DNA of 64,000 nt from a virus. Position 1 is the first letter of the stretch, and the number at the start of each line of letters is the position of its first letter. This document shows, one piece after another, positions 1 to 64,000 of the stretch. The stretch is taken from IMG/VR virus record IMGVR_UViG_3300024339_000015; one strand, written 5' to 3'. The translations under genes were made by a program, and so were the position numbers. The notes under the pieces were generated by a model that did not search any database, was not told where the DNA came from, and saw only the letters and a program-made list of their open reading frames with translations.

Positions 1-489
1 ATCCGGTTTAGTTGGTTTAGGTAATGCGTTTAGCCTATTAAAATCGCTAAAGGGACGTTCATGCTTTAAGGCAGGTGATACGCCTGTAAACTTACGCCCT
101 TCTAAGAGTGCGTCCATGGAAGCCCTACGGGCTGGTGTATCGAACCTTCGTGCTGGACTCAGTAATTTAGTATTAAGTGGTTCAGTCGCAAATTTAGCGT
201 ACGCCCCGGTAGGGGGCCCGGTGGGGGTAAGATGCTTGGGATAAGCCCGCCCTTCTAAGAGTGCGTCCATGGAAGCCCTACGGGCTGGTGTATCGAACCT
301 TCGTGCTGGACTCAGTAATTTAGTATTAAGTGGTTCAGTCGCAAATTTAGCGTACGCCCCGGTAGGGGGCCCGGTGGGGGTAAGATGCTTGGGATAAGCC
401 CGCCCCTTCTTCATAAGTCGTAACATTCGACGTATTACGCTAGCCCCTGATGCTACTTTATTAAAAACTACTTCTGATTTTTCTCTCAT
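1..489 (-). CDS. Probable virion/internal head protein, partial (runs off window), with a duplicated 51-aa segment
   Basis: Manually translated: ATG at 489 after GAGGGAG RBS, MREKSEVVFNKVAS..., open to position 1; absent from the ORF track because it has no stop in the window. Confidence 0.7.
   Translation of the reverse strand, partial: MREKSEVVFNKVASGASVIRRMLRLMKKGRAYPKHLTPTGPPTGAYAKFATEPLNTKLLSPARRFDTPARRASMDALLEGRAYPKHLTPTGPPTGAYAKFATEPLNTKLLSPARRFDTPARRASMDALLEGRKFTGVSPALKHERPFSDFNRLNALPKPTKPD
95..400. repeat. Exact tandem repeat, 2 x 153 bp (95-247, 248-400)
   Basis: Identical copies starting cgcccttctaagagtg; 153 nt = 51 codons, frame preserved. Confidence 0.95.
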
Positions 490-841
490 TGTTTGCTCCC
501 TCGTTGTTAAGCCTTTATAAGGCTGTTTTAAAAAATTCCAAAAAAATTCTCTATATGCAATTTACCAGGTGAAAACTAATCTGCGGAAGATGTGGTGTTT
601 TGCATGGGGGGTGTACCTGGTACCCTATTCCCTTAAGATCAAGCACCCCACCTCTACCTAGGTAGTTATGCGTGCGTCCTTAAGCTCCTCATCTACGTCA
701 TCTATAGCCCAGCCCTTTTTATGGCCGCATGCATCACACTGCCAAGCCCTTCGTAGTATGCATATAATTACTAAATGAGCCATTTTGTCGCATTTACTGC
801 ATTTTTTAGTGTAATTTATGCCCATATTTGCCCATTTTTTA

Positions 842-853
842 TGGTATAAGAAT
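842..853 (+). promoter_or_regulatory. TGGTATAAGAAT motif (putative early promoter)
   Basis: Copy of a motif found 9-10 times in intergenic DNA, always on the + strand. Confidence 0.5.
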
Positions 854-922
854 AGTATGTTAATAACATATTCTTTTATATACCCTTCATGCCCTTTTTA
901 TAAGCCTCTATTTTTTTTTACA

Positions 923-1294
923 TTAAGAATTAGCATAATTCCCCGATATCCCGCACTCGTCTTGTAAGTCATTTCACATAACACTGTCCATTGCCTCTCG
1001 TGACTTAAATACAAACTTCTTTCCATTATGGTCTAATCTAGTGATAAAACCACATAAAATACTATACACAGCCTCATTCATAACAAAAACATGGCTACCA
1101 GAGTAGTATAACTTGTCGTATTCGCCCATTTCCTCGTTCTGCTCTACCTTAAAGGTCAATTTTACCCCATTTTCGCCTACTACCTCATACGCCGCTATAC
1201 GTGTATAAGGGCCTTTTACGTCATCTATAAACAAAAGAGCATCCAAAAGTACTTCAGATGCCTTCGATGTGATGAATATTGGGGCTTCAAGCAT
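923..1294 (-). CDS. HesB/IscA-fold-like protein (123 aa if TGA 974-976 is read as Trp)
   Basis: Spacing of IFITSKASE...TRIA...FVMNE...FVFK resembles IscA/HesB; readthrough adds WNDLQDECGISGNYANS up to TAA 923-925. Confidence 0.4.
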
Positions 1295-1361
1295 ATTAGT
1301 TAATTAAAGTTGAGTGAATTGATACAAAATTATAGATTTGCTCTGTTCGTGCGAAACCAGG

Positions 1362-1847
1362 TTAATCTGACTCCATGGTGCTAAGAGCTCCTAATCCGAT
1401 AGCTCCAGCCAATCCTTTGTCAGCATGTCTTGCTAAAAGTCTTTCTAACGGCTCATTCTTATCTTTTAGAAGCTCTATTAGCTTTGCTTCTCGTTTACTG
1501 TCTATAGTGCTTTGTATGCCTTCCATCCGTCTATATTTCTTACTATTACCGTGCAAGTTGGCCCCCCTTGCTGAGCTGTATGCCTTAGAGACTCTGTCAG
1601 TATTGCGATCATACTGGTGTGCCCATGTTGGGTTATCTTTCATCAAAGCATCTATTTTGTGGCCTCTAGTCCTTTCTAACGCTTCGTCAGAATACTTAGC
1701 GTAATCTCCGCCATCTGACAGCATCTTCCATAGCCTTCCAACAATAGAGTCACTTAAGCCTTCTCTAACTAAGGCACTTCGACCTCCTGCTCGTTTTTCA
1801 AGTTCACTTATAAACCCATCTTGCCTTGCTTTTTCATAATTATTCAT
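1362..1847 (-). CDS. Hypothetical virion protein (ELEKRA motif)
   Basis: ORF track, RBS, TAA stop, N-terminal K-x-A motif. Confidence 0.7.
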   Translation of the reverse strand: MNNYEKARQDGFISELEKRAGGRSALVREGLSDSIVGRLWKMLSDGGDYAKYSDEALERTRGHKIDALMKDNPTWAHQYDRNTDRVSKAYSSARGANLHGNSKKYRRMEGIQSTIDSKREAKLIELLKDKNEPLERLLARHADKGLAGAIGLGALSTMESD

Positions 1848-1858
1848 TTTTATTTCTC

Positions 1859-3544
1859 CTATTGGTCAGCTACAACAGTGCCGACTTGTTTTAGTGCTAA
1901 GATTACCTCTGATAACCCGCTCATTGCACGCTGTATTGCGTCTTCTGGAATGTGGCTTTTACCCAATCTTGAAATGATAAGCATTTTAGCTAATTCAGAT
2001 AAAACCATCTCATATTGAGGAACCATGTTTACAAATTCCATGATATTGCCTTTATTTACCATACCTAACGATAATAAAGCGTCTACTGTTGCGGAATCTT
2101 CTACTACTGCCGCCTCTTTGATTAAGTCAGGCATTATAATAGAAACTTTCTTATTAAACTCCCCCACCTTTTTAATTAACTCACTCTTGGTATCTTTCAC
2201 AGACTTTGGAGACTTAACTGGGACTTTTATATGAGCAGTACCACAATTAGCTAATTTACTGATCTCTGTTACTACGCTTTCAGGACAATTGCAGTGAATT
2301 GCTGTTCAAACAGCCTCAGTTTTTGAAAGATCTCTTATAGAATTATCTTTACCGTACTTTTCAAAATCTGGTCCAGAGAACGAGTACAGGCCTACAGAAT
2401 CTTTAAAAACAGCGTTTCCTGGTGCTTGTTTGTCCCTAATCTGAAAAGATAGGCTAGTATCAAGAGGCTGGTCCACTTCCACAAACTTTGCGTTTCCTGG
2501 TACATAGAAAGCCCCTGCAATCTTGTCATGGTCTTCAAGCTTATCTGAATGGACTCTGATAGGATAATAAGCTACTTTATCAAGCCCTGTTCATCCGACA
2601 ACTTCAAAAGTTCCATGTCCGGCAACTTTTTGCATCCCAATAACCTCAAAAGGTTTGGTCATTGTTTCTCCAACCATCCAAGCCCCGTAACTGCCTACTT
2701 TAGGCATTATTCCCTGATTAAGCTCAGCATCCTTGTTGGTGTCGTTGCTAGCAGCTTTTTCAATCTCTTCGTCCGAAGCAAATAAATTACCCATTTCTTC
2801 TCCATCAAGTATCTTAGTAGTCCAAACATAGTCTACGGAGGAATTCGCTTGTTTTACAAAACGATTTCCTAAATCGTCCGAATACACTAATTGCCTGTCA
2901 ATAGGCAAATTTCTCACCATATTTTTCATCTCTCCTTCCTCAGTCATGAACTCTTTACCTGCTAATTTCTCCAGCACTTCTCCGTGCCCATTTGTTATAA
3001 AATTATTATACAAATCTTGGTCCTCATTTATTTTCTTTAACATAGACACTACGTCATCCCTACTGACCGACGAAATTTTCTCTATAAAAGATGCGTACTT
3101 AGCAGGACGCTCTGTCCCCGACGCGTTATTAAAAACAGACTCTACAGGTGAATATTGCATGTTGCCAGAAAACAAGCTAGTCACACCTTTGGGTGGAGAC
3201 TGCGCAACCCCTTTAAAGGGGTCAGTTTTTGTCATTAATTCTTGGATTGTGAGCGGTGTCAACGGATAAACTCTTCCGTTCATTAGAATAACATCTAATG
3301 ATGACAGCTCATAATTATTTATAATAACGGGAACCGTACCGCCCGCAACTTTTAATGCACCTACTGCTGTTCCTTTCTCTATATCTTTATTAACCCATTG
3401 CACAGAAACTTCTTGATCCTGCAACATCGGGAACTGCGTAAGAAAAACGGTGACAATTTGCTTTATCCAGCGAGTATGGTCAGAGTCTAATTTAGTATTT
3501 GCAGTTTTTTCAAACCTTTGTTTCGTTACAAATAAATTAGTCAT
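1859..3544 (-). CDS. Large structural/head protein, 561 aa with two in-frame TGA (2591-2593, 2306-2308)
   Basis: ORFs 2591..3544 and 1859..2200 share one frame and are separated only by TGA codons (VVG*TGLDKVAY; EAV*TAIHC); true stop is TAG. Confidence 0.85.
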
Positions 3545-3593
3545 GTATAATTCCTCTTATTTAATTTAATACTTTATATCCCATTAACACTTC

Positions 3594-3622
3594 AATATAG
3601 TAACCACTTAAAAGTTAGTCAA
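3594..3622 (-). promoter_or_regulatory. Sigma70-like promoter TTGACT-N17-TATATT
   Basis: Hexamers and 17-nt spacer read directly upstream of the 3544 gene. Confidence 0.65.
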
Positions 3623-3638
3623 GTGTTAATTGTCCTAA

Positions 3639-4346
3639 CTATGGTTCTAACGATTCTACTCTTGCTGTGAGCGCGTCTATCTGGTCTTTTAGTAGCTCAT
3701 ACACTGCAGCTGCTATTACAGCATCTTTGTGGTCGTCAGAAAACCATTCCCCCTTTTCTGGCACTGTAACGCTTATTGGGATGGTTGACTCCTCGTCCTC
3801 ACTTTCTTTAGGGTTCCCGTGTGATTCTTTACTGTGGCTGACATTCTCGTACCCGGCAGGAATTTTGCCTGCATCGACCAACATTTGCCAGTCTTGGTCA
3901 GAAAGAGCTTCTTTAACTACTTTAAAGACTTCTACTGTATCCGTGTACTCGGCAACTTGGTTCCAATACGTCGGAGGGCTTCCTTGCACATCCTCATCAT
4001 TAATAGCTAAAGGAAAAGTTTCCATTATCCTGTCATCTGTAGGAAGTCCGGTTAATGAATACTCTATTATGCCTGATACCATCATTATGTACTCGTAGTC
4101 GTTAGTACCTACTATGGCGTGCATTTTTGGTACACTCTCCGTGGCAAGTTCCCCTGTATCCTCCCATATGTTGTTATTGGTCTCTGTAGATGTAGTAAGC
4201 TCACACCTTAATAATGTAGCTGTAACAGTCTTACCGGGTATAACCTCACTGGACAATGCCCCCTCGGACAAAACATTGCTGTTACTATAATACTCATTAG
4301 CTATCTCTCTAGCTTTACTCGCCAGAGCTTCTCTTGATACGCTCAT
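3639..4346 (-). CDS. Tail-associated protein with C-terminal coiled coil (fibre chaperone-like)
   Basis: C-terminus YELLKDQIDALTARVESLE; follows baseplate genes; TAATG coupling. Confidence 0.5.
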   Translation of the reverse strand: MSVSREALASKAREIANEYYSNSNVLSEGALSSEVIPGKTVTATLLRCELTTSTETNNNIWEDTGELATESVPKMHAIVGTNDYEYIMMVSGIIEYSLTGLPTDDRIMETFPLAINDEDVQGSPPTYWNQVAEYTDTVEVFKVVKEALSDQDWQMLVDAGKIPAGYENVSHSKESHGNPKESEDEESTIPISVTVPEKGEWFSDDHKDAVIAAAVYELLKDQIDALTARVESLEP

Positions 4347-4798
4347 TACTTAATCCACTGCTTCACAGCAATTGGTGGAACAAATGCACTTTCATCTGTA
4401 TTTGCTGGGCCCGCAGTAAGATTCAACATGTCGAATGATGATAGTACAGCAGTGCCCGGGGATATTGTAACCTGTGCTGCTGGACTTCCAGCGGTGCTAA
4501 TTCCAGGCAAAACAGTGACTGAGGATGCTAAAGGTTTGGCAGAATGGCCGACAACAGTATTAAAGGAAAACTCCGCATCTTTCTGTATGTGCTTTATAAC
4601 TCCTTCTGCGATTGCTTCTATTAAATGCTTTAACTCGTCGGGCGGGCTACTTCCGCCCCAATCTACAGTATAAGGCTGTACCGCCGGAATAGCTTCCATA
4701 CTTCCGTCCTCTTTTGGAACAAATCCTTGAGGTACGCTATGAGTTTTCATGCCTAAAATACTTATTATATAATTTACTAGAGTATCTTTTTTTAACAT
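4346..4798 (-). CDS. Baseplate-associated hypothetical protein
   Basis: ORF track; adjacent to the spike gene. Confidence 0.6.
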   Translation of the reverse strand: MLKKDTLVNYIISILGMKTHSVPQGFVPKEDGSMEAIPAVQPYTVDWGGSSPPDELKHLIEAIAEGVIKHIQKDAEFSFNTVVGHSAKPLASSVTVLPGISTAGSPAAQVTISPGTAVLSSFDMLNLTAGPANTDESAFVPPIAVKQWIK

Positions 4799-4801
4799 TT
4801 T

Positions 4802-6535
4802 TTACTCCGCTTTTAAAATTGATGTGAAATTTGATATAGGAAAATGAGGCGCAGTTATGTCTGGCATCGGTATAGGAGGTGATGGTGGTCCTACTGCTGC
4901 TGTAGGGTGAACATGGCTATTAAACAAATTCATTACCCAAGACTTGGTTACTAACTGCTGTACTCCGGATTCGTCTGCACCTAACACTCCGATTAAGACT
5001 TCGCTAGTAGGTGCATTAGCAACCCCTCCGGCACTTATTCTTACAGTAGAATGTACTTCACTATTTTCTAACTCTATCTTCGCTTCCCCTCCTGCAATTA
5101 GCCCTGTAGACGACAAAACATACTTAGCGCCGGCCAAGCTGCTGGTATATTCTTTTGTCAACTTTGCTGACGGTGCTTCTTTTATACCGTTCAGCACCTC
5201 TGATTTGTACAAAAAAGGTGCTAAAGTAGGGCCCCCTCCTAATTGTCTTGTGTAAGATAGTCCTCCAGCAAGTAAAGGATCGTAAGAGTGGATTCTGTGA
5301 CGCCAAACACTTCCGTACAGATCATTGCCTACTAATAGAACTGAGTCCAGGACCCCAAAGGACTCTGAATAAGCTCTCTCAGCTTTGTCTACTGTATCAG
5401 ACGAGTATGACTCGCCTTCTCCTAGCGGGTCAACTACAGCAAGACCGTATGGAACCCCATAGTTTAGCCCATCCAATACTTGATGTTTAAATATTTCCCC
5501 ACTTACTGGCTCTCCGCCAGGTACTGATGTAGGCGATGCGTCAGGAAATTTTGTCCCATAATCCCCCTCATATTTACCGTATCTCCACACATACGACGAG
5601 ACATTGAGAGGTACATTCCTTTTTGCGGATACCTCTATCATAGTTCCACCGGGTTTCCATGTAGTCCCTGAATAAGGGAAATGTTCCCCCTGATACCCCA
5701 GCTTGAAGTTAGTTACTGTATCTTTCTGCGTTGAAACTGCCCCAGTAGATTGCCTAGTATCGACTTCGTAGGTATGAGTCGGTTGCCCGTAGTATCCGTG
5801 AGACTTGTTTGATACTTGGCCTGCCCTAATAACAGCTTTTCCTACATAATTACTTATTAGAGGTATTTGACCTACCTCCTCTGTTCCTAAGTCAGACTGT
5901 ATAGATGATACATCACTCTCCCTTTTCGACTCTTTCCTCTGAGTGAACACGGCCATGTGCCTAGTCCTACTTTCCGTAGACAGGGGAGTCGAGGCATTCT
6001 CTTCAAAAATATCTGACTGAAAACCTGTGGACGAAATTTTATTGTAATTTTTAGCTGAGATGTCAACTTTCTCTAGCCTGGCGTTGATCTTTATATTAGA
6101 GAACTGACCTGCCATCAGTTTTATGACACCAGACTTTGTCTGCCCTATGACTGTTTTAAACTTACCTCCAATTTTAGTAAAAAACCCGCCAATACCTGGT
6201 TTCTCTGGCGCTAAGTTACCAAATACACTCATCCCGGGCAAAGCTATGTAAGTAAGTATCTGAGCAATATCCAAATCTTCGCTCTCAAATATTAAACACT
6301 GAGCCCCAGGCTCTGGTATAGAAACAGCTCCAGACCCATAGTCATCGACGGGAATAGGAGACGGGGGGTTTACTTCTCTGGGCGGAGTATCTATTGGAAT
6401 GCCTACCTCCCTTATCCATATCTTTGCGTGGCCTGCGTTTGCTGTCCCTCTCGGAGGATTGTCGACGCTAGTAACGGATGCCCTGAAAACTCTAGACTTA
6501 ATTTTATTCTTACTTTTTTCTCTAAGTATTTCCAT
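4802..6535 (-). CDS. Baseplate hub/central spike protein (gp5/gpV-like)
   Basis: Probable N-terminal OB-fold-like region, beta-rich body, C-terminal FNSHVHP metal-binding tip motif. Confidence 0.65.
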   Translation of the reverse strand: MEILREKSKNKIKSRVFRASVTSVDNPPRGTANAGHAKIWIREVGIPIDTPPREVNPPSPIPVDDYGSGAVSIPEPGAQCLIFESEDLDIAQILTYIALPGMSVFGNLAPEKPGIGGFFTKIGGKFKTVIGQTKSGVIKLMAGQFSNIKINARLEKVDISAKNYNKISSTGFQSDIFEENASTPLSTESRTRHMAVFTQRKESKRESDVSSIQSDLGTEEVGQIPLISNYVGKAVIRAGQVSNKSHGYYGQPTHTYEVDTRQSTGAVSTQKDTVTNFKLGYQGEHFPYSGTTWKPGGTMIEVSAKRNVPLNVSSYVWRYGKYEGDYGTKFPDASPTSVPGGEPVSGEIFKHQVLDGLNYGVPYGLAVVDPLGEGESYSSDTVDKAERAYSESFGVLDSVLLVGNDLYGSVWRHRIHSYDPLLAGGLSYTRQLGGGPTLAPFLYKSEVLNGIKEAPSAKLTKEYTSSLAGAKYVLSSTGLIAGGEAKIELENSEVHSTVRISAGGVANAPTSEVLIGVLGADESGVQQLVTKSWVMNLFNSHVHPTAAVGPPSPPIPMPDITAPHFPISNFTSILKAE

Positions 6536-6576
6536 AGCTTAGTATAGCTATAAAAACACAACAAATCAACATATTC

Positions 6577-6587
6577 TGGTATAAGAA
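6577..6587 (+). promoter_or_regulatory. TGGTATAAGAA motif at the strand switch
   Basis: Intergenic, upstream of the first + strand genes. Confidence 0.6.
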
Positions 6588-6653
6588 AAGTATGAACCTT
6601 AGCATTAGAATGAGTTCTAAAACGCAAGGTTTCTCAATAACTAAGGAGTAAAC

Positions 6654-6770
6654 ATGAAAAAAATCGTTTCAGTAGTATACCGGGGCAGGCTCGTATCTGT
6701 TACAGTACCACCAAAGGCAACGAAATTCCAGATTGCTAAAGCAACCAGAGACATGCTGTTCGGAAAATAA
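6654..6770 (+). CDS. Small hypothetical protein (38 aa)
   Basis: AAGGAG RBS, MKKIVSVVYRG... Confidence 0.6.
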   Translation: MKKIVSVVYRGRLVSVTVPPKATKFQIAKATRDMLFGK

Positions 6771-6811
6771 GGCATTAGCCTTATTTTAATTTAAAATACA
6801 AAGGAGTTAAC

Positions 6812-7168
6812 ATGGAAGATATACATATAAAAATACAAAAAGACTTGTCACTTTCAAAAGATGATATAGATAACATTGTCGCAGGAGCCTTAGAAGGGGG
6901 GATAACTTATTGGTGTACCAAAGCTAAAGTAGTCAATAAGGAGTACAAAGGCGGAGAATTCACCAATAGTGTGGTATCACGGGGAGGATCAATAGAACTT
7001 TACGAAGATGATGGATCCTTCAAAGTTCTAGACCTGGAAAAGTTAAAGAAAGGGATTAAGACATATTACGAAACTAATAAGCGCCCATTCGACATAGATG
7101 ACATGGACGCAGATGACTACGACGTGATAATTCAATTAGCAGTATTCGATGAGGTAGTATATGGGTAA
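6812..7168 (+). CDS. Phage hypothetical protein (ALEGGITYW)
   Basis: ORF track, AAGGAG RBS. Confidence 0.75.
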   Translation: MEDIHIKIQKDLSLSKDDIDNIVAGALEGGITYWCTKAKVVNKEYKGGEFTNSVVSRGGSIELYEDDGSFKVLDLEKLKKGIKTYYETNKRPFDIDDMDADDYDVIIQLAVFDEVVYG

Positions 7169-7403
7169 ATTTTCAAATAAATACCAGGCAATTAAAGATA
7201 GACACAGAGATGTCCTATTGCTAGGTATTCAACTAGTAGTTGCAGGACTGCTAGTTTATTTTTTAGCACCAGTAGTGTTCTCAGCAATCCAACTCCTAGG
7301 AGTTTTCCTCAGCTATATAATAACAATTGGCTTAGTAATAGCACTTTTTATATTCGTAATTGAGAAGGGAAGCGATAAATCACCTTTCAAGTGGATGCAC
7401 TGA
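7161..7403 (+). CDS. Small membrane protein
   Basis: Two hydrophobic segments; ends in TGA. Confidence 0.65.
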   Translation: MGKFSNKYQAIKDRHRDVLLLGIQLVVAGLLVYFLAPVVFSAIQLLGVFLSYIITIGLVIALFIFVIEKGSDKSPFKWMH

Positions 7404-7591
7404 ACATTAAATTGGGTGCCATTGGCGGTGATTGTTCACTTATAGTTGCTTACATAACGACTACAGATTTTTAATCTATTCTTGTAAGCAACTATCTTAC
7501 TTAGCACCAGTTACAAAACACTTTCAGAGTATTTAACAGGAGCTAACATATCTATGACCACTATAGTTGCTGATAACCCCGTAAATGTGAG

Positions 7592-8086
7592 TTTACCACG
7601 TTTTTATGCAACTTACTACAACTTTACCACGCATTTACCACAGATTTACCACGGACACCTTTAGGTACCTATACCGAACAATAAAAGCATTTACAGTACC
7701 TAACATAACCTACTCCTTTGTACTTACCACGTGTTTCGAGCACTAGCACCCTAGGGTAGGACAAAAACACATTGTTTTTTATTTTTTATTCTCCACACGT
7801 AGTGCTTGTTTATAAAAGCGTAGTAAATATCATGTATTGTATAGTAGTTATAGTATAAGTTATGTATTATATAGTATATATATTCCCTCTTTTTTTACTT
7901 GAAAGGATCAGACTTAAAACCGGTAATATCAACAGTTACACCTTATTCACAACAACCTAAGTTCCGCACTAACTTAGGCAATAACAACAGTTACAACGGT
8001 TACTTACAATTTTTTGTAGTAAATAGCCAAAAAAGCGTAGTAAACCCGTGGTAAACGTGTAGTAAACCACTCAAAAACGTAGTAAA
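7592..8086. repeat. Two oppositely oriented clusters of TTTACYACR iterons (candidate replication origin)
   Basis: Forward copies at 7592, 7623, 7634, 7645, 7724; reverse copies at 7819, 8015, 8036, 8047, 8058, 8078; 11-bp period inside each triplet; non-coding. Confidence 0.75.
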
Positions 8087-8091
8087 TACCA

Positions 8092-8123
8092 ACAATTACA
8101 CAATTACACAATTACACAATTAC
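8092..8123. repeat. Tandem repeat (ACAATTAC)x4
   Basis: Read directly. Confidence 0.9.
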
Positions 8124-8144
8124 TAATAACCCAAGGTACCCAAC

Positions 8145-8378
8145 ATGAATAAACAAAAACAACAGCAAGCCCAACAAGTACAAAAAATACAACATCCCAT
8201 AATGCCAGACTTAAGCGATTTGTATATTTATGAACAAAACACACAACAATCCATTAGTACTGACACTGTAAAAAATAATGTGCACGCAGATACACCCGAC
8301 TTTAATGTAATATTAGGTAAAATAGCACAAATACTAAAAAAAACGTGGTCAATAACAACTACTAATAACAACTACTAA
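8145..8378 (+). CDS. Hypothetical low-complexity protein
   Basis: ORF track; AAGGT RBS. Confidence 0.45.
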   Translation: MNKQKQQQAQQVQKIQHPIMPDLSDLYIYEQNTQQSISTDTVKNNVHADTPDFNVILGKIAQILKKTWSITTTNNNY

Positions 8379-8437
8379 TAACAACTACACAACTTCGTAG
8401 CTAGTAGTACACATGGTGCAACTGACAAGACATACTA

Positions 8438-8506
8438 ACTAAGGATAAAAACTAATGATAAAAACTAAGGATAAAAACTAAGGATAAAAACTAAGGATAA
8501 AAACTA
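8438..8506 (+). repeat. Five tandem 13-bp units ACTAAGGATAAAA containing the RBS of the AAA gene
   Basis: Units at 8438, 8451 (variant ACTAATG), 8464, 8477, 8490, then ACTA-ATG at 8507. Confidence 0.95.
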
Positions 8507-9997
8507 ATGGCAACAAAATTTGAAACAGTAAACAACTATTTAATTAAAAAATACAAGGAAAATGCTTGTGCTATGACCACAACAAGCACGACGAGTACAT
8601 TAGCAAAAGCTAAAACAAAAACAAACCTCACAACAAAAACTAAAACAACAAAAGCTACCGGCAATGCCAACACAACTTACCAAGGTGTAGACCCAAACGG
8701 CTTTGTCACTACAGAGGGCGACACCGAGCTGCAGTGGGAAATGCTGGTATCGTGGAGACATCATGCTCGCAAATACAATCAGCGCACCTTTCATATTGCA
8801 GATGTTACACCGCTGTCTCAAGACATAGTGCCCAACTGTAGTTTTGGAATCCGGCCCGTTAAGTACAAGCCAGACACAATACTGGCAGAGGATCGGCTAG
8901 GAGTATTTAAGATTACTTTTGAAGAAACTGTTAAGAACAAGTTAACAAATCAAGACAAGACAACTCAATATTATATGTATCTAGCAAAGTGGAGGACAGG
9001 AGGAGGCAACAATGCTTCAATAGAAGGAATCGCAGCCACTGAGACAAAAACATGGTACAAGTACAAAAGAATGTTAAACAAGCATCGGAGACACAATGCC
9101 AAGCCCAAGCCAGGTACTTATGTATTACGAGAGCTTGGGCAAGGAATGGTCTACTACGACCCCGTAGAAAAACCTAACAAGATTCCAACAGTGCATCCTA
9201 CTATAAAAACCTTAGACAAAGACCTAGATTTTTTCTTTAATAACGTTAGTTTATATACTCGTTATGGAATGCCAGGTACCCGGAAAGTCGCTCTCATAGG
9301 ACCACCTGGAACAGGGAAAACTTCTATGGCTTATAGAGTAGCTAGAGAGCACTCGGATAAAAAGAGTGTAGTATTTTGTACAGAGATTTCTTTACTGGCC
9401 ACACATCTAGCATCTTGTGCAAAGTACGGTGTGCCGACTATAGCTATTCTCGAAGATGCAGAGTCTGCGTTCAATGCGCAATCTCCTACGGGAGGTGCAT
9501 CATCGTCTGTCCTAAACTTTTTAGATGGCATAAATCAGAAGCCGAATAAATCAGGAGCTTACGTAATTTTTACTACTAATTTCCCTGAAGCAATAGAACC
9601 TAGGATAATACAGCGTCCTGGCCGTATTGACAAACTTCTGGAAGTCGGAACATTAAAAGGGTCAGATGCAGTAGAGTGTGCAAGAATATATTTTGAACCA
9701 GCTTTTAAGATCACAAAAACTCGAGCTAAGAAACTTGAGCCTATTGTAGATAATATGTCTGGGGCACAAATAAAGGAGTTAGCTCAATCCACCTTTTCTT
9801 ATACAGTGTCAACACGAGCTAAAAAGATAACAACAGATTTAGTGCAAGACGTCAAGGATGGCATGAAAGAAGATCTAAAAGAAGTATATAAGTATGCTGA
9901 TGACACTGACATGTTCTATCAAAAACTTATGAAGAAGATTGGTTTTGATTCTATGAAAGAAAAGTATGGGATCACTACTAAAAAACTACCTTTTTAA
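8507..9997 (+). CDS. AAA+ ATPase (single classical AAA domain)
   Basis: Walker A GPPGTGKT, Walker B ILEDAE, TTN sensor, RPGRID second region of homology. Confidence 0.9.
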   Translation: MATKFETVNNYLIKKYKENACAMTTTSTTSTLAKAKTKTNLTTKTKTTKATGNANTTYQGVDPNGFVTTEGDTELQWEMLVSWRHHARKYNQRTFHIADVTPLSQDIVPNCSFGIRPVKYKPDTILAEDRLGVFKITFEETVKNKLTNQDKTTQYYMYLAKWRTGGGNNASIEGIAATETKTWYKYKRMLNKHRRHNAKPKPGTYVLRELGQGMVYYDPVEKPNKIPTVHPTIKTLDKDLDFFFNNVSLYTRYGMPGTRKVALIGPPGTGKTSMAYRVAREHSDKKSVVFCTEISLLATHLASCAKYGVPTIAILEDAESAFNAQSPTGGASSSVLNFLDGINQKPNKSGAYVIFTTNFPEAIEPRIIQRPGRIDKLLEVGTLKGSDAVECARIYFEPAFKITKTRAKKLEPIVDNMSGAQIKELAQSTFSYTVSTRAKKITTDLVQDVKDGMKEDLKEVYKYADDTDMFYQKLMKKIGFDSMKEKYGITTKKLPF

Positions 9998-10179
9998 TGC
10001 AGGGCTCGAGTACAGGGAGACCATGCTATTAGGAAGTCATTCGACAACCTAAAAATAAAAAAAGAACCTGTACCGGAAATACAATATTCATTATGCGTCC
10101 GATAAAGCGCAGAAAAATACGATAGTAAATAAAAGTACAACAACGTACATAACAACAGTAACAAGGAACATATTATAAT

Positions 10180-10482
10180 ATGACAAATGCAACACAAGAA
10201 GCAACACAGGAAGGAATGTCCACTGGGACAGTAAAGTGGTTTAATGATAAAAAAGGCTTCGGCTTTATAACCCCTAGCATCAACTCATTAGCCACAAGCA
10301 CTACGGAAGACGGGGACGATTTAACCGTGGATGCAGATTCACGTGACTTATTCGTTCATATGAGCGAAATTCAGATGGACGGCTTCAAAACTCTTTCCGA
10401 AGGACAAGAGGTTGAATTCATAGAATCTAACGGTGAAAAAGGGCCATGTGCAACAAATGTGATCCCGGGACCACAAGCATAA
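10180..10482 (+). CDS. cspA: Cold-shock domain protein with a loop insertion
   Basis: [46 protein letters not shown]. Confidence 0.95.
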
Positions 10483-10520
10483 AAAGTTAGAAGAAAAAGT
10501 AAAGAGATAACGTAACTGTG

Positions 10521-10593
10521 GGGGCTGTAGCTCAGTTGGGAGAGCACCTGATTTGCATTCAGGGGGTCGCAGGTTCGATCCCTGTCAGCTCCA
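10521..10593 (+). tRNA. tRNA-Ala(UGC)
   Basis: GGGGCTG/CAGCTCC acceptor with G3:U70, anticodon arm CCTGA-TTTGCAT-TCAGG, TTCGA T-loop; CCA not encoded. Confidence 0.97.
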
Positions 10594-10625
10594 CTATTTA
10601 CGTTACTTGACTAAAGCAGAAAAAG

Positions 10626-10652
10626 AAAGGTATAGAATATACCTTTTTTTTT
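10626..10652 (+). terminator. Intrinsic terminator
   Basis: AAAGGTATA-gaa-TATACCTTT followed by a T-run. Confidence 0.7.
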
Positions 10653-10662
10653 ACATCAAATT

Positions 10663-10674
10663 TGGTATAAGAAT
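10663..10674 (+). promoter_or_regulatory. TGGTATAAGAAT motif
   Basis: Repeated intergenic motif. Confidence 0.6.
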
Positions 10675-10709
10675 AGTACTAGGAAAGATTTAAATTACGA
10701 CAAGTAAAA

Positions 10710-10935
10710 GATTTGTTGTGTGCCTCACAGCTCAATGGTCGAGGGTCGGTATTCTAAGCTATGCTCGCACGTTCATGCACTTACCAAAGATAGTAGTATG
10801 AGTCGTCTTTAGTAGCTCACAACATCCTGGCACTATTGTGCCGAGTCTCCCATAGTTGGAAATCACAGAGTGGGAGTTTTAAAAGGCAAGATAATTATTT
10901 CATGCGCCTACATGATTTAAGTGTCTTGCCTTTAT
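10710..10935 (+). ncRNA. Candidate structured RNA or long leader, class unknown
   Basis: TGTTGTG/CACAACA long-range stem plus hairpins GGCAC/GTGCC, CTCCCA/TGGGAG, AAAGGCAAGA/TCTTGCCTTT; no ORF; follows a promoter motif. Confidence 0.5.
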
Positions 10936-10974
10936 AAGATTTAAAGTAACTAACCAGTAAAAGGGGAAAAAACA

Positions 10975-11121
10975 ATGCGAAAATCTAAAACCAGGAAGCA
11001 AACGAAAGCAAAGTTAAACTCTGATCTCAGTATAAACGGCAGGACTGCCGTTCAGGTAAAAAAGATTAGAGCTAAAAACCAAAAGAAAGGTTCTTTAAAA
11101 CCAACTTTTGGGAAACGATAA
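10975..11121 (+). CDS. Small, very basic protein (48 aa)
   Basis: AAGGGG RBS; MRKSKTRKQTKAKLNSDLSINGRT...; followed by a terminator. Confidence 0.65.
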   Translation: MRKSKTRKQTKAKLNSDLSINGRTAVQVKKIRAKNQKKGSLKPTFGKR

Positions 11122-11122
11122 G

Positions 11123-11145
11123 AAAAAGGGGTACGCCCTTTTTTT
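11123..11145 (+). terminator. Intrinsic terminator, possibly bidirectional
   Basis: AAAAAGGG-gtacg-CCCTTTTTTT between convergent genes. Confidence 0.75.
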
Positions 11146-11234
11146 ACTTTAAATATTTATTATAACTCGTCTAAAAACTTTGTCATCAGACACCACACAA
11201 TTACATACCCAACAGCAAGAAGAAGAAATCACAC

Positions 11235-11582
11235 CTACTTTAATTTTGTCGGAGTATGTCTAACATCTAACTCAGGCAAGGGCTTTTCTATAACCATATT
11301 TTTTATCTTACTGTTTTGTACTACTCTTTTATATCCGTGAGTTATTATTCCATCCTTTATTGTGTACACAAAAAACACAGTTTTCCACATACTAACCCTA
11401 ACTATCCGTCCAGGTTTCCCGTCTATTAGCACTACATCATCAACATTATAATCATTACCTAAAAATATCATAAGAGCATCTACCATGCTTTCAATGGTCC
11501 TGCGGAAAATCATAACAAAAAATGCTGCTGTAAAAACCCACCCGTATGCCCCCATTAGTCCTTCTATTACTTCTTGATCCAT
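11235..11582 (-). CDS. MscS-like (small mechanosensitive channel beta-domain) membrane protein
   Basis: N-terminal TM helix, then YNVDDVVLIDGKPGRIVRVSMWKT resembling the MscS Sm-like domain. Confidence 0.55.
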   Translation of the reverse strand: MDQEVIEGLMGAYGWVFTAAFFVMIFRRTIESMVDALMIFLGNDYNVDDVVLIDGKPGRIVRVSMWKTVFFVYTIKDGIITHGYKRVVQNSKIKNMVIEKPLPELDVRHTPTKLK

Positions 11583-11825
11583 ATCACCTCCTATTTTTTG
11601 TTTACGTATTGATTAAAAACAGTTCACACAATAATATTTAGTGAGCCAATAACCCCCACAAATCAATTAGTATAGGCACTTTGTGCAAATAAATGTATGT
11701 AATATAACCCTATTACGAGGTTAGTCCAAAGTAAAGCATTCTTCACATCTTTTTGCTGTTCTATATCTTTCATATTTTAGTATACAAGGTGCCAGTCACA
11801 ATGCCAACACTTAATTACTGAAATT

Positions 11826-11837
11826 TGGTATAAGAAT
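11826..11837 (+). promoter_or_regulatory. TGGTATAAGAAT motif
   Basis: Upstream of the kinase-HD pair. Confidence 0.6.
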
Positions 11838-11910
11838 GCTATGGTAGTACTTTCTACTGAAAAGTTATTTAAAGAGTAAATCTTAAAGAGTAAATCTTAA
11901 GGAGTAAACA

Positions 11911-12369
11911 ATGAAAACGCTTTTTTTAATAGGAGGCCCTCCAGGGTCAGGCAAAACGACTGCAGCGGAAATGCTGCAAAACCTAATTGGGTTAGAATCT
12001 GTAGTGATGGTTGCAGCAGACGACTATTTCGATTTGCATACAGAAGGTAAATTTGATCCAGCCTTGCTTGGGGACGCACACAAGTACTGTCGAGGTGTAG
12101 CAAGAGTTGCTATGCTTGAAGCAGTTCCCGCAGTGATTGTTCACAACACCTTCACCAGCTCCACCAAATACGGTACAAAACCTTACGAACTTCTCGCTGA
12201 GAATTTAGGCTATAACACCGTCTGCTTCATGACTGTAAACTTACATCAGTCTGAATCAGTGCATAACGTACCATCAGACACAGCTATTCGAATGGCTAAA
12301 GAGTGCGGACAATTTGTCACATCGAGAGGAAAAGCTCCTTACGAGGATGTCACTGAATATGGCGAATAA
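11911..12369 (+). CDS. P-loop kinase (AAA_33 / polynucleotide kinase-like)
   Basis: GGPPGSGKTT, AADDYF, VIVHNTF. Confidence 0.8.
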   Translation: MKTLFLIGGPPGSGKTTAAEMLQNLIGLESVVMVAADDYFDLHTEGKFDPALLGDAHKYCRGVARVAMLEAVPAVIVHNTFTSSTKYGTKPYELLAENLGYNTVCFMTVNLHQSESVHNVPSDTAIRMAKECGQFVTSRGKAPYEDVTEYGE

Positions 12370-12883
12370 AATAAAGCTACCATTAGGCATAATCGCTCTC
12401 TTACAGGATACCCCGTCCAAGGGTCCCTACCATCCCGAGGAAACTGTATTAGATCACATCCAGATAATGGCGGATAGATTTAGTAATTCGACACAAACGG
12501 TTAGAGCAAAACTAGGGTTAACGTGGGGCGATATAAAAGTAGTGGAGCAATCTATACTATATCACGACCTGGGTAAGATTGACACTGTAAAGTGGAACGA
12601 AAAAACCAATGGGTACAGCTTCTACGGACACGAACGATACTCATTAAATAGAATGAAAGATCTGAACGCTATTAATCCAATACCGCACTATGACAGAGTA
12701 CGATGGATCGTAAGTAACCACATTCGTATACATGCTCTAACAAAAGGACAAATGAAAAACCCGTTTAAAATAGATAAACTAAAATCAAACCCGGACTTCA
12801 AGTTATTAAATTGGTTCGAAAAACTTGATGACATGATTCTCAACTATGAGGACTGGGCCAATAGTTTAAAAGAAGAGTCTTAA
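12359..12883 (+). CDS. HD-domain phosphohydrolase
   Basis: HPEETVLDH...LYHDLGK...FYGHE; likely start is ATG 12359, overlapping the kinase. Confidence 0.8.
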   Translation: MANKIKLPLGIIALLQDTPSKGPYHPEETVLDHIQIMADRFSNSTQTVRAKLGLTWGDIKVVEQSILYHDLGKIDTVKWNEKTNGYSFYGHERYSLNRMKDLNAINPIPHYDRVRWIVSNHIRIHALTKGQMKNPFKIDKLKSNPDFKLLNWFEKLDDMILNYEDWANSLKEES

Positions 12884-12907
12884 TGGCTTTTCTTTTAAAT
12901 TAAAATT

Positions 12908-12919
12908 TGGTATAAGAAT
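12908..12919 (+). promoter_or_regulatory. TGGTATAAGAAT motif
   Basis: Upstream of the Ro60-like gene. Confidence 0.6.
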
Positions 12920-12993
12920 AACGCTGTAGAACAGTTTTACAGTCAATGCCTGGTTAGGTACTAAAAGATAAATAAACAAAAAGGAGATATTAA

Positions 12994-14430
12994 ATGTCAT
13001 TATTCACAACAACAAATAAAGGCGCAATGGCGCCGGACCACGAAAATCACGGATTAGAATACTTTTCTAAAGCCGGTAACGTCGGGCCAAAATCGAATCC
13101 ATATGCCAATAGAGAGTCAATCTCGACTTGGTTTAAAATGTTTTATCAAGACCCTATGAAAGCTATGAAGCTTTTATTTTGGGCAAGAGACCCACGAGGA
13201 GGTGCAGGGCATCGTCGTATATTCAAAGAGATCATCGAGCAGATGACTAAGACCCCAATTGGTCTTGATTGGTTACTTCCAAACATAAGCCTTATACCCG
13301 AGCACGGTCGGTGGGACGATCTATACTCTTTATACGGAACAAACGCAGAACTCACTGCGCTGAGCATGTTCCGCAACAATCTCGACAACGAGTTGTGTGC
13401 AAAGTGGGTAAAGCGAAAAGATTCCCGGTTACGGGAGTACATGTCCTTAGAAGAGGGAAGAGTAATCACTAACAAAGAATTTAGAAAGATTCTAGTTAGC
13501 AACTCTAATACAGTAGAACAATTAATGAGTGCAGGTAAGTATTCAGAAATAGACTACACAAGAGTCCCGGCTTTAGCAGGTATTAGGTATTTAAATGCTT
13601 TTCTTAAGCATGACAAAGAAAGGTTTTTAAACCATGTTAGGGAGCATGGGCTGAAAGCACAGGTAGCTTTCCCACATGAAGTAATGAGAATCCACAAGGC
13701 GGGTATAGACGCAGAACTTCAGCAAGTTCTTTTTGAGTCTCTCCCTAATTTCGTAAAAGAAGGAGAAAGGATACTGCCTGTAGTGGATGTTAGTGGGAGC
13801 ATGAACATGGAAGCATCCGGCAGCATAACCTGCATGGATGTATCTGTTTCTCTTGGAATGTACGTATCTGACAAGATACAAGGACATTTTAAAAGAAAGT
13901 ATCTAACTTTCTCTGCAAACCCAAAACTCGAAAATTGGGACAACCTAACTGTTGACAAAGCCATTGAATCAGTCAGATCATCGGATTGGGGGTTTAACAC
14001 AAACATTGAGAGAGCATTAGAGTCGATACTGGACCAAGCAAAAATGTTTAATGTTCAACAGGCCCAAATGCCTACGATACTACTCATCCTCAGTGACATG
14101 CAGTTCGACGAAAGTCAGGGGCATATACCCACAGGTACAGCACAGACCGTTATTGAAGCCGCACTTTTGAGGTGGAGAGAAGCGGGGTACAGATCTCCTG
14201 CGATAGTTTTCTGGAATCTTGCTAAGAACTCAGGGCAACCTTCGGGAAGTGCAACAAACGTTGCTTATATCTCTGGTTTTTCACCTGCAATTTTAGAGGC
14301 AACTCTAGGGTGCGTAGAAAGAGATGATGATGGGACAGTAAAGAAACTGGACCCAAATGCAGTGCTTGAAAAAAGCATTGAGAAGTATGAAGTTAAAGTA
14401 CCGAAAGGGTATGAAAAGTTCAACTTCTAA
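12994..14430 (+). CDS. Ro60/TROVE-like vWA protein (DUF2828-type)
   Basis: FWARDPRGGAGHRR, HGRWDDL, MIDAS VVDVSGSM, ILSDMQFD, IVFWNL, SGFSP. Confidence 0.85.
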   Translation: MSLFTTTNKGAMAPDHENHGLEYFSKAGNVGPKSNPYANRESISTWFKMFYQDPMKAMKLLFWARDPRGGAGHRRIFKEIIEQMTKTPIGLDWLLPNISLIPEHGRWDDLYSLYGTNAELTALSMFRNNLDNELCAKWVKRKDSRLREYMSLEEGRVITNKEFRKILVSNSNTVEQLMSAGKYSEIDYTRVPALAGIRYLNAFLKHDKERFLNHVREHGLKAQVAFPHEVMRIHKAGIDAELQQVLFESLPNFVKEGERILPVVDVSGSMNMEASGSITCMDVSVSLGMYVSDKIQGHFKRKYLTFSANPKLENWDNLTVDKAIESVRSSDWGFNTNIERALESILDQAKMFNVQQAQMPTILLILSDMQFDESQGHIPTGTAQTVIEAALLRWREAGYRSPAIVFWNLAKNSGQPSGSATNVAYISGFSPAILEATLGCVERDDDGTVKKLDPNAVLEKSIEKYEVKVPKGYEKFNF

Positions 14431-14440
14431 AGTGTTTCAA

Positions 14441-14470
14441 AGTAGGGGGAGTCATTTGGTTCTCCCTACT
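14441..14470 (+). terminator. Stem-loop after the Ro60-like gene
   Basis: AGTAGGGGGA/TCTCCCTACT. Confidence 0.5.
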
Positions 14471-14501
14471 AAACTGTTTTATAAAATTTTTATATAATCT
14501 T

Positions 14502-14513
14502 TGGTATAAGAAT
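14502..14513 (+). promoter_or_regulatory. TGGTATAAGAAT motif
   Basis: Directly upstream of a non-coding structured region. Confidence 0.6.
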
Positions 14514-14518
14514 AATAT

Positions 14519-14730
14519 GATTTAGGAATTACTTCCCAAATCTAAGCCCCTTTCAGCATATAAAACATATAAATAAGAGGGATGTTAAATGGTTAGGGGT
14601 CCGAAAGGATTAATCATTTAGCAGTTACCAACCTTCAGAGTTTAACTCCTTTACTCTGAATCTGCTTTCAGCATAAATAATCTAATACAATAAGATACTG
14701 CAGCCCGACAGGGAAAGGTTGGTACCCACA
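14519..14730 (+). ncRNA. Candidate structured ncRNA with duplicated CTTTCAGCATA motif
   Basis: Several hairpins including a GAAA tetraloop; ACCAACCTT(14627)/AAGGTTGGT(14715) closing stem; motif at 14550 and 14665; bracketed by promoter motifs. Confidence 0.6.
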
Positions 14731-14764
14731 AAATAAAGATTTCTCTTTATTTTTATCTTAAAAA

Positions 14765-14775
14765 TGGTATAAGAA
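14765..14775 (+). promoter_or_regulatory. TGGTATAAGAA motif
   Basis: Upstream of the long early operon. Confidence 0.6.
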
Positions 14776-14831
14776 AAACGGGAATAAAGCTTTAAAAGTA
14801 ATAAAAATTAAATAAGAAAACGGAGGTTAAT

Positions 14832-15062
14832 ATGGCTGATTACTGTAAGCAATGCTCTAATGATTGGGGGTTTCCAAACGGTTTATCAGGGCTAACCCAG
14901 AAAGGAGAAGGCTACCCAATTGTAATTTGTGAGGGGTGTGGAGTAATACAAGTAGACAACGAAGGTATTTGCGTATCATCGGATTGTGAAAGAAAACATG
15001 CTCTACCGTTAGATAAAGATACTAAATATACAGATAAATTTTTTAATAGAAATCAGGAATAA
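14832..15062 (+). CDS. Small Cys-rich hypothetical protein
   Basis: CxxC pairs; GGAGG RBS. Confidence 0.75.
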   Translation: MADYCKQCSNDWGFPNGLSGLTQKGEGYPIVICEGCGVIQVDNEGICVSSDCERKHALPLDKDTKYTDKFFNRNQE

Positions 15063-15064
15063 AT

Positions 15065-15487
15065 ATGTCAATACAAAATTCCAAAGATACACCCAGCCAT
15101 TATTTTTCTAAGTCTAAAGCAATTTTTATGGAAATATCTAGTATGAACACTAAACATATAGAAAATGCTGTTAAAAAGTTAACCTACACTGACTCAGACG
15201 GCGACAGTGTAATGTACGACAAACGACTTGAAAACATGAAAAAAGAGCTTGATAAAAGATACAAACAGAAGCGAATAAATAAGTTGCGAGAAGGGATGGT
15301 CGGGTATTGGATAGGAAGTGATAATAAATTGTCATTTGTCCAAGACTTAGCTGATGAACATGTGCTAGCTATATTAAATAAATACCTGGAAGCTAGAACA
15401 TTTACAACGAACAGTGACAGAAGCATGCCTAATAAATATTATGAAATTAAAATTGAAACTTTAAGAAGAGGGCTAATTGACAGATGA
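15065..15487 (+). CDS. Hypothetical protein
   Basis: ORF track; ends at an ATGA overlap. Confidence 0.7.
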   Translation: MSIQNSKDTPSHYFSKSKAIFMEISSMNTKHIENAVKKLTYTDSDGDSVMYDKRLENMKKELDKRYKQKRINKLREGMVGYWIGSDNKLSFVQDLADEHVLAILNKYLEARTFTTNSDRSMPNKYYEIKIETLRRGLIDR

Positions 15488-16019
15488 AGATTAATGCATT
15501 AGAAATGGGCACAAAGAAGTCCTCTCAGGTTATACCTGTAATAAATGATTTGATAAAAGAAATAGAGGATTTAATGGAAATATCTAGTATGAACACTAAA
15601 CATATAGAAAATGCTGTTAAAAAGTTAACCTACACTGACTCAGACGGCGACAGTGTAATGTACGACAAACGACTTGAAAACATGAAAAAAGAGCTTGATA
15701 AAAGATACAAACAGAAGCGAATAAATAAGTTGCGAGAAGGGATGGTCGGGTATTGGATAGGAAGTGATAATAAATTGTCATTTGTCCAAGACTTAGCTGA
15801 TGAACATGTGCTAGCTATATTAAATAAATACCTGGAAGCTAGAACATTTACAACGAACAGTGACAGAAGCATGCCTAATAAATATTATGAAATTAAAATT
15901 GAAGCTTTAAGAAGAGGGCTAATTGACAGATGAAGATTAATGCATTAGAAATGGGCACAAAGAAGTCCTCTCAGGTTATACCTGTAATAAATGATTTGAT
16001 AAAAGAAATAGAGGATTTA
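15128..16019. repeat. Tandem duplication, 2 x 446 bp, one substitution seen
   Basis: Copies 15128-15573 and 15574-16019; GAAACT vs GAAGCT (ETLRR vs EALRR). Confidence 0.95.
15484..15933 (+). CDS. Chimeric ORF created by the duplication
   Basis: First 30 aa equal those of 15930..16133; remainder matches the 15065..15487 body. Confidence 0.6.
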   Translation: MKINALEMGTKKSSQVIPVINDLIKEIEDLMEISSMNTKHIENAVKKLTYTDSDGDSVMYDKRLENMKKELDKRYKQKRINKLREGMVGYWIGSDNKLSFVQDLADEHVLAILNKYLEARTFTTNSDRSMPNKYYEIKIEALRRGLIDR

Positions 16020-16133
16020 AAAGAAATAATAAAGGACCACATGGACTATACCGGATACTTTGAAGACCATGGTATTGCTTTAAGAGAGAATATGTGGGAA
16101 CATAACGATAAAAAAATAAAAGTAGTAGTATGA
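15930..16133 (+). CDS. Hypothetical protein
   Basis: ORF track; ATGA overlaps at both ends. Confidence 0.65.
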   Translation: MKINALEMGTKKSSQVIPVINDLIKEIEDLKEIIKDHMDYTGYFEDHGIALRENMWEHNDKKIKVVV

Positions 16134-17032
16134 GCCAATTCACAAGATATCAACACATAGAAAAGTATCAAACTATGGAAGTAGAAGGAATAGAGCTTGG
16201 TAAAGTCTACGTCTTTCCAAAAATAGATGGGACCAACGCATCTGTTTGGTTAGATGACGATGACATCACCATCAAAGCTGGCTCTCGTAATAGAGAATTA
16301 ACCTTTGATAATGATAATGCTGGGTTTTTCAAAGCAATTAGAAGTGACTATGATAATATTCATCACTATTTATACGAGCATCCAACACACATATTATACG
16401 GCGAATGGTTAGTCAAACACACATTACAAACATATGAAGAAAATGCTTGGCGCAAGTTTTATGTATTTGATGTTATGGTAAATGACATGTACGTAAATTA
16501 CGATACTTACAAAGAATGGTTGGAAGAGTTTAGTATAGACTACATTCCTGCTATTTGTTCTATTGCAAACGGGGCTTCAGATAAATTCCACTACCAACTT
16601 GAAAACTCTAACTACTTAGTTAAGGACGGAGAAGGTTTGGGTGAAGGCGTGGTACTAAAGAATTATGACTTTGTAAATAAGTTTGGACGAACAACATGGG
16701 CTAAAATCGTTAGATCAGACTTTAAAGCAAGTTTCCATAAAATAATGGGGCACCCTGAAATGAAGGGCAAAGACACCACAGAAATAAAGATAGCTGAACA
16801 GTATATTACGTCACATTTAGTTGAAAAAGAGTTTGCTAAAATAGTGAATAAAAACGACGGGTGGTCTAGTAAATTCATACCTCAGCTACTCGAAACAGTT
16901 TTTTATAGTTTGATTACTGAAGAAATGAATGATATATTAAAGAAGTATAAGAATCCAACTATTAATTTTGGAACTCTTAGAAATTTTGTTATACACCAAA
17001 TCAAACTAAAAAAACATGAGATATTTAGTTAA
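16130..17032 (+). CDS. RNA ligase (Rnl2-like nucleotidyltransferase)
   Basis: Motif I PKIDGTN, LYGEW, FYVFDV, EGVVLKN, AKIV. Confidence 0.85.
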   Translation: MSQFTRYQHIEKYQTMEVEGIELGKVYVFPKIDGTNASVWLDDDDITIKAGSRNRELTFDNDNAGFFKAIRSDYDNIHHYLYEHPTHILYGEWLVKHTLQTYEENAWRKFYVFDVMVNDMYVNYDTYKEWLEEFSIDYIPAICSIANGASDKFHYQLENSNYLVKDGEGLGEGVVLKNYDFVNKFGRTTWAKIVRSDFKASFHKIMGHPEMKGKDTTEIKIAEQYITSHLVEKEFAKIVNKNDGWSSKFIPQLLETVFYSLITEEMNDILKKYKNPTINFGTLRNFVIHQIKLKKHEIFS

Positions 17033-17041
17033 AGTACTTTC

Positions 17042-17133
17042 AAACTTACCGTGGTTAATATTCGTTATTATCTGGAATTTTAAATTTCCAGAAGCTACCC
17101 CCCCCATAGCTGACATATTGGCTACGGTTTGTT
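17042..17133 (+). other. Intergenic three-way-junction-like structure
   Basis: ACCGTGGTT/GGCTACGGT enclosing TCTGGAA/TTCCAGA and AGCTA/TAGCT. Confidence 0.45.
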
Positions 17134-17178
17134 TGTTTTTATTTAATAGAAGTTATACACAAAGATTCGAGGACAACT

Positions 17179-17520
17179 ATGCAAAGTAAAGATGCACTAA
17201 AAAAAATAGGATTAGATGCTTACACAGAACTAGGAAAATCACACAAAGCATTAGAAGAATACATTGATAAGTTAGGGACTACTGTAAAAAACGGGAGGCT
17301 AACAGATAAAGATTGGGTGTTATTAGTTAGAAAAATGGTGGACCTTGTACACAAACACCCTGAGCTAAGGATTGGGCAAGCTTATATGAATGCCTTATGT
17401 GAAGTAGAGCCTGCTTTGTATACGTGTATAACGGGTACAGATGCAGACTGTTTTTATTTAGACAGTAATTTGCACAAATTCATGAAATATTTAAATGGAG
17501 AAAAAGCTGATGAAAATTAA
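17179..17520 (+). CDS. Hypothetical protein
   Basis: ORF track, GAGG RBS. Confidence 0.7.
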   Translation: MQSKDALKKIGLDAYTELGKSHKALEEYIDKLGTTVKNGRLTDKDWVLLVRKMVDLVHKHPELRIGQAYMNALCEVEPALYTCITGTDADCFYLDSNLHKFMKYLNGEKADEN

Positions 17521-17701
17521 AATACCAGAAAACTACGATGTAACTATAAGAGATGGTTATTTGCAAGTGGTAGAAATTAAACAATGTAAAGATGGGGTTA
17601 TCAGAGTTGAAAAACTTGTATACTCTGATGATTATCCCGCGCTAAAATTGAACCGAACGAAAACACTGTAATTCAAAATTATGAATTAAAGGAGAAATAA
17701 A

Positions 17702-17959
17702 ATGAAATACGAACAATTAACAGAAAAGTACGGAACAGACAAAATAGAAGATGTCCCAGTAGAAACGTATAGTCAGTATGAAAAATCAAAAATGAGCACA
17801 ATGAAATTAAAACTACATAGTGCAAAATTGGGAGATTTTATCAAAGATTATATCGAACACACTAATATTTCTAAATGGAGACGTAGTTTTGATTGGGATA
17901 TCGTAGAAGAACAAATTCGCAAACATTTAAACCAAGCTACAGTTCAATGGCATCAATAG
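17702..17959 (+). CDS. Hypothetical protein
   Basis: ORF track, AAGGAG RBS. Confidence 0.7.
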   Translation: MKYEQLTEKYGTDKIEDVPVETYSQYEKSKMSTMKLKLHSAKLGDFIKDYIEHTNISKWRRSFDWDIVEEQIRKHLNQATVQWHQ

Positions 17960-17968
17960 GAAAATAGG

Positions 17969-18265
17969 ATGAAAAATACTAAAGATATACCAAAAGGTTT
18001 TTATTGCTATGATAAGAATGGACATTGTACTCATTATGCTATACTTCCAGATTTACCAGAACAAGCAAATGGTTTTTGCTCTTTTATGGGAAAATCAGAT
18101 CAAGACTTAAATAAGGAATATGCTAAAACTGTAAGAATTAAAAAATCAAAAGATAAGAGCGTAGAAGGGGAGCTAGTAGTTGATGTATATGGCAAGCCTT
18201 TTGAGTTTTCACTGCTCTGGGACCAAGTTAAAGAGTGTGGTGAAAATATGGTAGAAACAGAATGA
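17969..18265 (+). CDS. Hypothetical protein
   Basis: ORF track; TGA stop in an ATGA overlap. Confidence 0.7.
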   Translation: MKNTKDIPKGFYCYDKNGHCTHYAILPDLPEQANGFCSFMGKSDQDLNKEYAKTVRIKKSKDKSVEGELVVDVYGKPFEFSLLWDQVKECGENMVETE

Positions 18266-18486
18266 AAGATGGTATAAGAGCTGAGAATAAACAAAGCGCA
18301 ATACTTAAGTATAATAGTGGTCATGGGGCTATACTTTGTTCTACGTGTAATATTATTGTTAAAGAAGGGCACTACACTTTTACAGAGGCGGAACAAGATG
18401 CTTTTTTTAATAATGGTAACTTAGATCCATACTATTGCGACAAATGCAAACAAAAAATAATGGAGAATACTAATGAAACAATTTAA
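18262..18486 (+). CDS. Hypothetical zinc-ribbon protein
   Basis: CSTC...CDKC. Confidence 0.7.
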   Translation: MKDGIRAENKQSAILKYNSGHGAILCSTCNIIVKEGHYTFTEAEQDAFFNNGNLDPYYCDKCKQKIMENTNETI

Positions 18487-18886
18487 TAATTTATTTAAAA
18501 TATTAGAAAATACAGGTGAACACTTTCATAGGACTATATGTGGTCTGATAGGCGGGTACTGCGAAGACCGCTTTACTTTACAAGAAATAAAACCTGTTAT
18601 TGATCATATTGTGGAAAAGGATTTAATTACATGGAGTATCGAAAATGAAGATAATGATGGAGAAGATACGATTGATTATTTTATTGCTATAGATAATGAA
18701 AATGGAAATGAATTTTATTCATTTTTAGATATTTACCATGAACTGTATTCCGTACCTACTGCGGTCCTCGGCATGGCTAATCCTTGTGAGAATTATTTCA
18801 TTTTGGAAAATTTTGATAATAAAGAAGTTATAGAGCTGTTTCTTAGAAAAGTAGGAATAGAACTTGGAGAAGGAGAAGAAGAATGA
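18473..18886 (+). CDS. Hypothetical acidic protein
   Basis: ORF track; TGA stop in an ATGA overlap. Confidence 0.7.
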   Translation: MKQFNNLFKILENTGEHFHRTICGLIGGYCEDRFTLQEIKPVIDHIVEKDLITWSIENEDNDGEDTIDYFIAIDNENGNEFYSFLDIYHELYSVPTAVLGMANPCENYFILENFDNKEVIELFLRKVGIELGEGEEE

Positions 18887-19028
18887 AAAGAACGTGGACA
18901 GGAGAACATAAAACATTTAAGTCTAAAAAAGAAAAGGACACACAACTTGAGTGGCTATTATTTAAAACAGCCTTAGGATTTTTAATAGCCACGGCGTATA
19001 TGTATTACATAATATTAGGAGGTCCGTC

Positions 19029-19499
19029 ATGAACAAAAATTTAGACAAACAATTGATAGAAAAATATCCGAAAATATTTAGGGATAGATACGCAGACTTA
19101 AAAGAAACAGCAATGTGCTGGGGCTTCGAGTGTGACGATGGTTGGAATTGGCTGATAGACAGTCTTTGTGAGTCTGTACAAAGTTACATAGATAGTAATA
19201 ATGTGTCACAGTTCGTTGCTACACAAGTAAAAGAAAAGTTTGGTACATTACGGTTTTATGGCGATGGGGGCGACGAGCTTATAGACGGGATGACATGGCT
19301 AGCAGAACACCAGTCAGAGACTATATGTGAAAAATGTGGAGAATCTGGCCGTCTACAAGTAAGCGGTGGAAACCCGAATGGGTGGATGAAGACACTTTGC
19401 AAATATTGTGCTTATGCCTTGGAGTACAAAGATTATCCTTCTACGGAAGAGATAGAAAAGTTTAATAAAGAGCAGGAGACTAAAAGAAATGAGTTATAG
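19029..19499 (+). CDS. Phage hypothetical protein (QVKEKFGTLRFY, CxxC)
   Basis: ORF track, GGAGG RBS. Confidence 0.75.
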   Translation: MNKNLDKQLIEKYPKIFRDRYADLKETAMCWGFECDDGWNWLIDSLCESVQSYIDSNNVSQFVATQVKEKFGTLRFYGDGGDELIDGMTWLAEHQSETICEKCGESGRLQVSGGNPNGWMKTLCKYCAYALEYKDYPSTEEIEKFNKEQETKRNEL

Positions 19500-19854
19500 T
19501 AGATGGGGAAGCCCCGGACGTTGGTATTGCTTCTGGTCAGCAAAAACTGAGTCTAAAAAACGAGATGACCAACTGTTTGAAATTTGTGAAATTGGAAGAG
19601 GGCATTTATTTTCATACGGAGAGATGAAAAAAGATCTAGACAAAGTTTTACAGGAAGTAAAGGATAATTACGCGTTGCAAACAACGTGCAGTATGTTTAA
19701 AGAAGTTCCTGAAGGCGGAACGCTTGTAGATGCTACTTATGAAGAAACTGTTATTGAACCAGCTCCAGTGTCTAATAATGATCTTAAAGAATTAAAAACA
19801 TATATGATTCGATTTATAGATGACGTTGAGGAGGACACTGATTTATATGACTAG
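19489..19854 (+). CDS. Hypothetical protein
   Basis: ORF track; TGA stop in an ATGA overlap. Confidence 0.7.
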   Translation: MSYSRWGSPGRWYCFWSAKTESKKRDDQLFEICEIGRGHLFSYGEMKKDLDKVLQEVKDNYALQTTCSMFKEVPEGGTLVDATYEETVIEPAPVSNNDLKELKTYMIRFIDDVEEDTDLYD

Positions 19855-20077
19855 CTGGTACATAATACAAGTAGATTTTGAATACTTGTCTGATATAGAT
19901 ACTAGATTATGCTTTAGAGAGTATACAACTCTTAAAACAAGAGCTATGCGTGTATCTAACAAGCAGTCGAGGGAATTAAAAGCTCATTTAGATGATCAAG
20001 GAATTACTTATGAGTTTGTTAGAACAACTTATACACCTCAAACAGCTAAACGATTTAATCTTAATAGAGGGTATTAA
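19851..20077 (+). CDS. Hypothetical protein
   Basis: Likely ATG 19851 coupled to the upstream stop. Confidence 0.6.
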
Positions 20078-20105
20078 AAAATTACAGTACTAGGAGAAAA
20101 TAAAT

Positions 20106-20711
20106 ATGAAAATACATAATGAAAATTGCGAAGGATGCGTATCTACAGAAGGCGAGAAAGAGTGCTTCGATGATATAAGCGAAATGATGAATTACCATAA
20201 ATCACAAAGATCTTGGTACGAAGTTATCTGGGATGGCATTTATTACCCATGTTGGAGAGTATTTGATAAAATAAGATATTTTCCAAAAGAAGTTAAATGG
20301 TTTATTCAACGAGGAAAAAGGGGATGGTCAGACTGCGACAGTTGGAATGTGTATTCCCACATAGCAGAGATACTTCCATCCATGCTTAAGAAAATGAAGG
20401 AAGACAATCATGGGTACCCCTCAGCAATGTATGACGATAACGAATGGGAGCATACGGATGCCGAGGATAAAGCAGCAAAAGAAAAATGGGGTAAGATACT
20501 AAATGGTATTATTAAAACATTTGAAATTGAAGCTGGTATAGGTGATTCAGTTATTTTAGACCTAGGACCTCGCCCTACTAAGAGACAAAGAGAGTTTGGA
20601 AAAGAGCATTGTGAGAAATTTGGCGTTAAACTGCTAACTAAAGAAGATAGAAAAATTAGAAAAGAGGGCTGGAAAAACTTCCAGAAGTATTTTCACAACT
20701 TATGGGATTAA
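20106..20711 (+). CDS. Hypothetical protein
   Basis: ORF track, GGAG RBS. Confidence 0.75.
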   Translation: MKIHNENCEGCVSTEGEKECFDDISEMMNYHKSQRSWYEVIWDGIYYPCWRVFDKIRYFPKEVKWFIQRGKRGWSDCDSWNVYSHIAEILPSMLKKMKEDNHGYPSAMYDDNEWEHTDAEDKAAKEKWGKILNGIIKTFEIEAGIGDSVILDLGPRPTKRQREFGKEHCEKFGVKLLTKEDRKIRKEGWKNFQKYFHNLWD

Positions 20712-21103
20712 ATATGGAAAGCAAAGAAAATAAAATAGGTCATTTTGATTGTGCTTGTCACGATCGAGACCATATGATTAAAGTGTCCCATTTTAATTGG
20801 GGACCTGGTGATGAACATAATATACAAGAAATAGATTTTAATTTTGTTATACATCATACTTGTTGGGAAGCTAATAAAAATGGATATACTACTGAAAGTA
20901 GAATTCAAGAAAAGGCTAGAGATTTTCTTAACTTCTTTAGGCGCATTTGGTGGAGAATACGTAAATCGGCAGAAATACTTACTACTGGCAGTATAAAATT
21001 AGAAGGAAATTGGTCCGCTACAGAAGAAAGCTTTGCAGGTCTTAGAAAATGGATGAATAAAACCGCTAAGATAATTAAGCAAGAAAATGGGAGAGTATTG
21101 TAA
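20702..21103 (+). CDS. Hypothetical protein
   Basis: ORF track. Confidence 0.65.
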   Translation: MGLNMESKENKIGHFDCACHDRDHMIKVSHFNWGPGDEHNIQEIDFNFVIHHTCWEANKNGYTTESRIQEKARDFLNFFRRIWWRIRKSAEILTTGSIKLEGNWSATEESFAGLRKWMNKTAKIIKQENGRVL

Positions 21104-21903
21104 TGAGCGATGAAAAACAAACATGCTGTCAACCAGAAGAATCCTGTAAAGATGATATAAACGATGTGATGAGTTTAGAGGATAAAAAGAAAATGGAGCT
21201 TGACCTGTACTTATCTACATGCCAAGCAGCGGACGTAATACCAGACGACTTTGTTGTAAAAGCAGTAAAAGAATACTTACCGAGAAGCTATGATGGCCAC
21301 ACACACCACCATGCTAAACGAGAGTTAGAAATGGGCGAGTGGTTAAAAAAAGGCGAAGACACGCTGTATAACGGCATGATCGGAGAAGCAGTATTAGAAT
21401 TAATATCTGTTTTTGCAGGCCAAGGTCACTCCGGTATGAGTGCCGGAGTCGTAACAAGTTTATTTACAAAACTGTCAAAGCATGAGCCATTAGGCCCCCT
21501 TACGGGCGAAGACAACGAGTGGGTTTCTGATGTAGACAAATACAGTAAGGAGTTTGCAGAAGAAAATGGATATGGATACCAAAACAAACGTGAGTCTGCA
21601 GTATTTAAAAACAGTAAAGATGGTACGGCATACTATCTATACGCAATAGTGTTTAGAGAAGAGGATGGATCGACTTTTACAGGCAACAGTATTGAGATGC
21701 CTGACAGCAGCATGCTTACAAGCAGGCAGTACATAAAAGGATTTCCTTTTACACCTAAAACATTTTACATTGATGTTGTGTCGAAACGATACAAAGATAG
21801 AGATGAAAAACTTGAAGATATAAACGGGGACTGGTGGAAACACTGGATTAAGGACGAAAGCCAGTTGAAGGAAGTTTGGGAATACTACGATAAATATAAA
21901 TAA
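21103..21903 (+). CDS. Phage hypothetical protein (QGHSGMSA motif)
   Basis: ORF track; TAATG coupling. Confidence 0.75.
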   Translation: MSDEKQTCCQPEESCKDDINDVMSLEDKKKMELDLYLSTCQAADVIPDDFVVKAVKEYLPRSYDGHTHHHAKRELEMGEWLKKGEDTLYNGMIGEAVLELISVFAGQGHSGMSAGVVTSLFTKLSKHEPLGPLTGEDNEWVSDVDKYSKEFAEENGYGYQNKRESAVFKNSKDGTAYYLYAIVFREEDGSTFTGNSIEMPDSSMLTSRQYIKGFPFTPKTFYIDVVSKRYKDRDEKLEDINGDWWKHWIKDESQLKEVWEYYDKYK

Positions 21904-21950
21904 CATAGGAAAAATAAATATGAACTTACATAAAGACAAGGATACTTAAA

Positions 21951-22292
21951 ATGGGATTAGACACGTACTCAAGTAAAGAAGAACTGGATTATGGAAAGAT
22001 AGAGCTTTGTGGTGGAATGATGTCTGCTAATGGCCAAGGATCGTTTCGTGGAAAGGTTTACTCTGATTTTATAGAGAAAGTTACAGGCGAAAGTTTGTAT
22101 CAAGAAAAAATATCGAATAAAACAGTAAGAACTATGTCCTTTAAACTGACTAAGTATATAGAAGATAATACAGAAGAGACACATAACCCAGATCTATACG
22201 AATGGGAAGTGACGTGGGAAGATGCAAAAAATCTTGCTAAGTGGTTCAGAGCTACGGCTTGGGACGATGCCGATGTTCTAGGATGGTGGTAA
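21951..22292 (+). CDS. Hypothetical protein (MGLD- start)
   Basis: ORF track, AAGGA RBS. Confidence 0.7.
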   Translation: MGLDTYSSKEELDYGKIELCGGMMSANGQGSFRGKVYSDFIEKVTGESLYQEKISNKTVRTMSFKLTKYIEDNTEETHNPDLYEWEVTWEDAKNLAKWFRATAWDDADVLGWW

Positions 22293-22293
22293 G

Positions 22294-22941
22294 ATGAAGC
22301 TAGTATGTATATCTGATAACCATAATAACTACAATGATTTTATTGTCCCAAACGGAGATGTCCTTATACATGCAGGTGACTTTTCTTATCAAGGCAAGCC
22401 CGGAGAGATAGTAGATTTTATGGACTGGTTAAACAGACAGCCACATACACATAAACTATGGATCCCAGGGAACCATGAGTTGTCCTTAGAAGATTTTCCA
22501 TACAATATTGAGACGATTGAAAAAGAAACTAGTTCAGTTTGTTTGCATAACAAAGAATACACAATAGATGGGGCCAGATTTTTCGGAGCAGCGTTTACAC
22601 CAGAATTTAATCACTGGGCGTACAATCTTACAGATAGACAATCAAAAGTATTTTGGGAAAATGCACCTAGTACGGACGTACTCGTATCCCATGGACCACC
22701 TAGAGATGTATTGGATACATCTGGGTATCACGGTAGGCCATTAGGATGTAAGTATCATTTTGAGTACTTAAAACGAACCAAACCGAAGATTAATGTATTC
22801 GGCCACATACATGGATCAGGGGGCTTAGAAGAAAAACTTCAATGGGACAACGGAAGTACAACGCTTTGTGCAAATGTATCAGTATTAAACGAAAAGTATA
22901 AGTTCGAAAATGAACCTACTGTCCTTGACGTAAATATTTAA
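22294..22941 (+). CDS. Calcineurin-like metallophosphoesterase
   Basis: ISDNH, IHAGDF, IPGNHE, SHGPP, VFGHIH. Confidence 0.93.
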   Translation: MKLVCISDNHNNYNDFIVPNGDVLIHAGDFSYQGKPGEIVDFMDWLNRQPHTHKLWIPGNHELSLEDFPYNIETIEKETSSVCLHNKEYTIDGARFFGAAFTPEFNHWAYNLTDRQSKVFWENAPSTDVLVSHGPPRDVLDTSGYHGRPLGCKYHFEYLKRTKPKINVFGHIHGSGGLEEKLQWDNGSTTLCANVSVLNEKYKFENEPTVLDVNI

Positions 22942-22954
22942 ATTAAGGAAAATT

Positions 22955-23269
22955 ATGAAAGAGCCAAGAACGAAGTATGAAGTATTGGAAATGGTAAAAG
23001 AACTTCGTAACTTACAGTTTGATGAGTTAGAAAATCTGGGTAAGTCTATGATGTTAGAAGACATGTTCCCAGATAAACCATTTCCAGTAAAGATAGAAGT
23101 TTCCGGAGGAAATATAGAGAAGCCTTATGAACTAGCTACAGCTTATTTTACTTTTGCTGATGGGTCCGTAGAAAACATAAAATTAATGGAGGTCTCAAAA
23201 AAATTGTGGCCTCAAGAACTAATAAACCAATTTAATAAAGATGAAAAAAGAAAGTCCATCGACAGATAG
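22955..23269 (+). CDS. Hypothetical protein
   Basis: ORF track. Confidence 0.7.
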   Translation: MKEPRTKYEVLEMVKELRNLQFDELENLGKSMMLEDMFPDKPFPVKIEVSGGNIEKPYELATAYFTFADGSVENIKLMEVSKKLWPQELINQFNKDEKRKSIDR

Positions 23270-23651
23270 CACAATAAATACTCTCAACTACTCACATAGC
23301 ACGATTCCAAGTGTATACACATGTTCAGCAGGAACAGCCAACAGTTCATTTTTATACCCAGATGTTCAAAGTACAAGTATACAGCTTACAGCGTCTAATG
23401 GTGAAATAATAAATTTATTTATTGATGATAATGATGGCTTGCTTAAGTGCTCTGGAAAAATAGATGAAGAAACAATAACACCTTTCATAAACCTATTTAA
23501 CCAAAGACTTATTGAGGATTCAAATATTCCGGTAAAATTAGAGTTGCTGCTTATTGATGCTGTGGGCTTGCTAAAAAAGAGCGGCGCGGTAAAAACCTCT
23601 CAAGGAAAGAAGTTACTAAGAAAATTTAAAAGTTATTTACTAGGAGAATAA
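23241..23651 (+). CDS. Hypothetical protein
   Basis: ORF track. Confidence 0.65.
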   Translation: MKKESPSTDSTINTLNYSHSTIPSVYTCSAGTANSSFLYPDVQSTSIQLTASNGEIINLFIDDNDGLLKCSGKIDEETITPFINLFNQRLIEDSNIPVKLELLLIDAVGLLKKSGAVKTSQGKKLLRKFKSYLLGE

Positions 23652-23699
23652 AATGGATAAAGCTGTTAATAAGTATATTGTAAATGATGGAGAAATAAG

Positions 23700-24170
23700 A
23701 TGGGAACAAATTATTACAGAGAACCCTTAAAAGAAAGATATAATGAAGACTGTGATTTAAATTATTTTACAGATAAGTATGAATCACACATCGGTAAACG
23801 TAGCGCAGCAGGATACTATTGCTGGGACTGCAAAACGACGTTAAAGGTCGGCGGAGAAGCCAAAGTACATTATGACGGAGAGTGGTATGATGAGTGTCCT
23901 AAGTGTGGTGCATCTAAGCATGTAGAGACTTTAGACGATAGTTCTGCTGGACGAGAGCTTGGGTTTAATAAATCAAATACAAGCAAGCATAACGGCGTTA
24001 GAACAGTGTCTTCTTTTAATTGGGCTATAGATCCTGAAACTTTAGATAGTGTATTAAACGAAAAAACATATAATGAATATGGAGATGACTTCACAAAAGA
24101 AGAGTTTAAAAATCTTATTTCAGACTGTCCTATACACTTTACTAGGTCAATTGGGAAAGAATTTTCATAG
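23700..24170 (+). CDS. Hypothetical protein with CxxC pairs
   Basis: CWDC...CPKC. Confidence 0.75.
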   Translation: MGTNYYREPLKERYNEDCDLNYFTDKYESHIGKRSAAGYYCWDCKTTLKVGGEAKVHYDGEWYDECPKCGASKHVETLDDSSAGRELGFNKSNTSKHNGVRTVSSFNWAIDPETLDSVLNEKTYNEYGDDFTKEEFKNLISDCPIHFTRSIGKEFS

Positions 24171-24181
24171 GGAGAAATAAA

Positions 24182-24394
24182 ATGAGTACAGTAAAAGATA
24201 CTTGCGCATGTGGGGCTAAGTTTGAGTTTACAGAACAAAAAGGGTGGGGACGAGGTTGCGACACCATGCACAAACAATGGCTTACTGCACATGAAACGTG
24301 CAGAAATAAATATGTGCAACCTGCTTGGATTGTTCCAGTAGATGAAAGTTTAAAACCGCCATTTGAAATAACTTGCAATACAAAGGAGAAATAA
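24182..24394 (+). CDS. Hypothetical protein
   Basis: ORF track, GGAG RBS. Confidence 0.65.
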   Translation: MSTVKDTCACGAKFEFTEQKGWGRGCDTMHKQWLTAHETCRNKYVQPAWIVPVDESLKPPFEITCNTKEK

Positions 24395-24395
24395 A

Positions 24396-24794
24396 ATGAA
24401 TAAACAAACGTTTATAAAAATAGTAAAGTGTCTTAGAAAGCAATATGCTTTAGAGCACGATTTCGCTAATGCAATGGAACCTGTTCTAGACGGCAGGTTT
24501 GTTCCACAAATATCTAACGACGTAATGGAAGCTTTTAGGCTTGCGCTCGTAAGTGCTACAGACGAAGATTTTGAAGACTGGGCCTGGTGGTGGTTGTACG
24601 ACTGTAACGGGATAGATAAAGATTTGGAGCATGATTGGTTTATAAGAGATGCTAAAGAACAAAAAAACGAAGCCATCTTTACGCAAGGCACAAGAGAGCC
24701 TCTTGCGGCATTTAGTGATGGCAAAGAATACGCACCACGCAACGCCGAGGAGCTATATGAAATGATTGAACTTTTTAACGATGAGAAGGGATAA
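24396..24794 (+). CDS. Hypothetical protein
   Basis: ORF track, AAGGAG RBS. Confidence 0.7.
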   Translation: MNKQTFIKIVKCLRKQYALEHDFANAMEPVLDGRFVPQISNDVMEAFRLALVSATDEDFEDWAWWWLYDCNGIDKDLEHDWFIRDAKEQKNEAIFTQGTREPLAAFSDGKEYAPRNAEELYEMIELFNDEKG

Positions 24795-24811
24795 ATAATG
24801 AGGAGCATATA

Positions 24812-25159
24812 ATGTCAACTAGAGCAACATACACAATACACAATGAAGAGTTAAGACCTCAGACATACTACATACACCATGATGGGTACGAAGCTGGGGC
24901 TAAAAGTTATTTTCAAGAAATGGTGGACTATGAGGGTCCGGGCAGTAATCAAGACCGCTTTATAAAAGCTAATATAGGAGCCACGTTTACTTACGGTCGC
25001 GAGGCACATGGGGATACTGAATATCACTATGACTTGTCAGTAACAGGGCTAGTAACGATGCAGGAATCGGAGGGGTTTACTGAAGATGGGCCGAGAGACT
25101 GGGTAACTATAAAAACAATAGATCTAGATAAATGGTTGGAGGAAGTAAACAATGGGTAG
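24812..25159 (+). CDS. Phage hypothetical protein (MSTRA...YIHHDGY)
   Basis: ORF track, GAGGAG RBS. Confidence 0.75.
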   Translation: MSTRATYTIHNEELRPQTYYIHHDGYEAGAKSYFQEMVDYEGPGSNQDRFIKANIGATFTYGREAHGDTEYHYDLSVTGLVTMQESEGFTEDGPRDWVTIKTIDLDKWLEEVNNG

Positions 25160-25442
25160 AGAAAAACAATTGCAGGAAGTACCAATGACCAGAGAATACT
25201 TTATGGAGAAGAACGCCAGTAGTAATAAATCTATTGAGGTTTTTAGGATGAAGTGTTGTGACGAAGAAGTTGGGCGACATATCTTAAATAAAAATATACC
25301 AGAAGACTTGGAATTAGTTGAAGATCACTGTGAACGATACTTGCAAACTTACAAGAGTGCAGAGTCCATAACTCCTATTTATTGTAGTTGTGGTCGGCTC
25401 CAAGAATATGAAATTAGCCTGGATGGGAGGAAAACATGGTAA
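25152..25442 (+). CDS. Hypothetical protein
   Basis: ORF track. Confidence 0.65.
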   Translation: MGREKQLQEVPMTREYFMEKNASSNKSIEVFRMKCCDEEVGRHILNKNIPEDLELVEDHCERYLQTYKSAESITPIYCSCGRLQEYEISLDGRKTW

Positions 25443-25592
25443 CAACAGACAAAAAAGATAACTTAAGGTTTACGGTGCCCGGAGGAGGCTGGTTTTATAT
25501 ATGGCTTATTATGTGGGTAGGCGACCCTGACATAATAGACAGTATAATAGAAGTGATAAAGGCATTGTCATCCTGGATAGGGAGGTTATAAA

Positions 25593-25925
25593 ATGATAAG
25601 TAAAAAACAAAGTATACATGATTTTGGCCCACATCTAGAAAAGATACTGGTTAGAATGTGTAAAGTTGTGGGGGCAGACCCCAATACAATAGACTTTAAA
25701 ACAGATAATTGGTATCACTTATATTCTTGGACACCAGAAACAGAGGCAAAATTCAAAGAGTGGATGGTAAAGTACCTTAGAACAACTGCTGCTGCCAGGT
25801 CGGAGCTTTTCGGGCACGGGACTTATGTAAGAAAGGAATTACTTGAACGAGAAGTAGATATGTTTAACTTGAATTATGGGTGGAAGACTAAGAATTATGA
25901 GGATATAGAATGGGAGCAAGATTAA
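25593..25925 (+). CDS. Hypothetical protein
   Basis: ORF track, GGAGG RBS. Confidence 0.7.
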   Translation: MISKKQSIHDFGPHLEKILVRMCKVVGADPNTIDFKTDNWYHLYSWTPETEAKFKEWMVKYLRTTAAARSELFGHGTYVRKELLEREVDMFNLNYGWKTKNYEDIEWEQD

Positions 25926-26034
25926 TACAGGCTCTGAAAATTGTAACCTTACCATTTTTACTGATTATCGTATTAGTGGTCGGTACGTTTAGAGGGGTCG
26001 TCTCGCACATAAAAGAGATGGGGAAAAAAGAGTA

Positions 26035-26601
26035 ATGAATTACTTCACAAGTGACCTTCATTTTAATCACGCTAAAATATGTGACTATACAAAGCGTCCA
26101 TGGAAAGAAGATGTGGAAAAAATGAATAGTACACTTATAAATAATATTAATTCTAGGGTAAAACCTAGCGACACTTTATACCACGTTGGTGATTTTGCTT
26201 TTAAAGGCGGGTGGCAAGGTGGGAAAGAAGCTGCCCAACATTTTGAGGATAGAATTAATTGCAAAGTTATTCATGTACTAGGAAATCATGACCGTAATAA
26301 CCACATAAAAAACAGTATTAGATATGCTGAAATGTGGTTTGGCAATAAACGATGGTGCTTACAACATCACCCACCAGAGCCTAGACAGTTGAGACGGTTT
26401 CCGTACGCAGGAGATACTACCACGGTTTATTTAGTAGGCCATGTCCATGAAGCATGGAAACATAAATGGGTAGAAGATTTTCTTGTAATTAATGTAGGTA
26501 CAGATGTTTGGAATTACAGGCCTATAAACACAAGTGAAATAGTAGTATATGCAGATAGATGTATTAAACGATTAACCAAAGGAATAGATAATGCCAAATA
26601 A
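26035..26601 (+). CDS. Phage calcineurin-like phosphoesterase
   Basis: FTSDLHFNH, YHVGDF, LGNHD, LVGHVH, INVGTD. Confidence 0.92.
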   Translation: MNYFTSDLHFNHAKICDYTKRPWKEDVEKMNSTLINNINSRVKPSDTLYHVGDFAFKGGWQGGKEAAQHFEDRINCKVIHVLGNHDRNNHIKNSIRYAEMWFGNKRWCLQHHPPEPRQLRRFPYAGDTTTVYLVGHVHEAWKHKWVEDFLVINVGTDVWNYRPINTSEIVVYADRCIKRLTKGIDNAK

Positions 26602-26863
26602 TAACTGGGAATCGCAGAGAGCAGAAATTGCGGCTTGGCTTTCTGGTTGGTCTGGAATGATTAAAAAATGGGTTGATAAAATCCTAGACTCAGACCATGA
26701 CGTTGACAAGAATAAAATTATAAACACTCTAACAGAGTGGATTAAATATCTTGAAGACACAAAACTAAAGATAATAAAAATGAACAGTACACCTCCCAAA
26801 GAAGAACCTGAGGGGTATGTCTCTAAAGAAACTAACGAAGACAAACAAAACTTAACCGAGTAG
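26591..26863 (+). CDS. Hypothetical protein
   Basis: ORF track. Confidence 0.6.
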   Translation: MPNNNWESQRAEIAAWLSGWSGMIKKWVDKILDSDHDVDKNKIINTLTEWIKYLEDTKLKIIKMNSTPPKEEPEGYVSKETNEDKQNLTE

Positions 26864-26882
26864 CAACAAACCAAAATCAACA

Positions 26883-27014
26883 ATGAAAATGAACAAAGAA
26901 GCTATTTCTGCCCGTAGTAAGATATACTACGAAGGTAACAAAGAAGCTATTGCCGCTAAGAGTAAGGTATATAGGGAAGTTAACAAAGAAGCTATTTCCC
27001 CTCCCATTAACTGA
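26883..27014 (+). pseudogene. Short remnant of NKEAI-repeat linker, typical of homing-endonuclease-like proteins
   Basis: Three 45-bp-spaced AACAAAGAAGCTATT copies (15-aa repeat), truncated after 43 aa. Confidence 0.45.
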
Positions 27015-27028
27015 GGGTAAATAAAAAA

Positions 27029-27205
27029 TAGCCGAGCAACCACAAACCCACTGGTATTTAGGTCTTCAAGGGGAATGGAATGCGAACTTGATGTAAATCC
27101 TGCTCGGCTAAAGGCTGGGCGCACACTTGCCCAAAAAGTGGGTGGTATGCCTATAAGAATGATGGACGAAAAGCCAGCATGGTAACAGGCCAGTATGCAT
27201 ACCAC
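27029..27205. ncRNA. Candidate pseudoknotted RNA, class unknown
   Basis: TAGCCGAGCA/TGCTCGGCTA (10 bp) crossed by ACCCACT/AGTGGGT (7 bp); also GTGGTATGC/GCATACCAC and TGGGC/GCCCA. Confidence 0.45.
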
Positions 27206-27354
27206 TTTTAGTAACTAATAAGGAAACAAATAACATGATCACATTTAACGATTATTTAGGGTCAATGAAATACACGGACCAAGAGGACATCCTCTTGAAC
27301 AAGACATAGAAGAAATACTAATTAAAAATTCAAACACAACAATCAGGAAATAAC

Positions 27355-27534
27355 ATGAATAACACAAAACAAATATACGAACACATAACAGCATTATACA
27401 TGGACTTCGTAGATAACCATGAAGAAAGCATGAACGGAAACAAAGCAGCTGGAAGCAGAGCACGTAAAGCACTTGGCGAGATTAAGAAACTTGTAACTGC
27501 TTATCGTAAAGCATCTGTAGAGGCATCAAAATAA
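27355..27534 (+). CDS. Histone H1-like (Hc1-type) small protein
   Basis: Manually translated: ...GNKAAGSRARKALGEIKKLVTAYRKASV; missing from the ORF track (59 aa). Confidence 0.75.
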   Translation: MNNTKQIYEHITALYMDFVDNHEESMNGNKAAGSRARKALGEIKKLVTAYRKASVEASK

Positions 27535-27848
27535 TGAAAGTAAATCTTTTAATGCAGGTAAATGACGTAAGTCTGACTGCTGAAAATATAACACTAACTA
27601 AAGCATTTGAAACTATGCATACTACGCTTAGATTTACAGATGTGGATAAAGAGTCTAAGATTGGGGTTTCATTGTCGGGAACAGATAAGTATTCTGACAA
27701 TTATTGGCGTTTAGGGTCTGGTACACATAGTAACTTCTATGAAATGGTCGGAGATATTAATGACACACTTACAACCTCTCCAGGTTGGCCAACGGGGCTT
27801 AAGATTCCTAAAAGATTCATTAAAAAATGGGAGCTTAATGAGGCATAA
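27534..27848 (+). CDS. Hypothetical protein
   Basis: ORF track; TAATG coupling. Confidence 0.65.
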   Translation: MKVNLLMQVNDVSLTAENITLTKAFETMHTTLRFTDVDKESKIGVSLSGTDKYSDNYWRLGSGTHSNFYEMVGDINDTLTTSPGWPTGLKIPKRFIKKWELNEA

Positions 27849-28047
27849 ATTAAGAACTATAGACAAAGGACAGTTTTATATACAACTATTCACAGCTATT
27901 TTATTTATGTATAAATCTATAGAGGTATCGCCCATAAGCCCTATAAATGTTTTAATCGGCTTATTGTTACTAACAGGATGGTCTTTAGGGGCCGTTAGAC
28001 ATAGAACTGTTAGAAGGAGATTAAGAAATAATGAAAACAAAAACTAA
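27838..28047 (+). CDS. Small membrane protein
   Basis: Two hydrophobic segments; likely ATG 27838. Confidence 0.55.
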   Translation: MRHKLRTIDKGQFYIQLFTAILFMYKSIEVSPISPINVLIGLLLLTGWSLGAVRHRTVRRRLRNNENKN

Positions 28048-29173
28048 ATTCGGACCCATATATGCATTAGCTTCGAATGGTAAGATAAAAATATGGCAAG
28101 CAATTATCCGCCCAACTGATCGCGGTGCTTATATAACGTATAAATATGGCTACGATGATGGACAGCAACAAACACAAATGAGAGAAGTATTTGAAGGTAA
28201 AAATCTCGGTAAAAAGAATGAGACTACTGCATTTGAGCAAGCTTGTAAGGACGCTGAAAGTAAATACAATAAAAAATGTGATGCAGGCTATCAAGCGGAT
28301 AAGGATGGATTAACCGTCCCAATTTTACCAATGTTAGCTCACTCTTATAGTAAGCGAGGTCATAACATAAATTGGCCCTGCTATATTCAACCAAAGATAG
28401 ACGGAATTCGCTGTACTTTCACAATGAAAAACGATGTTATTACAATGTTTACACGGAAAGGTAAAGAGTTTACCCCATTACCCCATTTAGATGGTGCTAT
28501 CCGATTGTTATATGAAAATGTACAGTCTAACCACTTCTCTACTGAAGATTTATATTTTGATGGAGAAATGTATTCTGATACTTTAACCTTTCAAGAATTA
28601 GCAGGAACGCTTCGCAGACATAAAAATACAGATGAAACTCTTAACCAAATATATTTAGTTGTATTTGATATATTCTATTTAAGTAAAGATAGGGCGTATG
28701 ATTTTGGGTTTAGAACGGCTTTATTAGACCAATTTTTTGAGTCGTATACAAGTAGTTATATTAAGTTAATTGAGACTGAGCAGGTGACCGATGAGGCAAT
28801 GGTTCACGAGCAACACCAGGAGTATATTGAAGCTGGTTACGAGGGCATAATGCTGCGTAACGCATTAGGTGCCTACAAACTAAACCAGCGTTCTGCTGAT
28901 CTTCAGAAACTTAAAATGTTTCAAGACGAAGAATTTGAAATAGTTGGTTTTAAAGAAGGAGAGGGCGTTGAAGAAGGTTGTGTAGTATGGCAATGTACTA
29001 CAGGGGCATATACTTTCTGGGTTAGGCCAAGAGGTACTCAGGAGATACGAAAAGAATTGTTTAAACACGGATATGACTATATTGGAAAACAACTTACAGT
29101 ACGTTATCAAGAATTAACTGATGACGGGAAACCTAGATTTCCCGTGGGAATTTCAATACGAGACTATGAATAA
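28031..29173 (+). CDS. lig: ATP-dependent DNA ligase
   Basis: PMLA, QPKIDGIR, YFDGEMY, VFDI, EGIMLR, LQKLK, RYQELT..GKPRFP. Confidence 0.95.
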   Translation: MKTKTKFGPIYALASNGKIKIWQAIIRPTDRGAYITYKYGYDDGQQQTQMREVFEGKNLGKKNETTAFEQACKDAESKYNKKCDAGYQADKDGLTVPILPMLAHSYSKRGHNINWPCYIQPKIDGIRCTFTMKNDVITMFTRKGKEFTPLPHLDGAIRLLYENVQSNHFSTEDLYFDGEMYSDTLTFQELAGTLRRHKNTDETLNQIYLVVFDIFYLSKDRAYDFGFRTALLDQFFESYTSSYIKLIETEQVTDEAMVHEQHQEYIEAGYEGIMLRNALGAYKLNQRSADLQKLKMFQDEEFEIVGFKEGEGVEEGCVVWQCTTGAYTFWVRPRGTQEIRKELFKHGYDYIGKQLTVRYQELTDDGKPRFPVGISIRDYE

Positions 29174-29441
29174 AAAAGAAACAATGAAAGAACTAATAGC
29201 TGAAGCTAACCCAGAAGCAATGTTAGCAGACGGGTTCGACGACGCCTTAATTGGGTATACAGATGGTAGCAATGTTATCGCAGTTTATGACAGAGATAGG
29301 TGCGTAAGCATACTAAACCAAGACATGCCACTAGAAGATGCTGAAGATTACTTTTATTACAACGTAATAGGATCGTATGTAGGTGAGTATACTCCTATAT
29401 TTATTAAAGTATTTAACAAAGAAGAGGAATTTAATGACTAG
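29167..29441 (+). CDS. Phage hypothetical protein (ADGFDDALIG)
   Basis: ORF track; likely ATG 29167. Confidence 0.75.
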
Positions 29442-29616
29442 AAAAGAGGTTATAAAAACAAGTGGGCAGTTTTCAATATATGGGGTATTTAGGTTTTCAA
29501 CTTATATGCTTTCAGCAGTATCTTTATATATAGAGGACTTTCAGATGGCTGCTATCACTTTAGGGTTTGGAGCACTACTTGGTTTTATCAGACGTGTAGC
29601 AAGAATTTGGGAATAA
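29434..29616 (+). CDS. Small membrane protein
   Basis: Hydrophobic; likely ATG 29434. Confidence 0.55.
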   Translation: MTRKEVIKTSGQFSIYGVFRFSTYMLSAVSLYIEDFQMAAITLGFGALLGFIRRVARIWE

Positions 29617-29619
29617 GTC

Positions 29620-29648
29620 TTGATCGTTTAAGATTTATATACTATATT
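29620..29648 (+). promoter_or_regulatory. Sigma70-like promoter TTGATC-N17-TATATT
   Basis: Read directly upstream of hsp20. Confidence 0.65.
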
Positions 29649-29663
29649 AAAGAATAACCGTAC

Positions 29664-30201
29664 TTAGATAGGCGGTGAACAAAAAACCCGTAGTGATCTA
29701 ACGACACTACAATCAAACCTTACTATATGGAGGAATTACACATGACAAATGCATTATACACACAACACACGGGTCTATTCGACCTATTTTTTAGAGACTA
29801 TATTAGAGACGAAGTTTATTCGCCACTACCTGATAAAGTTCATTACCCCACAGATATATACGAAGATGCCATTGGGCTATCAATTGACATAGTTGCAATT
29901 GGAGCGCAGAAGGATGATGTCAGTATATTAACAGAAGACGGTAATACTCTAAAAGTAACTTACAAAAATACTAGTAAACCTATGGATGAAAATGTGAAGC
30001 ATTGGCATTCTAGGAATATAACTAGAAAGGATTTTGAATTTGGATGGACTATTCCTACGAAATTCAATCTTACAAAAATAAGCGCTGAGTATGAAGGGGG
30101 AGTCATTAAATTTCGAATACCTTTTTCAGAGGCGTCTAAACCTAAAGAAATAAAATTAGGATAAATGACAGTATAAAATAACTAAGTTTACGCCTATCTA
30201 A
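29664..30201. repeat. Inverted repeat bracketing hsp20 (29664-29680 / 30186-30201)
   Basis: TTAGATAGGCGGTGAAC vs GTTTACGCCTATCTAA. Confidence 0.85.
29727..30164 (+). CDS. Hsp20/alpha-crystallin small heat-shock protein
   Basis: YPTDIYED, RNIT.KDFEFGW, AEYEGGVI, SKPKEI. Confidence 0.9.
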   Translation: MEELHMTNALYTQHTGLFDLFFRDYIRDEVYSPLPDKVHYPTDIYEDAIGLSIDIVAIGAQKDDVSILTEDGNTLKVTYKNTSKPMDENVKHWHSRNITRKDFEFGWTIPTKFNLTKISAEYEGGVIKFRIPFSEASKPKEIKLG

Positions 30202-30209
30202 TACAGCTT

Positions 30210-30236
30210 AAGCCCCACTTATTAGTGGGGCTTTCT
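30210..30236 (+). terminator. Intrinsic terminator
   Basis: AAGCCCCACT-tatt-AGTGGGGCTT-tct. Confidence 0.8.
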
Positions 30237-30261
30237 ATTAATAATAACTTGGAGACAAGCT

Positions 30262-30444
30262 TTGAAAAATAATACTAACGAAAATACGTCTATATTTGGT
30301 AGTTTTAAAACACAAGACGATATAAATCATTCTTACGGCATGCTTATGAAAAGCCTCCCTAAAAAAAGTAGAGGTGCAGTAACAATTTTTATAGGACGTT
30401 TAGAAGAGACTTTAAAACAATGGAAGGGAAATAGAAATGAATAG
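30262..30444 (+). CDS. Hypothetical protein
   Basis: ORF track (TTG start), GGAG RBS. Confidence 0.55.
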   Translation: MKNNTNENTSIFGSFKTQDDINHSYGMLMKSLPKKSRGAVTIFIGRLEETLKQWKGNRNE

Positions 30445-31159
30445 TTTATTTGATGACAATCTTCTATTCAATGAGAAGAAACATAAGTACTCTTTAAAAA
30501 ATAGGCCAGACTTTGTTTTTACTAGTACAACTACGATGATACACAAATTTTTCCCTGTCTTTAACGGGCCTAGAATTGCTCAGAATTTAATCGATAGTGT
30601 GCCTAAATATTCTGGAATGACAAAAGAAGCGGTAATGAAGGATTGGAGAAAGAGTGCTACGGACGGAACAAGGGTTCACAATGAGTTAGAAAAATACGTC
30701 CTAAATAGGCGCACTAAGCCTAAGGAAGAAAAGTCTAAACAAGGAGTTCAATGGTTAAAGGACAGGGTTTTTACGCAAAAAAATTGGGTAGTATATCCGG
30801 AAGCAGCCATGTTTAGTACAGATATAGGTATTTCCGGTACAGCTGATTTATTAATACATAATACAGAAACAGATGAGTATGTTATTGGGGATTGGAAAAC
30901 AAATAAAAAGATAACTAAAACTTCTTACGGTAATAAAGTAGGCACAAGGCAAGCAACTAGACACTTAAAAGATTGTAACTACAACCATTACGCCCTTCAG
31001 TTTAGCATGTATAGGTATATACTAGAAAAATACTACGGGTTGAATATAAAAAATTCTTTTCTCATTCATCTTAGTAAGGGTAGCTATAAAGACTATAAGA
31101 TGCCTTACCTTAAAAATGAGATTAAGAACATGTTAAGAGACTATGAGTCTATAAAATAA
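30437..31159 (+). CDS. PD-(D/E)xK nuclease (RecB/Cas4-like superfamily)
   Basis: GTRVHNELE, PE..., SGTADL, IGDWKT, YALQFSMY. Confidence 0.85.
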   Translation: MNSLFDDNLLFNEKKHKYSLKNRPDFVFTSTTTMIHKFFPVFNGPRIAQNLIDSVPKYSGMTKEAVMKDWRKSATDGTRVHNELEKYVLNRRTKPKEEKSKQGVQWLKDRVFTQKNWVVYPEAAMFSTDIGISGTADLLIHNTETDEYVIGDWKTNKKITKTSYGNKVGTRQATRHLKDCNYNHYALQFSMYRYILEKYYGLNIKNSFLIHLSKGSYKDYKMPYLKNEIKNMLRDYESIK

Positions 31160-31176
31160 TTGTTGTATAACAGTCC

Positions 31177-31205
31177 TTGATTTACCGATTATTTATTCTT
31201 ATATT
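31177..31205 (+). promoter_or_regulatory. Sigma70-like promoter TTGATT-N17-TATATT
   Basis: Read directly. Confidence 0.65.
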
Positions 31206-31210
31206 AAAGT

Positions 31211-31555
31211 ATGAGAAAAAATAAATATATTGAAAAAGAGTGCCAGAAGCACGGGGAAACGACTTACGTGTTAGAGAGTAGCGGGTACTATAGGTGTAAA
31301 AAGTGTCGTGTAGCTAATATGAGTAAATCAAGAAAAAACTTAAAGAGAAGGTTGGTGAGCCATTATGGTGGGGAATGTACTTCTTGTGGGTATGACAAGA
31401 CTATTGAAGCTTTGGTTTTCCATCATAGAGTTCCTAAAAATAAAAGCTTCTCTATTTCTAGTACCGTGAGAAATTTTAAAGAAATGACAAAGGAGGCTAA
31501 AAAGTGTGATTTATTGTGTGCTAATTGTCACGCAGAAACGCATGCTAAAGATTAG
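31211..31555 (+). CDS. HNH endonuclease-like protein
   Basis: CTSCGY...LVFHH...KCDLLCANCHAE. Confidence 0.85.
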   Translation: MRKNKYIEKECQKHGETTYVLESSGYYRCKKCRVANMSKSRKNLKRRLVSHYGGECTSCGYDKTIEALVFHHRVPKNKSFSISSTVRNFKEMTKEAKKCDLLCANCHAETHAKD

Positions 31556-31799
31556 TAGTCGCAAATCTGATAGCTTTTTTTCGATACCATAAGAAAGTAA
31601 GTATCTCATCTTCAGCTTCAGCGCCACGAACACCGGCCACTGTGGTTACTTTTTCAACTTCATATTCTTTTGTTGTGACTTCTTCAATTTCATTCCAGAC
31701 TGTGTTATCCCACTCAATATCGTCAAGGGGCAAATCTTTACCTACCCCTTGACAAAATACTAAGCTACTAAGGAGTGGTATACTCAGTAGGACTTTCAT
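31545..31799 (-). CDS. Small exported protein of the pilin cassette
   Basis: Signal-peptide-like start; VAGVRGAEAED motif; overlaps the pilin gene end. Confidence 0.55.
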   Translation of the reverse strand: MKVLLSIPLLSSLVFCQGVGKDLPLDDIEWDNTVWNEIEEVTTKEYEVEKVTTVAGVRGAEAEDEILTFLWYRKKAIRFATTNL

Positions 31800-32193
31800 C
31801 TAAACTGAACGCTAATGAGTCATAAGAATAGTACCATATTTCATCATTTGCCCGCCTGTGAAAGATGGCAGGTGACGTTAATGCAGTCTTATCAAACTGC
31901 CACTCGTTATCTTCATCAGGAATTCCTAATGTCATAGTAACTATAATATTACGAGTTCTTTCTAATACTGACAAAGGGTGTCCTGGCCATGCTTCCTTAC
32001 CATCAGTAATTAATCTGATATCTGCTTCAGATTCTAACCCTATCCAAATATTATTAACAACTGCTTTCTCAGCGGCTATCTCAGCTTTAGCTATTGTATT
32101 TGCATAGCGAGGCAGAGCAACTGCCGCTAATATGCCTAATATAATTGTAGTCATTACTAGCTCAATAAGAGTAAATCCTTTGTTGTTTTTCAT
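31768..32193 (-). CDS. Type IV pilin / pseudopilin
   Basis: KG|FTLIELVMTTIILGILAAVALP prepilin cleavage/methylation motif. Confidence 0.92.
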   Translation of the reverse strand: MKNNKGFTLIELVMTTIILGILAAVALPRYANTIAKAEIAAEKAVVNNIWIGLESEADIRLITDGKEAWPGHPLSVLERTRNIIVTMTLGIPDEDNEWQFDKTALTSPAIFHRRANDEIWYYSYDSLAFSLDESPTEYTTP

Positions 32194-32203
32194 GGTATCT
32201 TTT

Positions 32204-32854
32204 CTACGGTCTAAGTGTTTTATTAAACATAGCTGGATTTTCTAAATCAGCTACATATAGAGTTGGAGCTTCTGCAGCTTCACCACTACCGCCACCAGGG
32301 ATTACTACATAAATGTAATGTCCATCCTGAAATGGTGATTTAATTGTTTGATCTCCAAATCCCGCTAAGAATTCAGTAGAACCAACAATAGCGCCTGCGT
32401 CATCAACTACTGAAACATCAGATTGATTGACTACAGGAATCCCTGCAGCTACATGAGTTAATCCAAACACTGACGACCAGTTTGCACCTTCTGTATCTGA
32501 ATACTTCTCGAACCCACCATCGGATAATGCAATTTCAGTTGCTGTTCTTGCGGCAAGTATTTCTGTAATGGTTGCTCCATCGCTGCCATATCCACCTACA
32601 ACTCTATCAAATTTTTCTTGTCCTGGAAATCTTCCACGACCTTCATCAGATACAGCTTTATTATAAAAGTTATTCGCCGATTGAACAATTGCGTCAATGT
32701 TTGAGATAGCTTTACGTTTCTTAGCACCGGCACCCACTCCAGAGAATTTAGGTGCAGCAACCGTTGCCATAGTACCCATCATTGCAGCAACAACAGCAAA
32801 TTCAGCCAAAGATGCGCCACGGGTTCTTTTAAGATAGTTAGTTAGTTTGAACAT
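32204..32854 (-). CDS. Major pilin-like protein with atypical N-terminus
   Basis: RG|ASLAEFAVVAAMMGTMATVAAPKF: G-1, E+5, hydrophobic helix, Pro. Confidence 0.8.
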   Translation of the reverse strand: MFKLTNYLKRTRGASLAEFAVVAAMMGTMATVAAPKFSGVGAGAKKRKAISNIDAIVQSANNFYNKAVSDEGRGRFPGQEKFDRVVGGYGSDGATITEILAARTATEIALSDGGFEKYSDTEGANWSSVFGLTHVAAGIPVVNQSDVSVVDDAGAIVGSTEFLAGFGDQTIKSPFQDGHYIYVVIPGGGSGEAAEAPTLYVADLENPAMFNKTLRP

Positions 32855-32913
32855 TTTATATTGTTCTCCATGTTATGTTATTTAATTAGTTTTAATTATT
32901 ATTTATTAAACAT

Positions 32914-32929
32914 AGCAAATATCATGCCA
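32914..32929 (-). promoter_or_regulatory. Sigma54 (-24/-12) promoter TGGCATgatatTTGCT
   Basis: Near-consensus TGGCAC-N5-TTGC, about 60 nt upstream of the pilin start. Confidence 0.75.
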
Positions 32930-33092
32930 CATATTAGTAATATGTTTAAGTTAACATATTGCTATACTTACAGTTATACAAAATTATAAGGTATAAGAAT
33001 TATATATGTATCATTCTATTACATAATGTACAATTATGGTACAATAGTATAGTAACGATACACTTAATAAAAAAGATAAGGAAACAAAAGAA

Positions 33093-33668
33093 ATGAACTT
33101 AGTACCATTTATTATAGAAAGTACAGCAAAAGGCGAAAGAGCCTACGATATATATTCCAGGCTTTTAAAAGAGGGCATTATATTTATTGGGACACCGATA
33201 AATGATATGGTAGCAAACAGTATTATTGCACAAATTCTTCTTCTAGAGGCAGAAGAAGATGTAGACGTAATTCATATGTATATAAACTCTCCAGGTGGAA
33301 ACATTACATCAGGGTTAGCTATATATGACACAATGCAGAGTATTAACACCCCTATAGCTACTACATGCGTAGGACAAGCTTCTAGTATGGGTGCGTTGTT
33401 ACTAGCAGGTGGGGCAAAAGGACAACGATCGGCGTTACCTAACTCACGGATCATGATTCATCAACCTCATGGTGGAATTATGGGGCAAGAATCTGACATA
33501 CAAATACAGGCCGATGAAATGAAGCGAATGAGGTCGTCTTTAAATGCTATCTTATCGAAACATACGAAAAGGACATTGAAAAAGATAGAAAAAGATACGG
33601 ATAGAGACTATTTTATGTCTTCTGATGAGGCAAGAAAATATGGAATTATAGATAAAGTATTAAATTAA
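33093..33668 (+). CDS. clpP: ATP-dependent Clp protease proteolytic subunit
   Basis: [42 protein letters not shown]. Confidence 0.97.
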
Positions 33669-33684
33669 CGAGGAGAATTTACTA

Positions 33685-34050
33685 ATGGAATTTGAAATAG
33701 TATTAAATGAAATCGAACAAAGATTGGATGTTGAACAAAAAGAATCTTTACTTAGAGATTTAATTAGTTATGCAGATAGGGGATGGCTAGAGATGTCGCT
33801 CAGAGACTTTGATGTGATTGGTAGAACAAAGATATATAAAGATTTTGGTTGGCATAACATGGCACACCAGATGCGCGGGGCAGAACAAAGGAAAGATGCC
33901 CACCTCACATCATTACTAGGGAATGTCTCAATAGGCGGATGGATTAGTAGGTATCTATTACAGTACCCTTTAAAACAGTTCTTACCTCTACTCCACCGGT
34001 ACATGTCAGTAGCAGGCTTAAACCTCACCGTAGGCATAACCAATAATTAA
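33685..34050 (+). CDS. Hypothetical protein
   Basis: ORF track, GAGGAG RBS. Confidence 0.65.
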   Translation: MEFEIVLNEIEQRLDVEQKESLLRDLISYADRGWLEMSLRDFDVIGRTKIYKDFGWHNMAHQMRGAEQRKDAHLTSLLGNVSIGGWISRYLLQYPLKQFLPLLHRYMSVAGLNLTVGITNN

Positions 34051-34052
34051 CT

Positions 34053-34280
34053 ATGAGTAAAGATCAAATAGCGTCTCAACAACCACTTAATATTAATATG
34101 GAAAATACCACACTAATGAAGTGTGTTAAGTGTAAATCTACAACGTTTTCAGAAGGTGTCCAATTAAGGAGGATATCTGAGATTGCGTCACCCACAGGAC
34201 AGGCAGGCATTATACCAGTACCAGTCTTTTTCTGCATCAGCTGTAAATCAGAGATTACCCAAGAGAACAAAGAAACATAA
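34053..34280 (+). CDS. Small zinc-ribbon protein
   Basis: CVKC...CISC. Confidence 0.75.
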   Translation: MSKDQIASQQPLNINMENTTLMKCVKCKSTTFSEGVQLRRISEIASPTGQAGIIPVPVFFCISCKSEITQENKET

Positions 34281-34297
34281 AATAAATTAGTATAATT

Positions 34298-34308
34298 TGG
34301 TATAAGAA
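34298..34308 (+). promoter_or_regulatory. TGGTATAAGAA motif
   Basis: Repeated intergenic motif. Confidence 0.6.
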
Positions 34309-34341
34309 AAATAGTGTTTATAGGCTTGGCACTAAAATAAA

Positions 34342-34677
34342 ATGCAAGCCTCACATTTGAAAACAGGAAATAACATGGAAAAAAATAAAAGTACGTGGGC
34401 AGTAATAGTCTACGTGGGCAATTACATGAGGAAAGAAAAAGGGTCTTCTTGTGACCTAATTGGGGTCTATCCGACTAAAGAAGCAGCTATGTTTATTAGT
34501 CGTAAGGCTAAATTTAATATGAAGTTAGCCTTCTACCCCAAAGTAATCCCATCCAGTGCTCCCGTAACTACGACTAAAGTCGAGCCTTATTTAGCGTACA
34601 TTAACGAAAAAGAGGAAAAAAGAAATGGCAACAGCAAAAGCATTACCGATGATAAACGGTACAGCAAACGGGGCTGA
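34342..34677 (+). CDS. Hypothetical protein
   Basis: ORF track; start may be the later ATG. Confidence 0.6.
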   Translation: MQASHLKTGNNMEKNKSTWAVIVYVGNYMRKEKGSSCDLIGVYPTKEAAMFISRKAKFNMKLAFYPKVIPSSAPVTTTKVEPYLAYINEKEEKRNGNSKSITDDKRYSKRG

Positions 34678-35002
34678 TTTTAAGATTACAGGGAGCGGGC
34701 GAATGAGCACCGGACTTGTTGAGAAATCCGTCCAAATCTCCCAAGCTATGGGGACTAAGTTTGAAGTAGAAGTTAGAGGAGACTATATCTGGATTATGGC
34801 TAAGCGCCATAAAATGAGTTTAGATCATCTCTTAAGCTTGGTTAAAAAGAATGCGAAGGTGCGTAACATAAGATGGAAAGGAAATAAATACAGAATTTCT
34901 AAGAAGTCTGAAGGCATATGCTGGCCATCGCGAAGCGGAGTTTGGGGATCATCTGGATCTGTGAAAAGTCATAGACCATGGTATCTTACCCCAGGTAAGT
35001 AA
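34625..35002 (+). CDS. Hypothetical basic protein
   Basis: ORF track, GAGG RBS. Confidence 0.65.
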   Translation: MATAKALPMINGTANGADFKITGSGRMSTGLVEKSVQISQAMGTKFEVEVRGDYIWIMAKRHKMSLDHLLSLVKKNAKVRNIRWKGNKYRISKKSEGICWPSRSGVWGSSGSVKSHRPWYLTPGK

Positions 35003-35010
35003 TAAAATTA

Positions 35011-35046
35011 AGAAGGGAGGGCTTAACGGCTCTCCCCTTCTTTTTT
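35011..35046 (+). terminator. Intrinsic terminator
   Basis: AGAAGGGAGGGC/GGCTCTCCCCTTCT plus T-run. Confidence 0.75.
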
Positions 35047-35082
35047 ACTTTGAAGTAAGACAAAATCGGAGTATATTTAATT

Positions 35083-35277
35083 ATGAGTATAAACATGACA
35101 AACTTTAAAGAACAAACAGATGGATCTGCGACGCTTGATTTACATTATGATAAAGACTTTGAAGTATTTTTAAAAGAAAAGTTTGGTTGGAAGAGAGTAA
35201 CTCAAAAAAGAATAGAAAAATTTATAAACGATACTTTACTTGAAATGGTGAGTAAAGACATAAAAAATACACAATAA
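35083..35277 (+). CDS. Hypothetical protein
   Basis: ORF track. Confidence 0.65.
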   Translation: MSINMTNFKEQTDGSATLDLHYDKDFEVFLKEKFGWKRVTQKRIEKFINDTLLEMVSKDIKNTQ

Positions 35278-35281
35278 TAAT

Positions 35282-35706
35282 GGGCCCTAACTAGTATCGA
35301 TTGGCAGAACTTACTATATGAAGCGCAGTCATGAAGAAAACATGTAAAAAATCAACCGTCAATTTAATTGGCAATTATAGTTACGCAGCTGCAGCTTAAT
35401 TGACTGTAGCCATCGTCCTTTGACTCCGATAAAGGAAAAGCGATGACATTATCGGGAAGAACCTACTACTTGTAGTGAAAAAAGGTTAGAAGTAATACGC
35501 AATAAACCAGTAACCTTGAGAAACACGGTGAAAGCCCAGCTGTTAGATTGTGTAAAGTATCGTTGGTTACCATCGAGCTACGACGATTAAATTTGAGAAA
35601 AGAACAGACATGGTAGACTTTGTCAGGGGGAAAGAAACTGACTAAACTGTAAATGACTTTTATAGAAGGCTGAGCAAGACGCGGGGGCAGTACCCGTGGG
35701 GTCCAC
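35282..35706 (+). ncRNA. ssrA: tmRNA, tag (A)GNYSYAAAA
   Basis: Acceptor GGGCCCT/GGGGTCC with G3:U70 and A discriminator; T-arm GCGGG-GGCAGTA-CCCGT; tag frame 35370-35399 ending GCA GCT GCA GCT TAA; ACTAAACTGTA near the 3' end. Confidence 0.92.
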
Positions 35707-35734
35707 AAAATTAATATAAAACCAATTAGGCGTA

Positions 35735-36313
35735 ATGATAAAGATAAAAAGTTCTTTAAAAAAGGATGTAGTGTTTGATTGTATAGATTATAATATAAAC
35801 ATCGACAGTAGAACGATGTATTATAGTGATGAAATAGATCTATACTCTCCAGCATGGATAAAAAGTAGGATAGAAGCTATATACGCCTTAACAGGAGATA
35901 ACAAGTCTCCCGTAACATTGGAGATAACTTCTTATGGTGGGGACGTGTACGGCATGTTTGGTGCTATAGATGTCATAAAAAATGCACCCACAAAAGTAAA
36001 TACAGTGGGTAGGGGGGCAATAATGTCTGCAGCCACCTGGATACTAGCATCAGGGACGGGAGATAGGATATTAGCTCCACATACCACAGTAATGATACAT
36101 GAGATATCATCACTTATAAATGGAACTAGTAAAGACATAATAGCAGAAGCATCTCATTTAAAAAGCTTACAAACAAAGATGTATAATACGTTTGAAGCGT
36201 ATTCAAATAAATCAAGCACATACTGGAAAAAGATGTCGAAAGTAAATTTTTATCTTACACCTGAGAAATGCTTAGATTTAGGAATCATTAATAAAATAGA
36301 AGGAAGTAAATAA
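35735..36313 (+). CDS. clpP: Second, divergent ClpP-family protease
   Basis: ITSYGGDV, IMSAA (catalytic Ser), VMIHE (His), FYLTPEKCLDLGII. Confidence 0.88.
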   Translation: MIKIKSSLKKDVVFDCIDYNINIDSRTMYYSDEIDLYSPAWIKSRIEAIYALTGDNKSPVTLEITSYGGDVYGMFGAIDVIKNAPTKVNTVGRGAIMSAATWILASGTGDRILAPHTTVMIHEISSLINGTSKDIIAEASHLKSLQTKMYNTFEAYSNKSSTYWKKMSKVNFYLTPEKCLDLGIINKIEGSK

Positions 36314-36314
36314 A

Positions 36315-36539
36315 ATGGAAACAGAAACATTTGTAGATTTTAAAGGCGATAAAGGGCATTTACTCCCTGCGCAAGAGCAGTTTTTACTGGATTTTTCAAG
36401 GCATATGTCTAAGTACGTAGAAGATAATCCGCAAGGAAGTGCAGGAGAGCTGATGTTTATGTTAGAAGAGATTTTAATGAAGACTCAGATAGCCCAAGAA
36501 ATGCTAGACGTAACCGGGGAGATAAGAACTAATGGATAG
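36315..36539 (+). CDS. Hypothetical protein
   Basis: ORF track. Confidence 0.65.
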   Translation: METETFVDFKGDKGHLLPAQEQFLLDFSRHMSKYVEDNPQGSAGELMFMLEEILMKTQIAQEMLDVTGEIRTNG

Positions 36540-37020
36540 GGTCAGAAGAACAAAAGTAGAAATTGAAGCTGGTATGACTTTTGAGCAAAAGAAGAAGGGA
36601 TACACCCTCGATGACTTAGATGTGCCAGAAACTTTAAAGAAAAAAAAGATAGAAATAACAACAAAAAATGGCGATAAAACTTGGGAAACAGTAGATCATG
36701 AGTATAAGACTATTTATAAATATAAGGATCACGAAAGGGTGATAGAGAAAGAAGTACCTGTTGTAAAAGAAGTTAGAATTTTAAATGGGACAAAGAAAAC
36801 CGAAAAAACTGTAGATGAAATTTTAAGTGAAGAGCTAGGAAAGTGTGTATGGGAATGGAAAACAGTGAAAATGGACAATAAGTTTAGAGTTGGAATGCTG
36901 GACGAATTGGGGAAAAAGGGATGGAAGTTTGCTTTCATTACGGAGTGGTCTTTAATAGACCCAAGTAAAAAAAATAAACCACATACTATAAGTTTCCAGA
37001 GACCAATCTTCAAGTCATGA
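36532..37020 (+). CDS. Hypothetical protein
   Basis: ORF track; TGA stop in an ATGA overlap. Confidence 0.7.
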   Translation: MDRVRRTKVEIEAGMTFEQKKKGYTLDDLDVPETLKKKKIEITTKNGDKTWETVDHEYKTIYKYKDHERVIEKEVPVVKEVRILNGTKKTEKTVDEILSEELGKCVWEWKTVKMDNKFRVGMLDELGKKGWKFAFITEWSLIDPSKKNKPHTISFQRPIFKS

Positions 37021-37259
37021 AGAGAGTAACTGACGAAGATACTCAAAAATTACAGGAGATTGAAGAGTTACTAAAGTTTACTAAAGAAAGATTAGAGGGT
37101 AAAAGTCCTACAGAACAAGCTAAACAAATACTTTTGTTGCAAGTTGGTAGGACTTTTTCTCATACTTTAGAGAGCCATGGGATAGAAGTTAGTGATGTTT
37201 TAATGAACGACTTTAAGGAAGCTTACACAAAAGACATACTAAATTTCTCAATAAAATAA
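37017..37259 (+). CDS. Hypothetical protein
   Basis: ORF track. Confidence 0.65.
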   Translation: MKRVTDEDTQKLQEIEELLKFTKERLEGKSPTEQAKQILLLQVGRTFSHTLESHGIEVSDVLMNDFKEAYTKDILNFSIK

Positions 37260-37277
37260 AAAAGTAAAGGATTACAA

Positions 37278-38054
37278 ATGAAAATCTATACACATTCTTA
37301 TGTAGATTTGGATGCTGCATTCTCAGCATCCTTAGTTAAATTACACAACAGTGATAAAAAATGTACAATCGAGTTCGTTTCTGCAGACCATGACGGAGTT
37401 GGTCTGGATACGGATTCTATTATAGTAGACTTGGAAGCAGGTGGCAAAGGCTTAAAAGGAGATAAATCAGCATTTTCAAGTTATCTAAATATGTACTGCA
37501 AAAACACTTATAAGGAGGCATTCACTAATCTTTCTAGGTTCATAGACGCCCAAGACTCAACAGGCGACTGGAGCACTGGGTACGAGATTTATGGAGAAGG
37601 TATGGAATCTATTCCTACCCTACAATACTTATTTAATTCTCTAAGAAGCAGTTATGACGACGACAAAGCATTAGTCAACTTCGCACATAACGTCCTAATA
37701 GGTGAACTAAAAAATTATAAAAAGTATCGTAAAGCACTAGTGGAGGCGGAGGAAGCAGAATGGGTGTACAATAACATAGCTATAACTAAAGGTGTAGAGA
37801 CACAAACCACTGGTATCTTGTTTTCCAAAGGAGCCGACTTCGTTATATACGAAGATGGAAATAATCTAGGAGTTCTTAGATCAAAATACTTGGCGGAAGT
37901 TAACTTAGGAAACAAGCTAAAGAGCGAGTTACCTTCTTGGTTTCATCACGAGTCCGGATTTTTATCTAGCTGGGGAACGAGGAAAGCTATAAAGTCAACC
38001 CCACCGAGCATATCTTCCGAGCAATTAGCAGGGATAATACACACACTATTTTAA
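37278..38054 (+). CDS. Putative DHH/MYG1-like phosphoesterase
   Basis: N-terminal THSYVDLDA; resemblance only. Confidence 0.45.
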   Translation: MKIYTHSYVDLDAAFSASLVKLHNSDKKCTIEFVSADHDGVGLDTDSIIVDLEAGGKGLKGDKSAFSSYLNMYCKNTYKEAFTNLSRFIDAQDSTGDWSTGYEIYGEGMESIPTLQYLFNSLRSSYDDDKALVNFAHNVLIGELKNYKKYRKALVEAEEAEWVYNNIAITKGVETQTTGILFSKGADFVIYEDGNNLGVLRSKYLAEVNLGNKLKSELPSWFHHESGFLSSWGTRKAIKSTPPSISSEQLAGIIHTLF

Positions 38055-38060
38055 TTTATA

Positions 38061-38096
38061 AGAAAAGGAAAAGGTACACATGTAACCTTTTCTTTT
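38061..38096. terminator. Bidirectional terminator at the convergent strand switch
   Basis: AGAAAAGGAAAAGGT...ACCTTTTCTTTT. Confidence 0.7.
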
Positions 38097-38099
38097 ACC

Positions 38100-38669
38100 T
38101 TAAAAAGGCTTGTACTTCTCCCTAGCAGACTTATAAGTATATACAGGGGTTTCTGAGTCTCTGACTAGTTTAGTCCCCCCTAATTTTATATCAGGTTTTT
38201 TATCTTCTTCACCTGCTTCCTCTTCGTTTCTCTCACCCTCTTCCTTGTAAACATAAGAGTCGACATCTCTTTCTGCAGTTTTACCTTGTATAGGTGGGTC
38301 ATTTTTTTGTACAGAAATCTTTGGTTTATTTTCTTTCTCTGTTTTCTCTACCTTAAAGTTAGATTTAGTAAAATTTTGATTATTAAAGTAGTCACTTAGG
38401 TCATCTTCGGCTACTAAAGAATAATATACGTGTGGTTTATTGTCGTCACTTTTAAACCCAAGTTTCTTAGTTTCTTCAAATCCCACGTCAGTGGTAGTAA
38501 CTTTTAAAGTTACAACATCATATCCCCACCGTTTATTAGGTATGTGCCTTAATATAACGCAAGGATCGGACTCACCTACTAGTTCCAAATACCCATTTAA
38601 GTATTCTGAATTATATTCGTGGTCTCTCCATACAATAGTTTGATCATCATTGTTTTTAAAGTAAGGCAT
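38100..38669 (-). CDS. Hypothetical late protein
   Basis: ORF track; TAA stop. Confidence 0.7.
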   Translation of the reverse strand: MPYFKNNDDQTIVWRDHEYNSEYLNGYLELVGESDPCVILRHIPNKRWGYDVVTLKVTTTDVGFEETKKLGFKSDDNKPHVYYSLVAEDDLSDYFNNQNFTKSNFKVEKTEKENKPKISVQKNDPPIQGKTAERDVDSYVYKEEGERNEEEAGEEDKKPDIKLGGTKLVRDSETPVYTYKSAREKYKPF

Positions 38670-38670
38670 A

Positions 38671-39159
38671 TTATAATCCTAGTTGCAAAGTAGTTGCTAG
38701 CCTAGCCTCTCTACTTAAAGGTAATTTTTCATTTTTATCTTCTACCCACATTTTAAATGATGGAAATACCTTACTATCACTACTTATATTTTTATTAACA
38801 GAGTACCAGTCAGCTAGAGCTTCTAACTGATTCTCTAATGGTTGATCGATTCCCATCTTGTGAGCATGGTGTAAGTTTCTTTTATAATGCCCATCAACAG
38901 CATCCCTAAACAATTTTTTAATAAGAGGGTCTTTAATCCCTGTAACCCCTTTTGGTCCTTTAAAGTATGCTACATATGGGTTCCACATATCTTTACTAAA
39001 TTTATCCATATCATGCTTTAAAAGAGTACTCAAAGGAATACCAAGGTTACGGCCAGGGCTTATCATGGAAGCTTTATGTTTTAATAAATATTTTAAGTAA
39101 CTTCCATGATCTTTTAAAGTTAAGTCTTCGTATTGGGCTATTTTTTTAAAGTATTTCAT
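38671..39159 (-). CDS. DUF5662-like (HD-related) protein
   Basis: KHDMDKF, HYKRNLHH, ADW; N-terminal FKKIA. Confidence 0.65.
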   Translation of the reverse strand: MKYFKKIAQYEDLTLKDHGSYLKYLLKHKASMISPGRNLGIPLSTLLKHDMDKFSKDMWNPYVAYFKGPKGVTGIKDPLIKKLFRDAVDGHYKRNLHHAHKMGIDQPLENQLEALADWYSVNKNISSDSKVFPSFKMWVEDKNEKLPLSREARLATTLQLGL

Positions 39160-39503
39160 TATTTTATAATATCCTTATAGTGAGTACCTAGTTTAATATT
39201 ATTTTTTTTGAACCAACCTGAGTTAGTTTCTATAACATATTTATATTCACCAGCCCCGAACACTGGGTATCTCTGTTCCTCTACAAGCTTTTCCACGTTC
39301 AGAAGATTACCTTTTACATCAAAAAAGCCTACATCAATTGAGAAGGAAACATTTTTATTTCAAAAGTTACCAGACTTTGGTTCTCCAAAGATGAATAATG
39401 CACCTTCATTAGTCTTTAATTTATTTTGACCCATAAGACCTTTCATTTGGTCGTTAGGTGATGTGGCGGTAAATCTGATATTTAATTTATGTGTTTTTTT
39501 CAT
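39159..39503 (-). CDS. DUF192 family protein, 114 aa with TGA (39360-39362) at the conserved Trp
   Basis: Manually translated: MKGLM...EGALFIF...NF*NKNVSFSIDVGFFD...YVIETNSGWF; family consensus is FWMKN. Confidence 0.9.
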
Positions 39504-39529
39504 TTACAGTTACGTTGTTGTACTTATTA

Positions 39530-40126
39530 TTATAAGTAGATTTTTATTAAATTTCTAAGGGCATCAAATCTTGTTGCTTTATGTCTAAATGCTCCTACTC
39601 CAGACTCAATTGGATATAAAAATTCCCTGACTTTTCTAGATATAGGAATATCGTATCCTTTCATCATTCTGTTTTGAGCAGCAAATTCTTCTATCGCATC
39701 TCTCTTGCCTCTAGTAAATTTATCTTTCAGTGTTTTTGGTCTAAAAGTTTTTTGAGGGTTCTTTTGGTTTCTTATAGCGTGGGTAAGCTCATGCTTTTTT
39801 ATCATAGGATACTCCGCCCCCAACTTTCTTTTATTTAAAAAAACTAGTTGTTTTCCGCTTTTCATGCCTACAGTTTTTGCTACTGGGAATGAGCCTAAGT
39901 CTTGGTATAAACTTTCCCCCATTATTTTGCCTACAGCCTTATCCAGGTCATTTCAGTTATTTATTTCTTTTATTGACAAGGCAGTTTTAGTTAATTTTAA
40001 GTTTCCCAACCCAGTTCTTCTTAGTGCCCTAATAAAAGGTGGTTTTTTTCCAGCAGCCAAAGATTTGTCCATTAACTTTTTTAATTCCGGAACTTTTTTT
40101 GTACTAAGCGGTCTTTGGAAACTCAT
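39530..40126 (-). CDS. Late protein with HExxH motif, 198 aa via TGA 39953-39955
   Basis: ATG coupled to the RNAP stop (TAATG); in frame with 39530..39922; KKHELTHAIR. Confidence 0.7.
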
Positions 40127-43100
40127 TAATAATACTCCCCTTCATTTCTAGCAAATTCTTCCCCATAAATATATGCAGGTATTGGGTCTTTACCGTGTAT
40201 GTCCGTCACCTGACCAGCAGAAGCCCCCTCTACTAAAGCAGCTTTTATCCTATTAGTAGTAAATTTTGTTAACCAATCTTCACTGTCTGAGTTAAGAGTA
40301 TCTACGGATTTAAAATATGGCCTATATCCTATTAAGTCTAATCCAGTCATTTCCCTTTCTTTATTTAGTCTTTCAATTCTTGTAATGGACGTTTTGTCTC
40401 CCCTTAAAAACCCGCTACCTGTCGGAGCTTCTGTAATATATGCATTATCAGATATACCTCTTACTATAGTTTCAAATGTTTTCTTAAAAAATTTACTATC
40501 AAATACAGGACCATTTAGCTCGTCAACAATATATTGCTGTGCCTCTAAGTGAGATTTTAAGTCACTCAACTCTTGCGGTTTTATAGTTCCATCAGATACC
40601 TTATCTCCCACATTGACTAAGTCACCTATTTTTACTACTGGGATTCTTCCGGAAGGAACTGTAAACGTTTTGTCGTTCTGAGTTCCATACCCTTCTATTC
40701 TAAGGTCATAACCTCCTATAGGATTCTTTTCTATCCACTTTACCTTTCCCTTTACATCGCTAAGAGTAGCTTTACCGAGCAGCTTCTCAGGAACTTTTAA
40801 CAATTGTTCTAATCTAGGAAATTTATCTGTCAAGCCTCCACCCGCAGACGCAGATCCACCACTATGAAAAGTTTTCATAACTAATTGTGTCGAGCGTTCG
40901 GTCAAAGCTTGGGACTCAAGAATACCAATAGAAACACCTACTGAAGGTAGACTTCCGTTAGGCATTAACCCGTAACAAAAACTGCAGATACCTTCTACAG
41001 ACTCACAAGTCAAGGGGCTACGAACTTTTATTGACCTTATTCCTGCAGTCTTTAGCTTCAAAATCATGTTACTATTGATCAAGTCATTTCTCCTTGCGAC
41101 ACCAGACACGGACTGTCCTAGAACTCTATCCATGGCGTCCTTGCTATCCACCGTCATTTCTATATCTCTTAATGTCTTGCAATCTTCTTCAGTAATAAGT
41201 AAATTTCTATTTACGCTAAGCAAAGTTTTGTTTAAAGCCCCAGAATCCTGAGTATTTACTGCTCTGTCAATAGTTCCCTTTCTTACCGCATACATTGAAT
41301 TAAAGTATGATGGAGTGTCTATCCCCTCACCGTAAGATTTTAAAACGGGTATAGGCAACGCTTTACCAGAAACATCCTGCAAAACCCCTGGCATCGATAA
41401 AACTTGTCTTATAGAGTCTTTCTTACTAAAAGATCCTGACTCATACATTCTGTATAAATTATTTGAGGAAGATAGGCTTTTATCTTGTGCTTTTTCTGTA
41501 TCAGTAGTAAGCTTTAATAAAGCCTCTATTCTTTTATCTCCTGACATCGCCTGTATCTTAGGAAGTCTGTCTTTATACAGTCTATCTCTATAATCCCTAT
41601 TTATAGCAAAATCTGTAATAGATACAGTGTTACCGATTGTATGCCCATACTGGACAGATAAATCCTTCCAGGCATTTATAATAACAGAAAATTTATCACG
41701 GTAGTTCTTTCCTACCCTAGAAAGCACGTCACCAACTGTATTAGCATCCATTACGCGGGAGTAATCCTTTAATGGCTCTGGCAAATCTTTATTTATATAG
41801 TACTGCCCAAGAGTCATATTTTGTCTGCCTAGCTTAAAAACATCTGTCATCTCAAGTCTTGCACTCTTAGCATCTGATATAGTCTTAAAAGATTTACCGG
41901 TATTTTTACCTAGTAAGCTAGCTTGGTACAGCCCTAACTGGTAATCCTGTCCCAGATCGGGTACAACAGAAAGATCACCGTGCTTAAAAATATTTTTACT
42001 TGGTAACATACGATTAGCTTCTTCTATTGCATCGTTGCCAATTGGTATGTTTACTGACATAGTGTCCCCGTCAAAGTCAGCATTAAACCCTTTCACAACT
42101 ATAGGGTTTAATTTTATATCACTTCCATCAGTAAGGACGGTATTAAATGCTTGAATACTATGTTTGTGTAAAGAAGGCGCCCTATTAATAACTACTGGTC
42201 TAGATTTTACTACATTATTTAAAGAATTTTTAGCTAAAATATCTTCGTCATTGTATGCTTTTAAAGCTGCTGACGCACTCATACCTTGTTGCTTTAAATC
42301 CTTTATAATAAAAGGTTGAAATATCTTGTAAGCCATTTTAGTGGGAACGCCTACCTGGTCTATCCCCAAGGACGGCTCAACAGTGATGGTAGATCTTCCT
42401 GATAAATCCTGTCTAGAGTCCCACATAGTACCGTGAACAAACCCACGTTTTAAACTTTGTCCAGATAAATCTTTTAAAATACCCTTATACTTTTTATTCC
42501 CATAAGTTATTGGGTCTATAAACCCTTGTAGAGCTTTTACAGAACTATATAAATTATTTGAGTACTTAATTTCATCTTCTTTAGTTAGTACGTTAGCTGC
42601 TTTAGCTTTTCTATAACCCTGGTTGATAAGCCCCACATCCCTATAATGGTGATTTAAATCATTTACCATTAAATCTCCAGAGGGTAATGGATAAATTGGT
42701 CTAAAAATTGGCGGTAAAACTGGTAGGTATTGCATAGTATACGCATCATAAGCACTTAACTTCAACTTTTTTAAATTCTGTAAAAACCTAACCTTTTTAT
42801 TCAATTTATTGACATCTGATGGAGGAGCTTTTTTTAACATACGTTTTGATGAAGTGAGCTCTTTACCCACATCTAAGCTTTTAAGTGCTGAAAGTATAGA
42901 ATTAAAACCGCCAGCTTTTTTAAAGCTAGGATCTAATCTCTCACTACCATCCATAACAGAACTAAATTTATTTTCTGTTATACCCAGTATTTTTTGAATA
43001 GAATCTTGATACATAGGATTAGGTATTCTATCAACTAACTTAATGTGGGACCAATTCTTCCCAGAAGACCCGCCTGTAACGTCGTTGTCAAATAAACCTC

Positions 43101-46100
43101 CTTTCCTGCTAGCAAGGTTTTTACCTATCAATAACGCACCAGGATCTTTTAATTCCCCATTACTTAATTTTTTTACATCCTTGTCTGTGAGAGGAAAGAT
43201 TTTTATTGTGTCGCCAACTTTCTCTGTATTTACGCCAGCTGCTTTTAATCTATTTAACATCTTATCAAATACAAAGTTTCTAGACGGTTTAGGGGGCATC
43301 AAACCCAATTGTAATGCTCTCCAGTACTCTTCATTTTCTCTGCCTTTTATGTTTGCAATTTCATACAAATTATTTTTTGCACCATGGGCCAAATATGCGT
43401 AAGTCTCCATATGACCAGCTTTCTGTGCACCTTTACCAACAGGCCTGTTGTCTACATCATAGCTTCCTATTCCGTGACCAGCGGATTTTTTCTTGACGAT
43501 GTGCCTAAGTTTCATAAAATATTTTTCACCGACAAATATGGGGTTTTTAAAAGCTTTCCCAGTCTTACCATCAGTTAAAATTTCATTAGGCTCAACGCCT
43601 GCTTTCTTTATATCAGCCAGCACCCTTTTAGAAGAGTCATCATTCGGGTCATCGAAGTTATCTACTATATAAGTGTTTCCAGTTTTCTTTGCAATTTTTC
43701 CAGCCCCAGCTTCTAAGAGTTGTCCAATATTCATACGTCCAGGGACACCGTGTGGGTTCAACATTATGTCTACAGAAGTACCATCGGGCCTATGTGGTGC
43801 TTCACTGTCAGGAATTATTTTAGTAACAATATTTTTATTACCATATCTCCCGCTCAGTTTGTCAGCTAGTTTAAATGGGTGTACAGATTTTATGTAAATA
43901 TCTAAGTTTCTACCTATTTTTTTAATATCTATTACTGTACCAGACTCATCCTCATCTCACTCTACAACAACTTTGGTGTACATACTAAATATAGCCTTAT
44001 TTAATTTTTTTAATGCTCTTTCTTGATCATCCAAAACTTTTTCAACTAAAAAAGCTGCCACTACCTCACCAGGAAAAAATTCTTTTCCTTTTTTTGCTAT
44101 ACCATCTGACCCTAACTTAGCTAGGTTATCTGGACTAATCTCATCTGGATACCACGCCGAAAACTTTTTCTTATCAAACGAACTAATCTTAGGATTAAAG
44201 TAAACATTTTTTTTATGGATCATTGTGTGTGAAAGTTTTTCAGCAGCACTTTCCGTTATCACTGCTCCGTCTTCGAAATTGTATCCTTTCCAAGGCATGT
44301 ATGCCACAGTCAAATTTTTACCTATTGATAAAGCTCCGTTACTAGAATAATTGCTGTCAGCTAGTGAGTCCCCCTCTTTTACTTTGTCCCCTACTTTAAC
44401 TAATACATCGGAGTGAAGAAATCCATCTTGATTTAATGGAAAATTATTGTACAGTCCCTTACTGAATGACTCCCCGTTAGACTTTTTTATAGTCACGTAA
44501 TCATCTGTAATTTTTTCTATAATACCTCGCTCCCCTTTCAGTATGACCGGATTTAAAAAGTTTCCTACTAACTGTTCGTACGTTTTATCTTCATCCCGTT
44601 TTACCTGGACATAAGGAGCTTCTTTTTGATCTAATGCAAGCGCCTGTGTAATCATGCGACCTCCCATCGACCCCCTATTACCTTGTACAGTTTCTAAAAA
44701 AGGAACCATATTTGACTCAAAGGAAAACATAGATTTAGGCGATCTCAAGTAAAAATCGACTTCTGAAGATGAGATCTTCTTAGTTTTACCTTCATGCATA
44801 ACAATAACTCTAGGCCCTCGTGACTTGGGAAGACCGTTAACAGTTATATATTGATCTGGAAATCCTACCACCTTAGAAAAAAACTGAGTAGGATTTAAAT
44901 AGTGGATTTTTCCTTTCTTATCAATTACCGGGCTAGTTATGTCATTTCCTACCTTATGGACTTCTGAAGTTAAGCCGACTGACACCCCAATTTTCCCCGA
45001 TTCTGGGGTAGCGAGGGAGTCTAAAAAACCGAAGTGTGAAGGTTGGACAGACCTAGCCTCCATTGTAATTGCATGGCTACTACCTATCCCACCCGTGCCC
45101 ATTGGTGTCGTTTTTCTCCAATCAGCTAGTATACTTGCAGGGTTAGTTTGTGGAGGAGTTGCAGATAAGTCGCCCACAGTAAAGAACTCTTTTATTGGCT
45201 TAGAGAAAGCACTAGCACTAACAATATCCCTAACGTTATCTTTCAATGACATGGATCGGATCATTTTTCTCTGCAAAGATTCTTTATGTTTATCAAAATG
45301 TGCTGACAATAAATCATCTATACCATATATATTTTTAAAGATTAAACTATCTCTTTTGTCGGGTATATCGATCCCTTTATTTATATTCAGTAACTTCACC
45401 GATGAAGCTAATAAGGTTTTTCCATTTACAGTTTCGTATCCTGTACCTAGAGTCACCTTAGTTGTTTCTTTACTAACTTTTGTATAGTTATTGAAGTACT
45501 CATTTAAGCCATTAATAACCTCCTTATAATCTTTCGGATCTTTTTTGTAGAAGTTTTTGTAAATTGAGGTCATTTCTGAAACCTCAGTATTTAGTGCCCC
45601 TTTTTTATTTAGTAATAAAAGGTCAGATCCCCAAGCTTTTTCCATATCTCTATCAGATACGCCGAGTAAGTTTAGTAATGTCCAGAGTCTATATTTTCTA
45701 TTTTTTAATATTACAACAAAAATTTGTTTTATAGGATCCAGCTGCATTTTAAAATTATAGCCACGCTCAAGATTAAATTCATTCTCAAGCTCACCATTAT
45801 TCTTTACCCTAGCATATATACCAGACTTTCTTCTAAGTTGGTTGGTTGTTTGATACTCATTACCGTCTATTATTGCTGTGAACCTGTTTGTTAGCTTTGG
45901 TATGTGTCCTATTTTTGAATTTTTTTTCTGACTAATAATCTTACCAGAAGTAGAGTCAATAATCTTTATATCAGCATATATAGGAATTTGCCATGTCTTC
46001 CTGTTTAATTTTACTTTCTTTTGCTCAGGGAAATCCATATCAGAGAGAGTATCTTTTACTACGACATTCTCTATAATAAGTTTTCTACCATTAGATTCTA

Positions 46101-46188
46101 CGGGGAAGGCCGCCTCTATAGAGTTAGATATGGAAGAAAAGATGTTTTTATTCTGGAGTCGGTGGTCTAAGTAATTAGCGTTTTTCAT
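40126..46188 (-). CDS. rpoBC: Fused beta-beta' multisubunit RNA polymerase, 2020 aa with in-frame TGA 43957-43959
   Basis: Beta motifs TPES, YNFEDG, DKLSGRYGNK, NPHGVPGRMN; beta' motifs DLSGRS, NRAPSLH, NADFDGD; the two track ORFs share one frame, and the gap between them encodes DKLSGRYGNK. Confidence 0.93.
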
Positions 46189-46210
46189 AGAAATTTTTTT
46201 TTATAAATAT

Positions 46211-46222
46211 TGGTATAAGAAT
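46211..46222 (+). promoter_or_regulatory. TGGTATAAGAAT motif at the strand switch
   Basis: Divergent from the RNAP gene. Confidence 0.6.
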
Positions 46223-46558
46223 TAAGTAACGTTGTACTGTTTAAATATAAACTAACAGTACGGCTATGTCAACTGATAAACCAGGGACATATTTTTGAAT
46301 ACAAAAGAAAAAGAAAGTGATCCCAACGACGAAATTTACGTCGAACCTTGGGGTAAGTAAGGAAAGAAAGGGACTATCTGTCTCTTTCTAATTTAAAAAA
46401 AATAACCATATTTATCTATGAAAGATTCTGAAATGAAGTCATCAATAACAGACATAGTAAAAACTGTTTCTACGTTTGTACTTGATCTAATTTATGGCAC
46501 CGACGAAGAACACACAAAAAAAGATTCGAAAAAAAAAGATAAGTAAAGGAAACTAAAG

Positions 46559-46870
46559 ATGATTGATATCCCGAAGCAGGACCCAATAAGTTATGAAGAA
46601 TCGGCGTATGATTTAGAAGGATACGACTTTGTAAGGGACGTACATGTAAATGTTTGTACAAATGATGTTGGGTATGTAACTAAACTAGAAGTCATGGTAT
46701 GTACAAACAGTCTAGAAAGTTTTTCAGATATTGTTCTTCCTGTTGAGTTTAAAAATAAGGAAGAGTTTGATCAACTACTGGAAGGCAAGTTGAAACAAGC
46801 AGACGAACACTTTAAAAAAGAAAACGAAAGATTAGAAGCCTCTTTTAGGCAATGCAGATTATTTAATTAA
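46559..46870 (+). CDS. Hypothetical protein
   Basis: ORF track, AAGGA RBS. Confidence 0.7.
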   Translation: MIDIPKQDPISYEESAYDLEGYDFVRDVHVNVCTNDVGYVTKLEVMVCTNSLESFSDIVLPVEFKNKEEFDQLLEGKLKQADEHFKKENERLEASFRQCRLFN

Positions 46871-46892
46871 AAACAAAGGAAACAAAAAAAAG

Positions 46893-48026
46893 ATGTTAAA
46901 AAAATTATTAAAAACAGAGAGTACCTTAAACTCTTATTTTATAGAGAGGGAAGACGAAGTCAGAGGACTAACCTTAGGCATATTATCGGGAAACAATGTT
47001 CTATTTTTGGGCCCTCCCGGAGTATCTAAGTCACTTCTTGTAAATAGTTGGGCGTCGTTAATTAAGGACACTAACTATTTTGGATGGCTAGTGAACAGAT
47101 TCTCAACACCAGAAGAGCTTTTTGGCCCTTACTCTTTAAAAGGTTTGGAAAACGATGAGTACAAAAGAATTACGGATGGAAAACTTCCGGACTCTCATGT
47201 AGGTTTTATTGATGAAGTCTTCAAGTGTAATTCAGGTGTTTTAAATGCATTACTAAGCGTGTTAAATGAGAGAACCTTCTACAATAACGGGAAGGCAGTG
47301 AAGACCCCAATATTAACAGTGGTAGGCGCATCAAATGAATTACCAGAAGAATCTGATAACTTAGAAGCTATGTACGATAGATTTCAGTTAAAATATATGG
47401 TAAGCCGCATTCAGGAGCCATCTAATTTTTCTAAATTAATGAAATTAAAAAATGGTTTTGAAGGAAATACGACTTTAAGTTTATCCGACATTCATGCCGC
47501 AAAAGCTCAAGCAATGGAAGTTCAGATATCCGATGAAATGGTTGACCTTCTAACTGAGCTGAGAGAAAAGTTAAAGGAAGAAAATATCGACGTTACTGAT
47601 AGGACATATATGTTTTCTAAAAAATTACTAAAAGCAGAAGCGTATATGAACGGTAAATCAGAAGTAACTGAAGAAGACTTTGAAATTTTACAAAACGCAT
47701 TTTGGTCTGAACCAGGTCAGAAAAAAACTGTATACAGCACTATCTTAAACACCGTAAACCCAGCAAAGAGTAAAGTCTTAGATATTTATTATGACGCTAC
47801 GGACTTATTTGAGGATTTAATGGCAAGTAAAAAAGATAACATAGAATCTACAGAGAAGAGTATGGAAGCTGTAATTAAGTTAAAAGATGCTAAAAAATCT
47901 TTACGGGGACATTACTTAGATGCTAAGAAAAATGGACAAGACTACAAAATTGTACAGAAATACGAAAAGAAAGTAGACATCTATTTAAATAAAGTATACG
48001 CAGAATGTTTGGAGGTTTCATTTTAA
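46893..48026 (+). CDS. ravA: MoxR-family AAA+ ATPase (RavA-like)
   Basis: GPPGVSKS, STPEELFGP, FIDEVFK, GASNELP, AMYDRF. Confidence 0.9.
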   Translation: MLKKLLKTESTLNSYFIEREDEVRGLTLGILSGNNVLFLGPPGVSKSLLVNSWASLIKDTNYFGWLVNRFSTPEELFGPYSLKGLENDEYKRITDGKLPDSHVGFIDEVFKCNSGVLNALLSVLNERTFYNNGKAVKTPILTVVGASNELPEESDNLEAMYDRFQLKYMVSRIQEPSNFSKLMKLKNGFEGNTTLSLSDIHAAKAQAMEVQISDEMVDLLTELREKLKEENIDVTDRTYMFSKKLLKAEAYMNGKSEVTEEDFEILQNAFWSEPGQKKTVYSTILNTVNPAKSKVLDIYYDATDLFEDLMASKKDNIESTEKSMEAVIKLKDAKKSLRGHYLDAKKNGQDYKIVQKYEKKVDIYLNKVYAECLEVSF

Positions 48027-49571
48027 ATGAAAAGTTTATCAAAGAAAAATAGATCTATATTAAGCGAGATCAGGTCAGAAGAGTTTACTATAGACCACGA
48101 TAACTTTGATATTAAGAACTTTCAAGAGTTACTAGTAAAAAATCCTAAGATAGCCCGATTATATATCGAAGGATCAAAAGAATACCCACAATTCAAAAAT
48201 CTTCAACAAGATGTTTATGATTCATTATATAAATACGGGCCGAAAAAAGTACATGAGTCAGATATACAATTAGAGTACCTATTAAATAGTCAAATTATGG
48301 ATGCAGTAGTAGACTCTAATAAGTATAAGGAATTAAGATTAATGACAAGGCTGGATAAGGTAAATTCAGCCGTCGGGTCTGAGGTATTAGGTAATGATGT
48401 GAAAGACTTGGTTGACAAGTTAAGAGAGGAGTTTGAAGACGCATTAAATAATGCAAAACAAGCTCAGAAACAAGTAGACGATGAACAGGGACAAGGTAAG
48501 GGTGAGCAACCCGAGTCCGAGGGAGGTGCCGGAGATCAAGAAGGTAAAGGACAGGAATTCACATCTCTTGAGGAAGCACAAAAGAAACTGGAAGAGTCTA
48601 TGAAGACCTTGAACAACTTTATTGATGAACGTGAAAGACGTCAGATAGATAAAATGCTGGACAATGCTTTAAGTGAGACGAAGGAAACTTCGGACATGAT
48701 TACTAACTGGGGGTTAGAACAAGACCCAAGTTACAGCAAAGCAGGGTACCAACAAAAGTTGAAACTGATTGAAAGGCTAAAGTCATCAAAAAAGCTACAA
48801 GAAATATCTAAGTTAGCTGGAAGATACAAAAGATTAGCTGTAAACTCTCAGAAAGAAAAAATACGAAAGGGAGCAGATTCTCTATATGACATAGTTACGG
48901 GGAATGACCTGGGACGAGTGTTATCTAGCGAAGCAATGAAGTTAAGAAAACCTATATTGAAAACCTTGTTTATGAAAGAGTATCTAGAAGAATCGTTACT
49001 ACAATATGAGTACCAAGGCAAGGAAAGGAAAGGTAATGGTCCTATGATATGTTGCATTGACTCGTCTGGAAGTATGGGAGGTATCCCAGAAATTTGGGCA
49101 AAATCAGTAGCTATGGGATTGTTAGATATTTCAAGACAGCAAAAAAGATCCTTCATGGTCATACATTTCGATGCGTCAAGCAAAGAAAGTTTGCACACCA
49201 ATACTTTTGACAAAAACGGAAGTTACAATATAGAAGAGGTGCTAGACATGGCAGAATACTTCACGAGTGGCGGCACATTATTCGAGCCATCCCTAGATCT
49301 AGCAAGAGACAAGATCGAACAAGAGAAAGACTTCGAAAAAGCTGATATAGTTTTTATAACTGACGGAGAATCTACCATAAGACCAAATTGGTTATCTAAC
49401 TTTAAGAAGTGGAAGTCAGAAAAGAATGTAAAGATACAATCTATACTAATAGATATGGGCTATAATTTTCAAGGAAGCTTGGATTTATTCAGCGATTCAG
49501 TTACAAAACTGAGAGAATTGACCTCATCATCTTTGGATGAGTTAGCTACGGACATCTTTAAAAACATATAA
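48027..49571 (+). CDS. viaA: vWA-domain protein (ViaA-like)
   Basis: GNDLGRVLSSE, MIDAS IDSSGSM, GGTLF, ADIVFITDGE; follows the MoxR gene. Confidence 0.88.
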   Translation: MKSLSKKNRSILSEIRSEEFTIDHDNFDIKNFQELLVKNPKIARLYIEGSKEYPQFKNLQQDVYDSLYKYGPKKVHESDIQLEYLLNSQIMDAVVDSNKYKELRLMTRLDKVNSAVGSEVLGNDVKDLVDKLREEFEDALNNAKQAQKQVDDEQGQGKGEQPESEGGAGDQEGKGQEFTSLEEAQKKLEESMKTLNNFIDERERRQIDKMLDNALSETKETSDMITNWGLEQDPSYSKAGYQQKLKLIERLKSSKKLQEISKLAGRYKRLAVNSQKEKIRKGADSLYDIVTGNDLGRVLSSEAMKLRKPILKTLFMKEYLEESLLQYEYQGKERKGNGPMICCIDSSGSMGGIPEIWAKSVAMGLLDISRQQKRSFMVIHFDASSKESLHTNTFDKNGSYNIEEVLDMAEYFTSGGTLFEPSLDLARDKIEQEKDFEKADIVFITDGESTIRPNWLSNFKKWKSEKNVKIQSILIDMGYNFQGSLDLFSDSVTKLRELTSSSLDELATDIFKNI

Positions 49572-49741
49572 TTACAGTTACATAGGACAGAGTCGTCCGG
49601 GCAATACGTTTCGTATAGCATTGTAGGTTAGCCTACCACTCAGTTGCACGAGATTAGTGGTTAGTGTAGTTATAGTTAAATCAACAGTTACGAGAGTAAC
49701 ATACTACGATGGCTGATACGGCCATCTATGATTATAATGTT
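49563..49741 (+). ncRNA. Retron msr/msd-like unit 0 (upstream of the RT)
   Basis: Imperfect arms AACATATAATTACA / TATGATTATAATGTT, G49577 right after the first arm, hairpin GGAC/GTCC, hairpin ATACG-TTT-CGTAT (49604-49616); more hairpins continue to 49860. Confidence 0.6.
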
Positions 49742-49881
49742 GTACAAATACTATTTTGCACAGCAATATCATCAAGAACAAAATCTAAACAGTTTTTAAG
49801 ATCGTTAAAAACTGGTAGTATAACTACTAAAATGCGGGCGGGGAGATAACTCTCCCCACCCCATGACAAGGAGAAGACAAC

Positions 49882-50784
49882 ATGACAATTTTTGAAATGG
49901 TAGAGAAAGATAGAGAAGAGTTGAAAGATATAGACAAAAATAAGGAGTTATATTATCTGTCGTACCCCATAAAGAAAAGAAATGGTAATAGTAGATGGTT
50001 AGACGCACCTCAAGGTGAGTTAAAAGATTTTCAAGAGGCCTTTCTTTATAAATTTTTATACAAGTTTAAACCACATCCAGCAGCAGTAGGGTTTGTGACA
50101 AAAAAACACGTATCAGATGGCGCTAAAAAACATTTAAAAAATAATGTACTGCTTACAATAGACGTACTAAATTTCTTTGGAAGTATACATGAACTTAGAG
50201 TTATAAAATTAATTAGCTTCTTGTTTAGTGCATACGTAAAAAGAGACCCATCTTTTGTATTCAGGAAAGACGACATACCATTAATAGCCTCTTTATTAAC
50301 ATTTAAAGGATCTATTCCCCAGGGCGCCCCGTCAAGTCCAGCATTATCGAATTTGTATTGCCTTAGACTAGACAAGAATTTAACTAACTTTGCAGAAAAC
50401 CACAATCTTGTGTACACCAGATATGCTGATGATTCTGCATTTAGTCATAAAAATAGGACCGAAGATATAGGCAAGCTTATTCCTGAAATAGAGATGTTTT
50501 TTAACGCAGAAGCTTTAGTATTAAATAAAAAGAAAACTAAAGTTAGGAGACCTCATAAAAGAATGGTAGTCACGGGAGTAGTAATAAATGATAAATTAGG
50601 GATTCCTAAATGGAAAAGTAAAAATTTTAGAGCTAAGTTACATAACTTAATAAGAGACAATAAGTCAGTAACATTAGAAGAATATCAAAAAATGAGAGGT
50701 TATGCAGAATGGATACGAACATTGGACCCACTAAAGGGAAAAAAGTTTATAAAACAACTTGGGAACGTGACTTTATCAGATTAA
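49882..50784 (+). CDS. Retron-type reverse transcriptase
   Basis: IKKRNG..R..AP, region X GAKKH, IDVLNFFGSI, PQGAPSSP, YTRYADD, region Y VTG; RT-only, no maturase or endonuclease domain. Confidence 0.92.
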   Translation: MTIFEMVEKDREELKDIDKNKELYYLSYPIKKRNGNSRWLDAPQGELKDFQEAFLYKFLYKFKPHPAAVGFVTKKHVSDGAKKHLKNNVLLTIDVLNFFGSIHELRVIKLISFLFSAYVKRDPSFVFRKDDIPLIASLLTFKGSIPQGAPSSPALSNLYCLRLDKNLTNFAENHNLVYTRYADDSAFSHKNRTEDIGKLIPEIEMFFNAEALVLNKKKTKVRRPHKRMVVTGVVINDKLGIPKWKSKNFRAKLHNLIRDNKSVTLEEYQKMRGYAEWIRTLDPLKGKKFIKQLGNVTLSD

Positions 50785-51233
50785 AAGAGTTACGAGAGTC
50801 TTTCTTAAAGTTAAGTAATGCCCACGTTTACCTACCATTTGGGTGGATAGACTTAGGGAATCCTATAAAGCCAAAGAAAAAATTGGGAAGGTATACCCAC
50901 AAGTCAATAAAACCTGAATTTAGGCCACTAATCCCAAAGCATTTTAATGCGGGCATGGGTTTGGGAACTATAGGCTTTATGACAGCTTACGCTGAGTCAG
51001 TTAGGGAAAGAAAAATTTTAGGGTTACAGATGACGTTCCCTGCGAGTACTGGGGAGCATTTGATACACAGAGTGACTGGGTTTAAATATAAGTGGAATAA
51101 ATCGTCTGTAACAATAAAACGAATTTTAGGGACAACAAAAATCCCTAGAGTAGAAGAGCAAATACTTTGTTTGCTCAGAGAATGTAACAGGTTTTTTAAC
51201 CTGTACTGTGAAGAGAAGATAGTTAGAATATAA
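50709..51233 (+). CDS. Unknown protein overlapping the RT 3' end (candidate partner)
   Basis: ORF track; start uncertain. Confidence 0.55.
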   Translation: MDTNIGPTKGKKVYKTTWERDFIRLKELRESFLKLSNAHVYLPFGWIDLGNPIKPKKKLGRYTHKSIKPEFRPLIPKHFNAGMGLGTIGFMTAYAESVRERKILGLQMTFPASTGEHLIHRVTGFKYKWNKSSVTIKRILGTTKIPRVEEQILCLLRECNRFFNLYCEEKIVRI

Positions 51234-51429
51234 ATAATAAACCGGAACAATATAATATGATACCTACATTAATCGGAGCTGTTATTTTGCAGACAGTTGG
51301 GGCTGTTGCCTCAATACTAGCAGAAGAACAGTATAGAAAAGCTAAAGGTAAAGGAAATAAAAAACATAAAAAAAAGAAAAGCTAAACCGATAATTAGGAA
51401 ACGTATGACGACGAGGACAAAAATATAAC

Positions 51430-51618
51430 ATGCAGTTTAAAATAAAATTGGAGACGGGAAAAAAAGGAAGTGAATCTAGAATTTTATTTGTTAGAGCTGA
51501 TAGCATAATTGGTGCTATGGATATATCAAATAAAGTTAGAGGTAGCAAGTTAAAAGAGATAACACCTATCACATATGAAGAGTATATGGCAGGTGTGCGT
51601 AAGAAATATGATAATTAA
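51430..51618 (+). CDS. Hypothetical protein
   Basis: ORF track, GAGGA RBS. Confidence 0.65.
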   Translation: MQFKIKLETGKKGSESRILFVRADSIIGAMDISNKVRGSKLKEITPITYEEYMAGVRKKYDN

Positions 51619-51630
51619 CCAGTAATATAA

Positions 51631-52353
51631 GTGAGACTCAGAGCATTTACTCAGAATAGCAAGACAATTCTTTCTGTAGATTTCTCTAGAACTACGTGCC
51701 CACAAGTATGTGAGTATTGTTACGTAGGAAACATGGAAAGAATATATCCAAGCTATAAAGAAAAAATAAAGAAAAATGCAAACTGGGCAACTGGAAACTA
51801 TGAAAACTTCTCGTCGCAATTAAATGACGAATACACATCAACAAGGAAAAGTAAAGCAAAAAAACTAAGACGGGTGAGTAAATTACCCGTTAGAATATAC
51901 GGCTCTGGAGATTTTATCCCAGAACATCTAATGTTTATGGAAAGATTAGACTTTAAGTTTTATGTAATTAGCAAGTCACTAACATCCAACTTTATGCATA
52001 AATACATAGATGAATTATTGAAAATGGATAATCTGACAAATTTAGTGTTGAGTTTCGACGCACAAAATTTAGATAATTATAATGGTATAAGTAAATTATA
52101 TGGTGACGATCGGATTTCATTCGCTTTTACTGGCATGGCAGACGAGTTTAAAGAAGTCAGACTTGACAAACAGTTCGATATATTTTTTAATATATCTAAT
52201 AAAAAAATCGAGAAAGAAAAATCAAAACTGTATAAGGAACAATGCCCATGTGATAGTGGAGCAATGGCCCATAACGAAAGTTGCTCTTTCTGCAACAAGT
52301 GTTGGAAGTCATCATTAACAAAAGACAAGGATTGGAATAAGGAACATATATGA
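51631..52353 (+). CDS. Gp88-like / radical-SAM-like Fe-S protein
   Basis: CPQVCEYC, VRIYGSGDF, C-terminal CPC...CSFCNKC. Confidence 0.65.
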   Translation: MRLRAFTQNSKTILSVDFSRTTCPQVCEYCYVGNMERIYPSYKEKIKKNANWATGNYENFSSQLNDEYTSTRKSKAKKLRRVSKLPVRIYGSGDFIPEHLMFMERLDFKFYVISKSLTSNFMHKYIDELLKMDNLTNLVLSFDAQNLDNYNGISKLYGDDRISFAFTGMADEFKEVRLDKQFDIFFNISNKKIEKEKSKLYKEQCPCDSGAMAHNESCSFCNKCWKSSLTKDKDWNKEHI

Positions 52354-52571
52354 GTTTACTAGGAAAAGAGTTAAGAACAGAACCCATCATTGATGAAATA
52401 GAAGTATTATATGATGAGTTTAAAAAGTTGTACAACGAAGTGCTGGTTAAAGGCGGTATAAAAAGATCTATCAAACTCAGAAGCACAGCAAGACAGCTTC
52501 AAATGGCGTTTAAATCATTTAGACCTGCCTCTGTGAGCGATACACGGGAGCACTTAGGAAGAATTAAGTAA
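52350..52571 (+). CDS. Small basic helical protein, weakly Hc1-like
   Basis: ORF track; ATGA overlap. Confidence 0.6.
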   Translation: MSLLGKELRTEPIIDEIEVLYDEFKKLYNEVLVKGGIKRSIKLRSTARQLQMAFKSFRPASVSDTREHLGRIK

Positions 52572-52575
52572 AAAA

Positions 52576-52789
52576 AATACACATAGTTTATCTATTATGT
52601 TAATAGCATAAAAAGACATACGATTCGTATATCAATGATACGTATACATTCCTTCTTAGGAACAAAGTCTGAAAAAATTAGAGGACCGCAGGAAAAAAAC
52701 TAACTATCCAGAAAAGATGCCTTCTGGATAGTACTATTTTTTTTCCACACGGACTCCTACTTTTTTGCAGTCCTCAAAGTATGTGTGTT
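52576..52789 (+). ncRNA. Retron msr/msd-like unit 1
   Basis: Arms AATACACATA / TATGTGTGTT, G52586 directly after the first arm, ATACG-ATT-CGTAT (52618-52630), long hairpin 52681-52775. Confidence 0.75.
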
Positions 52790-52795
52790 AGAAAC

Positions 52796-53129
52796 GATAA
52801 ATCTCGCAGTTTATCTATTAACACAAGTAGAGTTAGTGGAGCATATGTTTCGTATGCACATAACAATCAGCATTAACATGAAACGGTACAGCTAGAAGGA
52901 GGAAAGAAAAATCCCTCCTCCAATCTGTACCGGTACACATGTTAATGCTGCAGACAGCAAAGAGTATCCCGGAATTCCATCCGACTCTTCGTGGGCCCCA
53001 AGACTCTGGCGATCAGCTCACCAGCGGGCGCGCCCTTCATCGCCGCCGTCCCAGGATCTTCAGGCGTTTTCGAAACTGGGCCAGGTCAGGATTAGGTGAT
53101 CAGGAGAACATTTTTGCAGTGCGAGCTAT
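52796..53129 (+). ncRNA. Retron msr/msd-like unit 2 with GC-rich cargo
   Basis: Arms GATAAATCTCGCA / TGCGAGCTATC, G52809, AGTTTATCTATTA shared with unit 1, GCATATG-TTT-CGTATGC (52841-52857), hairpin 52868-52950 with a perfect 13-bp base. Confidence 0.72.
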
Positions 53130-53131
53130 CA

Positions 53132-53160
53132 TAAAAAAGGAACTAACCATTCCTTTTTTT
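53132..53160 (+). terminator. Intrinsic terminator closing the ncRNA pair
   Basis: AAAAAAGGAA...TTCCTTTTTTT. Confidence 0.7.
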
Positions 53161-53241
53161 TAACTTAAAAATTCTTTTTTTTAGTTTGAAATATGTTTAT
53201 ATTAAAGAGAGACTAAAATTAACTAAAAATCAAACTTATAA

Positions 53242-54549
53242 ATGAAGAAGAAAATTCTAGCATGGTGTGACTTTAATGTTCCTACTGGGTTTGCAAACGT
53301 AGCAAAAAATTTATTAGAAGACTTACATGAAGAGTATGAATTATCTATACTTGGGATTAACTACCACGGACATACTAAGTATGACACAAGTAAGTGGTTC
53401 GTATACTCCATAACAAATCAAGACCCACTAGGGGTACGACGACTACCTAAAATAGCTGCCGAAGAGAATCCTGATATCCTATTTTTATTCCAGGACATAT
53501 TTCATATATCAGACCATCTCGAGGAGCTGAAAAAAGCCTTACCAGAAAAAACAAAGATAGTAAGTTATTTCCCCATAGATGGGGGACCATTCTCTCTCGC
53601 ATGGGGGAATGTATTCTCCGGGTCAGACGCAGTTATTACTTACTCTGATTGGGCCATAAAGACTATAAAAGATACCTTTCCTAAAATAAATACTACAATT
53701 CATAAGTTATATCACGGAGTGAACATAGATACTTTTTATCCACATGCATACGGAAAGATAAAAAGTTTAAGAAAAGAGTGGGGATGGGAAGGTAAATTTG
53801 TTCTTTCTAATGTCAATAGATTCCAACCCAGAAAAGCAGTACCATTAAACCTTAGAGCTTACTCGTTATTTTCTAAAGGGTATAAGGAATGTAAGTGTGG
53901 TAATCATATGCCTATATCAAAGAAATCCTGTGACCTAAATATGTGTAAAAAAGAAGACATTATAAAAGTAGTAGAGCATGATAGAAACGACATATTTCTT
54001 TACTTACACATGATGCCTAAAGAATCTTCTATGGGGCCAGGAAGAGCTAATCTATTGCAGAATCACATACTAAATGCGGGATTCACAGATAAGGATGTCA
54101 ACAATATTATAGGAGTAAATGCAAACAATATTTATGGAGGCGGAGTAACGGAGGACATGGTAAATGATATTTACAATGCATCTAATATAAATGTTAGTTC
54201 TACTTTAGGAGAAGGTTGTGGGCTTAGTTTTTTAGAGTCAGCAGCTACAGGAACTCCTAGCATTGCCCCAAAGAACTCAGCTATCCCAGAGATGTTAAAC
54301 GGAACCGGAACATTAGTTAAAAATAATGCCATAATGAATCAAGCAATGGATAATGCTCATATGCGACCTATGGTTGATCCGTGGGAACTAGCATTAGCTT
54401 ACGAAAAAGAGTATAAAAGGTGGAAAAAGGAATGCCCAGATGGCGGGAAAGAGTTACGAAAAGATTGTACAAATAATATAGATACGAATTTTCTTTGGGA
54501 TGATAAGAAAGAAAAATTAAATAAAATATTTAAAGATGTATTAAAGTAG
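53242..54549 (+). CDS. GT-B (family 4-like) glycosyltransferase
   Basis: TGFANVA, LYHGVN, NVNRFQPRKA, GEGCGLSFLESAATGTP. Confidence 0.9.
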   Translation: MKKKILAWCDFNVPTGFANVAKNLLEDLHEEYELSILGINYHGHTKYDTSKWFVYSITNQDPLGVRRLPKIAAEENPDILFLFQDIFHISDHLEELKKALPEKTKIVSYFPIDGGPFSLAWGNVFSGSDAVITYSDWAIKTIKDTFPKINTTIHKLYHGVNIDTFYPHAYGKIKSLRKEWGWEGKFVLSNVNRFQPRKAVPLNLRAYSLFSKGYKECKCGNHMPISKKSCDLNMCKKEDIIKVVEHDRNDIFLYLHMMPKESSMGPGRANLLQNHILNAGFTDKDVNNIIGVNANNIYGGGVTEDMVNDIYNASNINVSSTLGEGCGLSFLESAATGTPSIAPKNSAIPEMLNGTGTLVKNNAIMNQAMDNAHMRPMVDPWELALAYEKEYKRWKKECPDGGKELRKDCTNNIDTNFLWDDKKEKLNKIFKDVLK

Positions 54550-54551
54550 TA

Positions 54552-54731
54552 CTACTCAAATTCTAGATACCAAACAGTTATCATTGCCTTCCCCAACTTA
54601 TCATAAGTAAATTCATCTCTTAAGATTTCACAGTTGGGGTTGTTCAAAATATCCTCGTATTGAGCTTTTTCTAGCTCGTCCTCTAACGAAAATTTTTTGA
54701 CATTAATTTTACCGTCCTCATTAAAGTTCAA
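54552..54731 (-). CDS. Small late protein (59 aa)
   Basis: Manually translated from TTG after GAGG: MNFNEDGKINVKKFSLEDE... Confidence 0.65.
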   Translation of the reverse strand: MNFNEDGKINVKKFSLEDELEKAQYEDILNNPNCEILRDEFTYDKLGKAMITVWYLEFE

Positions 54732-54936
54732 TAGGAACTACCTCAAGCTTATCTAGGTCATCACTATCATTTATCACGTCAGGATCATAGTCTAGCTCTT
54801 CTCACCTATCACCCTCCCCATTATAATAGTTAGAAACTTTTTCTAATCCTTTATCATCTGTACATAAAATTTTAGTTATTTTACCTGTGGAAGTATTTTT
54901 AAAAACTTTATACGTTCCATATTTTGTCATAGACAT
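54721..54936 (-). CDS. Small late protein, 71 aa via TGA 54802-54804
   Basis: TAATG-coupled to the portal gene; ...LEKVSNYYNGEGDR*EELDY... Confidence 0.7.
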
Positions 54937-56801
54937 TATACATTCCCTCTGGTTTGTCCCTTCTGTTTTTCAGAGTCATCCTGCACTCGCTGTGTTTCTG
55001 ACTGTTGGTTGTTCTGGGACTGATTACTAATATTTTTAGCTGCTTGTTCAGCTTGCTGTTGCTGTATCATCATAATCTGGTTCATTCTTTCCGTAACTAA
55101 GCCGTACGTAATTGGCATATCTGCTGCCATTTTTTGTAACCTTTGTTTCTGTTGAGCTTGTGGCAACCCAAGCAATTCGTACGAATACCTCTCAATTAAT
55201 TGAGCAGGATCAGCTGGTATTCCTTGGTTCTCTCTTGCGAGTTCTTCCCCAAATAGTTCAGCTTTCAGTCTTGTTTGCTCACTTTGAGCTGCTTGCTGAG
55301 CCCGAACATTGTACCTAGCAATAGTTATACCTGCCTTACCTTGTGCCTCGGCCGCAGCTATTTGTCTATTAGATTGCTGTTCGTTCATTATAGACTGGGT
55401 TTTTTGTAGGGCCTCTTGCTCTGCGGCATAGTTGTACCCAAACTCATCCAGTAACCTAGCATCACTAATCTTACCGGTTTGGTTTAAATTAATAGCTAAC
55501 TGTTTTGCAGAAGCATCGTCAGCCATTTTAAACTTTTTAAAGTGTACCTTTACCTTAGGATAACTTAATATTTTATTTATTTTTGTAAGTACAAAGTGAT
55601 TTAAAAAATCAGTTAGTAGCTCCCTATACGTAAGAAAATGGTTCTCAACAATACGTAACGATACGCTAGAACTTGTCCAAGAGCCACCACCTTTAATAAA
55701 CTCTACTGGAACACCTAAACTATTTATTATACTTTCTTCTAAAAATCGCATCTCTGGAGTTAGCAATAACGCTCTAGCATTACCACCTAACTCTTGGTAA
55801 CCGATAGGGATAGGAAAAACACCAATATGGTTTGGGTCTTTTTTCCACTTTTTAATTTGGTCCTCCATTTGTCCTTTCCATTTACCGAGATTCATTTGTG
55901 TGAACGGATCAAGTGTAGTTGTATTAGCAGGATGAATAGCTTTTTTTGGAACAATATGCTCATTAGCAATTGCTTCATTACCACGTCTTAAGGTTTGTAA
56001 GTAATAAATTTCTTTTAGAGCAGGCAGTATAATTGGCTTGCCCCATCCCATATCTTCTTCTGCAAGAGTAGGTCTTTTAAAATGATAAAAATTAGACTGG
56101 TCTAATTCAATTTTCTTTCTTTTCTTTAGTGACTTAAGAAAAATAGCCGGAACACCTTTTAATATAGTTTTATTTCCTGATATAATTTGACTCTTAATCT
56201 TAGGTGGTATACTATAAAAGTAAGTAGATTTTCCAGTTATAGGATTAAATTCAATATCAATATTTTCTGGAGACCATCTCACTAGATCAAAGTTATCTAT
56301 AGACTTAAAGTACTCGTCTTCTACTGACATCATTATTTCTCCAGCACCACAAGAATCACATTTTCCATGGAATTGGAATTTTTTTAGCTTAAAGTTCTTT
56401 ATGTTATCAATTAAGTCTGTATTGCCGCAACTAGAGCACTTTAAAAAACGTCTAAAGCCTACTGAAGCGGATATAAAAGCGTTGCCGTAAGTAAAATAGT
56501 CTAACCCTATGCTTATCAAAAAACTTTTAATTTTTAGTTTATCATGTAAAGCAGTGTCATACTTATCCCTAGTTGCTGAATCAATACTATTTTCATATAA
56601 AATATCAGTGATAGGGTATTCAGTAAGCTTTGTAATTATATTATTTAAGAACCCATTAGTATAAAAGAATGTTCTACAATACTTAAATAAAGTCTTTATA
56701 TTTTTTGGTATAAAATTTCTAGCTAAATCGAAAAAAGGGTTCGGGTATTTATTACCCGTCGTGCTTGTTATATCAGCATCTGAGATTGGTCTTACTGGCA
56801 T
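54936..56801 (-). CDS. Portal protein
   Basis: Size, LVRWSPENI...FYHFK...WGKPII, head-gene context, Gln-rich tail. Confidence 0.75.
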   Translation of the reverse strand: MPVRPISDADITSTTGNKYPNPFFDLARNFIPKNIKTLFKYCRTFFYTNGFLNNIITKLTEYPITDILYENSIDSATRDKYDTALHDKLKIKSFLISIGLDYFTYGNAFISASVGFRRFLKCSSCGNTDLIDNIKNFKLKKFQFHGKCDSCGAGEIMMSVEDEYFKSIDNFDLVRWSPENIDIEFNPITGKSTYFYSIPPKIKSQIISGNKTILKGVPAIFLKSLKKRKKIELDQSNFYHFKRPTLAEEDMGWGKPIILPALKEIYYLQTLRRGNEAIANEHIVPKKAIHPANTTTLDPFTQMNLGKWKGQMEDQIKKWKKDPNHIGVFPIPIGYQELGGNARALLLTPEMRFLEESIINSLGVPVEFIKGGGSWTSSSVSLRIVENHFLTYRELLTDFLNHFVLTKINKILSYPKVKVHFKKFKMADDASAKQLAINLNQTGKISDARLLDEFGYNYAAEQEALQKTQSIMNEQQSNRQIAAAEAQGKAGITIARYNVRAQQAAQSEQTRLKAELFGEELARENQGIPADPAQLIERYSYELLGLPQAQQKQRLQKMAADMPITYGLVTERMNQIMMIQQQQAEQAAKNISNQSQNNQQSETQRVQDDSEKQKGQTRGNV

Positions 56802-56822
56802 GTTGTTTCTCCCTAGTAATGT

Positions 56823-57305
56823 TTAAACTAGATACTCTCGTATCTTTAAATACCTCATGGCTTGTATACCTAAGTAATCTTCATTTAAAGGGAACGGTCC
56901 TTTCTCTGCAAGACTCTTTACCTGTTCGTAATCTCTATTAGGTTCTATTCCGACGTTAGGTGGATAAAACATGTACCCACGATCATTAAAAATATATTTT
57001 ATATACATTTTAACTTCATGAGAAAGTTTAAATTCGGGATAAATTTGTTTTATCTTATCTATTGCTTTCCACACTAACTCAGGAGTAGAACCCTCACGTT
57101 TACCGATGTCAGGGCTAATTCCATTTAAAACTAAGACTACATTTTCGAATACATCCATGTCTAAGTAAGGTGCTTTTGAGTGAAGTAGTAAGTGTTTCAC
57201 TTGTAAAAGTTGTCTTTCTTTGTCTGTCATTCTCGGATCCAAACTCATAAGAGTTTCTGGTTCCAGTACTTCCCTGTTTTCAAGTGTCTGTTCTAAGTTA
57301 TTCAT
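56823..57305 (-). CDS. Hypothetical head-region protein
   Basis: ORF track. Confidence 0.7.
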   Translation of the reverse strand: MNNLEQTLENREVLEPETLMSLDPRMTDKERQLLQVKHLLLHSKAPYLDMDVFENVVLVLNGISPDIGKREGSTPELVWKAIDKIKQIYPEFKLSHEVKMYIKYIFNDRGYMFYPPNVGIEPNRDYEQVKSLAEKGPFPLNEDYLGIQAMRYLKIREYLV

Positions 57306-57654
57306 TGCTTTCTAAAATTGGGTCAGTAGTGCCTATATGTTTATCAAGAAACTTTTTATAAATTGGGTTCATTGTGAGAGCTATTGCCATAGCAGGAGCT
57401 ATCTTTAAAGCTTTTAATCCTATACCGCTGTAATGTTTTTTAAAAAAGTTTTTTCTAACTGAATTGCCCACATTCCTTGCTCCCTCTACCTGTTTATTTG
57501 TGATAGATGCATCTAGAGGGTAAAGAATCGGAAGACTTGATATACCAGCTAAGCCTCCAGCTACTAAACTTTTTACTGGGTCGGGCAGGCTAAATCTTTT
57601 TTCTTTTTTGCCTTCGGCATACTTTACTAACATAAAAGAATGGTCAACGTTCAC
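57298..57654 (-). CDS. Protein resembling one mitochondrial-carrier (SLC25) repeat
   Basis: LVAGGLAGISSLPILYPLD...YSG...LKIAPAMAI...YKKFL. Confidence 0.55.
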   Translation of the reverse strand: MNVDHSFMLVKYAEGKKEKRFSLPDPVKSLVAGGLAGISSLPILYPLDASITNKQVEGARNVGNSVRKNFFKKHYSGIGLKALKIAPAMAIALTMNPIYKKFLDKHIGTTDPILESNE

Positions 57655-58649
57655 TATTCATCCTCCAGAGCAGCGTCCATAAAACACCCTCTTGCCACGG
57701 CTGTTAAAGGCTCCTCTACCAGCTTTATCTCACTAATATTAATAGGAAATTCCTTTTGATTAAATTGAGCTTTAAATACTTCGATAAACCCTTTAATCAT
57801 AGACGTACCTCCACCTATCACTATTGGCACTGCCTCTGGAAAATGAGGCATAGCTTCGTTTATTTCAAATTGATTAGCAATATTATCTAAGAGGTATTTA
57901 ATTAATACCTGATAATAACTTCTAATTGCGTGTACCTCTCGTTCATTGTCTTCATCATAAATTGTATTATCTGATAAGTCTATTTTATTAGATTCTTTTA
58001 TAAATTGAGCTTTAGCTAGAGGTATTCCAGTATCTAAAGAGACGTGTTGATCTATAAAATCTCCACCCCTACTAACACTAAAAGTTAGTGCAACCAATCC
58101 TTGGTACATTATAGCGATATTAGCCATTCCTGCGCCCATTGATATTGATATCCCCGTTAGATTATTATTATTATCAGATAGTCCAGCATATCCTAAAGCT
58201 TCTGCTTCTTTTATAGACCTAGCTTTGTACCCTATACTTTCAATCATGGTTGATAAAACATCTTCGTGATAGTCCACTAACGTTTCTTTATCTATTGGCT
58301 TAGATGGTACACAATAAACACATACTTCTCCGTCTTCAGAAGGTTTCCCCAGTAGTGAGGAAATAATTTCCCGTAAAACCGGTAAGGCGTCCCTTTCAGA
58401 TGGGTTTAATAGTCCCTTAGACATAGGCCTCTTTAAATCCTTATTACCAAATATTTGTGCATAGTCATAAGCGCTCTTGCCAATAACATGCAATCTTTTA
58501 TTAATCTCAACAAACGGCACATTTAATCGTTTTAGTGACTTAATAGTAGTCGGGCTTTTATCTATTGTTAAAAAAGCATTTCGTTGTATTTTTACACCGT
58601 CCTCTGATGCAGCTACGTAATTCCCTGTCCCACAATCTAATCCTTTCAT
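57654..58649 (-). CDS. Actin-fold ATPase (MreB/ParM/FtsA-like)
   Basis: GLDCGT phosphate-1, SMGAG phosphate-2, IVIGGGTS adenosine motif. Confidence 0.85.
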   Translation of the reverse strand: MKGLDCGTGNYVAASEDGVKIQRNAFLTIDKSPTTIKSLKRLNVPFVEINKRLHVIGKSAYDYAQIFGNKDLKRPMSKGLLNPSERDALPVLREIISSLLGKPSEDGEVCVYCVPSKPIDKETLVDYHEDVLSTMIESIGYKARSIKEAEALGYAGLSDNNNNLTGISISMGAGMANIAIMYQGLVALTFSVSRGGDFIDQHVSLDTGIPLAKAQFIKESNKIDLSDNTIYDEDNEREVHAIRSYYQVLIKYLLDNIANQFEINEAMPHFPEAVPIVIGGGTSMIKGFIEVFKAQFNQKEFPINISEIKLVEEPLTAVARGCFMDAALEDE

Positions 58650-58652
58650 AAA

Positions 58653-59204
58653 TTATTTACCTTTCATTTTTTTTAAATCTTTTAAAGCCTTTTTTATGTC
58701 TACCCTACTTTTTTCAAGTTTAATATCCATACTACTAGTAGTGGCCTTTTCTATGTAAGGGTTTGACCCTTTCTTTATGTCTATATGTTTTGGTACAGAA
58801 TACTTACGTACATCAACTTCCTTAGAAGTACTCGATGTTTTTTTGTCACTACTTACCACACTATTTACTACTATCGGAGAATTAGTACTTTTTTTAAACC
58901 AAAATGCTGCTATGAAAATTGATAGCAATACTAATAAAATCCTGAATTCTACTACGTAATAATATATAGGGTTTTGCACTGTTTCTATTGGAATAAGTAT
59001 TTCATCCCCAGGAAATATTTTATCGGGATTAATTCCTAAGGATTCTTTGTTTAAATGGTAAACACTACTTCAAGAAACTCCGTAAATTTCAGATATTTTA
59101 CTAACAGATTCACCGCTTCTTACTGTGTGCTGTTTAGCTCTAATATAATCAGTACCAAACAAAAACGACGTTACCAGCAGTAAGTATACTAATAACCTTT
59201 TCAT
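58653..59204 (-). CDS. Signal peptide + LysM + TM protein, 183 aa via TGA 59070-59072
   Basis: Manually translated: HTVRSGESVSKISEIYGVS*SSVYHLNKESLGINPDKIFPGDEILIP, in frame with 58653..58979. Confidence 0.88.
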
Positions 59205-59206
59205 TT

Positions 59207-60280
59207 TTATAGTCTGGAAGTGATTTCTTCTCTAATAGGCTTTGGCAAAGAAGCTAATATGTCTAAACCCTCTTCACCCCGTAACTCAGGTATAATATCA
59301 TTTCCAACTAGTGGAGTAAGTTCTGAATCAGGAATACTCCTTAGCTGTTCATGGGTAACTGTAGTACCGTCGACATCAATAGAAGCAACTTTAGGTAAGT
59401 CTAGAGTGGCCATTAACGGGTCCTCTATACCCTTACCATAAGTACCCGTTAGGGATGCTTCTTTGTCTAACTCATACATAGTTAATGCAGAAACAATAGC
59501 ACCTTTACTGTCAGCTTCCTTTAGTAAATTATCATACTTAGAACTTAATTCATCCTCATTATCTTTTAAATAGCTCTTCCTAATTTGAACATGGTTATAG
59601 AATTCAGTATTAAATATTTCTGAGTCTAAACTAGCATACTTTTCAACTGCAGTCTTATTTAGGAATACCTCGTTTAAACTAGCTGCTTTCTGTAAATTAG
59701 ATATAAACTCTAATTTCTTATCAACAGGCATTTTATAGTGATTTTTCTCGAAGTAAGATGCTGCTTTTTTTATGTTAATTGGTGTGTCAATAGGGTATCT
59801 TTCTTCCTTCTCCCATGCGTATAGGGAAGGAGACACTTCTTGGTTACCAACTTTATTTACAAAGTCAGCTTCATTTATATCTCTAATGTCAAAAACATTG
59901 TCTATATAATCTTCTGATGCGTACTTAGAAAGTCCGTCTGGAGTTTGTAATTTATGTGAAGCAGCTGCTCTTGTTAAGTTAGCTGCTGCAACTTTAATAA
60001 CTTCTTCTGGTAATGTATCTAAAGATTCAGATAGAAAAGCCATGTTCAGCTCTACAAGCTCCGGAGTGTACATAGCAAATTTATTTAATTTACCTGTTCT
60101 GGGATGCCATAAAACTAAAGCGAAGTCTCGTTCGTTTTTTGTCTGCTGCTCTTCATAGCTTGGAATATGCGCTGTTTTCACGCTATCTGACAATCCTTCA
60201 ACTATGCTTGCAAGTTTTTCTATCTCATTTGCCATGATATAGTCAACAACATCCAAGTTCATACTTGCAATTTTATTCAT
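59207..60280 (-). CDS. Head/scaffold-like structural protein rich in K-x-A motifs
   Basis: NKIAS, EKLAS, VKTA, IKVAA, SKYAS, NKTA, EKYAS, PKVAS. Confidence 0.7.
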   Translation of the reverse strand: MNKIASMNLDVVDYIMANEIEKLASIVEGLSDSVKTAHIPSYEEQQTKNERDFALVLWHPRTGKLNKFAMYTPELVELNMAFLSESLDTLPEEVIKVAAANLTRAAASHKLQTPDGLSKYASEDYIDNVFDIRDINEADFVNKVGNQEVSPSLYAWEKEERYPIDTPINIKKAASYFEKNHYKMPVDKKLEFISNLQKAASLNEVFLNKTAVEKYASLDSEIFNTEFYNHVQIRKSYLKDNEDELSSKYDNLLKEADSKGAIVSALTMYELDKEASLTGTYGKGIEDPLMATLDLPKVASIDVDGTTVTHEQLRSIPDSELTPLVGNDIIPELRGEEGLDILASLPKPIREEITSRL

Positions 60281-60283
60281 TTG

Positions 60284-60898
60284 TTAGCCCTCGTTTTTTA
60301 TTTTATTTATGTAATCGTAAGCAACATACCCAGGACATGCAGGCTTCCCGAAGTCAGCGTGACCATATATGTCTGCTTTAGTTATAGACAATTTATCCAT
60401 ATTAAGCAAGTGTTCTATCAATTTTTTTAGAGACGAGAGCTGTGCTTGAGAAGGTCCACTAGATGTTCCTTTGTGACCCTCGCCGTCAAAGTCACCAACC
60501 AACATTATTCCTATACTTGATGTATTTTGTCCCTTAGCTTGCCATACGGTATGACTTAATTGATTACAGTGGTATACATCCCCTTCTTTTGATATCCCAT
60601 AATGATAACAAAAATGGGGACACCCGTTAGGAGAGATATGATTAGGTTGGATATGGTAGTTATTGACTTGCTCTACTGTGGCATCACCAAGTTCTTGGTG
60701 CACAATTATTTTATTTATAGATGCTAGCGATCTTTTACTTCATTTTCTTGACTCGTGCCATTGTAACTCACTAATTACATTATCAATAACAAATGGTTTT
60801 TTTATTGCCTCTTCTGAAACTTTTTTATCTGGAGCTGGTATTGTCCTCTTTAGTAAGATTTTAATAAATTCTCAAACGTATGTTAGTATTATTTTCAT
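60284..60898 (-). CDS. Endolysin, type-2 N-acetylmuramoyl-L-alanine amidase, 204 aa via TGA 60872-60874 and 60740-60742
   Basis: KIIVHQ, YHYGI, SIGIMLVGDF, YGHADFGKPACPG; the first zinc-ligand strand is only complete with the upstream TGA-containing N-terminus. Confidence 0.9.
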
Positions 60899-60911
60899 GT
60901 TTTAATTTAGG

Positions 60912-61178
60912 TTAGTTTTGGGCAGGCCTGGTAGGAATTGAACCCACGCACTCCGTTTTGGACGCGGAGGGGGACAGTTTTGAAGACTGCTCGTCACCCA
61001 GCTGACGCCTCAGGCCTATTTTATTTTTTATATAGTCCTGTGACGCATTATTAGCATCATCAATATTATTGTATGCATTATCTAGAATTTTGGTTTGTTG
61101 TAAACAATGGTCGTCTATTTGTACAGAAAAATTGTCTGTACCATAAATAGCGTCTATATGTATTTCGAGTCTCTTCAT
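60912..61178 (-). CDS. ORF whose 3' third is the UCA tRNA
   Basis: TAATG-coupled start; no stop before the tRNA. Confidence 0.45.
   Translation of the reverse strand: MKRLEIHIDAIYGTDNFSVQIDDHCLQQTKILDNAYNNIDDANNASQDYIKNKIGLRRQLGDEQSSKLSPSASKTECVGSIPTRPAQN
60919..61018 (-). tRNA. tRNA with UCA anticodon (reads UGA), long variable arm, Sec-like/suppressor
   Basis: AGGCCTG/CAGGCCT acceptor (8 bp with U:G, then C-CCA), D-stem CGTCA/TGACG, GCAGT-CTTCAAA-ACTGT, CTCCG/CGGAG extra arm, GTGGG-TTCAATT-CCTAC. Confidence 0.9.
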
Positions 61179-61501
61179 TATTTATCCAATGTCTTAGTTA
61201 TTCCAGCACCTAGTATGGTGTATAAAAGTTTTTTAAACCATAGTTGCTCCCAGAAGGGGACTTGTAGTTTGTCTACCTCCTGGTAGTTAATAATTATAGA
61301 GTCCTGGATAGCTATTAAACTATCCTTATTAACACACTCCTGTAGCTTGACTAAAAGAGTGTCAAACTGTGTTGGTGTAAATACTATACTACCTACATCA
61401 ACTAAGGTAGGTTTAGTTAGGAGCTCTTGACAACCCACTAAACTAAAGCTTAGAAAGGAGATCGTTAAAGTGCTTAACTTTATCTTCTGGAACAATGTCA
61501 T
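61178..61501 (-). CDS. Lipoprotein, spanin-like
   Basis: Lipobox LVGC, C-terminal hydrophobic stretch, overlaps the upstream TM/coiled-coil gene. Confidence 0.65.
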   Translation of the reverse strand: MTLFQKIKLSTLTISFLSFSLVGCQELLTKPTLVDVGSIVFTPTQFDTLLVKLQECVNKDSLIAIQDSIIINYQEVDKLQVPFWEQLWFKKLLYTILGAGITKTLDK

Positions 61502-61706
61502 TTATTTCTTTCTCAATAGATTTTTTTTTATTTTTATTTTGCAGCCTGTTTCTTTTTTCTAAAAGGCGTTTTATCTTATTTCTTTTAATTTTAATCTCCG
61601 CTGAATCGTTAGATAATACTTTAGACCCAGCGTAGATTAATACTACATAAGAAATTATGTGTAACAGTTCCCTTATAAGTGAAGCTAGGTTACTTAGCTT
61701 CTTCAT
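61443..61706 (-). CDS. Membrane-anchored coiled-coil protein (i-spanin-like)
   Basis: N-terminal TM segment plus basic helical tail; lysis-cassette position. Confidence 0.55.
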   Translation of the reverse strand: MKKLSNLASLIRELLHIISYVVLIYAGSKVLSNDSAEIKIKRNKIKRLLEKRNRLQNKNKKKSIEKEINDIVPEDKVKHFNDLLSKL

Positions 61707-61914
61707 CTGTCCCTACTAATTCCCGCAAACTTTCTATTTTGCCTCTTGTAAAGTCATGTACTTCTTTTTCTTGTGCAATAGCTTGACGTATTTCGTTCTC
61801 TTGTTCACGTAATTTCTGTATATTGTCGTTGTATTCTTGCACCTTTTGCACACGAGCATTATTTTCTTCTTCTAACTTATGTATCTTTTCTTCCAGCATT
61901 TTGGTATCTTTCAT
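61690..61914 (-). CDS. Coiled-coil protein
   Basis: ORF track. Confidence 0.7.
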   Translation of the reverse strand: MKDTKMLEEKIHKLEEENNARVQKVQEYNDNIQKLREQENEIRQAIAQEKEVHDFTRGKIESLRELVGTDEEAK

Positions 61915-62052
61915 ATTATTGTAGTTTGGTTAAGTTTGAAAGTGTTATATTATTTAATATATTAAGTTTGATTATGAAAAGCAATGGTTATTTATGGTAT
62001 TTTTCTTTTATATTTTATAGCTGTTTCCCACCTAGACATTATGCCCTAAATA

Positions 62053-63999
62053 CTACCCACAATGGTACGTACAACCAACAAACGCTACCATGTACACTAC
62101 TCCATCATACTCCACCTCTTCTAGTTTATACTTAGTATCATCATCAAAATTACAGTCCATTGTTATTTTAGCAACAGTATAGTTGTGTAGTACATCATCT
62201 GATTGTTTCATGCCTATACCAGGAATAGGTGATGAAGTTATATAGTCCCCATTTTCTAGATTTCCAGAATAATTTGATATCCAAACAGCACCCTCCCCTA
62301 AGGAGTTTATTTTTAAGTACTCATTTAGCATAGAGTTTCCTTCACTGTCTACAAGTAGATTTTTATCATCGTCAAATTTTCTGGTGTTAGTAATGCCAGA
62401 TATAACGCCGTAAACCGACTTATCCATTTTTGTGGAAGATACCTCAACATTCGTTCATGTGTCCATTATATCAATAGAAGAGATACCCGTATTCATTGAC
62501 CGATCTGTATAACCAGGACTAGAAGTGACAATTTTACCTATATAATTCTCTATGTTATCCTTGTAGTAGTTAATTGTATTATCAGATGGCCATGATTTAT
62601 GGGTACCAGTAAAAAATAAACTGGTCCAAAATACTCCCCCAGTATCATCGGTTAGGAACTCATCGTTAGCTGCAGTTGAATTGTTAGAATCGTATAAGAA
62701 CGATCTCATTCTAACAGTACCGTTGACATCAAGCTGACTAGTTGGAGCGTCAACATTTATACCTACGTTCCCACCAGAAATATTTAGTTTATTACCATTC
62801 TCAAGTTTAAAATTTATAAAAGACCCTGGAGTACCTCACCCTATATAACACCCCCTAGTATCAGAACTATCTCTTACTTCAAAGTACCCATAGTGGTCGG
62901 AGTCGGAAGTATATTTAGATGTAATAGCTCCATAATTACATCTTATTTTTCCCCCACTTACATCAAATAGCTCCCCAGGGTTGGTAGTGCCAACACCGAC
63001 ATTTCCATCATACTTTATAGTCAGTCTGTCAAATAAGTCCTTATCATAAAGGTTATTAACGGCAAATCTAAGGTCAGTTTTGTCATAACTGGTATTCATA
63101 TTATCAGTGTGCCTTACAGCCCTAATTGCAGCCCCTATCTGGTCAGTGTCCTCGGATGGATTCATAGTATTTGATTTAAAAGCGATCCCAGCGAATGCGT
63201 TTTCTGTTGCATTATCGTTGTGTATAACTAGCTCAAAGTCACTAAATATGTTATTGTTGGATGTAGTTGTGCCGTCATCTCCCCTAATTTCCATAACCCC
63301 AGCAGCAATTGTCCCTACGCCACCTGCACTTAATTTATTAGTAATTTTGACATCACCACCCGTTACATATAATTTATATGAACCATTTAGATTATCATCT
63401 CCGATAGTTACTTGTCCTGCTGTAATTCCTTTTTGAAAATATGGGGGGAAAGAATCGTAGGATGACGCGGCTAAAAGTCTAAAATCAAAAGTAGATTTTA
63501 ATCAAAAGTACCTTGCGCCAGAGGTATGCCTTCCCAAGTTGGTGTAGGAAACGCCGTTTAGTTCAACATCGTAGCTTCAAAAAGCGTCTCCATCCAAATT
63601 ATTAGATGTAGCCCCTGTCAGGTCATCAGCGTCTCCTCCAAAATTGTATTTTCCAAGCGAAAAATCACTGCTAGTAGTACCAAAACCTAACGAAAGAGTG
63701 TTGGAGTTATAAGTTGAGTTAGTTGCATATGATTCTAATGTTGTGGAACTAACACCTACAGATCGTTTATAATAAAAAGTAGAGTTGGCTCCTTCTATGT
63801 ATACTTGGTGTCCTCCTCTTAGTCCTGGAGTAATTATCATTCCTATCGGATAGTCCAGCGATGGGGTCTCCATCCGAACCATACCAGCACTCTCCCCGCC
63901 TCGAGCTCCATTTAAAATTAAAGCATAGTAATTTCCGGAACCGGAAGTCCAATCTGATACATATCTCACGAAATATTTTCCAAAATCAGCATGTGTCTC
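62053..63999 (-). CDS. Tail fibre-like protein, partial, one frame with four TGA (63577, 63502, 62836, 62455)
   Basis: Four track ORFs join in frame; GNVGVGTTNP/GNVGIN repeats; C-terminal NSLGEGAVW...NGDYITSS...VAKITMDC domain; TAG stop. Confidence 0.88.
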
Positions 64000-64000
64000 G

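Follow-up and report, generated by a model that had tools for sequence, protein, structure and literature searches.

The 64,000-nucleotide stretch of IMG/VR virus record IMGVR_UViG_3300024339_000015 analysed here (the window) contains two readings of the codon TGA, and very probably represents part of a marine phage of approximately 180-210 kb which makes use of both. In the gene modules on the minus strand, TGA encodes tryptophan, as supported by homologue columns, by TGA/TGG exchanges with relatives and by independent reads; in those on the plus strand it is a stop codon, as supported by the lack of internal TGA despite a preference for A-ending codons, by ATGA gene overlaps and by two stops which match the TAA of a relative. 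A tRNA with the anticodon UCA lies among the recoded genes, and the presence of such a decoder within the window, as proposed from the sequence-only reading, is thus borne out. That reading also conceded that the concept is not new, and block-wise dual coding has indeed been published for gut phages (Borges et al., bioRxiv 10.1101/2021.08.26.457843; Mgcod, bioRxiv 10.1101/2022.06.29.495998); here it occurs in a new marine lineage, accompanied by an unusual UGA-reading tRNA. The features discussed below are collected in Table 1.

Table 1. Recoded genes, standard-code blocks, tRNAs and TGA-stop junctions of the window.
Feature	Position	Strand	Details
123-aa protein	923..1294	-	TGA 974 = codon 107
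561-aa conserved phage protein	1859..3544	-	TGA 2306 = residue 413; TGA 2591 = residue 318
Largest standard-code block	6812..31555	+	0 internal TGA; AAA ATPase, RNA ligase, Tad3, phosphoesterases, DNA ligase, HSP20 (Pfam)
tRNA-Ala	10521..10594		Inside standard-code block 6812..31555
Six ATGA junctions	15484, 15930, 16130, 18262, 18883, 19029 (15484..19032)	+	TGA ends one gene and overlaps the next start; sequence checked
Standard-code block	33093..38054	+	Two ClpP paralogues
ATGA junction	37017..37020	+	TGA stop of 36532..37020; G006 homologue ends in TAA <=2 codons away
DUF192 protein	39159..39503	-	TGA 39360 = residue 48; Pfam DUF192 E = 1.4e-20
198-aa protein	39530..40126	-	TGA 39953 = residue 58
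Fused beta-beta' multisubunit-type RNA polymerase, 2020 aa	40126..46188	-	TGA 43957 = residue 744; single open frame under TGA=W
Standard-code block	46559..54549	+	MoxR ATPase, VWA protein, reverse transcriptase, GP88, glycosyltransferase
ATGA junction	52350..52353	+	TGA stop of GP88-family gene 51631..52353; G006 homologue TAA at same aligned position
71-aa protein, downstream of portal gene	54721..54936	-	TGA 54802 = residue 45; TGG in relative L089
LysM-domain protein	58653..59204	-	TGA 59070 = residue 45, in YGVSW; Pfam LysM E = 8e-10
Amidase_2 endolysin	60284..60898	-	TGA 60872 = codon 9; TGA 60740 = codon 53; Pfam Amidase_2, PHROG endolysin families
UGA-reading tRNA, anticodon UCA	60923..61017 (ARAGORN 60919..61018)	-	Trp-type acceptor end; long extra arm, loop holds UCCAA
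Tail-fibre-like protein, 5' end beyond window	62053..63999	-	TGAs 62455, 62836, 63502, 63577; homologues are tail-fibre proteins (PF13884)

All 14 of the TGA coordinates given by the sequence-only reading were found to read TCA on the plus strand, hence TGA on the minus strand, and every one is in frame, although they are distributed over nine open reading frames (open when TGA is read as W) rather than the ten genes first counted. Alignment of the products showed tryptophan in the nearest homologue at 12 of the 14 sites, the remaining two being Leu (39953) and Tyr (62836). The strongest single column is residue 413 of the 561-aa protein, which is W in 43/43 homologues, whilst residue 318 of the same protein varies (W in 8, F in 8, Y in 2, N in 10, and others) with W in three of the seven best-scoring homologues, including the top one. 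In the RNA polymerase, residue 744 is W in six of eight relatives. The expectation that TGA would fall on the tryptophan of the DUF192 FWxKN motif was met by both solved structures of that family (3pjy and 3m7a), each of which has W at the aligned column, and the corresponding proposal for the YGVSW motif of the LysM protein agrees with its Pfam match and with a TGG at this position in relative L023. The four tail-fibre codons, in ascending order of position, align with W, Y, W and W in the nearest homologues. The TGA at 974 had been set apart as merely extending a C-terminus, but it too is a sense codon: the column is W in a relative (P0100, 125 aa, 89% identical), where the next 16 residues are also conserved, so that the codon must be read through rather than act as a stop.

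The same conclusion can be drawn from nucleotide exchanges with the relatives. At five sites (43957, 54802, 59070, 60740 and 60872) the window has TGA where a relative has TGG, whilst the opposite is found at three codons, in the RNA polymerase, a 357-aa protein and the amidase. Thus L089 has TGG at both endolysin codons, L023 has TGA at codon 53, and the polymerase codon is TGG in the complete 210-kb genome of relative G006, whose own polymerase gene holds three other TGAs.

Two columns differ from this pattern. At 39953 the homologues have L, L, M and V, and none has W, and at 62836 the residue is Y; both count against a tryptophan reading. As the homologues align on either side of the former codon, it must nevertheless be read through.

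Gene callers cut these genes short (for example P0101), which is what would be seen if the TGAs were sequencing or assembly errors or marked decaying pseudogenes, but nothing further favours such an explanation and its probability is close to nil. The same codons are present in three independent assemblies which are >99.9% identical, and for the eight TGAs between 54500 and 64000 no variant was found in contigs from four marine runs, comprising two DNA and two RNA libraries from different studies; the possibility raised earlier that they are misread TGGs is therefore not upheld. Furthermore, the in-frame stops are exclusively TGA, never TAG or TAA, each of them is flanked on either side by open, conserved reading frame, and the relatives L023 and G006 are recoded more heavily still.

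The partition between the two readings is pronounced. Tryptophan is encoded by 14 TGA and 63 TGG codons in minus-strand genes (TGA amounting to 18% in the recoded modules) as against 0 and 171 in plus-strand genes (Fisher p = 3e-8). When code 4 is applied, coding density rises from 86.7% to 95.5% in the minus blocks and only from 81.3% to 81.7% in the plus blocks, so a gain is confined to the former. Plus-strand genes favour A-ending codons (67-80%) and still hold no internal TGA, so that an A-ending mutational bias cannot explain the partition. TGA serves as the stop of 0/27 minus-strand and 8/61 plus-strand genes, a difference which alone is not significant (p = 0.10); the minus-strand genes end in TAA or TAG, as had been stated, and all five of their TAATG junctions (4344, 39157, 40124, 54934 and 61176) are real. 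The strand division described by the sequence-only reading as clean holds as a count, but it tracks gene modules and not strand as such: approximately two thirds of the minus-strand genes of the window, the portal gene among them, have no TGA. The recoded modules encode the portal, tail fibre, amidase, LysM protein, DUF192 protein, RNA polymerase, an actin-like protein and many proteins without known function, whereas the plus-strand modules carry auxiliary, nucleic-acid and anti-defence genes, including those for the ClpP proteins, whose homologues are scattered across many phyla. From the few annotated genes, the former would appear to be late and the latter early.

Eight of the nine ATGA junctions proposed for the plus strand were verified, the exception being 19851, as TAG is the stop of the gene there (19489..19854). 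A TGA stop with no overlap was found in two more plus-strand genes, 7161..7403 and 34342..34677. The candidate reading frame 18235..18486, which would contain an internal TGA, was rejected as its true start is the ATG at 18262, 3' of that codon.

It could be argued that the host itself uses code 4, in which case TGA would always be Trp and the plus-strand genes would continue through their apparent TGA stops to the next TAA or TAG. Each TGA-ended plus-strand gene does reach one within 1-30 codons, and read-through would add short tails only. We nevertheless consider this very unlikely, since none of the 171 plus-strand tryptophan codons is TGA in spite of the A-ending preference, and TGA should predominate in a code-4 genome of 36% GC, yet makes up less than a fifth of the Trp codons even in the recoded genes. 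The eight start/stop overlaps, the alignment of plus-strand TGA stops with TAA stops of G006, and the co-existence of tRNA-Trp(CCA) and the UCA tRNA in one relative all argue in the same direction. The TGA stops and ATGA overlaps point, indirectly, to a host with the standard code.

The UCA tRNA lies 20-25 nt upstream of the endolysin start, on the same strand and in the same string of genes. It has a 7-bp acceptor stem with the bacterial tRNA-Trp determinants A1-U72 and G73, and departs from a canonical tRNA-Trp in having neither a CCA anticodon nor a short (class I) variable loop. Instead, there is an extra arm of ~26 nt, to whose loop the CCA triplet has moved, and the hairpin loop of this arm is a copy of the tRNA-Trp anticodon loop; the anticodon loop itself is CU-UCA-AA as opposed to CU-CCA-AA in the canonical tRNA. 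Among 36 distinct sequences of this tRNA family covariation was found in all four helices examined (the D arm was left out), compensatory changes were found at 5/5 pairs of the extra-arm helix, and UCCAA was invariant or near-invariant. UCCAA occurs in the extra-arm loop of 39/39 class-II UCA tRNAs with U72 and G73, and in 0/21 of the selC type. The first pair is A1-U72 in 34 of these 39 and G1-U72 in five, with G73 in all, as in the canonical tRNA-Trp of G006. Given these determinants, the host tryptophanyl-tRNA synthetase would probably charge the UCA tRNA with Trp, and in its predicted reading of UGA it resembles the tRNA-Trp(UCA) of code-4 bacteria, with which it shares the acceptor end.

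A class-II tRNA shape normally suggests a serine or selenocysteine identity. The TGAs could then stand for selenocysteine, or for serine/cysteine, with a selC-like tRNA as the decoder, and several features are in keeping with this: ARAGORN labels the gene 'tRNA-SeC', tRNA-Sec is the best Rfam match (E = 4e-6 in a 601-base search), and the molecule combines a long extra arm with an extended D stem and can be drawn with an 8-bp acceptor. However, that drawing requires a U:G pair and yields C73, and the Rfam score of 38.5 bits falls below the family threshold of 47. The homologue columns at the TGAs have Trp and in no case Cys, Sec or Ser, and the 14 sites are spread over unrelated, non-redox proteins. 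True selC genes recovered in the same scan had G1-C72 and no such loop, whereas the present family has A1-U72 and G73, as does tRNA-Trp, and a conserved CCA in the extra-arm loop. A tRNA-Sec identity was accordingly rejected, and we regard selC-like decoding as highly improbable. Bacterial tRNA-Sec (selC) and the allo-tRNAs or selC* (Mukai et al., PMC5389517) do share with the phage tRNA the UCA anticodon, the long extra arm, the long D stem and detection by tRNA-Sec models, but differ from it in the acceptor length and end, the UCCAA of the extra arm, the sub-threshold score and the Trp positions served.

The lineage is cosmopolitan in marine samples, and the same partition extends over the whole of the G006 genome, with 130 internal TGA to 268 TGG on one strand and 12 to 271 on the other; here too some genes of the recoded strand are TGA-free. 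The single UCA tRNA of G006 precedes the amidase on the recoded strand, whilst 25 other tRNAs, including tRNA-Trp(CCA), are clustered on the opposite strand. In the window and in both recoded relatives the UCA tRNA lies within the recoded modules and in the same orientation as these, and it is absent from three standard-code relatives. Neither a TrpRS-class synthetase (PF00579) nor a release-factor (PF00472) domain was matched in the complete G006 genome, and none of the window proteins scanned gave a TrpRS or release-factor match.

This arrangement bears a clear similarity to the TGA-recoded (code 4) Jade and Agate phage clades, in which late and lysis genes are recoded (Borges et al., bioRxiv 10.1101/2021.08.26.457843), and to the cases described with Mgcod (bioRxiv 10.1101/2022.06.29.495998): in-frame TGAs occur at Trp columns, the genome includes the gene for a UCA suppressor tRNA, recoded codons would appear to gather in structural and lysis genes with other blocks fitting the standard code, and close standard-code relatives exist. 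As in Jade phages the suppressor tRNA is directly upstream of a lysis gene, but the Jade 'code-change module' also places TrpRS and RF1 upstream of the lysis cassette, and with G006 lacking these only the tRNA-endolysin arrangement is common to both. The phages of those two studies are gut lineages, unlike the marine lineage considered here, in which recoding is light, a fused beta-beta' RNAP is among the recoded genes and the suppressor tRNA is of class II with a Trp-anticodon-like extra arm. The crAss-like phages, in which TAG=Gln or TGA=Trp occurs in late genes and read-through has been demonstrated at the protein level (PMC9523058), likewise combine an apparently standard-code host with a suppressor tRNA and recoded late genes (presumably late in the present phage); the present lineage is unrelated, its recoding is known from sequence, and its polymerase carries NADFDGD, a motif of multisubunit enzymes of the bacterial type, together with Rpb2 Pfam domain matches.

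How the two readings are used during infection can be approached through the gene arrangement. It is possible that both are real with no temporal switch, the suppressor tRNA being present throughout and plus-strand genes avoiding TGA for another reason, for example where partial read-through is too costly for highly needed early proteins. In favour of this, the tRNA does not precede the recoded genes in an early operon, and TGA is the minority Trp codon in recoded genes, as expected where decoding is costly. There is also a sigma-70-like promoter match ~55 nt 5' of the tRNA, although such matches are no commoner than in shuffled sequence. Conversely, the tRNA is embedded among the recoded modules and apart from the main tRNA cluster of G006, and published recoded phages show the same late- and lysis-gene bias (bioRxiv 10.1101/2021.08.26.457843); constant decoding thus seems rather unlikely.

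A switch of code during infection is an inference, and its simplest early-to-late form should be considered with caution. As the tRNA is within the recoded gene string and not among standard-code genes, the decoder would be made with its targets and not before them, which weakens that model. Similarly, the recoding of the sole phage RNAP fits poorly with a label of late structural genes unless the enzyme is packaged in the virion or acts late. With Trp always TGG and TGA a working stop, often within ATGA overlaps, the plus-strand modules should be translatable by the unmodified host apparatus. The minus-strand modules, stopped only by TAA or TAG, would depend on a single phage tRNA for the decoding of their TGAs. 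Full-length endolysin, tail fibre and RNAP may then appear only after this tRNA has built up and is winning the competition with release factor 2, the presumed consequence of which would be a delay of lysis and of the late proteins.

The window has a GC content of 36% and its gene blocks switch strand alternately; in the minus-strand blocks TGA is read as tryptophan (table 4), and in the plus-strand blocks it remains a stop. All 14 of the minus-strand TGA codons named in the sequence-only reading are present and in frame, albeit in nine ORFs as opposed to the ten it had counted, and its five TAATG overlaps are all real. Across the minus-strand genes 14 TGA are found with 63 TGG codons and every stop is TAA or TAG; TGA accounts for four of the eight Trp codons of the tail fibre, and for codons 9 and 53 of the endolysin. 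With TGA taken as a sense codon (table 4), coding density rose from 86.7% to 95.5% in the minus blocks, as compared with 81.3% to 81.7% in the plus blocks.

Strand blocks, RNA polymerase gene and in-frame TGA codons of the window
Feature	Position	Strand	Observation
Minus-strand blocks	1-6535, 31545-32854, 38100-46188, 54552-64000	-	gene map
Plus-strand blocks	all between the minus-strand blocks	+	gene map
Fused beta-beta' RNA polymerase, 2020 aa	40126..46188	-	frame stays open only with read-through of one TGA
TGA, 123-aa protein	974	-	W in 89%-identical relative; next 16 residues conserved
TGA, 561-aa protein	2306	-	W in 43/43 homologues
TGA, 561-aa protein	2591	-	homologues W 8, F 8, Y 2, N 10, others 15
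TGA, DUF192	39360	-	W in 2/2 solved DUF192 structures
TGA, 198-aa protein	39953	-	homologue residues L, L, M, V
TGA, RNA polymerase	43957	-	W in 6/8 polymerase relatives; TGG in G006
TGA, 71-aa protein	54802	-	TGG in L089
TGA, LysM protein	59070	-	TGG in L023
TGA, amidase	60740	-	TGG in L089, TGA in L023
TGA, amidase	60872	-	TGG in L089
TGA, tail fibre	62455	-	nearest homologue W
TGA, tail fibre	62836	-	nearest homologue Y
TGA, tail fibre	63502	-	nearest homologue W
TGA, tail fibre	63577	-	nearest homologue W

The expectation that homologues would carry Trp in the TGA columns was largely borne out, with W in the nearest homologue at most sites, and, conversely, relatives have TGA at three positions where the window has TGG. 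Conservation beyond position 974 indicates that this TGA is not a stop, and at 2591 W is found in three of the seven best-scoring homologues, the top one included. A homologue of the tail-fibre protein was absent from the records of five relatives. As none of the aligned columns is dominated by Gly, Ser or Cys, code 25 and a serine or selenocysteine reading were ruled out. Sequencing errors for TGG were likewise rejected: the same TGAs recur in three independent assemblies that are >99.9% identical, and the eight lying between 54500 and 64000 show no variant in the contigs of four runs, two DNA and two RNA-library, that belong to different studies, although these contigs do have strain variants at other positions.

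Strain variation among the marine runs has a hot spot in the tail-fibre gene (62600..63060, minus strand), where two alternative 131-nt contig versions differ at six positions (62873..63003). A 1-base length difference from an RNA-library contig (run X16) lies at 61950, between an 87-aa ORF and the tail-fibre gene, and in assemblies L025 and L026 a single-base difference from the window falls at some point in the interval 60872 to 62455.

On the plus strand, the 61 ORFs (9,965 codons) contain 171 TGG and no internal TGA; the lone ORF with an apparent TGA (18235..18486) has its true start at ATG 18262, past that codon. Trp codon usage thus separates the minus from the plus genes (Fisher p = 3e-8), whereas stop usage alone gives a p of only 0.10. 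TGA ends eight of the 61 ORFs, seven of them within ATGA overlaps, and eight of the nine ATGA junctions proposed earlier are real, the exception being 19851, where the gene ends in TAG. For 36532..37020 and 51631..52353, both of which end in TGA, the homologues in G006, a complete 210-kb relative, have a TAA stop at the corresponding position. A host which itself uses code 4 was considered and rejected as unlikely on the absence of internal TGA beside 171 TGG in these genes. Mutational strand bias, as a source of TGG-to-TGA changes, was also rejected: plus-strand genes favour A-ending over G-ending codons (67-80%), and their lack of TGA is therefore due to selection and not to mutation bias. 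The base following TGA does not differ between sense and stop uses, hence local context does not separate the two readings. The interpretation that TGA has two readings within this genome is supported.

The decoder is a UGA-reading tRNA with a UCA anticodon at 60923..61017 (minus strand), directly upstream of the Amidase_2 endolysin gene (60284..60898). ARAGORN labels 60919..61018 as 'tRNA-SeC'; however, the selenocysteine reading was rejected as the tRNA scores below the threshold of the Rfam tRNA-Sec model and the codons it serves fall in Trp columns. The general tRNA model of Rfam did not report it. With a 7-bp acceptor stem the tRNA has A1-U72 and G73, which is the bacterial tRNA-Trp pattern, and an anticodon loop of CU-UCA-AA. 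Class-II UCA tRNAs were also sought in viral contigs, and the 67 candidates obtained fall into two groups. True selC genes have G1-C72, are often located at the ends of prophages and lack CCA in the loop, whilst the U72 and G73 group comprises 39 phage tRNAs, all of which carry UCCAA in the extra-arm loop (39/39, against 0/21 of the others). In an alignment of 36 distinct members compensatory changes occur at all five pairs of the extra-arm stem, and the loop U-C-C-A-A is invariant or nearly so; the loop sequence recurs in the anticodon loop of the G006 tRNA-Trp. From these sequence patterns we infer that the extra arm may preserve recognition by the host TrpRS. Our literature search found no publication on suppressor tRNAs whose extra arm resembles an anticodon, and the decoder offers a testable idea of how a suppressor tRNA could keep its amino-acid identity without the original anticodon.

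That UCA tRNAs generally lie upstream of lysis genes was not supported, this arrangement being confined to the window, G006 and L023, a further recoded relative; in 10 other family members the gene 3' of the tRNA encodes DUF5662, GIY-YIG, a glycosyltransferase, a DUF6582-like protein or an unknown. Promoter and terminator scans around the decoder found sites no more frequently than in shuffled sequence. An 88-aa ORF (60912..61178, minus strand) passes straight through the decoder gene with no stop before the tRNA. Conservation with L089, a locus of G006 in which the tRNA portion falls in a different frame, covers only the first ~51 residues; the true product probably extends no further than the start of the tRNA, or else the transcript is cut there.

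Recoding varies among the relatives. The polymerases of L001, L002 and L004, which use the standard code, are 31-58% identical and their genes have no in-frame stops; the L001 and L002 loci have essentially no internal TGA, and no UCA tRNA was found in any of the three. L023 and G006 are both recoded and both have a UCA tRNA. Among the G006 ORFs that are 150 aa or longer, one strand has 130 internal TGA to 268 TGG and the other 12 to 271 (p ~1e-22), and the polymerase gene holds three TGAs. Of its 26 tRNAs, 25 are clustered on the standard-code strand, tRNA-Trp(CCA) among them, and the UCA tRNA is the only one on the recoded strand and precedes the amidase gene by 20 nt, a layout shared with the window and L023. 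TrpRS-class synthetase and release-factor domains are both absent from G006. The TGA share of Trp codons in recoded genes forms a graded series, from 0 in L002 through 18% in the window and ~33% in G006 up to about one half or above at the L023 locus, with all but G006 being partial genomes. The zero end of this series is without a UCA tRNA, and the series as a whole is good material for studying how recoding begins.

Throughout this family the polymerase (the window and loci L001-L009) has beta and beta' fused in one polypeptide of ~2000 aa. Contigs with the fused enzyme range in GC from 36% to 59%, and G006 has this polymerase only. Megablast of the window gene against the GenBank phage collection, which lacks the window DNA, gave no match, and protein searches found only distant polymerase relatives (~30% identity). 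The same phage is present in assemblies of many samples (93 index blocks); the seawater and marine runs that contain it, some of them RNA libraries, come from at least 17 studies, and one run has a 204-kb contig. Its IMG/VR relatives are phages of 180-210 kb.

Annotated plus-strand genes encode an AAA ATPase, RNA and DNA ligases, Tad3, phosphoesterases, ClpP, HSP20, a reverse transcriptase, MoxR/VWA proteins and a glycosyltransferase; those on the minus strand encode portal, tail fibre, amidase, LysM, DUF192, an actin-like protein and the RNA polymerase. The labels 'early' and 'late' are based on these few genes only. The Tad3 homologue (anti-Thoeris; Pfam E = 4e-31; 21103..21903, plus strand) lies within a standard-code block. 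There are two ClpP paralogues (33093..33668 and 35735..36313, plus strand), the first very near cellular ClpP (Pfam E = 9e-79); its best matches (58-66% identity) are scattered across many bacterial phyla and gave no pointer to the host. A Volactin-family actin-like protein (Pfam E = 5e-65; 57654..58649, minus strand) lies between the portal and lysis genes, and a protein with a type IV pilin-like N-terminal methylation motif (31768..32193, minus strand) is in the small minus-strand block that has no TGA. The reverse transcriptase (RVT_1; 49882..50784, plus strand) adjoins the MoxR-type AAA and VWA genes and is kept in G006; as no template/variable repeat pair with the tail fibre was found in 46-64 kb, it may not belong to a diversity-generating retroelement. 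A canonical tRNA-Ala(UGC) with G3:U70 is at 10521..10594 (plus strand). Its G006 counterpart is near one end of the cluster of 25 tRNAs on the standard-code strand, and the other members of a cluster of this kind may therefore be located beyond the window.

Delay of recoded genes by dependence on a tRNA has already been put forward for recoded phages (Borges et al., bioRxiv 10.1101/2021.08.26.457843); the Mgcod study (bioRxiv 10.1101/2022.06.29.495998) described block-wise dual coding, and dual coding has been validated by proteomics in crAss-like phages (PMC9523058). What is new here is the marine lineage, the recoded polymerase, the design of the tRNA and the fact that neither TrpRS nor RF1 is phage-encoded. 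A naive host would be able to translate the standard-code modules, and the recoded modules would depend on the UCA tRNA. As this tRNA would be made from the same recoded string of genes, just upstream of the endolysin, late transcripts would carry their own decoder and TGA-bearing proteins would lag behind, or depend on, its accumulation, most clearly the endolysin, the tail fibre and the RNA polymerase. We tentatively propose, as a possibility somewhat short of even, that a 'two-headed' tRNA, with a UGA-reading anticodon and a strictly conserved extra hairpin copying the tRNA-Trp anticodon loop for charging by the host TrpRS, could alone drive the code change of this lineage, and could delay the endolysin, the tail fibre and the only RNA polymerase relative to late genes free of TGA.

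Standard gene callers fragment the recoded genes, public protein sets holding a 743-aa piece of the polymerase and an amidase of 139 aa, and annotation of this abundant marine phage group will therefore be wrong unless code 4 is used on the right modules. With these results TGA recoding of late genes, described in gut phages, is seen in a widespread marine lineage as well and, if the proposal is true, the tRNA would act as a translational timer for lysis and polymerase production.

Follow-up and report, generated by a model that had tools for sequence, protein, structure and literature searches.

A divergent tmRNA gene beside a ClpP paralogue: a candidate proteostasis island in a TGA-recoded marine phage

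Why would a phage that reads TGA as tryptophan carry a tmRNA gene directly ahead of a second gene for ClpP? The 64,000-nucleotide stretch of viral DNA analyzed here (IMG/VR record IMGVR_UViG_3300024339_000015; referred to as the window) contains such a pair, and the original prediction tied the pair to the genetic code: once UGA is reassigned, early and host mRNAs ending in UGA would read through or stall, and a module of tmRNA and ClpP could clear them. We lean, if only slightly, towards another reading, in which the pair belongs to a proteostasis island of the phage, located in the plus-strand (probably early) block of a marine jumbo phage of ~200 kb; such an island would predate the TGA-to-Trp recoding and would be independent of it. 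The phage is present in marine metagenomes of at least 15 studies.

The tmRNA gene and its relatives

35282..35705, plus strand: one-piece tmRNA gene (ssrA), 424 nt from the 5' G to the discriminator A; acceptor stem and T-arm, full-length homology, independent profile match
35370..35399, plus strand: tag reading frame, GGC AAT TAT AGT TAC GCA GCT GCA GCT TAA, encoding GNYSYAAAA and a stop
35475..35550, plus strand: insertion of ~72 nt in the pseudoknot region; from alignments with the tmRNAs of relatives, with extra hairpins predicted
35681..35697, plus strand: T-arm with deviant loop, GCGGG-GGCAGUA-CCCGU; 5-bp stem
10521-10594: tRNA-Ala (ARAGORN, Rfam)

The gene escapes the usual detectors. 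On the window, ARAGORN reported only the tRNA-Ala and a tRNA(UCA) at 60919-61018 (minus strand), and Rfam at the gathering score reported the tRNA-Ala only, neither program returning the tmRNA at 35282. With permissive filters, Rfam gave only a match of 10.9 bits to RF00023 (gathering 47) and a match of the T-arm to alpha_tmRNA. Both programs miss the RNA because its T-loop, GGCAGUA, deviates and because the insertion of ~72 nt is present.

Related loci were reached via homologues of the downstream ClpP paralogue, termed ClpP2 herein. Syntenic tmRNA homologues in L007, L009, and L011 pass Rfam at 107 to 121 bits, and L008 has, at the same place, a tmRNA that the detectors miss. The window RNA aligns end to end with the Rfam-validated tmRNAs of these relatives, save for the ~72-nt insertion. 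A profile built from 10 Rfam-validated tmRNAs of relatives, with the window and L008 RNAs left out, gave a single match in the window, at 35290-35708 (model positions 8-377, E value of 1.9e-9). The TLD base pairs of the family tmRNAs were counted straight on the sequences and not from the MAFFT alignment; in 12 of 12, the acceptor stem is fully paired (7/7), with G3:U70 and a discriminator A, and pairs 4 to 7 vary on both strands across the set, that is, by compensatory changes. The tags of the family are in register with that of the window, with lengths that differ by whole codons and a C-terminal Ala-Ala that is kept (GNSYQYAAAA in L009 and L011, as read by ARAGORN, GNVNYAAAA in L008, and GNSYAMAA in L007). 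Judged by comparison of sequences, the window RNA is a genuine tmRNA, and the predicted molecule of about 425 nt with tag GNYSYAAAA is borne out (424 nt to the discriminator, tag at 35370-35399, homology at an E value of 1.9e-9).

The acceptor stem of the window RNA, GGGCCCU/GGGGUCC (3' strand at 35698-35704), has all seven pairs, including the G3:U70 of alanine identity, and the discriminator at 35705 is an A; CCA is not encoded at the 3' end, where the sequence continues past the discriminator with ACAA. The T-loop reads GGCAGUA, compared with UUCGAnU in relatives, and lies outside the consensus of the GUUCRAnnC type; the T-arm stem-loop is identical to Rfam alpha_tmRNA positions 93-107 at 14 of 15 sites, and a D-loop-like GUAUCGA is found as well. 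With its preceding alanine, the tag reads (A)GNYSYAAAA; its resume codon is GGC, a 7-bp hairpin holds its UAA stop in the loop, and its C-terminal Ala-Ala is a ClpXP-type degron. The MFE fold retains the acceptor stem, the T-arm, and the tag hairpin, with an MFE z-score of -1.57, a value that is uninformative where an RNA is pseudoknotted, and RNAalifold (five sequences) returned a long-range helix that is partly implausible. Because the T-loop departs from the consensus, function as a tmRNA is not assured.

Contigs from the RNA libraries (metatranscriptomes) of four studies span the locus and show no differing letter across the tmRNA gene, so the deviant T-loop is not an assembly error. The cover by these contigs is modest and roughly even, which speaks for presence and not for transcription, contaminating DNA being a possible source; the contigs end at different places (35666, 35706, and 35731), and the end at 35706 is a weak hint.

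Phage one-piece tmRNAs are known from Bxz1-type mycobacteriophages, Bacillus phage G, and huge phages (PMC4131195, PMC7162821, PMC12484599). The window RNA resembles these in its tRNA-like domain, tag frame, and pseudoknot region, and in belonging to a large phage with tRNAs. It differs from them in that it escapes ARAGORN and Rfam, has the GGCAGUA T-loop and the 72-nt insertion, and adjoins a ClpP paralogue. A blastn search of the window tmRNA against GenBank phages gave no match, nor did a search of IMG/VR for the exact T-arm/acceptor pattern. Surveys of phage tmRNAs based on ARAGORN or Rfam undercount, since the RNAs of both the window and L008 were missed.

The ClpP paralogue and its linkage to the tmRNA

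35735..36313, plus strand: ClpP2, ClpP paralogue with Ser98-His122-Asn171 (Pfam, alignment, AF2 model, tree)
33093..33668, plus strand: ClpP1, canonical host-like ClpP (Pfam, 264 bits; NCBIfam NF001368, 296 bits, cut-off 249)
32990..32998, plus strand: GGTATAAGA, promoter-like motif before the ClpP1 gene; the window has 11 exact copies
35015..35036, plus strand: strong terminator-like hairpin, 9 bp plus T-run; closes the unit upstream of the tmRNA

ClpP2 starts 29 nt past the tmRNA discriminator and scores 84 bits with Pfam CLP_protease (cut-off 20.2), in agreement with the divergent ClpP that had been placed some 30 nt downstream. The canonical ClpP that had been placed at 33093 is likewise recovered, by Pfam and above the NF001368 cut-off; this ClpP1 is ~70% identical to the ClpP of marine bacteria and is lacking in most relatives. 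ClpP2 and ClpP1 share 23% identity, and the ClpP2 clade stands apart from canonical ClpPs with support of 100/99. Ser98 and His122 are invariant in the clade, and the site of the triad Asp is Asn171 in 14 of the 14 members first aligned, giving Ser-His-Asn in place of Ser-His-Asp; in the wider relatives G007/G006, G012, and G019, the same site is D, T, or E. The N-terminus is variable, without the canonical axial-loop motif, and is modeled as a helix. In the family alignment, E, N, and R of ClpP2 align with Y62, F82, and M92 (E. coli ClpP numbering) of the hydrophobic pocket in which the IGF/L loops of ClpX and ClpA dock. The AF2 single-chain model (pLDDT of 90.5) has the full ClpP fold, with a handle helix at 132-156, and TM scores of 0.80 to 0.84 against cellular ClpPs; the best PDB matches are LmClpP1 (4jcq) and Mtb ClpP2. 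A 79-kb sister contig encodes a 95%-identical ClpP2 (P0001) and a 91%-identical ClpP1 (P0033), and a search of GTDB genomes for ClpP2 patterns found no relative.

Listeria ClpP1 has the triad Ser98/His123/Asn172, binds no AAA+ partner, and shows activity only when its ring is paired with one of Listeria ClpP2 (PMC9257651). The phage ClpP2 is like ClpP1 of Listeria monocytogenes (and like Mycobacterium ClpP1P2) in being a second isoform with Ser-His-Asn and a poor or missing AAA+ surface, with a canonical ClpP alongside. It differs in that it is only ~22 to 26% identical to Listeria ClpP1, that the third triad residue varies in its clade (N, D, T, E), and that most phage relatives have no ClpP1, so that the partner there would be the host ClpP in an assembly that is predicted.

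The tmRNA lies directly 5' of ClpP2 in the window, L007, L008, L009, and L011, and this adjacency occurs in two well-supported ClpP2 subclades (the window with P0001, and L007, L008, and L009). It is not universal: the two genes are 5.5 kb apart in G001, 10 kb in G002, and ~19 to 20 kb in G006 and G012, and a mini-tmRNA lies 2.5 kb from ClpP2 in G007; G008, G011, and G016 have a tmRNA without a ClpP. In most cases both genes share a strand and the tmRNA comes first. Within 6 kb of the ClpP homologues of four cultured phages there is no tmRNA, and a literature search for a ClpP paralogue beside a phage tmRNA found no description.

Between the tmRNA and ClpP2 of the window, no terminator-like site was found. 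A sigma-70 promoter scan did no better than in shuffled sequence. The 9-mer GGTATAAGA has 11 exact copies in the window where ~0.5 would be expected (positions 843, 6578, 10664, 11827, 12909, 14503, 14766, 18271, 32990, 34299, and 46212), each of them lying on the plus strand and preceding a gene of that strand; it probably serves as a phage promoter for one temporal class. It also stands 24 to 37 nt before the tmRNA in L007, L008, and L009; because it precedes ClpP1 in the window and the tmRNA in these relatives, a common temporal class is suggested.

ClpP2 might alternatively be a head-maturation (prohead) protease, in which case the tmRNA would be an incidental neighbor, tRNA-like genes landing anywhere. 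The best NCBIfam and PHROG names of ClpP2 are indeed "head maturation protease," and such a role would fit a protein without the unfoldase-docking pocket or canonical N-terminal loops, in a family without a Clp ATPase. These labels, however, do not discriminate: NCBIfam NF045542 gives 71 bits, below its cut-off of 120 and about equal to the 70.6 bits of the ClpP model, and the canonical ClpP1 matches the same PHROG with a higher score. ClpP2 also has no C-terminal extension; ~20 kb separate it from the portal-like gene, which is on the other strand, and the block to which it belongs is without sense TGA. The complete relatives G008, G011, and G016 share the portal and have no ClpP2. In an unrelated phage, G003, a ClpP2-like gene (with Asn) occurs together with a ClpP1-like gene and one for a Clp ATPase of 835 amino acids. 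On this evidence, a prohead protease is unlikely; ClpP2 is an accessory gene, since its occurrence is patchy among phages that have the same portal.

Partners and possible mechanism

29727..30164, plus strand: Hsp20/alpha-crystallin small heat-shock protein (Pfam PF00011, 32 bits, cut-off 20.8)

The tRNA-Ala at 10521, the Hsp20, and the AAA+ ATPase that the original prediction had listed in addition are all present, the last as two genes (8507-9997 and 46893-48026). A role as Clp unfoldase was weighed for the AAA+ protein of 8507-9997 and dismissed: this protein is a classic AAA of the Cdc48/PAN type, shows no Clp features, and lies 25 kb away.

No match to SmpB (PF01668) was found in 16 relatives, of which 10 are 90% complete or more, and the family's genomes encode no ATPase of the ClpX/ClpA type (AAA_2 Clp), so that SmpB, EF-Tu, AlaRS, and unfoldases of the host would be needed. 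The phage would thus supply the rescue RNA and protease subunits and not the recognition factors. Phage G carries genes for ClpP and ClpX as well as a tmRNA and a suppressor tRNA (PMC12484599); there, the tmRNA and the ClpP and ClpX genes are far apart, whereas the family of the window phage is without SmpB and ClpX.

In the proteostasis reading, host AlaRS would charge the tmRNA with alanine through G3:U70, and host SmpB and EF-Tu would bring it to ribosomes that have stalled at the end of an mRNA that is broken or has no stop codon; there, it would append the tag (A)GNYSYAAAA to the stalled chains. Host ClpX or ClpA would then unfold the tagged chains, and a Clp core with phage subunits would cut them. 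ClpP2 would most likely form one ring of a mixed tetradecamer, with phage ClpP1 as its partner in the window and host ClpP taking that place where a relative has no ClpP1. More recycling of ribosomes and amino acids during infection would be the likely gain. Such a coupling of ribosome rescue to proteolysis is plausible, the tmRNA and ClpP2 being adjacent in two ClpP2 subclades and 2.5 to 20 kb apart in five further relatives.

The phage RNA could also serve mainly to manipulate the trans-translation of the host, by capturing SmpB or by replacing the host tag, with tagging for destruction secondary and ClpP2 either unrelated or a modulator of host ClpP. G007 keeps only an 82-nt tRNA-like domain without a tag frame, 2.5 kb from ClpP2 and in a tRNA cluster (G007:C1:38635-38716, minus strand, the same as L103:1501-1582, minus strand; Rfam, 51 bits). 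A TLD-only RNA is known in mycobacteriophage DS6A, such molecules inhibit tmRNA (PMC4131195), and no phage SmpB was found in the relatives searched. In the window and most relatives, however, the tag frame has stayed open, with variation in whole codons and AA at its end, which indicates selection on the tag peptide and makes it distinctly unlikely that manipulation of the host is the main role.

The unrelated phage G003 (IMGVR_UViG_3300000931_000001; 265 kb, 26% GC; loci at 60580-61152, 138277-138783, and 257359-257883) encodes a canonical ClpP, a member of the ClpP2 clade with Asn, and the 835-amino-acid Clp ATPase, with no detectable tmRNA. The window also has a homologue of Tad3, the inhibitor of type I Thoeris defense (21103-21903, plus strand; Pfam PF25185, 108 bits), and plus-strand genes for a kinase-like P-loop protein, an RNA ligase, two metallophosphatases, and an ATP-dependent DNA ligase (11911-12369, 16130-17032, 22294-22941, 26035-26601, and 28031-29173), which may be an RNA/tRNA repair set fitting the theme of sustained translation.

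Genetic code of the family and meaning of the island

60919..61018, minus strand: suppressor tRNA(UCA) (ARAGORN); in the lysis cassette, not part of the tmRNA-ClpP2 module

That UGA is reassigned, as the original prediction held, is upheld by the TGA codons of the window, which align to Trp in relatives, and by the tRNA(UCA) at 60919, of which G001, G006, and G008 have a syntenic copy. Sense TGA in the window is a matter of minus-strand genes, including those for the fused RNA polymerase and for lysis. On the plus strand, TGA occurs only 2 to 30 codons ahead of a TAA or TAG; eight plus-strand genes have such tandem stops (for example, those at 7161-7445, 15065-16160, 18473-18976, 34342-34683, 36532-37029, and 51631-52362), which would keep read-through in check once the code has switched. 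With a TAA or TAG following so soon, early genes of the phage itself would gain no more than short tails if read through. The TGA-to-Trp recoded phages of Borges et al. (bioRxiv 10.1101/2021.08.26.457843) are alike in having TGA as Trp in one block of genes that includes lysis genes and in having a tRNA(UCA); the difference here is that tmRNA and ClpP2 occur whatever the genetic code.

The portal-like protein of the window (54936-56801) was used as a query and found 43 IMG/VR relatives, many of them 140 to 210 kb long. G001, G006, and G008 have nine in-frame TGA codons each in 6.0 to 7.8 thousand aligned residues, together with the tRNA(UCA), whereas G002, G007, G011, G012, G016, and G019 have no in-frame stops in 4.8 to 6.1 thousand aligned residues and no tRNA(UCA). 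Set out by code, the genomes read as follows (completeness in parentheses).

Recoded, window: tmRNA; ClpP1 and ClpP2
Recoded, G001 (35%): tmRNA; ClpP2
Recoded, G006 (100%): tmRNA; divergent ClpP
Recoded, G008 (97%): tmRNA; no ClpP
Recoded, L007 and L008 (fragments): tmRNA; ClpP2
Standard code, G012 (100%): tmRNA; ClpP2
Standard code, G002 (16%): tmRNA; ClpP2
Standard code, G011, G016, and G017 (each 100%) and G014 (94%): tmRNA; no ClpP
Standard code, G007 (89%): 82-nt tag-less mini-tmRNA; ClpP2
Standard code, G019 (40%): tmRNA not found; ClpP2
Standard code, G015 and G018 (each 100%): no tmRNA; no ClpP

If the tmRNA and ClpP served to clear the read-through or stalled products that arise once a suppressor tRNA makes UGA a Trp codon, they should follow the code, and one half of this table agrees: the window, G001, G006, G008, L007, and L008 are all recoded and all have a tmRNA. 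Suppressor tRNAs have been linked to higher demand for SsrA (Ueda et al. 2002, as cited in PMC3985003). The tag stops that were read are UAA or UAG in the recoded window, L007/G001, L008, and G008, and UGA in the standard-code G016 and G017. The contrast in tag stops (UGA in 0 of 4 recoded and 2 of 6 standard-code tags read) is, however, not significant, and the other half of the table goes against such a link: the tmRNA is also found in the standard-code G011, G012, G014, G016, G017, and G002, and ClpP2 in the standard-code G012, G002, G007, and G019, while the recoded G008 has no ClpP. At the level of presence or absence, the comparison of ssrA plus clpP in recoded and standard-code relatives thus revealed no association, an outcome that the original prediction had itself named as counting against it. 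The module, moreover, belongs to the plus-strand block and the suppressor tRNA to the lysis cassette on the minus strand, and the TGA-ending plus-strand genes are already backed up by their second stops. Since standard-code relatives carry both the tmRNA and ClpP2, the tie to UGA reassignment is unsupported, and the explanation of the module by recoding is very unlikely. Among papers found with both "tmRNA" and "recoding," none links a phage tmRNA or ClpP to stop codon recoding, and the preprint of Borges et al. does not mention tmRNA. The distribution among these genomes makes the tmRNA ancestral to the phage family, with recoding having arisen in a lineage that already had it; the attractive story that recoding creates a need for a phage tmRNA is thereby removed.

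Some further observations concern the same genomes. tRNAs with the anticodon CUA, of the amber suppressor type, occur in G008 (105393-105469), G011 (4202-4275), and G019 (34629-34706), so that the UCA and the CUA type are found together in G008; the conserved genes compared among relatives showed no in-frame TAG. The RNA polymerase of the window is a single beta-beta' fusion of 2,020 amino acids (40126-46188, minus strand) with one sense TGA; in relatives, the fusion gene has 0 to 11 TGA codons and is interrupted or split in some (G012, G026, and G031). An actin-like protein of the Volactin family is encoded beside the lysis and portal block (57654-58649, minus strand; Pfam PF25216, 220 bits).

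The preferred reading, a proteostasis island, can be extended to a co-transcribed, phage-controlled tag-and-degrade path, in which ribosomes that stall on degraded host mRNA would have their products marked by the tag ..YAAAA and a mixed host and phage Clp core with a Ser-His-Asn ClpP2 ring would digest them with altered rate or specificity. We regard this extension as tentative and fairly unlikely. If it were true, debris of the host proteome would become amino acids for the phage, and the tag-less tRNA-like domain of some relatives would be a second strategy, one that blocks host trans-translation. The repeated link of a tmRNA to a clade of ClpPs with Ser-His-Asn and no docking pocket makes these phages a testable case of viral parts in host quality control.

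What the first reader, a model, noticed from the sequence alone, without database searches (positions are those of the whole stretch)
43765..43959. One UGA gates the phage's own fused RNA polymerase
Seen: VVVE*DEDESG... at 43957-43959 lies about 30 codons before DKLSGRYGNK and then NPHGVPGRMN, and upstream of the whole beta' part including NADFDGD. It is the only TGA in 2020 codons. Knowledge: these motifs are needed for catalysis. Inference: without suppression only a dead 743-aa beta fragment is made, so UGA decoding could act as a master switch or positive-feedback loop for late transcription. This raises a bootstrap question because the UCA tRNA is itself in a late-looking block.
Basis: partly seen in the sequence, partly recalled or inferred. 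Interest (0 to 1): 0.8.

Follow-up and report, generated by a model that had tools for sequence, protein, structure and literature searches.

The report
Trp-coding TGA in phage RNA polymerase
The single TGA inside this marine phage's fused RNA polymerase gene is real, but it is an ordinary tryptophan codon of the phage's second genetic code, which it uses for late genes, and not a conserved, purpose-built switch.

Summary
The minus-strand gene 40126-46188 encodes a 2020-codon fused beta-beta' RNA polymerase. Its one in-frame TGA (43957-43959, codon 744) lies inside the beta catalytic domain, upstream of all catalytic motifs. Independent marine assemblies and one metatranscriptome contig carry the same letters.

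The codon aligns with Trp (TGG) in most relatives, including cultured Salmonella phage Arash. The window uses two codes. Plus-strand genes have 171 TGG, no in-frame TGA, and 9 TGA stops. Minus-strand genes (portal, endolysin, tail-fibre-like, RNAP operon) have 65 TGG, 14 in-frame TGA, and no TGA stop. A phage tRNA(UCA) lies in the lysis cassette.

One TGA among 13 Trp codons is what the late-gene background predicts (about 2.6 expected). Four of the closer relatives have TGG at codon 744. Recoded relatives carry 1 to about 9 TGAs at other Trp positions, and only two share this one.

So full-length RNAP needs UGA decoding, as every late gene does. Arash RNAP was the top-counted protein in purified virion preparations, so the likeliest reading is a late-made, possibly packaged enzyme.

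The scan noted the same idea before on other DNA (e1-5349155). This is a new member of a known kind.

The parts
40126..46188 (-). Fused beta-beta' RNA polymerase gene, 2020 codons, 12 TGG + 1 TGA
   Evidence: Translation. Pfam Rpb2_3, Rpb2_6, Rpb1_1/2/4/5. 31% identity to Arash gp206 over residues 19-1400.
43957..43959 (-). In-frame TGA, codon 744, read as Trp
   Evidence: Aligns with TGG/Trp in L002, L003, L004, L005, L006, L008, L018, L019, L021 and Arash. It is TGA in L020 and L022, and TAT in L001 and L007. Identical in independent assemblies.
46244..46272 (-). Sigma70-type promoter-like site TTGACA-17 nt-TATATT, 56 nt upstream of the RNAP ATG
   Evidence: 11 of 12 match, the best gene-proximal match in the window. 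TTGAC[AT] or TTGATT, an exact 17-nt spacer and TATATT are present upstream of the RNAP in 7 of 7 relatives.
46212..46221 (+). Copy of the clade-wide GGTATAAGAA element (TTCTTATACC on the minus strand), pointing away from the RNAP gene
   Evidence: 10 exact copies in the window, all in one orientation. 23:2, 9:0 and 9:0 in relatives. It lies 22-94 nt upstream of genes on the strand opposite to the RNAP.
39530..40120 (-). Next gene of the RNAP operon, in-frame TGA at 39953
   Evidence: Same-frame continuity across the TGA. No Pfam family.
39162..39503 (-). DUF192 gene of the RNAP operon, in-frame TGA at 39360
   Evidence: The Pfam DUF192 match (residues 13-107, E 1.4e-20) spans the TGA at codon 48 when it is read as Trp.
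60919..61018 (-). Phage tRNA with UCA anticodon and long variable arm, in the lysis cassette, overlapping the end of an 88-aa ORF
   Evidence: ARAGORN. Rfam tRNA-Sec 38.5 bits, below the gathering score of 47. A homologue in relative G004 has compensatory acceptor-stem changes, A1-U72 and G73, and no encoded CCA.
61956..61984 (-). Candidate promoter TTGCTT-17 nt-TATATT, 41 nt upstream of the first gene of the lysis/tRNA cassette (weak)
   Evidence: Read. Only 8 of 12 match. The relative G004 has TTGATT-17-TATATT at the same distance (42 nt) from the first cassette gene. This is inference.
60284..60880 (-). Amidase_2 endolysin with in-frame TGAs at 60872 and 60740
   Evidence: Pfam Amidase_2. 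The TGA at 60740 aligns with W in L023.
58653..59198 (-). LysM protein with in-frame TGA at 59070
   Evidence: The Pfam LysM match (residues 24-70) spans the TGA. It aligns with W in L023.
62053..63999 (-). Tail-fibre-like gene (runs off the window) with four in-frame TGAs (62455, 62836, 63502, 63577)
   Evidence: Four code-11 ORFs lie in one frame and join into 648 aa.
1859..3544 (-). Structural-block gene with in-frame TGAs at 2591 and 2306; TTGACT-17-TATATT site 50 nt upstream (3594-3622)
   Evidence: Both TGAs align with W in the uninterrupted homologue of relative G001. Promoter-like site.

Best explanation
The TGA at codon 744 is a sense codon for tryptophan. The phage writes its genes in two codes. 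Plus-strand genes (replication, repair, anti-defence; presumably early or middle) use only TGG for Trp and sometimes end in TGA. Minus-strand genes (portal, lysis, tail fibre and the RNAP operon) use TGA for about one Trp in five and never as a stop.

A phage tRNA with anticodon UCA, sitting in the lysis cassette, is the likely decoder. The RNAP gene belongs to the second class in this phage and in every TGA-recoded relative examined. Its TGAs drift among conserved Trp codons by single TGG/TGA transitions.

The consequence, which is inferred, is that full-length RNAP can be made only in the phase when UGA is decodable, together with virion and lysis proteins. The most coherent reason is also inferred. 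This RNAP would be a late product, probably packaged into virions with a phage sigma factor, as mass spectrometry of purified Arash virions suggests for the homologue. It would then transcribe the standard-code genes from the phage-specific GGTATAAGAA elements in the next infection.

The codon therefore ties RNAP synthesis to the code switch as a member of the late class. It is not a dedicated master switch.
For: - Shown: TGA = Trp. Codon 744 aligns with TGG in 9 relatives and with W in Arash.
- Shown: 12 of 15 TGA columns in relatives' RNAPs align with W in at least one other row and none does with Gly. Fragment ends of about 20 database proteins fall just before W633, W679, W744, W956 and W1256.
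- Shown: TGAs at 2591, 2306, 60740 and 59070 align with W. Pfam domains DUF192 and LysM span their TGAs.
- Shown: dual code in the window. Plus strand 0 of 171 Trp codons are TGA; minus strand 14 of 79 (Fisher p = 4e-8). TGA stops are 9 of 62 versus 0 of 26, including ATGA start/stop overlaps.
- Shown: the pattern is replicated in relative G004. RNAP 4 TGA/9 TGG, structural genes 57/85, and most opposite-strand genes have no internal TGA.
- Shown: the RNAP is not enriched. 1 of 13 versus 13 of 66 in other late genes (p = 0.44), with 2.6 expected.
- Shown: the position is labile. TGG in L002, L019, L021 and L018; TGA in L020 and L022. Coding state changes at least twice on the RNAP tree.
- Shown: the tRNA(UCA) is conserved, with compensatory changes, in a recoded relative and was not found in standard-code G001 and G002.
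- Supports the inference: only one RNAP locus in a complete relative. Relatives encode a sigma70-family factor. Arash gp206, gp216 and sigma gp10 are abundant in purified virions (PMC10585845). The standard-code genes carry a non-sigma70 upstream element.
Against: - No expression timing, proteomics or virion data exist for this phage. 'Early' and 'late' are inferred from gene content and coding.
- The Arash authors themselves note that abundant enzymes might merely co-purify with virions. Arash is only 31% identical to this RNAP.
- The RNAP gene has the best sigma70-type promoter in the window, conserved in 7 of 7 relatives. This would also fit early transcription by host RNAP, a T7-like layout, in which a UGA would truly delay translation.
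- The tRNA has a Sec/Ser-like body (long variable arm, extended D-stem). The inserted residue is inferred from alignments, not shown.
- The host and its genetic code are unknown.
Confidence: 0.72

Rival explanations
1. A dedicated translational gate. Host RNAP transcribes the RNAP operon early from the conserved sigma70-type promoter. The UGA holds back full-length enzyme until the suppressor tRNA accumulates. New RNAP then boosts late transcription, either as a feed-forward timer or as positive feedback.
For: - The truncated product lacks all catalytic motifs.
- A conserved TTGAC[AT]-17-TATATT promoter precedes the RNAP in 7 of 7 relatives, and it is the best sigma70-like site in the window.
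- All five recoded relatives read at DNA level have at least one TGA at or before codon 744, and database fragment ends agree.
- A similar TTGnnn-17-TATATT site may precede the tRNA/lysis cassette. The tRNA and the RNAP mRNA could therefore share one transcription class.
Against: - The position is not conserved. Four of the closer relatives have TGG here.
- TGA frequency in the RNAP equals or falls below the late-gene background.
- Standard-code relatives L002 and L001 have no TGA at all in the RNAP.
- Having at least one TGA in a 13-Trp gene is expected by chance (P = 0.94).
- If new RNAP drove transcription of the plus-strand genes, those genes would be translated while the suppressor is present. 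Their strict avoidance of in-frame TGA and their use of TGA stops argue against that.
- Relatives with 4 to about 9 TGAs exclude a leaky-read-through bootstrap.
Confidence: 0.13
2. The host itself reads UGA as Trp (a code-4 organism). No gating or phage suppressor would then be involved, and TGA would simply be a minor Trp codon.
For: TGA aligns with Trp throughout. Some recoded phages lack detectable suppressor tRNAs (Borges et al. preprint).
Against: - 0 of 171 Trp codons are TGA in plus-strand genes, and 9 of those genes end in TGA, five of them in ATGA overlaps with the next start.
- The phage carries its own tRNA(UCA), conserved in a recoded relative.
- The sister lineage L002 is standard-code.
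- No free-living marine code-4 bacterium is known (my own knowledge).
Confidence: 0.05
3. The TGA is a true stop. This could be a pseudogene or assembly error. It could be a natural split into two RNAP polypeptides, as in phiKZ/AR9-type phages. Or it could be a selenocysteine codon read by the Sec-like tRNA.
For: - ARAGORN and Rfam rank the tRNA nearest to tRNA-Sec.
- Jumbo-phage RNAPs are split into several polypeptides (PMC4666361, listed).
Against: - The sequence is identical in several independent assemblies and in one RNA contig.
- No in-frame start codon exists for 64 codons after the TGA, and the essential GRYGNK motif lies in that gap.
- The frame stays open and conserved on both sides, and homologues are uninterrupted.
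- The folding energy downstream of the TGA is ordinary (z = -0.81). The aligned residues are Trp/Tyr/Phe, not Cys.
- Fourteen TGAs in unrelated proteins would not all be selenocysteine.
Confidence: 0.03

Closest known systems
Alternatively coded (TGA to Trp) phages with suppressor tRNAs and a mid-infection code switch (Borges et al., bioRxiv 10.1101/2021.08.26.457843; Yutin et al. 2021, PMC7886860)
   Same: In-frame TGAs at Trp positions are concentrated in structural and lysis genes. Other genes are compatible with the standard code. The phage encodes a tRNA(UCA). Genomic GC is low. Close relatives switch code over short distances. TGA stops are rare but present.
   Different: This is a marine clade of about 150-190 kb, not a gut phage. 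The partition follows the DNA strand almost perfectly. The recoded class includes a cellular-type fused beta-beta' RNAP operon. The tRNA has a Sec/Ser-like body. No RF1 or TrpRS gene was seen, but the window was not scanned exhaustively.
crAss-like phage RNAP genes interrupted by reassigned stop codons (Yutin et al. 2021, PMC7886860); the crAss-type RNAP is a virion protein that transcribes early genes
   Same: A phage RNA polymerase ORF can be translated only if a reassigned stop is read. There the RNAP is known to be made late and packaged.
   Different: The crAss RNAP is a single-chain two-barrel enzyme related to RNAi-type polymerases, not a beta-beta' homologue. Packaging is unproven for the clade studied here.
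Salmonella phage Arash RNAP (gp206 = beta fused to N-terminal beta'; gp216 = rest of beta'; sigma gp10), PMC10585845
   Same: 31% identity, collinear over residues 19-1400, running through the beta/beta' junction and the DxDxD motif. Trp at the position of codon 744. The genome is about 180 kb. A sigma70-family factor is also encoded in relatives of the window phage.
   Different: Arash uses the standard code. Its beta' is split once. It infects Salmonella. Its RNAP was detected by mass spectrometry as the top-counted protein in purified virions, which is untested here.
phiKZ/AR9 virion and non-virion multisubunit RNAPs (PMC4666361, PMC5449584)
   Same: Phage-encoded beta/beta'-like polymerases. 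One set is made in mid-to-late infection (middle genes in phiKZ) and injected to transcribe early genes from phage-specific promoters.
   Different: Those enzymes are split into 4-5 polypeptides, are highly divergent, have no sigma factor, and come as two sets per genome. Here there is one fused gene per genome, and it is much closer to bacterial RNAP.

Membership tests
TGA to Trp recoded phage with suppressor tRNA | In-frame TGAs in conserved genes that align with Trp in homologues | tested here: met
   RNAP codon 744. TGAs at 2591 and 2306. TGAs at 60740 and 59070. Relatives' TGAs fall mostly on W/Y/F columns.
TGA to Trp recoded phage with suppressor tRNA | Phage-encoded tRNA with anticodon UCA | tested here: met
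   ARAGORN places it at 60919-61018. A homologue with compensatory stem changes is present in recoded relative G004. Rfam score is 38.5 bits against tRNA-Sec, below the gathering score. Charging with Trp was not tested.
TGA to Trp recoded phage with suppressor tRNA | Recoding confined to a late gene set, with the other genes compatible with the standard code | tested here: met
   0 of 171 versus 14 of 79 Trp codons are TGA (p = 4e-8). TGA stops occur only on the plus strand. Relative G004 shows the same pattern. Gene timing itself is inferred.
TGA to Trp recoded phage with suppressor tRNA | Host uses the standard code | not testable with these tools
   The host is unknown and no genome is held. 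The only indirect evidence is TGA stops and ATGA overlaps in plus-strand genes.
Conserved programmed stop-codon gate (position-specific regulatory read-through) | The stop codon is conserved at the same position in relatives | tested here: not met
   TGG in L002, L019, L021, L018, L003, L005 and L008; TAT in L001 and L007; TGA only in L020 and L022. Ancestral retention or independent origin cannot be told apart on the tree.
Conserved programmed stop-codon gate (position-specific regulatory read-through) | Excess of the stop codon in this gene over the background of its class | tested here: not met
   1 of 13 versus 13 of 66 (p = 0.44), with 2.6 expected. In G004, 4 of 13 versus 57 of 142 (p = 0.57).
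Bacterial-type multisubunit RNAP, beta-beta' fusion | Beta and beta' domains with catalytic motifs in one reading frame | tested here: met
   Pfam Rpb2_3, Rpb2_6, Rpb1_1, Rpb1_2, Rpb1_4 and Rpb1_5. GRYGNK, NPHGVPGRMN and NADFDGD are present. Relatives have uninterrupted ORFs of 2040-2425 aa.
Virion-packaged phage RNAP (Arash-like) | Homology to an RNAP detected in purified virions | tested here: met
   31% identity over 1461 aligned positions to Arash gp206. gp206 had 3516 spectra, the most of any protein in Arash virion preparations.
Virion-packaged phage RNAP (Arash-like) | The protein is present in virions of this phage | not testable with these tools
   The phage is uncultured and no proteome is available.
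Selenoprotein (UGA = Sec) | SECIS hairpin after the UGA and Cys/Sec in homologues | tested here: not met
   The folding energy of the 86 nt around and downstream of the TGA is ordinary (z = -0.81). Homologues have Trp or Tyr at this site.
Split RNAP subunits (phiKZ/AR9-like) | A start codon and an independent ORF directly after the break | tested here: not met
   The next in-frame ATG/GTG/TTG is 64 codons downstream, beyond the GRYGNK motif.

The most novel reading that the evidence does not exclude
A cosmopolitan marine phage clade couples its whole transcription programme to a strand-partitioned dual genetic code. Standard-code genes are driven by a clade-specific GGTATAAGAA element. UGA=Trp genes are driven by sigma70-type TTGACA-17-TATATT promoters. 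The phage's only RNA polymerase is deliberately kept in the UGA-dependent class, so polymerase supply (for packaging or for a late boost) is licensed by a Sec-like tRNA(UCA) embedded in the lysis cassette. This would be a translational checkpoint on the phage's own transcription machinery.
Probability: 0.15. Interest if true: 0.75.

Novelty: new member of a known kind. Interest (0 to 1): 0.42.

Why it matters
Gene callers using code 11 break this polymerase into fragments. About 20 database entries are such fragments, each ending just before a Trp codon, so the enzyme family is under-recognised.

The RNAP consistently belongs to the UGA-dependent gene class in a widespread marine phage clade. 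That gives a testable prediction about its biology: late synthesis, and possibly virion delivery together with a phage sigma factor.

The finding also extends the code-switch model, described so far mostly for gut phages, to marine phages with a cellular-type RNAP.

It does not, however, reveal a new regulatory principle. The specific 'one codon as master switch' idea fails its own comparative test.

Tried and rejected
- **Whole-genome search:** not possible, because no genome is held for this window.
- **PHROGs on structural-block proteins:** almost nothing found, only a portal match at 54936-56801.
- **Tail-fibre-like protein P0002:** no homologue found in three relatives' records, so its four TGAs could not be checked by alignment.
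- **tRNA DNA search in standard-code relatives:** only short T-arm matches to other tRNAs.
- **Sigma70 promoter just upstream of the tRNA:** TTTACA-16-GATAAT at 61104-61077 is not conserved in the relative and lies inside a conserved 88-aa ORF, so I rejected it.
- **TTCTTATACC as a promoter for the RNAP and other minus-strand units:** I first read it this way. I rejected that after relatives showed that its reverse complement sits 22-76 nt upstream of genes on the opposite strand.
- **Sigma factor gene in the window:** none found.
- **Literature on a fused beta-beta' marine phage RNAP:** searches found none.
- **SECIS-like structure:** none found.
- **3' context of in-frame TGAs versus TGA stops:** no clear difference.
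- **DNA for relative P0021:** could not be fetched.
- **Metatranscriptome contigs:** they cover the gene but cannot show strand, timing or 5' ends.
Full report
**Observation.** The gene is on the minus strand, 40126-46188. Read with TGA as a sense codon it gives 2020 residues with a single non-standard step, TGA at codon 744 (43957-43959).

Pfam finds beta domains (Rpb2_3, Rpb2_6) followed by beta' domains (Rpb1_1, 1_2, 1_4, 1_5) in one frame. The TGA falls inside Rpb2_6 (residues 590-911), not at the subunit junction. GRYGNK, NPHGVPGRMN and NADFDGD all lie downstream of it.

Under code 11 the product is 743 aa. The next in-frame start codon of any common type is 64 codons further on, beyond GRYGNK. 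The gene is therefore not a natural two-piece enzyme.

The same letters occur in contigs of three DNA runs and in one metatranscriptome contig spanning the site, with 0 differences over 2 kb. At least 12 marine or seawater studies hold the stretch.

**What the codon means.** Ten IMG/VR relatives were fetched. Six of them (L001, L002, L003, L005, L007, L008; 34-58% identity) have an uninterrupted fused ORF of 2040-2425 aa under the standard code.

At the aligned position six loci have TGG, two have TAT and one has AAT. The closest, L002, reads LVE-W-DEEEAGTVIDI with TGG. Cultured Salmonella phage Arash also has Trp there. The window's codon is one transition away from TGG.

A protein search with the 743-aa fragment returned about 20 RNAP pieces at 46-63% identity. 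Many of them end exactly before a Trp of the window protein: W633, W679, W744, W956 or W1256. The DNA of five such relatives shows that the interruptions are all TGA. These TGAs fall mostly on columns where other sequences have W, or Y/F. TGA = Trp is therefore well supported for the clade.

**The RNAP is not alone.** In the window, in-frame TGAs occur only in minus-strand genes, 14 codons in about ten genes.
- The RNAP itself (1 TGA).
- The next two genes of its operon, with TGAs at 39953 and at 39360. The latter lies inside a DUF192 domain match.
- An Amidase_2 endolysin (2 TGAs) and a LysM protein (1 TGA, inside the LysM match).
- A 561-aa structural-block protein (2 TGAs, both W in the homologue).
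- A tail-fibre-like protein (4 TGAs), and two small ORFs.

Plus-strand genes include DNA ligase, RNA ligase, a Tad3 homologue, MoxR/VWA, a reverse transcriptase and a glycosyltransferase. They have 171 TGG and no in-frame TGA. Nine of these 62 genes end in TGA, five of them in ATGA overlaps with the next start.

The contrast of 0 of 171 against 14 of 79 gives p = 4e-8. The same partition is seen in the 73-kb relative G004. Its RNAP has 4 TGA and 9 TGG, its three downstream operon genes have 5 TGA, its structural genes have 57 TGA and 85 TGG, and most opposite-strand genes have no internal TGA.

A tRNA with anticodon UCA lies at 60919-61018 in the lysis cassette. G004 has a syntenic homologue with compensatory acceptor-stem changes, A1-U72 and G73, and no encoded CCA. 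The standard-code relatives gave no match.

The answer is mostly the latter.
- L002, L019, L021 and L018 have TGG at column 744.
- L019 has TGAs at 679 and 1507.
- L021 has TGAs at 169, 956, 1046 and 1507.
- L018 has a TGA at 737.
- Only L020 and L022, which are sister taxa, share TGA at 744.

On the RNAP tree the window is sister to (L018, L021) + (L020, L022). Recoded L019 pairs with standard-code L002 at 98/98 support. Coding state therefore changed at least twice, and the TGA at 744 was either gained twice or gained once and reverted.

With the late-gene TGA fraction (13 of 66), 2.6 TGAs are expected among the RNAP's 13 Trp codons. At least one is expected with P = 0.94, and the observed single TGA is unremarkable. 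In G004 the RNAP's TGA fraction equals that of the structural genes (p = 0.57).

Every recoded relative has a TGA before the catalytic motifs, but this is what random synonymous use predicts.

**What remains true.** The RNAP is consistently a member of the UGA-dependent class, and its divergent neighbours (MoxR, VWA, RT) never are. Full-length RNAP can therefore be made only when UGA is decodable.

Relatives with 4 to about 9 TGAs cannot rely on leaky read-through. The tRNA must be expressed independently of new RNAP, which removes the proposed positive-feedback bootstrap.

**Transcription signals (partly inferred).** The RNAP ATG is preceded by TTGACA-17-TATATT (46272-46244). This is the best sigma70-type site next to a gene in the window. 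All seven relatives keep a TTGAC[AT] or TTGATT box, an exact 17-nt spacer and TATATT. A second exact hit precedes the structural gene at 3544.

A weaker TTGCTT-17-TATATT lies 41 nt before the first gene of the lysis/tRNA cassette. G004 has a counterpart at the same distance.

In contrast, the only enriched intergenic word is GGTATAAGAA. There are 10 exact copies in the window, all in one orientation, and 23:2, 9:0 and 9:0 in relatives. It sits 22-94 nt upstream of genes on the strand opposite to the RNAP. The standard-code genes thus carry a phage-specific, extended-minus-10-like element rather than a sigma70 consensus.

Relatives encode a sigma70-family factor, but none lies in this window. 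A complete relative has only one RNAP locus.

**A cultured homologue.** Arash gp206 is a fusion of beta with the N-terminal part of beta'. It is collinear with residues 19-1400 at 31% identity. In purified Arash virion preparations it was the protein with the most spectra. The rest of beta' (gp216) and a sigma factor (gp10) were also abundant. The authors suggest a role in early transcription but note that co-purification is possible (PMC10585845).

**Most likely mechanism.** The RNAP would be a late product, written in the late code like the virion and lysis genes. It would probably be packaged with a sigma factor to transcribe the standard-code genes in the next cell. This fits four things: the strand-partitioned code, the phage-specific element upstream of standard-code genes, the single RNAP locus, and the heavy TGA load in relatives.

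It is an inference. The conserved sigma70-type promoter keeps a T7-like early-RNAP model with a real translational delay alive, at perhaps 10-15%.

**Comparison with the known.** Code switching confined to late genes with suppressor tRNAs is described for gut phages (10.1101/2021.08.26.457843; PMC7886860). RNAP ORFs interrupted by reassigned stops are described for crAss-like phages, whose RNAP is a virion protein.

The case here is a new member of that kind, in a marine clade with a cellular-type fused RNAP.

**Verdict.** The 'master switch' reading is not supported as a codon-specific device, but dependence of the polymerase on the code switch is real. Interest is moderate.

Noticed in passing
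window 843, 6578, 10664, 11827, 12909, 14503, 14766, 32990, 34299, 46212 (10-mers, TTCTTATACC on the minus strand): A clade-wide 10-mer, GGTATAAGAA (consensus about tTTGGTATAAGAAt), has 10 exact copies, all in one orientation, and strand ratios of 23:2, 9:0 and 9:0 in relatives. It lies 22-94 nt upstream of genes on the strand opposite to the RNAP. It resembles an extended -10 (TGnTATAAG) with G instead of T at the last position. It is probably the promoter class of the standard-code genes, possibly read by the phage sigma factor.
   Followed up: partly
window 60912-61178 (minus); L023 7050-7316: A conserved 88-aa ORF whose last third is the tRNA(UCA) gene. The ORF has the same length and arrangement in the relative, with codon-like divergence upstream of the tRNA.
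   Followed up: partly
window 57654-58649 (minus): A 331-aa protein matches Pfam Volactin (E 5e-65), with weaker MreB/FtsA matches. This is an actin-like protein inside the head/lysis gene block.
   Followed up: no
L020 13532-15571; L022 11735-16873: Relatives' RNAP genes carry an intein with a LAGLIDADG endonuclease in the beta' part. The intein region also contains in-frame TGAs.
   Followed up: no
window 15065-15933: Two adjacent plus-strand genes end in identical sequence around their TGA stops (ctaattgacagaTGAagattaatgcattag). This is a tandem duplication, each copy with an ATGA overlap and a TAG four codons after the TGA.
   Followed up: no
window plus-strand TGA stops at 15487, 15933, 16133, 34677, 37020, 52353: Six of the nine TGA stops are followed by an in-frame TAA or TAG within 1-8 codons. 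These are possible back-up stops for the phase when UGA is suppressed. I did not test this against chance.
   Followed up: no
window 21103-21903 (plus): A homologue of the Thoeris inhibitor Tad3 (Pfam PF25185, E 4e-31) lies among the standard-code genes.
   Followed up: no
RNAP tree, L019 versus L002: A TGA-recoded phage (L019) and a standard-code phage (L002) are sister taxa on the RNAP tree (98/98). The code has therefore been gained or lost more than once in this clade.
   Followed up: partly

Follow-up and report, generated by a model that had tools for sequence, protein, structure and literature searches.

Mitochondrial carriers of the SLC25 family are thought to be derived from a two-helix unit of about 100 residues by triplication, and a single-repeat ancestor was reportedly proposed for them by Saraste and Walker. 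VMC1 and LncP are complete three-repeat carriers that were acquired from eukaryotic hosts and act in eukaryotic cells. Both are named as known non-eukaryotic carriers, VMC1 from Mimivirus and LncP from Legionella, in a 2026 paper in which one virus and a few pathogenic bacteria are the only non-eukaryotic cases (PMC13385207). In a 2026 review on the evolution of the family, the single repeat is still regarded as hypothetical. A full-text literature search for a carrier with a single repeat, or for carriers encoded by phages, returned no paper.

Two groups of phage proteins offer a second point of comparison. The internal proteins of phage T4 are diverse and have only a capsid-targeting sequence (CTS) in common (PMC3012670), and the ejection-protein paralogues of giant phages have common N-termini carrying protease sites (PMC5694885). 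Class II (two-helix) holins are small proteins with two helices and charged termini that are expressed late, near lysis genes. We know of no such capsid-targeted or ejected protein that is a membrane hairpin of the carrier type.

The window, i.e., the whole stretch of 64,000 nucleotides analysed here, comes from a large bacterial virus. Its genes include a split or fused multisubunit RNA polymerase, DNA and RNA ligases and an amidase endolysin, and it also carries a retron-type reverse transcriptase and two tRNAs. An initial annotation, made from the letters alone, had placed a single mitochondrial-carrier-like repeat in a block of head genes. The peptide that it quoted is indeed the translation of a minus-strand open reading frame of 118 residues at 57298-57654, here called MC1rep, and the head-gene setting was borne out by the portal gene two genes downstream. 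The features referred to below are the following:

54936..56801, minus strand: portal protein (PHROG 16240, portal; E 2.5e-9).
56823..57305, minus strand: 160-residue protein of no known family, always flanked by the portal-proximal MC1rep slot on one side and the portal gene on the other.
57298..57654, minus strand: MC1rep gene, encoding a 118-residue single-repeat SLC25-like protein (open reading frame, Pfam Mito_carr, HHalign, dN/dS).
57346..57423, minus strand: predicted even-type transmembrane helix of MC1rep, residues 78-103 (column frequencies; helix 78-106 in both models).
57424..57489, minus strand: basic loop with a predicted short helix, residues 56-77 (net charge; short helix 70-75 in the models; column frequencies).
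57490..57576, minus strand: predicted odd-type transmembrane helix, residues 27-55 (Pfam range; column frequencies; helix 25-60 in both models).
57613..57639, minus strand: N-terminal tag of MC1rep, residues 6-14, whose local form ends VKYAE; a homologue of the MDKAEYVFEKLA-type tag found in relatives.
57661..57666, minus strand: GGAGGA ribosome-binding site of MC1rep, 6 nt ahead of the GTG start, read from the sequence.
57654..58649, minus strand: actin-fold protein of the Volactin family (Pfam Volactin, 220.5 bits), directly upstream of MC1rep.
59207..60280, minus strand: 357-residue late protein in which the K-[YLV]-A motif, also present in the MC1rep tag, recurs at conserved positions.
60284-60703: amidase endolysin, four genes from MC1rep in the window.

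Like VMC1 and LncP, MC1rep belongs to the carrier family without being encoded in a eukaryotic nucleus, its gene being viral in this case. Unlike them, it consists of a single repeat, falls in a clade of its own and belongs to a phage of bacteria, which carries amidase endolysin and LysM genes. The gene is intact and under purifying selection (dN/dS of about 0.12 against a 68%-identical homologue). Its GTG start (57654-57652) and the TAG stop of the actin-like gene ahead of it have one base in common, and the same one-base overlap of start and stop is found at the homologous locus L001; its TAA stop (57298-57300) overlaps by 8 nt with the 160-residue gene, the ATG of which lies at 57305. Because these starts and stops overlap, the actin-like gene, MC1rep and the 160-residue gene look translationally coupled. 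TGA appears to be read as Trp in this block, since the neighbouring LysM gene needs this reading to match its 185-residue homologue; the same reading would lengthen the MC1rep frame by at most 11 residues. A Volactin-type gene is present in most relatives, not all. The 160- and 357-residue neighbours gave no family match in Pfam or PHROGs and no match to a solved structure.

The homology of MC1rep to one SLC25 repeat relies on profile comparisons. A search of Pfam Mito_carr (PF00153) had been proposed as a check in the initial annotation, and in this search MC1rep scored above the curated cut-off of 22.3 bits over one whole repeat, with residues 26-105 aligned to positions 5-94 of the 96 in the profile (26.3 bits, E 6.1e-6). 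When ten family members, at 23-36% identity to the query plus one at 68%, were scanned singly, nine were found above the cut-off (26.3, 29.3, 45.4, 44.7, 45.5, 32.6, 44.0, 31.6 and 33.6 bits) and one scored 13.0 bits. A phmmer search of the single sequence against 1.84 billion representatives gave 152 matches at E <= 0.001, most of which were about 300 residues long with three matched stretches each, as expected for three-repeat carriers. A profile made from ten family sequences matched every solved carrier, with E values of 6e-17 for GGC1, 4e-5 for OGC and 1e-12 to 8e-16 for ADP/ATP carriers, UCP1 and UCP2; in the two carriers whose alignments were inspected, all three repeats were matched. 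HHalign of a phage-only profile of 31 sequences against profiles of repeats 1, 2 and 3 gave probabilities of 99.2, 99.3 and 99.5%, with E values of 2e-19 to 1e-22 over 94-98 columns. One full repeat of SLC25 carriers (e.g., the bovine and fungal ADP/ATP carriers 1okc and 6gci, UCP1, UCP2 and yeast GGC1) aligns with MC1rep end to end. Pfam, HHalign and the family profile thus strongly support the proposed homology, and by these sequence comparisons MC1rep is one true stand-alone SLC25 repeat, the unit of about 100 residues that is present three times per mitochondrial carrier.

A search with a protein language model also assigned MC1rep to Mito_carr with a score of 0.89, which serves as a lead only. 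With the single MC1rep sequence as the query against PDB sequences, the ADP/ATP carrier was found weakly (E 0.72), and the acid phosphatase ranked first was a chance match. A minority of the long database matches, those to MC1rep residues 8-43, were unrelated leucine-rich repeats of the BspA type and not carriers. Neither blastn nor tblastn found a match to MC1rep in deposited phage genomes, and PHROGs, its lysis families included, gave no family match.

The motifs of the carrier repeat were compared by column counts on an HMM alignment of the phage family (n = 31 for Px[DE]xx[KR]) and 120 eukaryotic repeats, with the roles of the motifs taken from PMC6349463:

GxxxG, G33 / G37: phage 100% / 93%; eukaryotic repeats 93% / 90%.
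Proline kink, P46: phage 93%; eukaryotic repeats 98%.
Acid after the kink, D/E48: phage 73%; eukaryotic repeats 93%.
K/R three residues past the acid (Px[DE]xx[KR]): phage 0/31; eukaryotic repeats 90%.
Aromatic residue at 75 / Gly at 77: phage 99% / 90%; eukaryotic repeats 95% / 99%.
K/R at 81: phage 96%; eukaryotic repeats 3%.
K/R at 84: phage 99%; eukaryotic repeats 57%.
P87: phage 77%; eukaryotic repeats 89%.
Small residue at 90 / 94: phage 100% / 90%; eukaryotic repeats 95% / 59%.
Acid of [YF][DE]xx[KR]: phage 9%; eukaryotic repeats 63%.

In the query, the odd helix carries G33, G37 and P46-L-D48, followed by I51 where carriers have K/R. The loop ends with Y75-x-G77 before the even helix, in which K81, K84, P87 and the small residues at 90 and 94 are found, and N96-P97-x-x-K100 stands at the position of [YF][DE]xx[KR]. 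For this last motif, the phage family has an aromatic first position in 64% and K in 45%. MC1rep thus contains the GxxxG element of Mito_carr on the odd helix, small-xxx-small on the even helix, and the [YWF]-x-G and [KR]xxP elements, and it shares with SLC25 the GxxxG motif, the proline kink with its acid, [YWF]-x-G, [KR]xxPxxA[IL], the small residues of the even helix and the basic loop. Unlike SLC25 carriers, it is encoded by a bacteriophage and has one repeat in its 118 residues, not three fused repeats with six helices in one chain. Neither Px[DE]xx[KR], which contributes to the matrix network, nor [YF][DE]xx[KR], which contributes to the cytoplasmic network, is complete in MC1rep: the phage family lacks the basic residue of the former and mostly the acid of the latter. 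The absence of the PxDxxK lysine had already been pointed out for this one protein; the observation was correct and holds family-wide. Because each gate network retains one of its two charges, the canonical alternating salt-bridge mechanism cannot operate as such. Three features are found in MC1rep in addition to those of SLC25: the conserved K81, the tag at the N-terminus, and an L-D-K that follows the even helix and is conserved in the phage family. GxxxG was also considered as a contact between subunits, an idea that was dropped as this motif is placed at an intra-domain interface (PMC6349463).

The distribution of charge provides a clue to topology. The net charge of the loop is +5 in the query and +6.1 on average in the family, where the two tails average +2.4 and +2.2, and carrier repeats show the same pattern (loop +4.3 versus +0.4 and +1.1). 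According to the positive-inside rule, the basic loop would therefore probably face the bacterial cytoplasm, the counterpart of the matrix towards which the loop of a carrier repeat is turned in mitochondria. Membrane insertion of MC1rep itself is something we infer, because the hydrophobicity of its two helices is no more than moderate, with a Kyte-Doolittle value of about 1.4 over 19 residues; modest hydrophobicity is usual for carrier helices. Two AlphaFold2 monomers, predicted from alignments of 19 and 31 rows, reached pLDDT values of 61.8 and 60.4. Both of these low-pLDDT models have long helices at residues 25-60 and 78-106 with a short one between them at 70-75, an order that fits a carrier repeat. 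A Foldseek search with the MC1rep model (pLDDT about 60) gave no match in the PDB, and VIA-align of this model returned generic helical hairpins only (Z about 6). The trimer prediction, made with three copies and the family alignment, gave scores of 0.00 in both runs, which speaks neither for nor against binding.

Relatives of the phage were located using the portal protein as a bait, by which 19 phage loci were retrieved. Divergent MC1rep homologues were found in eight distinct loci among these 19, just upstream of the 160-residue gene and the portal gene. A first small alignment, which yielded poor peptide patterns, gave no match in viral contigs, and neither did a search for the even helix with a degenerate DNA pattern. 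About 35 family sequences were inspected and up to 33 of them aligned, and database searches added unnamed members of up to 205 residues. Mean identity within the phage family is about 25%, and every member inspected has a single repeat; matches of 200-290 residues with two or three repeats proved to be fragments of eukaryotic carriers with the canonical motif. Wherever the contig was checked, the gene order is an actin-like or 350-residue protein, the repeat, the 160-residue protein, the portal protein and a glycosyltransferase.

Each of five records estimated to be 85-100% complete (169-210 kb) contains exactly one MC1rep match. The position of the gene is not fixed. In two of these five relatives, G001 and G002, it lies about 100 kb from the block of endolysin and portal genes, and another small protein occupies the portal-proximal slot; the copy in G001 contains an in-frame TGA. 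At locus L009, MC1rep is replaced in this slot by another two-helix protein that carries its tag, and at L014-L020 by a non-membrane protein. Genomes without MC1rep at the portal slot retain one copy elsewhere. In the viral contigs and protein databases that were screened, the family was encountered in a single clade of marine giant phages.

To place the phage family among the three repeats of the carriers, trees were made from 31-33 phage sequences and 120-131 repeats cut from three-repeat proteins. The phage family forms one clade in both of two trees (SH-aLRT 96 and 91). Its branch lies outside the repeat-1, repeat-2 and repeat-3 clusters and joins a short, unresolved backbone; about 100 alignment columns are too few to resolve deep forks. 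The nearby branch, repeat 3 of SLC25A39/40-like proteins, is placed there without support. The mean scores of the phage profile against repeats 1, 2 and 3 are almost equal, at 36.0, 37.6 and 41.2 bits. A recent copy of any sampled repeat is excluded, where the eukaryotic repeats are those of the proteins that the query itself matched best and bacterial three-repeat carriers were not sampled as such. The tree does not tell an ancestral from a derived repeat. The most far-reaching reading would combine four elements: a phage family that survives as a side branch of the single-repeat ancestor, a true C3 homotrimer, a eukaryotic carrier that arose from triplication, and injection from the capsid in order to open or equip the host membrane. 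Taken as a whole, this combination is improbable.

The N-terminus of MC1rep is informative in another respect. At the start of most family members there is a conserved amphipathic peptide, after which come lysines, and the VKYAE form of the window is linked to the commoner MDKAEYVFEKLA form by a partial database member. In G001 and G002, where the tag is 12 residues long, a short N-terminal peptide is common to unrelated proteins of one phage. The strict tag pattern occurs seven times in G001, always at the start of an open reading frame, and eight times in G002, six of them at N-termini, when shuffles give 0.06 occurrences in either case. The tag bearers are MC1rep, a second, Gly-rich two-helix protein, a DnaJ-domain protein (34.9 bits in Pfam for the G001 protein) and several proteins without known family. 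Those of G002 have net charges of +15 to +41, and in both genomes most tag bearers are located in one gene cluster headed by MC1rep. Copies of the tag are also found internally or at the C-terminus. The 357-residue late protein has three K-[YL]-A copies in the window, and its homologues have five or six related sites at conserved positions. The strict form is absent from the 64-kb window, where the variant on MC1rep and the K-Y-A motifs of the 357-residue protein are found, and it is absent from N-termini in G003.

The initial annotation had taken VKYA as a sign of packaging into the virion. This proposal gains indirect support: VKYA is how a conserved tag appears in the window, and in relatives this tag heads six or seven otherwise unrelated proteins (0.06 expected), which is the pattern of the T4 CTS. 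Since diverse proteins with one common N-terminal peptide resemble the T4 internal proteins and the ejection proteins of giant phages, in which such a peptide is likewise common to unrelated, often basic and clustered proteins, the tag may be a head-targeting signal, a head-protease signal or both. In sequence, the tag of MC1rep is unrelated to that of T4. Binding to volactin was considered as another role for the tag. This idea was dropped, as the K-Y-A motifs of the 357-residue protein persist in phages without volactin, and it is also contradicted by some volactin-bearing phages in which the tags are weak.

Taken together, these observations lead us to favour, with moderate confidence, a homo-oligomeric and probably trimeric SLC25-like pore or carrier that is possibly delivered by the virion. 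MC1rep would form a two-helix membrane hairpin in which a kinked odd-type helix is joined to an even-type helix by a basic loop that contains a short helix. A homo-oligomer is suggested because a barrel cannot be closed by one repeat and there is a single copy per genome; the initial annotation, too, had proposed that a stand-alone repeat could trimerise and would bear on the origin of the family. The simplest homo-oligomer would consist of three copies that rebuild the six-helix carrier barrel with three-fold symmetry. The nearly invariant K81 and K84 would then line the cavity. Because the gate charges are missing and these two lysines are near invariant, a lysine-lined pore or a simplified anion carrier appears more likely than a strict exchanger of the ADP/ATP-carrier type. 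As the tag heads unrelated, mostly very basic proteins in relatives, MC1rep may be loaded into the prohead via the tag, perhaps trimmed by the head protease, and it could enter the cell together with the DNA and act in the host membrane early in infection. That a capsid should contain a hydrophobic hairpin is unusual, which counts against the favoured reading.

Several other explanations have to be weighed against such a pore or carrier. MC1rep could be a carrier or channel of the host membrane that is made late and never packaged, and that alters the flow of solutes or ions while the tag serves another purpose, e.g., the binding of a shared partner. The gene lies in the block where TGA is read as Trp, as the LysM gene and the in-frame TGA of the G001 homologue indicate, its basic loop fits insertion from the cytoplasm, and Mimivirus and Legionella are known non-eukaryotic users of carriers (cited in PMC13385207). 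However, the presence of the same tag on very basic soluble proteins, on a DnaJ-domain protein and on hairpin proteins is hard to explain by a membrane function alone, and classical exchange is unlikely when both gate networks are incomplete; we regard this explanation as rather unlikely. A holin-like protein that times lysis by permeabilizing the membrane late and so releases the endolysin is quite improbable. MC1rep does resemble class II holins in its small size, its two predicted helices, its charged ends and its late expression near lysis genes, with the amidase endolysin four genes away in the window and one intervening gene at L007, L021 and L022. Unlike these holins, it is unlinked to the endolysin in G001 and G002, where the gene retains its sequence features at a distance of about 100 kb, its helices are weakly hydrophobic for a holin, and it shows no sequence relation to a holin family, nor to any lysis family in PHROGs. 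The deep conservation of carrier-specific motifs would also be unexpected in a holin.

Two explanations remain. The loss of gate charges would suit a captured piece of a three-repeat carrier that persists as a membrane anchor or structural hairpin without a barrel, and so would the replacement of MC1rep at the portal slot by another tagged two-helix protein (L009) or by a non-membrane protein (L014-L020). Its chances are very slim, however, since the kink and cavity-facing residues P46, D/E48, K84 and P87, which are relevant only in a barrel, are conserved at a mean identity of about 25%, and genomes that lack the copy at the portal slot keep one elsewhere. The idea that MC1rep resembles carriers by chance or convergence, or that it is an assembly fragment of a eukaryotic gene, can be regarded as already refuted. 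It drew on the weak single-sequence match to the ADP/ATP carrier in the PDB and on those long matches that were BspA-type leucine-rich repeats, but the profile evidence reaches 1e-17 to 1e-22 and nine independent members pass the Pfam cut-off. A fragment is likewise at odds with a gene that sits within conserved phage synteny, on contigs of up to 210 kb, and that recurs in near-identical form in the runs of 17 studies (see below).

The family has implications beyond this phage. A conserved single-repeat family makes the old triplication hypothesis testable and thereby provides a natural test of the origin of the carrier family. It raises the questions of whether one repeat can build a working barrel and of what such a barrel does without either salt-bridge gate. 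To protein engineers, MC1rep would offer a natural, minimal and symmetric version of the carrier fold. In phage biology, a carrier-type membrane protein joins a tagged set that resembles head-delivered cargo.

Seventeen studies have seawater or marine runs with sequence near-identical to the window. Most of the MC1rep gene is covered, at an identity of at least 99%, by contigs from three RNA libraries, and a fourth run (X13) placed none; stretches of MC1rep that are uncovered in the RNA runs do not count as absence. Since carry-over of DNA is possible, these contigs are weak evidence of transcription. The clade in which the family is found comprises widespread, abundant and uncultured marine giant phages.

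The N-terminal tag of the single-repeat SLC25-like protein (MC1rep), a short conserved peptide whose form in the window ends in VKYAE, also heads otherwise unrelated proteins in related phages. In some relatives, the portal-proximal slot, which lies beside the portal gene and a 160-aa protein and is filled by MC1rep in the window, is occupied by another protein that bears this tag at its N-terminus:

L009:4200-4451, plus strand, Gly-rich two-helix protein
L014:4245-4523, plus strand, basic 92-aa protein without hydrophobic helices, found at the slot in L014-L020

The same 12-residue N-terminal tag is carried by clustered ORFs in G001 and G002, the near-complete phage genomes from which loci L009 and L015 come:

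G001, 179436-187365 and 79463-79750, tag-bearing ORFs
G002, 172976-182675 and 73714-74001, tag-bearing ORFs

In these clusters, a tag of the MDKAEYVFEKLA type stands at the start of six or seven ORFs, against 0.06 matches expected from shuffles. The products are mostly extremely basic, with net charges of between +15 and +41 in G002, and one contains a DnaJ domain. They are candidates for cargo delivered by the head.

The tag may not be N-terminal in every relative. At L023:3818-4528 (plus strand), the MC1rep frame stays open for 103 more codons upstream, as far as the stop of the volactin gene. The additional codons specify a basic region and a hydrophobic segment rich in Gly, and the tag may therefore be internal there. 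Residues 8-36 of MC1rep (57549-57633, minus strand) are similar to the repeat of leucine-rich-repeat proteins of the BspA type. A phmmer search with MC1rep draws in BspA-type proteins of 500-1900 residues, with four to six matched stretches apiece, which raises the hit counts. This likeness of the N-terminal 30-odd residues is probably due to chance.

Three genes of the window lie next to one another on the same strand:

57654-58649, minus strand, actin-like protein of the Volactin family (Pfam, 220.5 bits)
58653-59204, minus strand, LysM membrane protein, its frame interrupted by a single TGA when read with the standard code
59207-60280, minus strand, 357-aa late protein with K-[YL]-A motifs

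The volactin gene is translationally coupled to the MC1rep gene, and is present in most relatives, being absent from L007, L021 and L022/L025. Volactins are an actin-like family described to date in haloarchaea; a literature search found no paper connecting them with phages. The LysM protein is whole at 183 aa when TGA is read as Trp, which agrees with its uninterrupted 185-aa homologue in L001. No known family was found for the 357-aa protein. It carries the K-[YL]-A motif three times, and its homologues have five or six related, positionally conserved sites. It is possibly a scaffold or a protease substrate.

Elsewhere in the window, a pair of genes lies directly upstream of the reverse transcriptase, and is kept in L001 and L003:

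46893-49571, plus strand, MoxR-type AAA ATPase (bpMoxR, 155 bits) and VWA-domain protein
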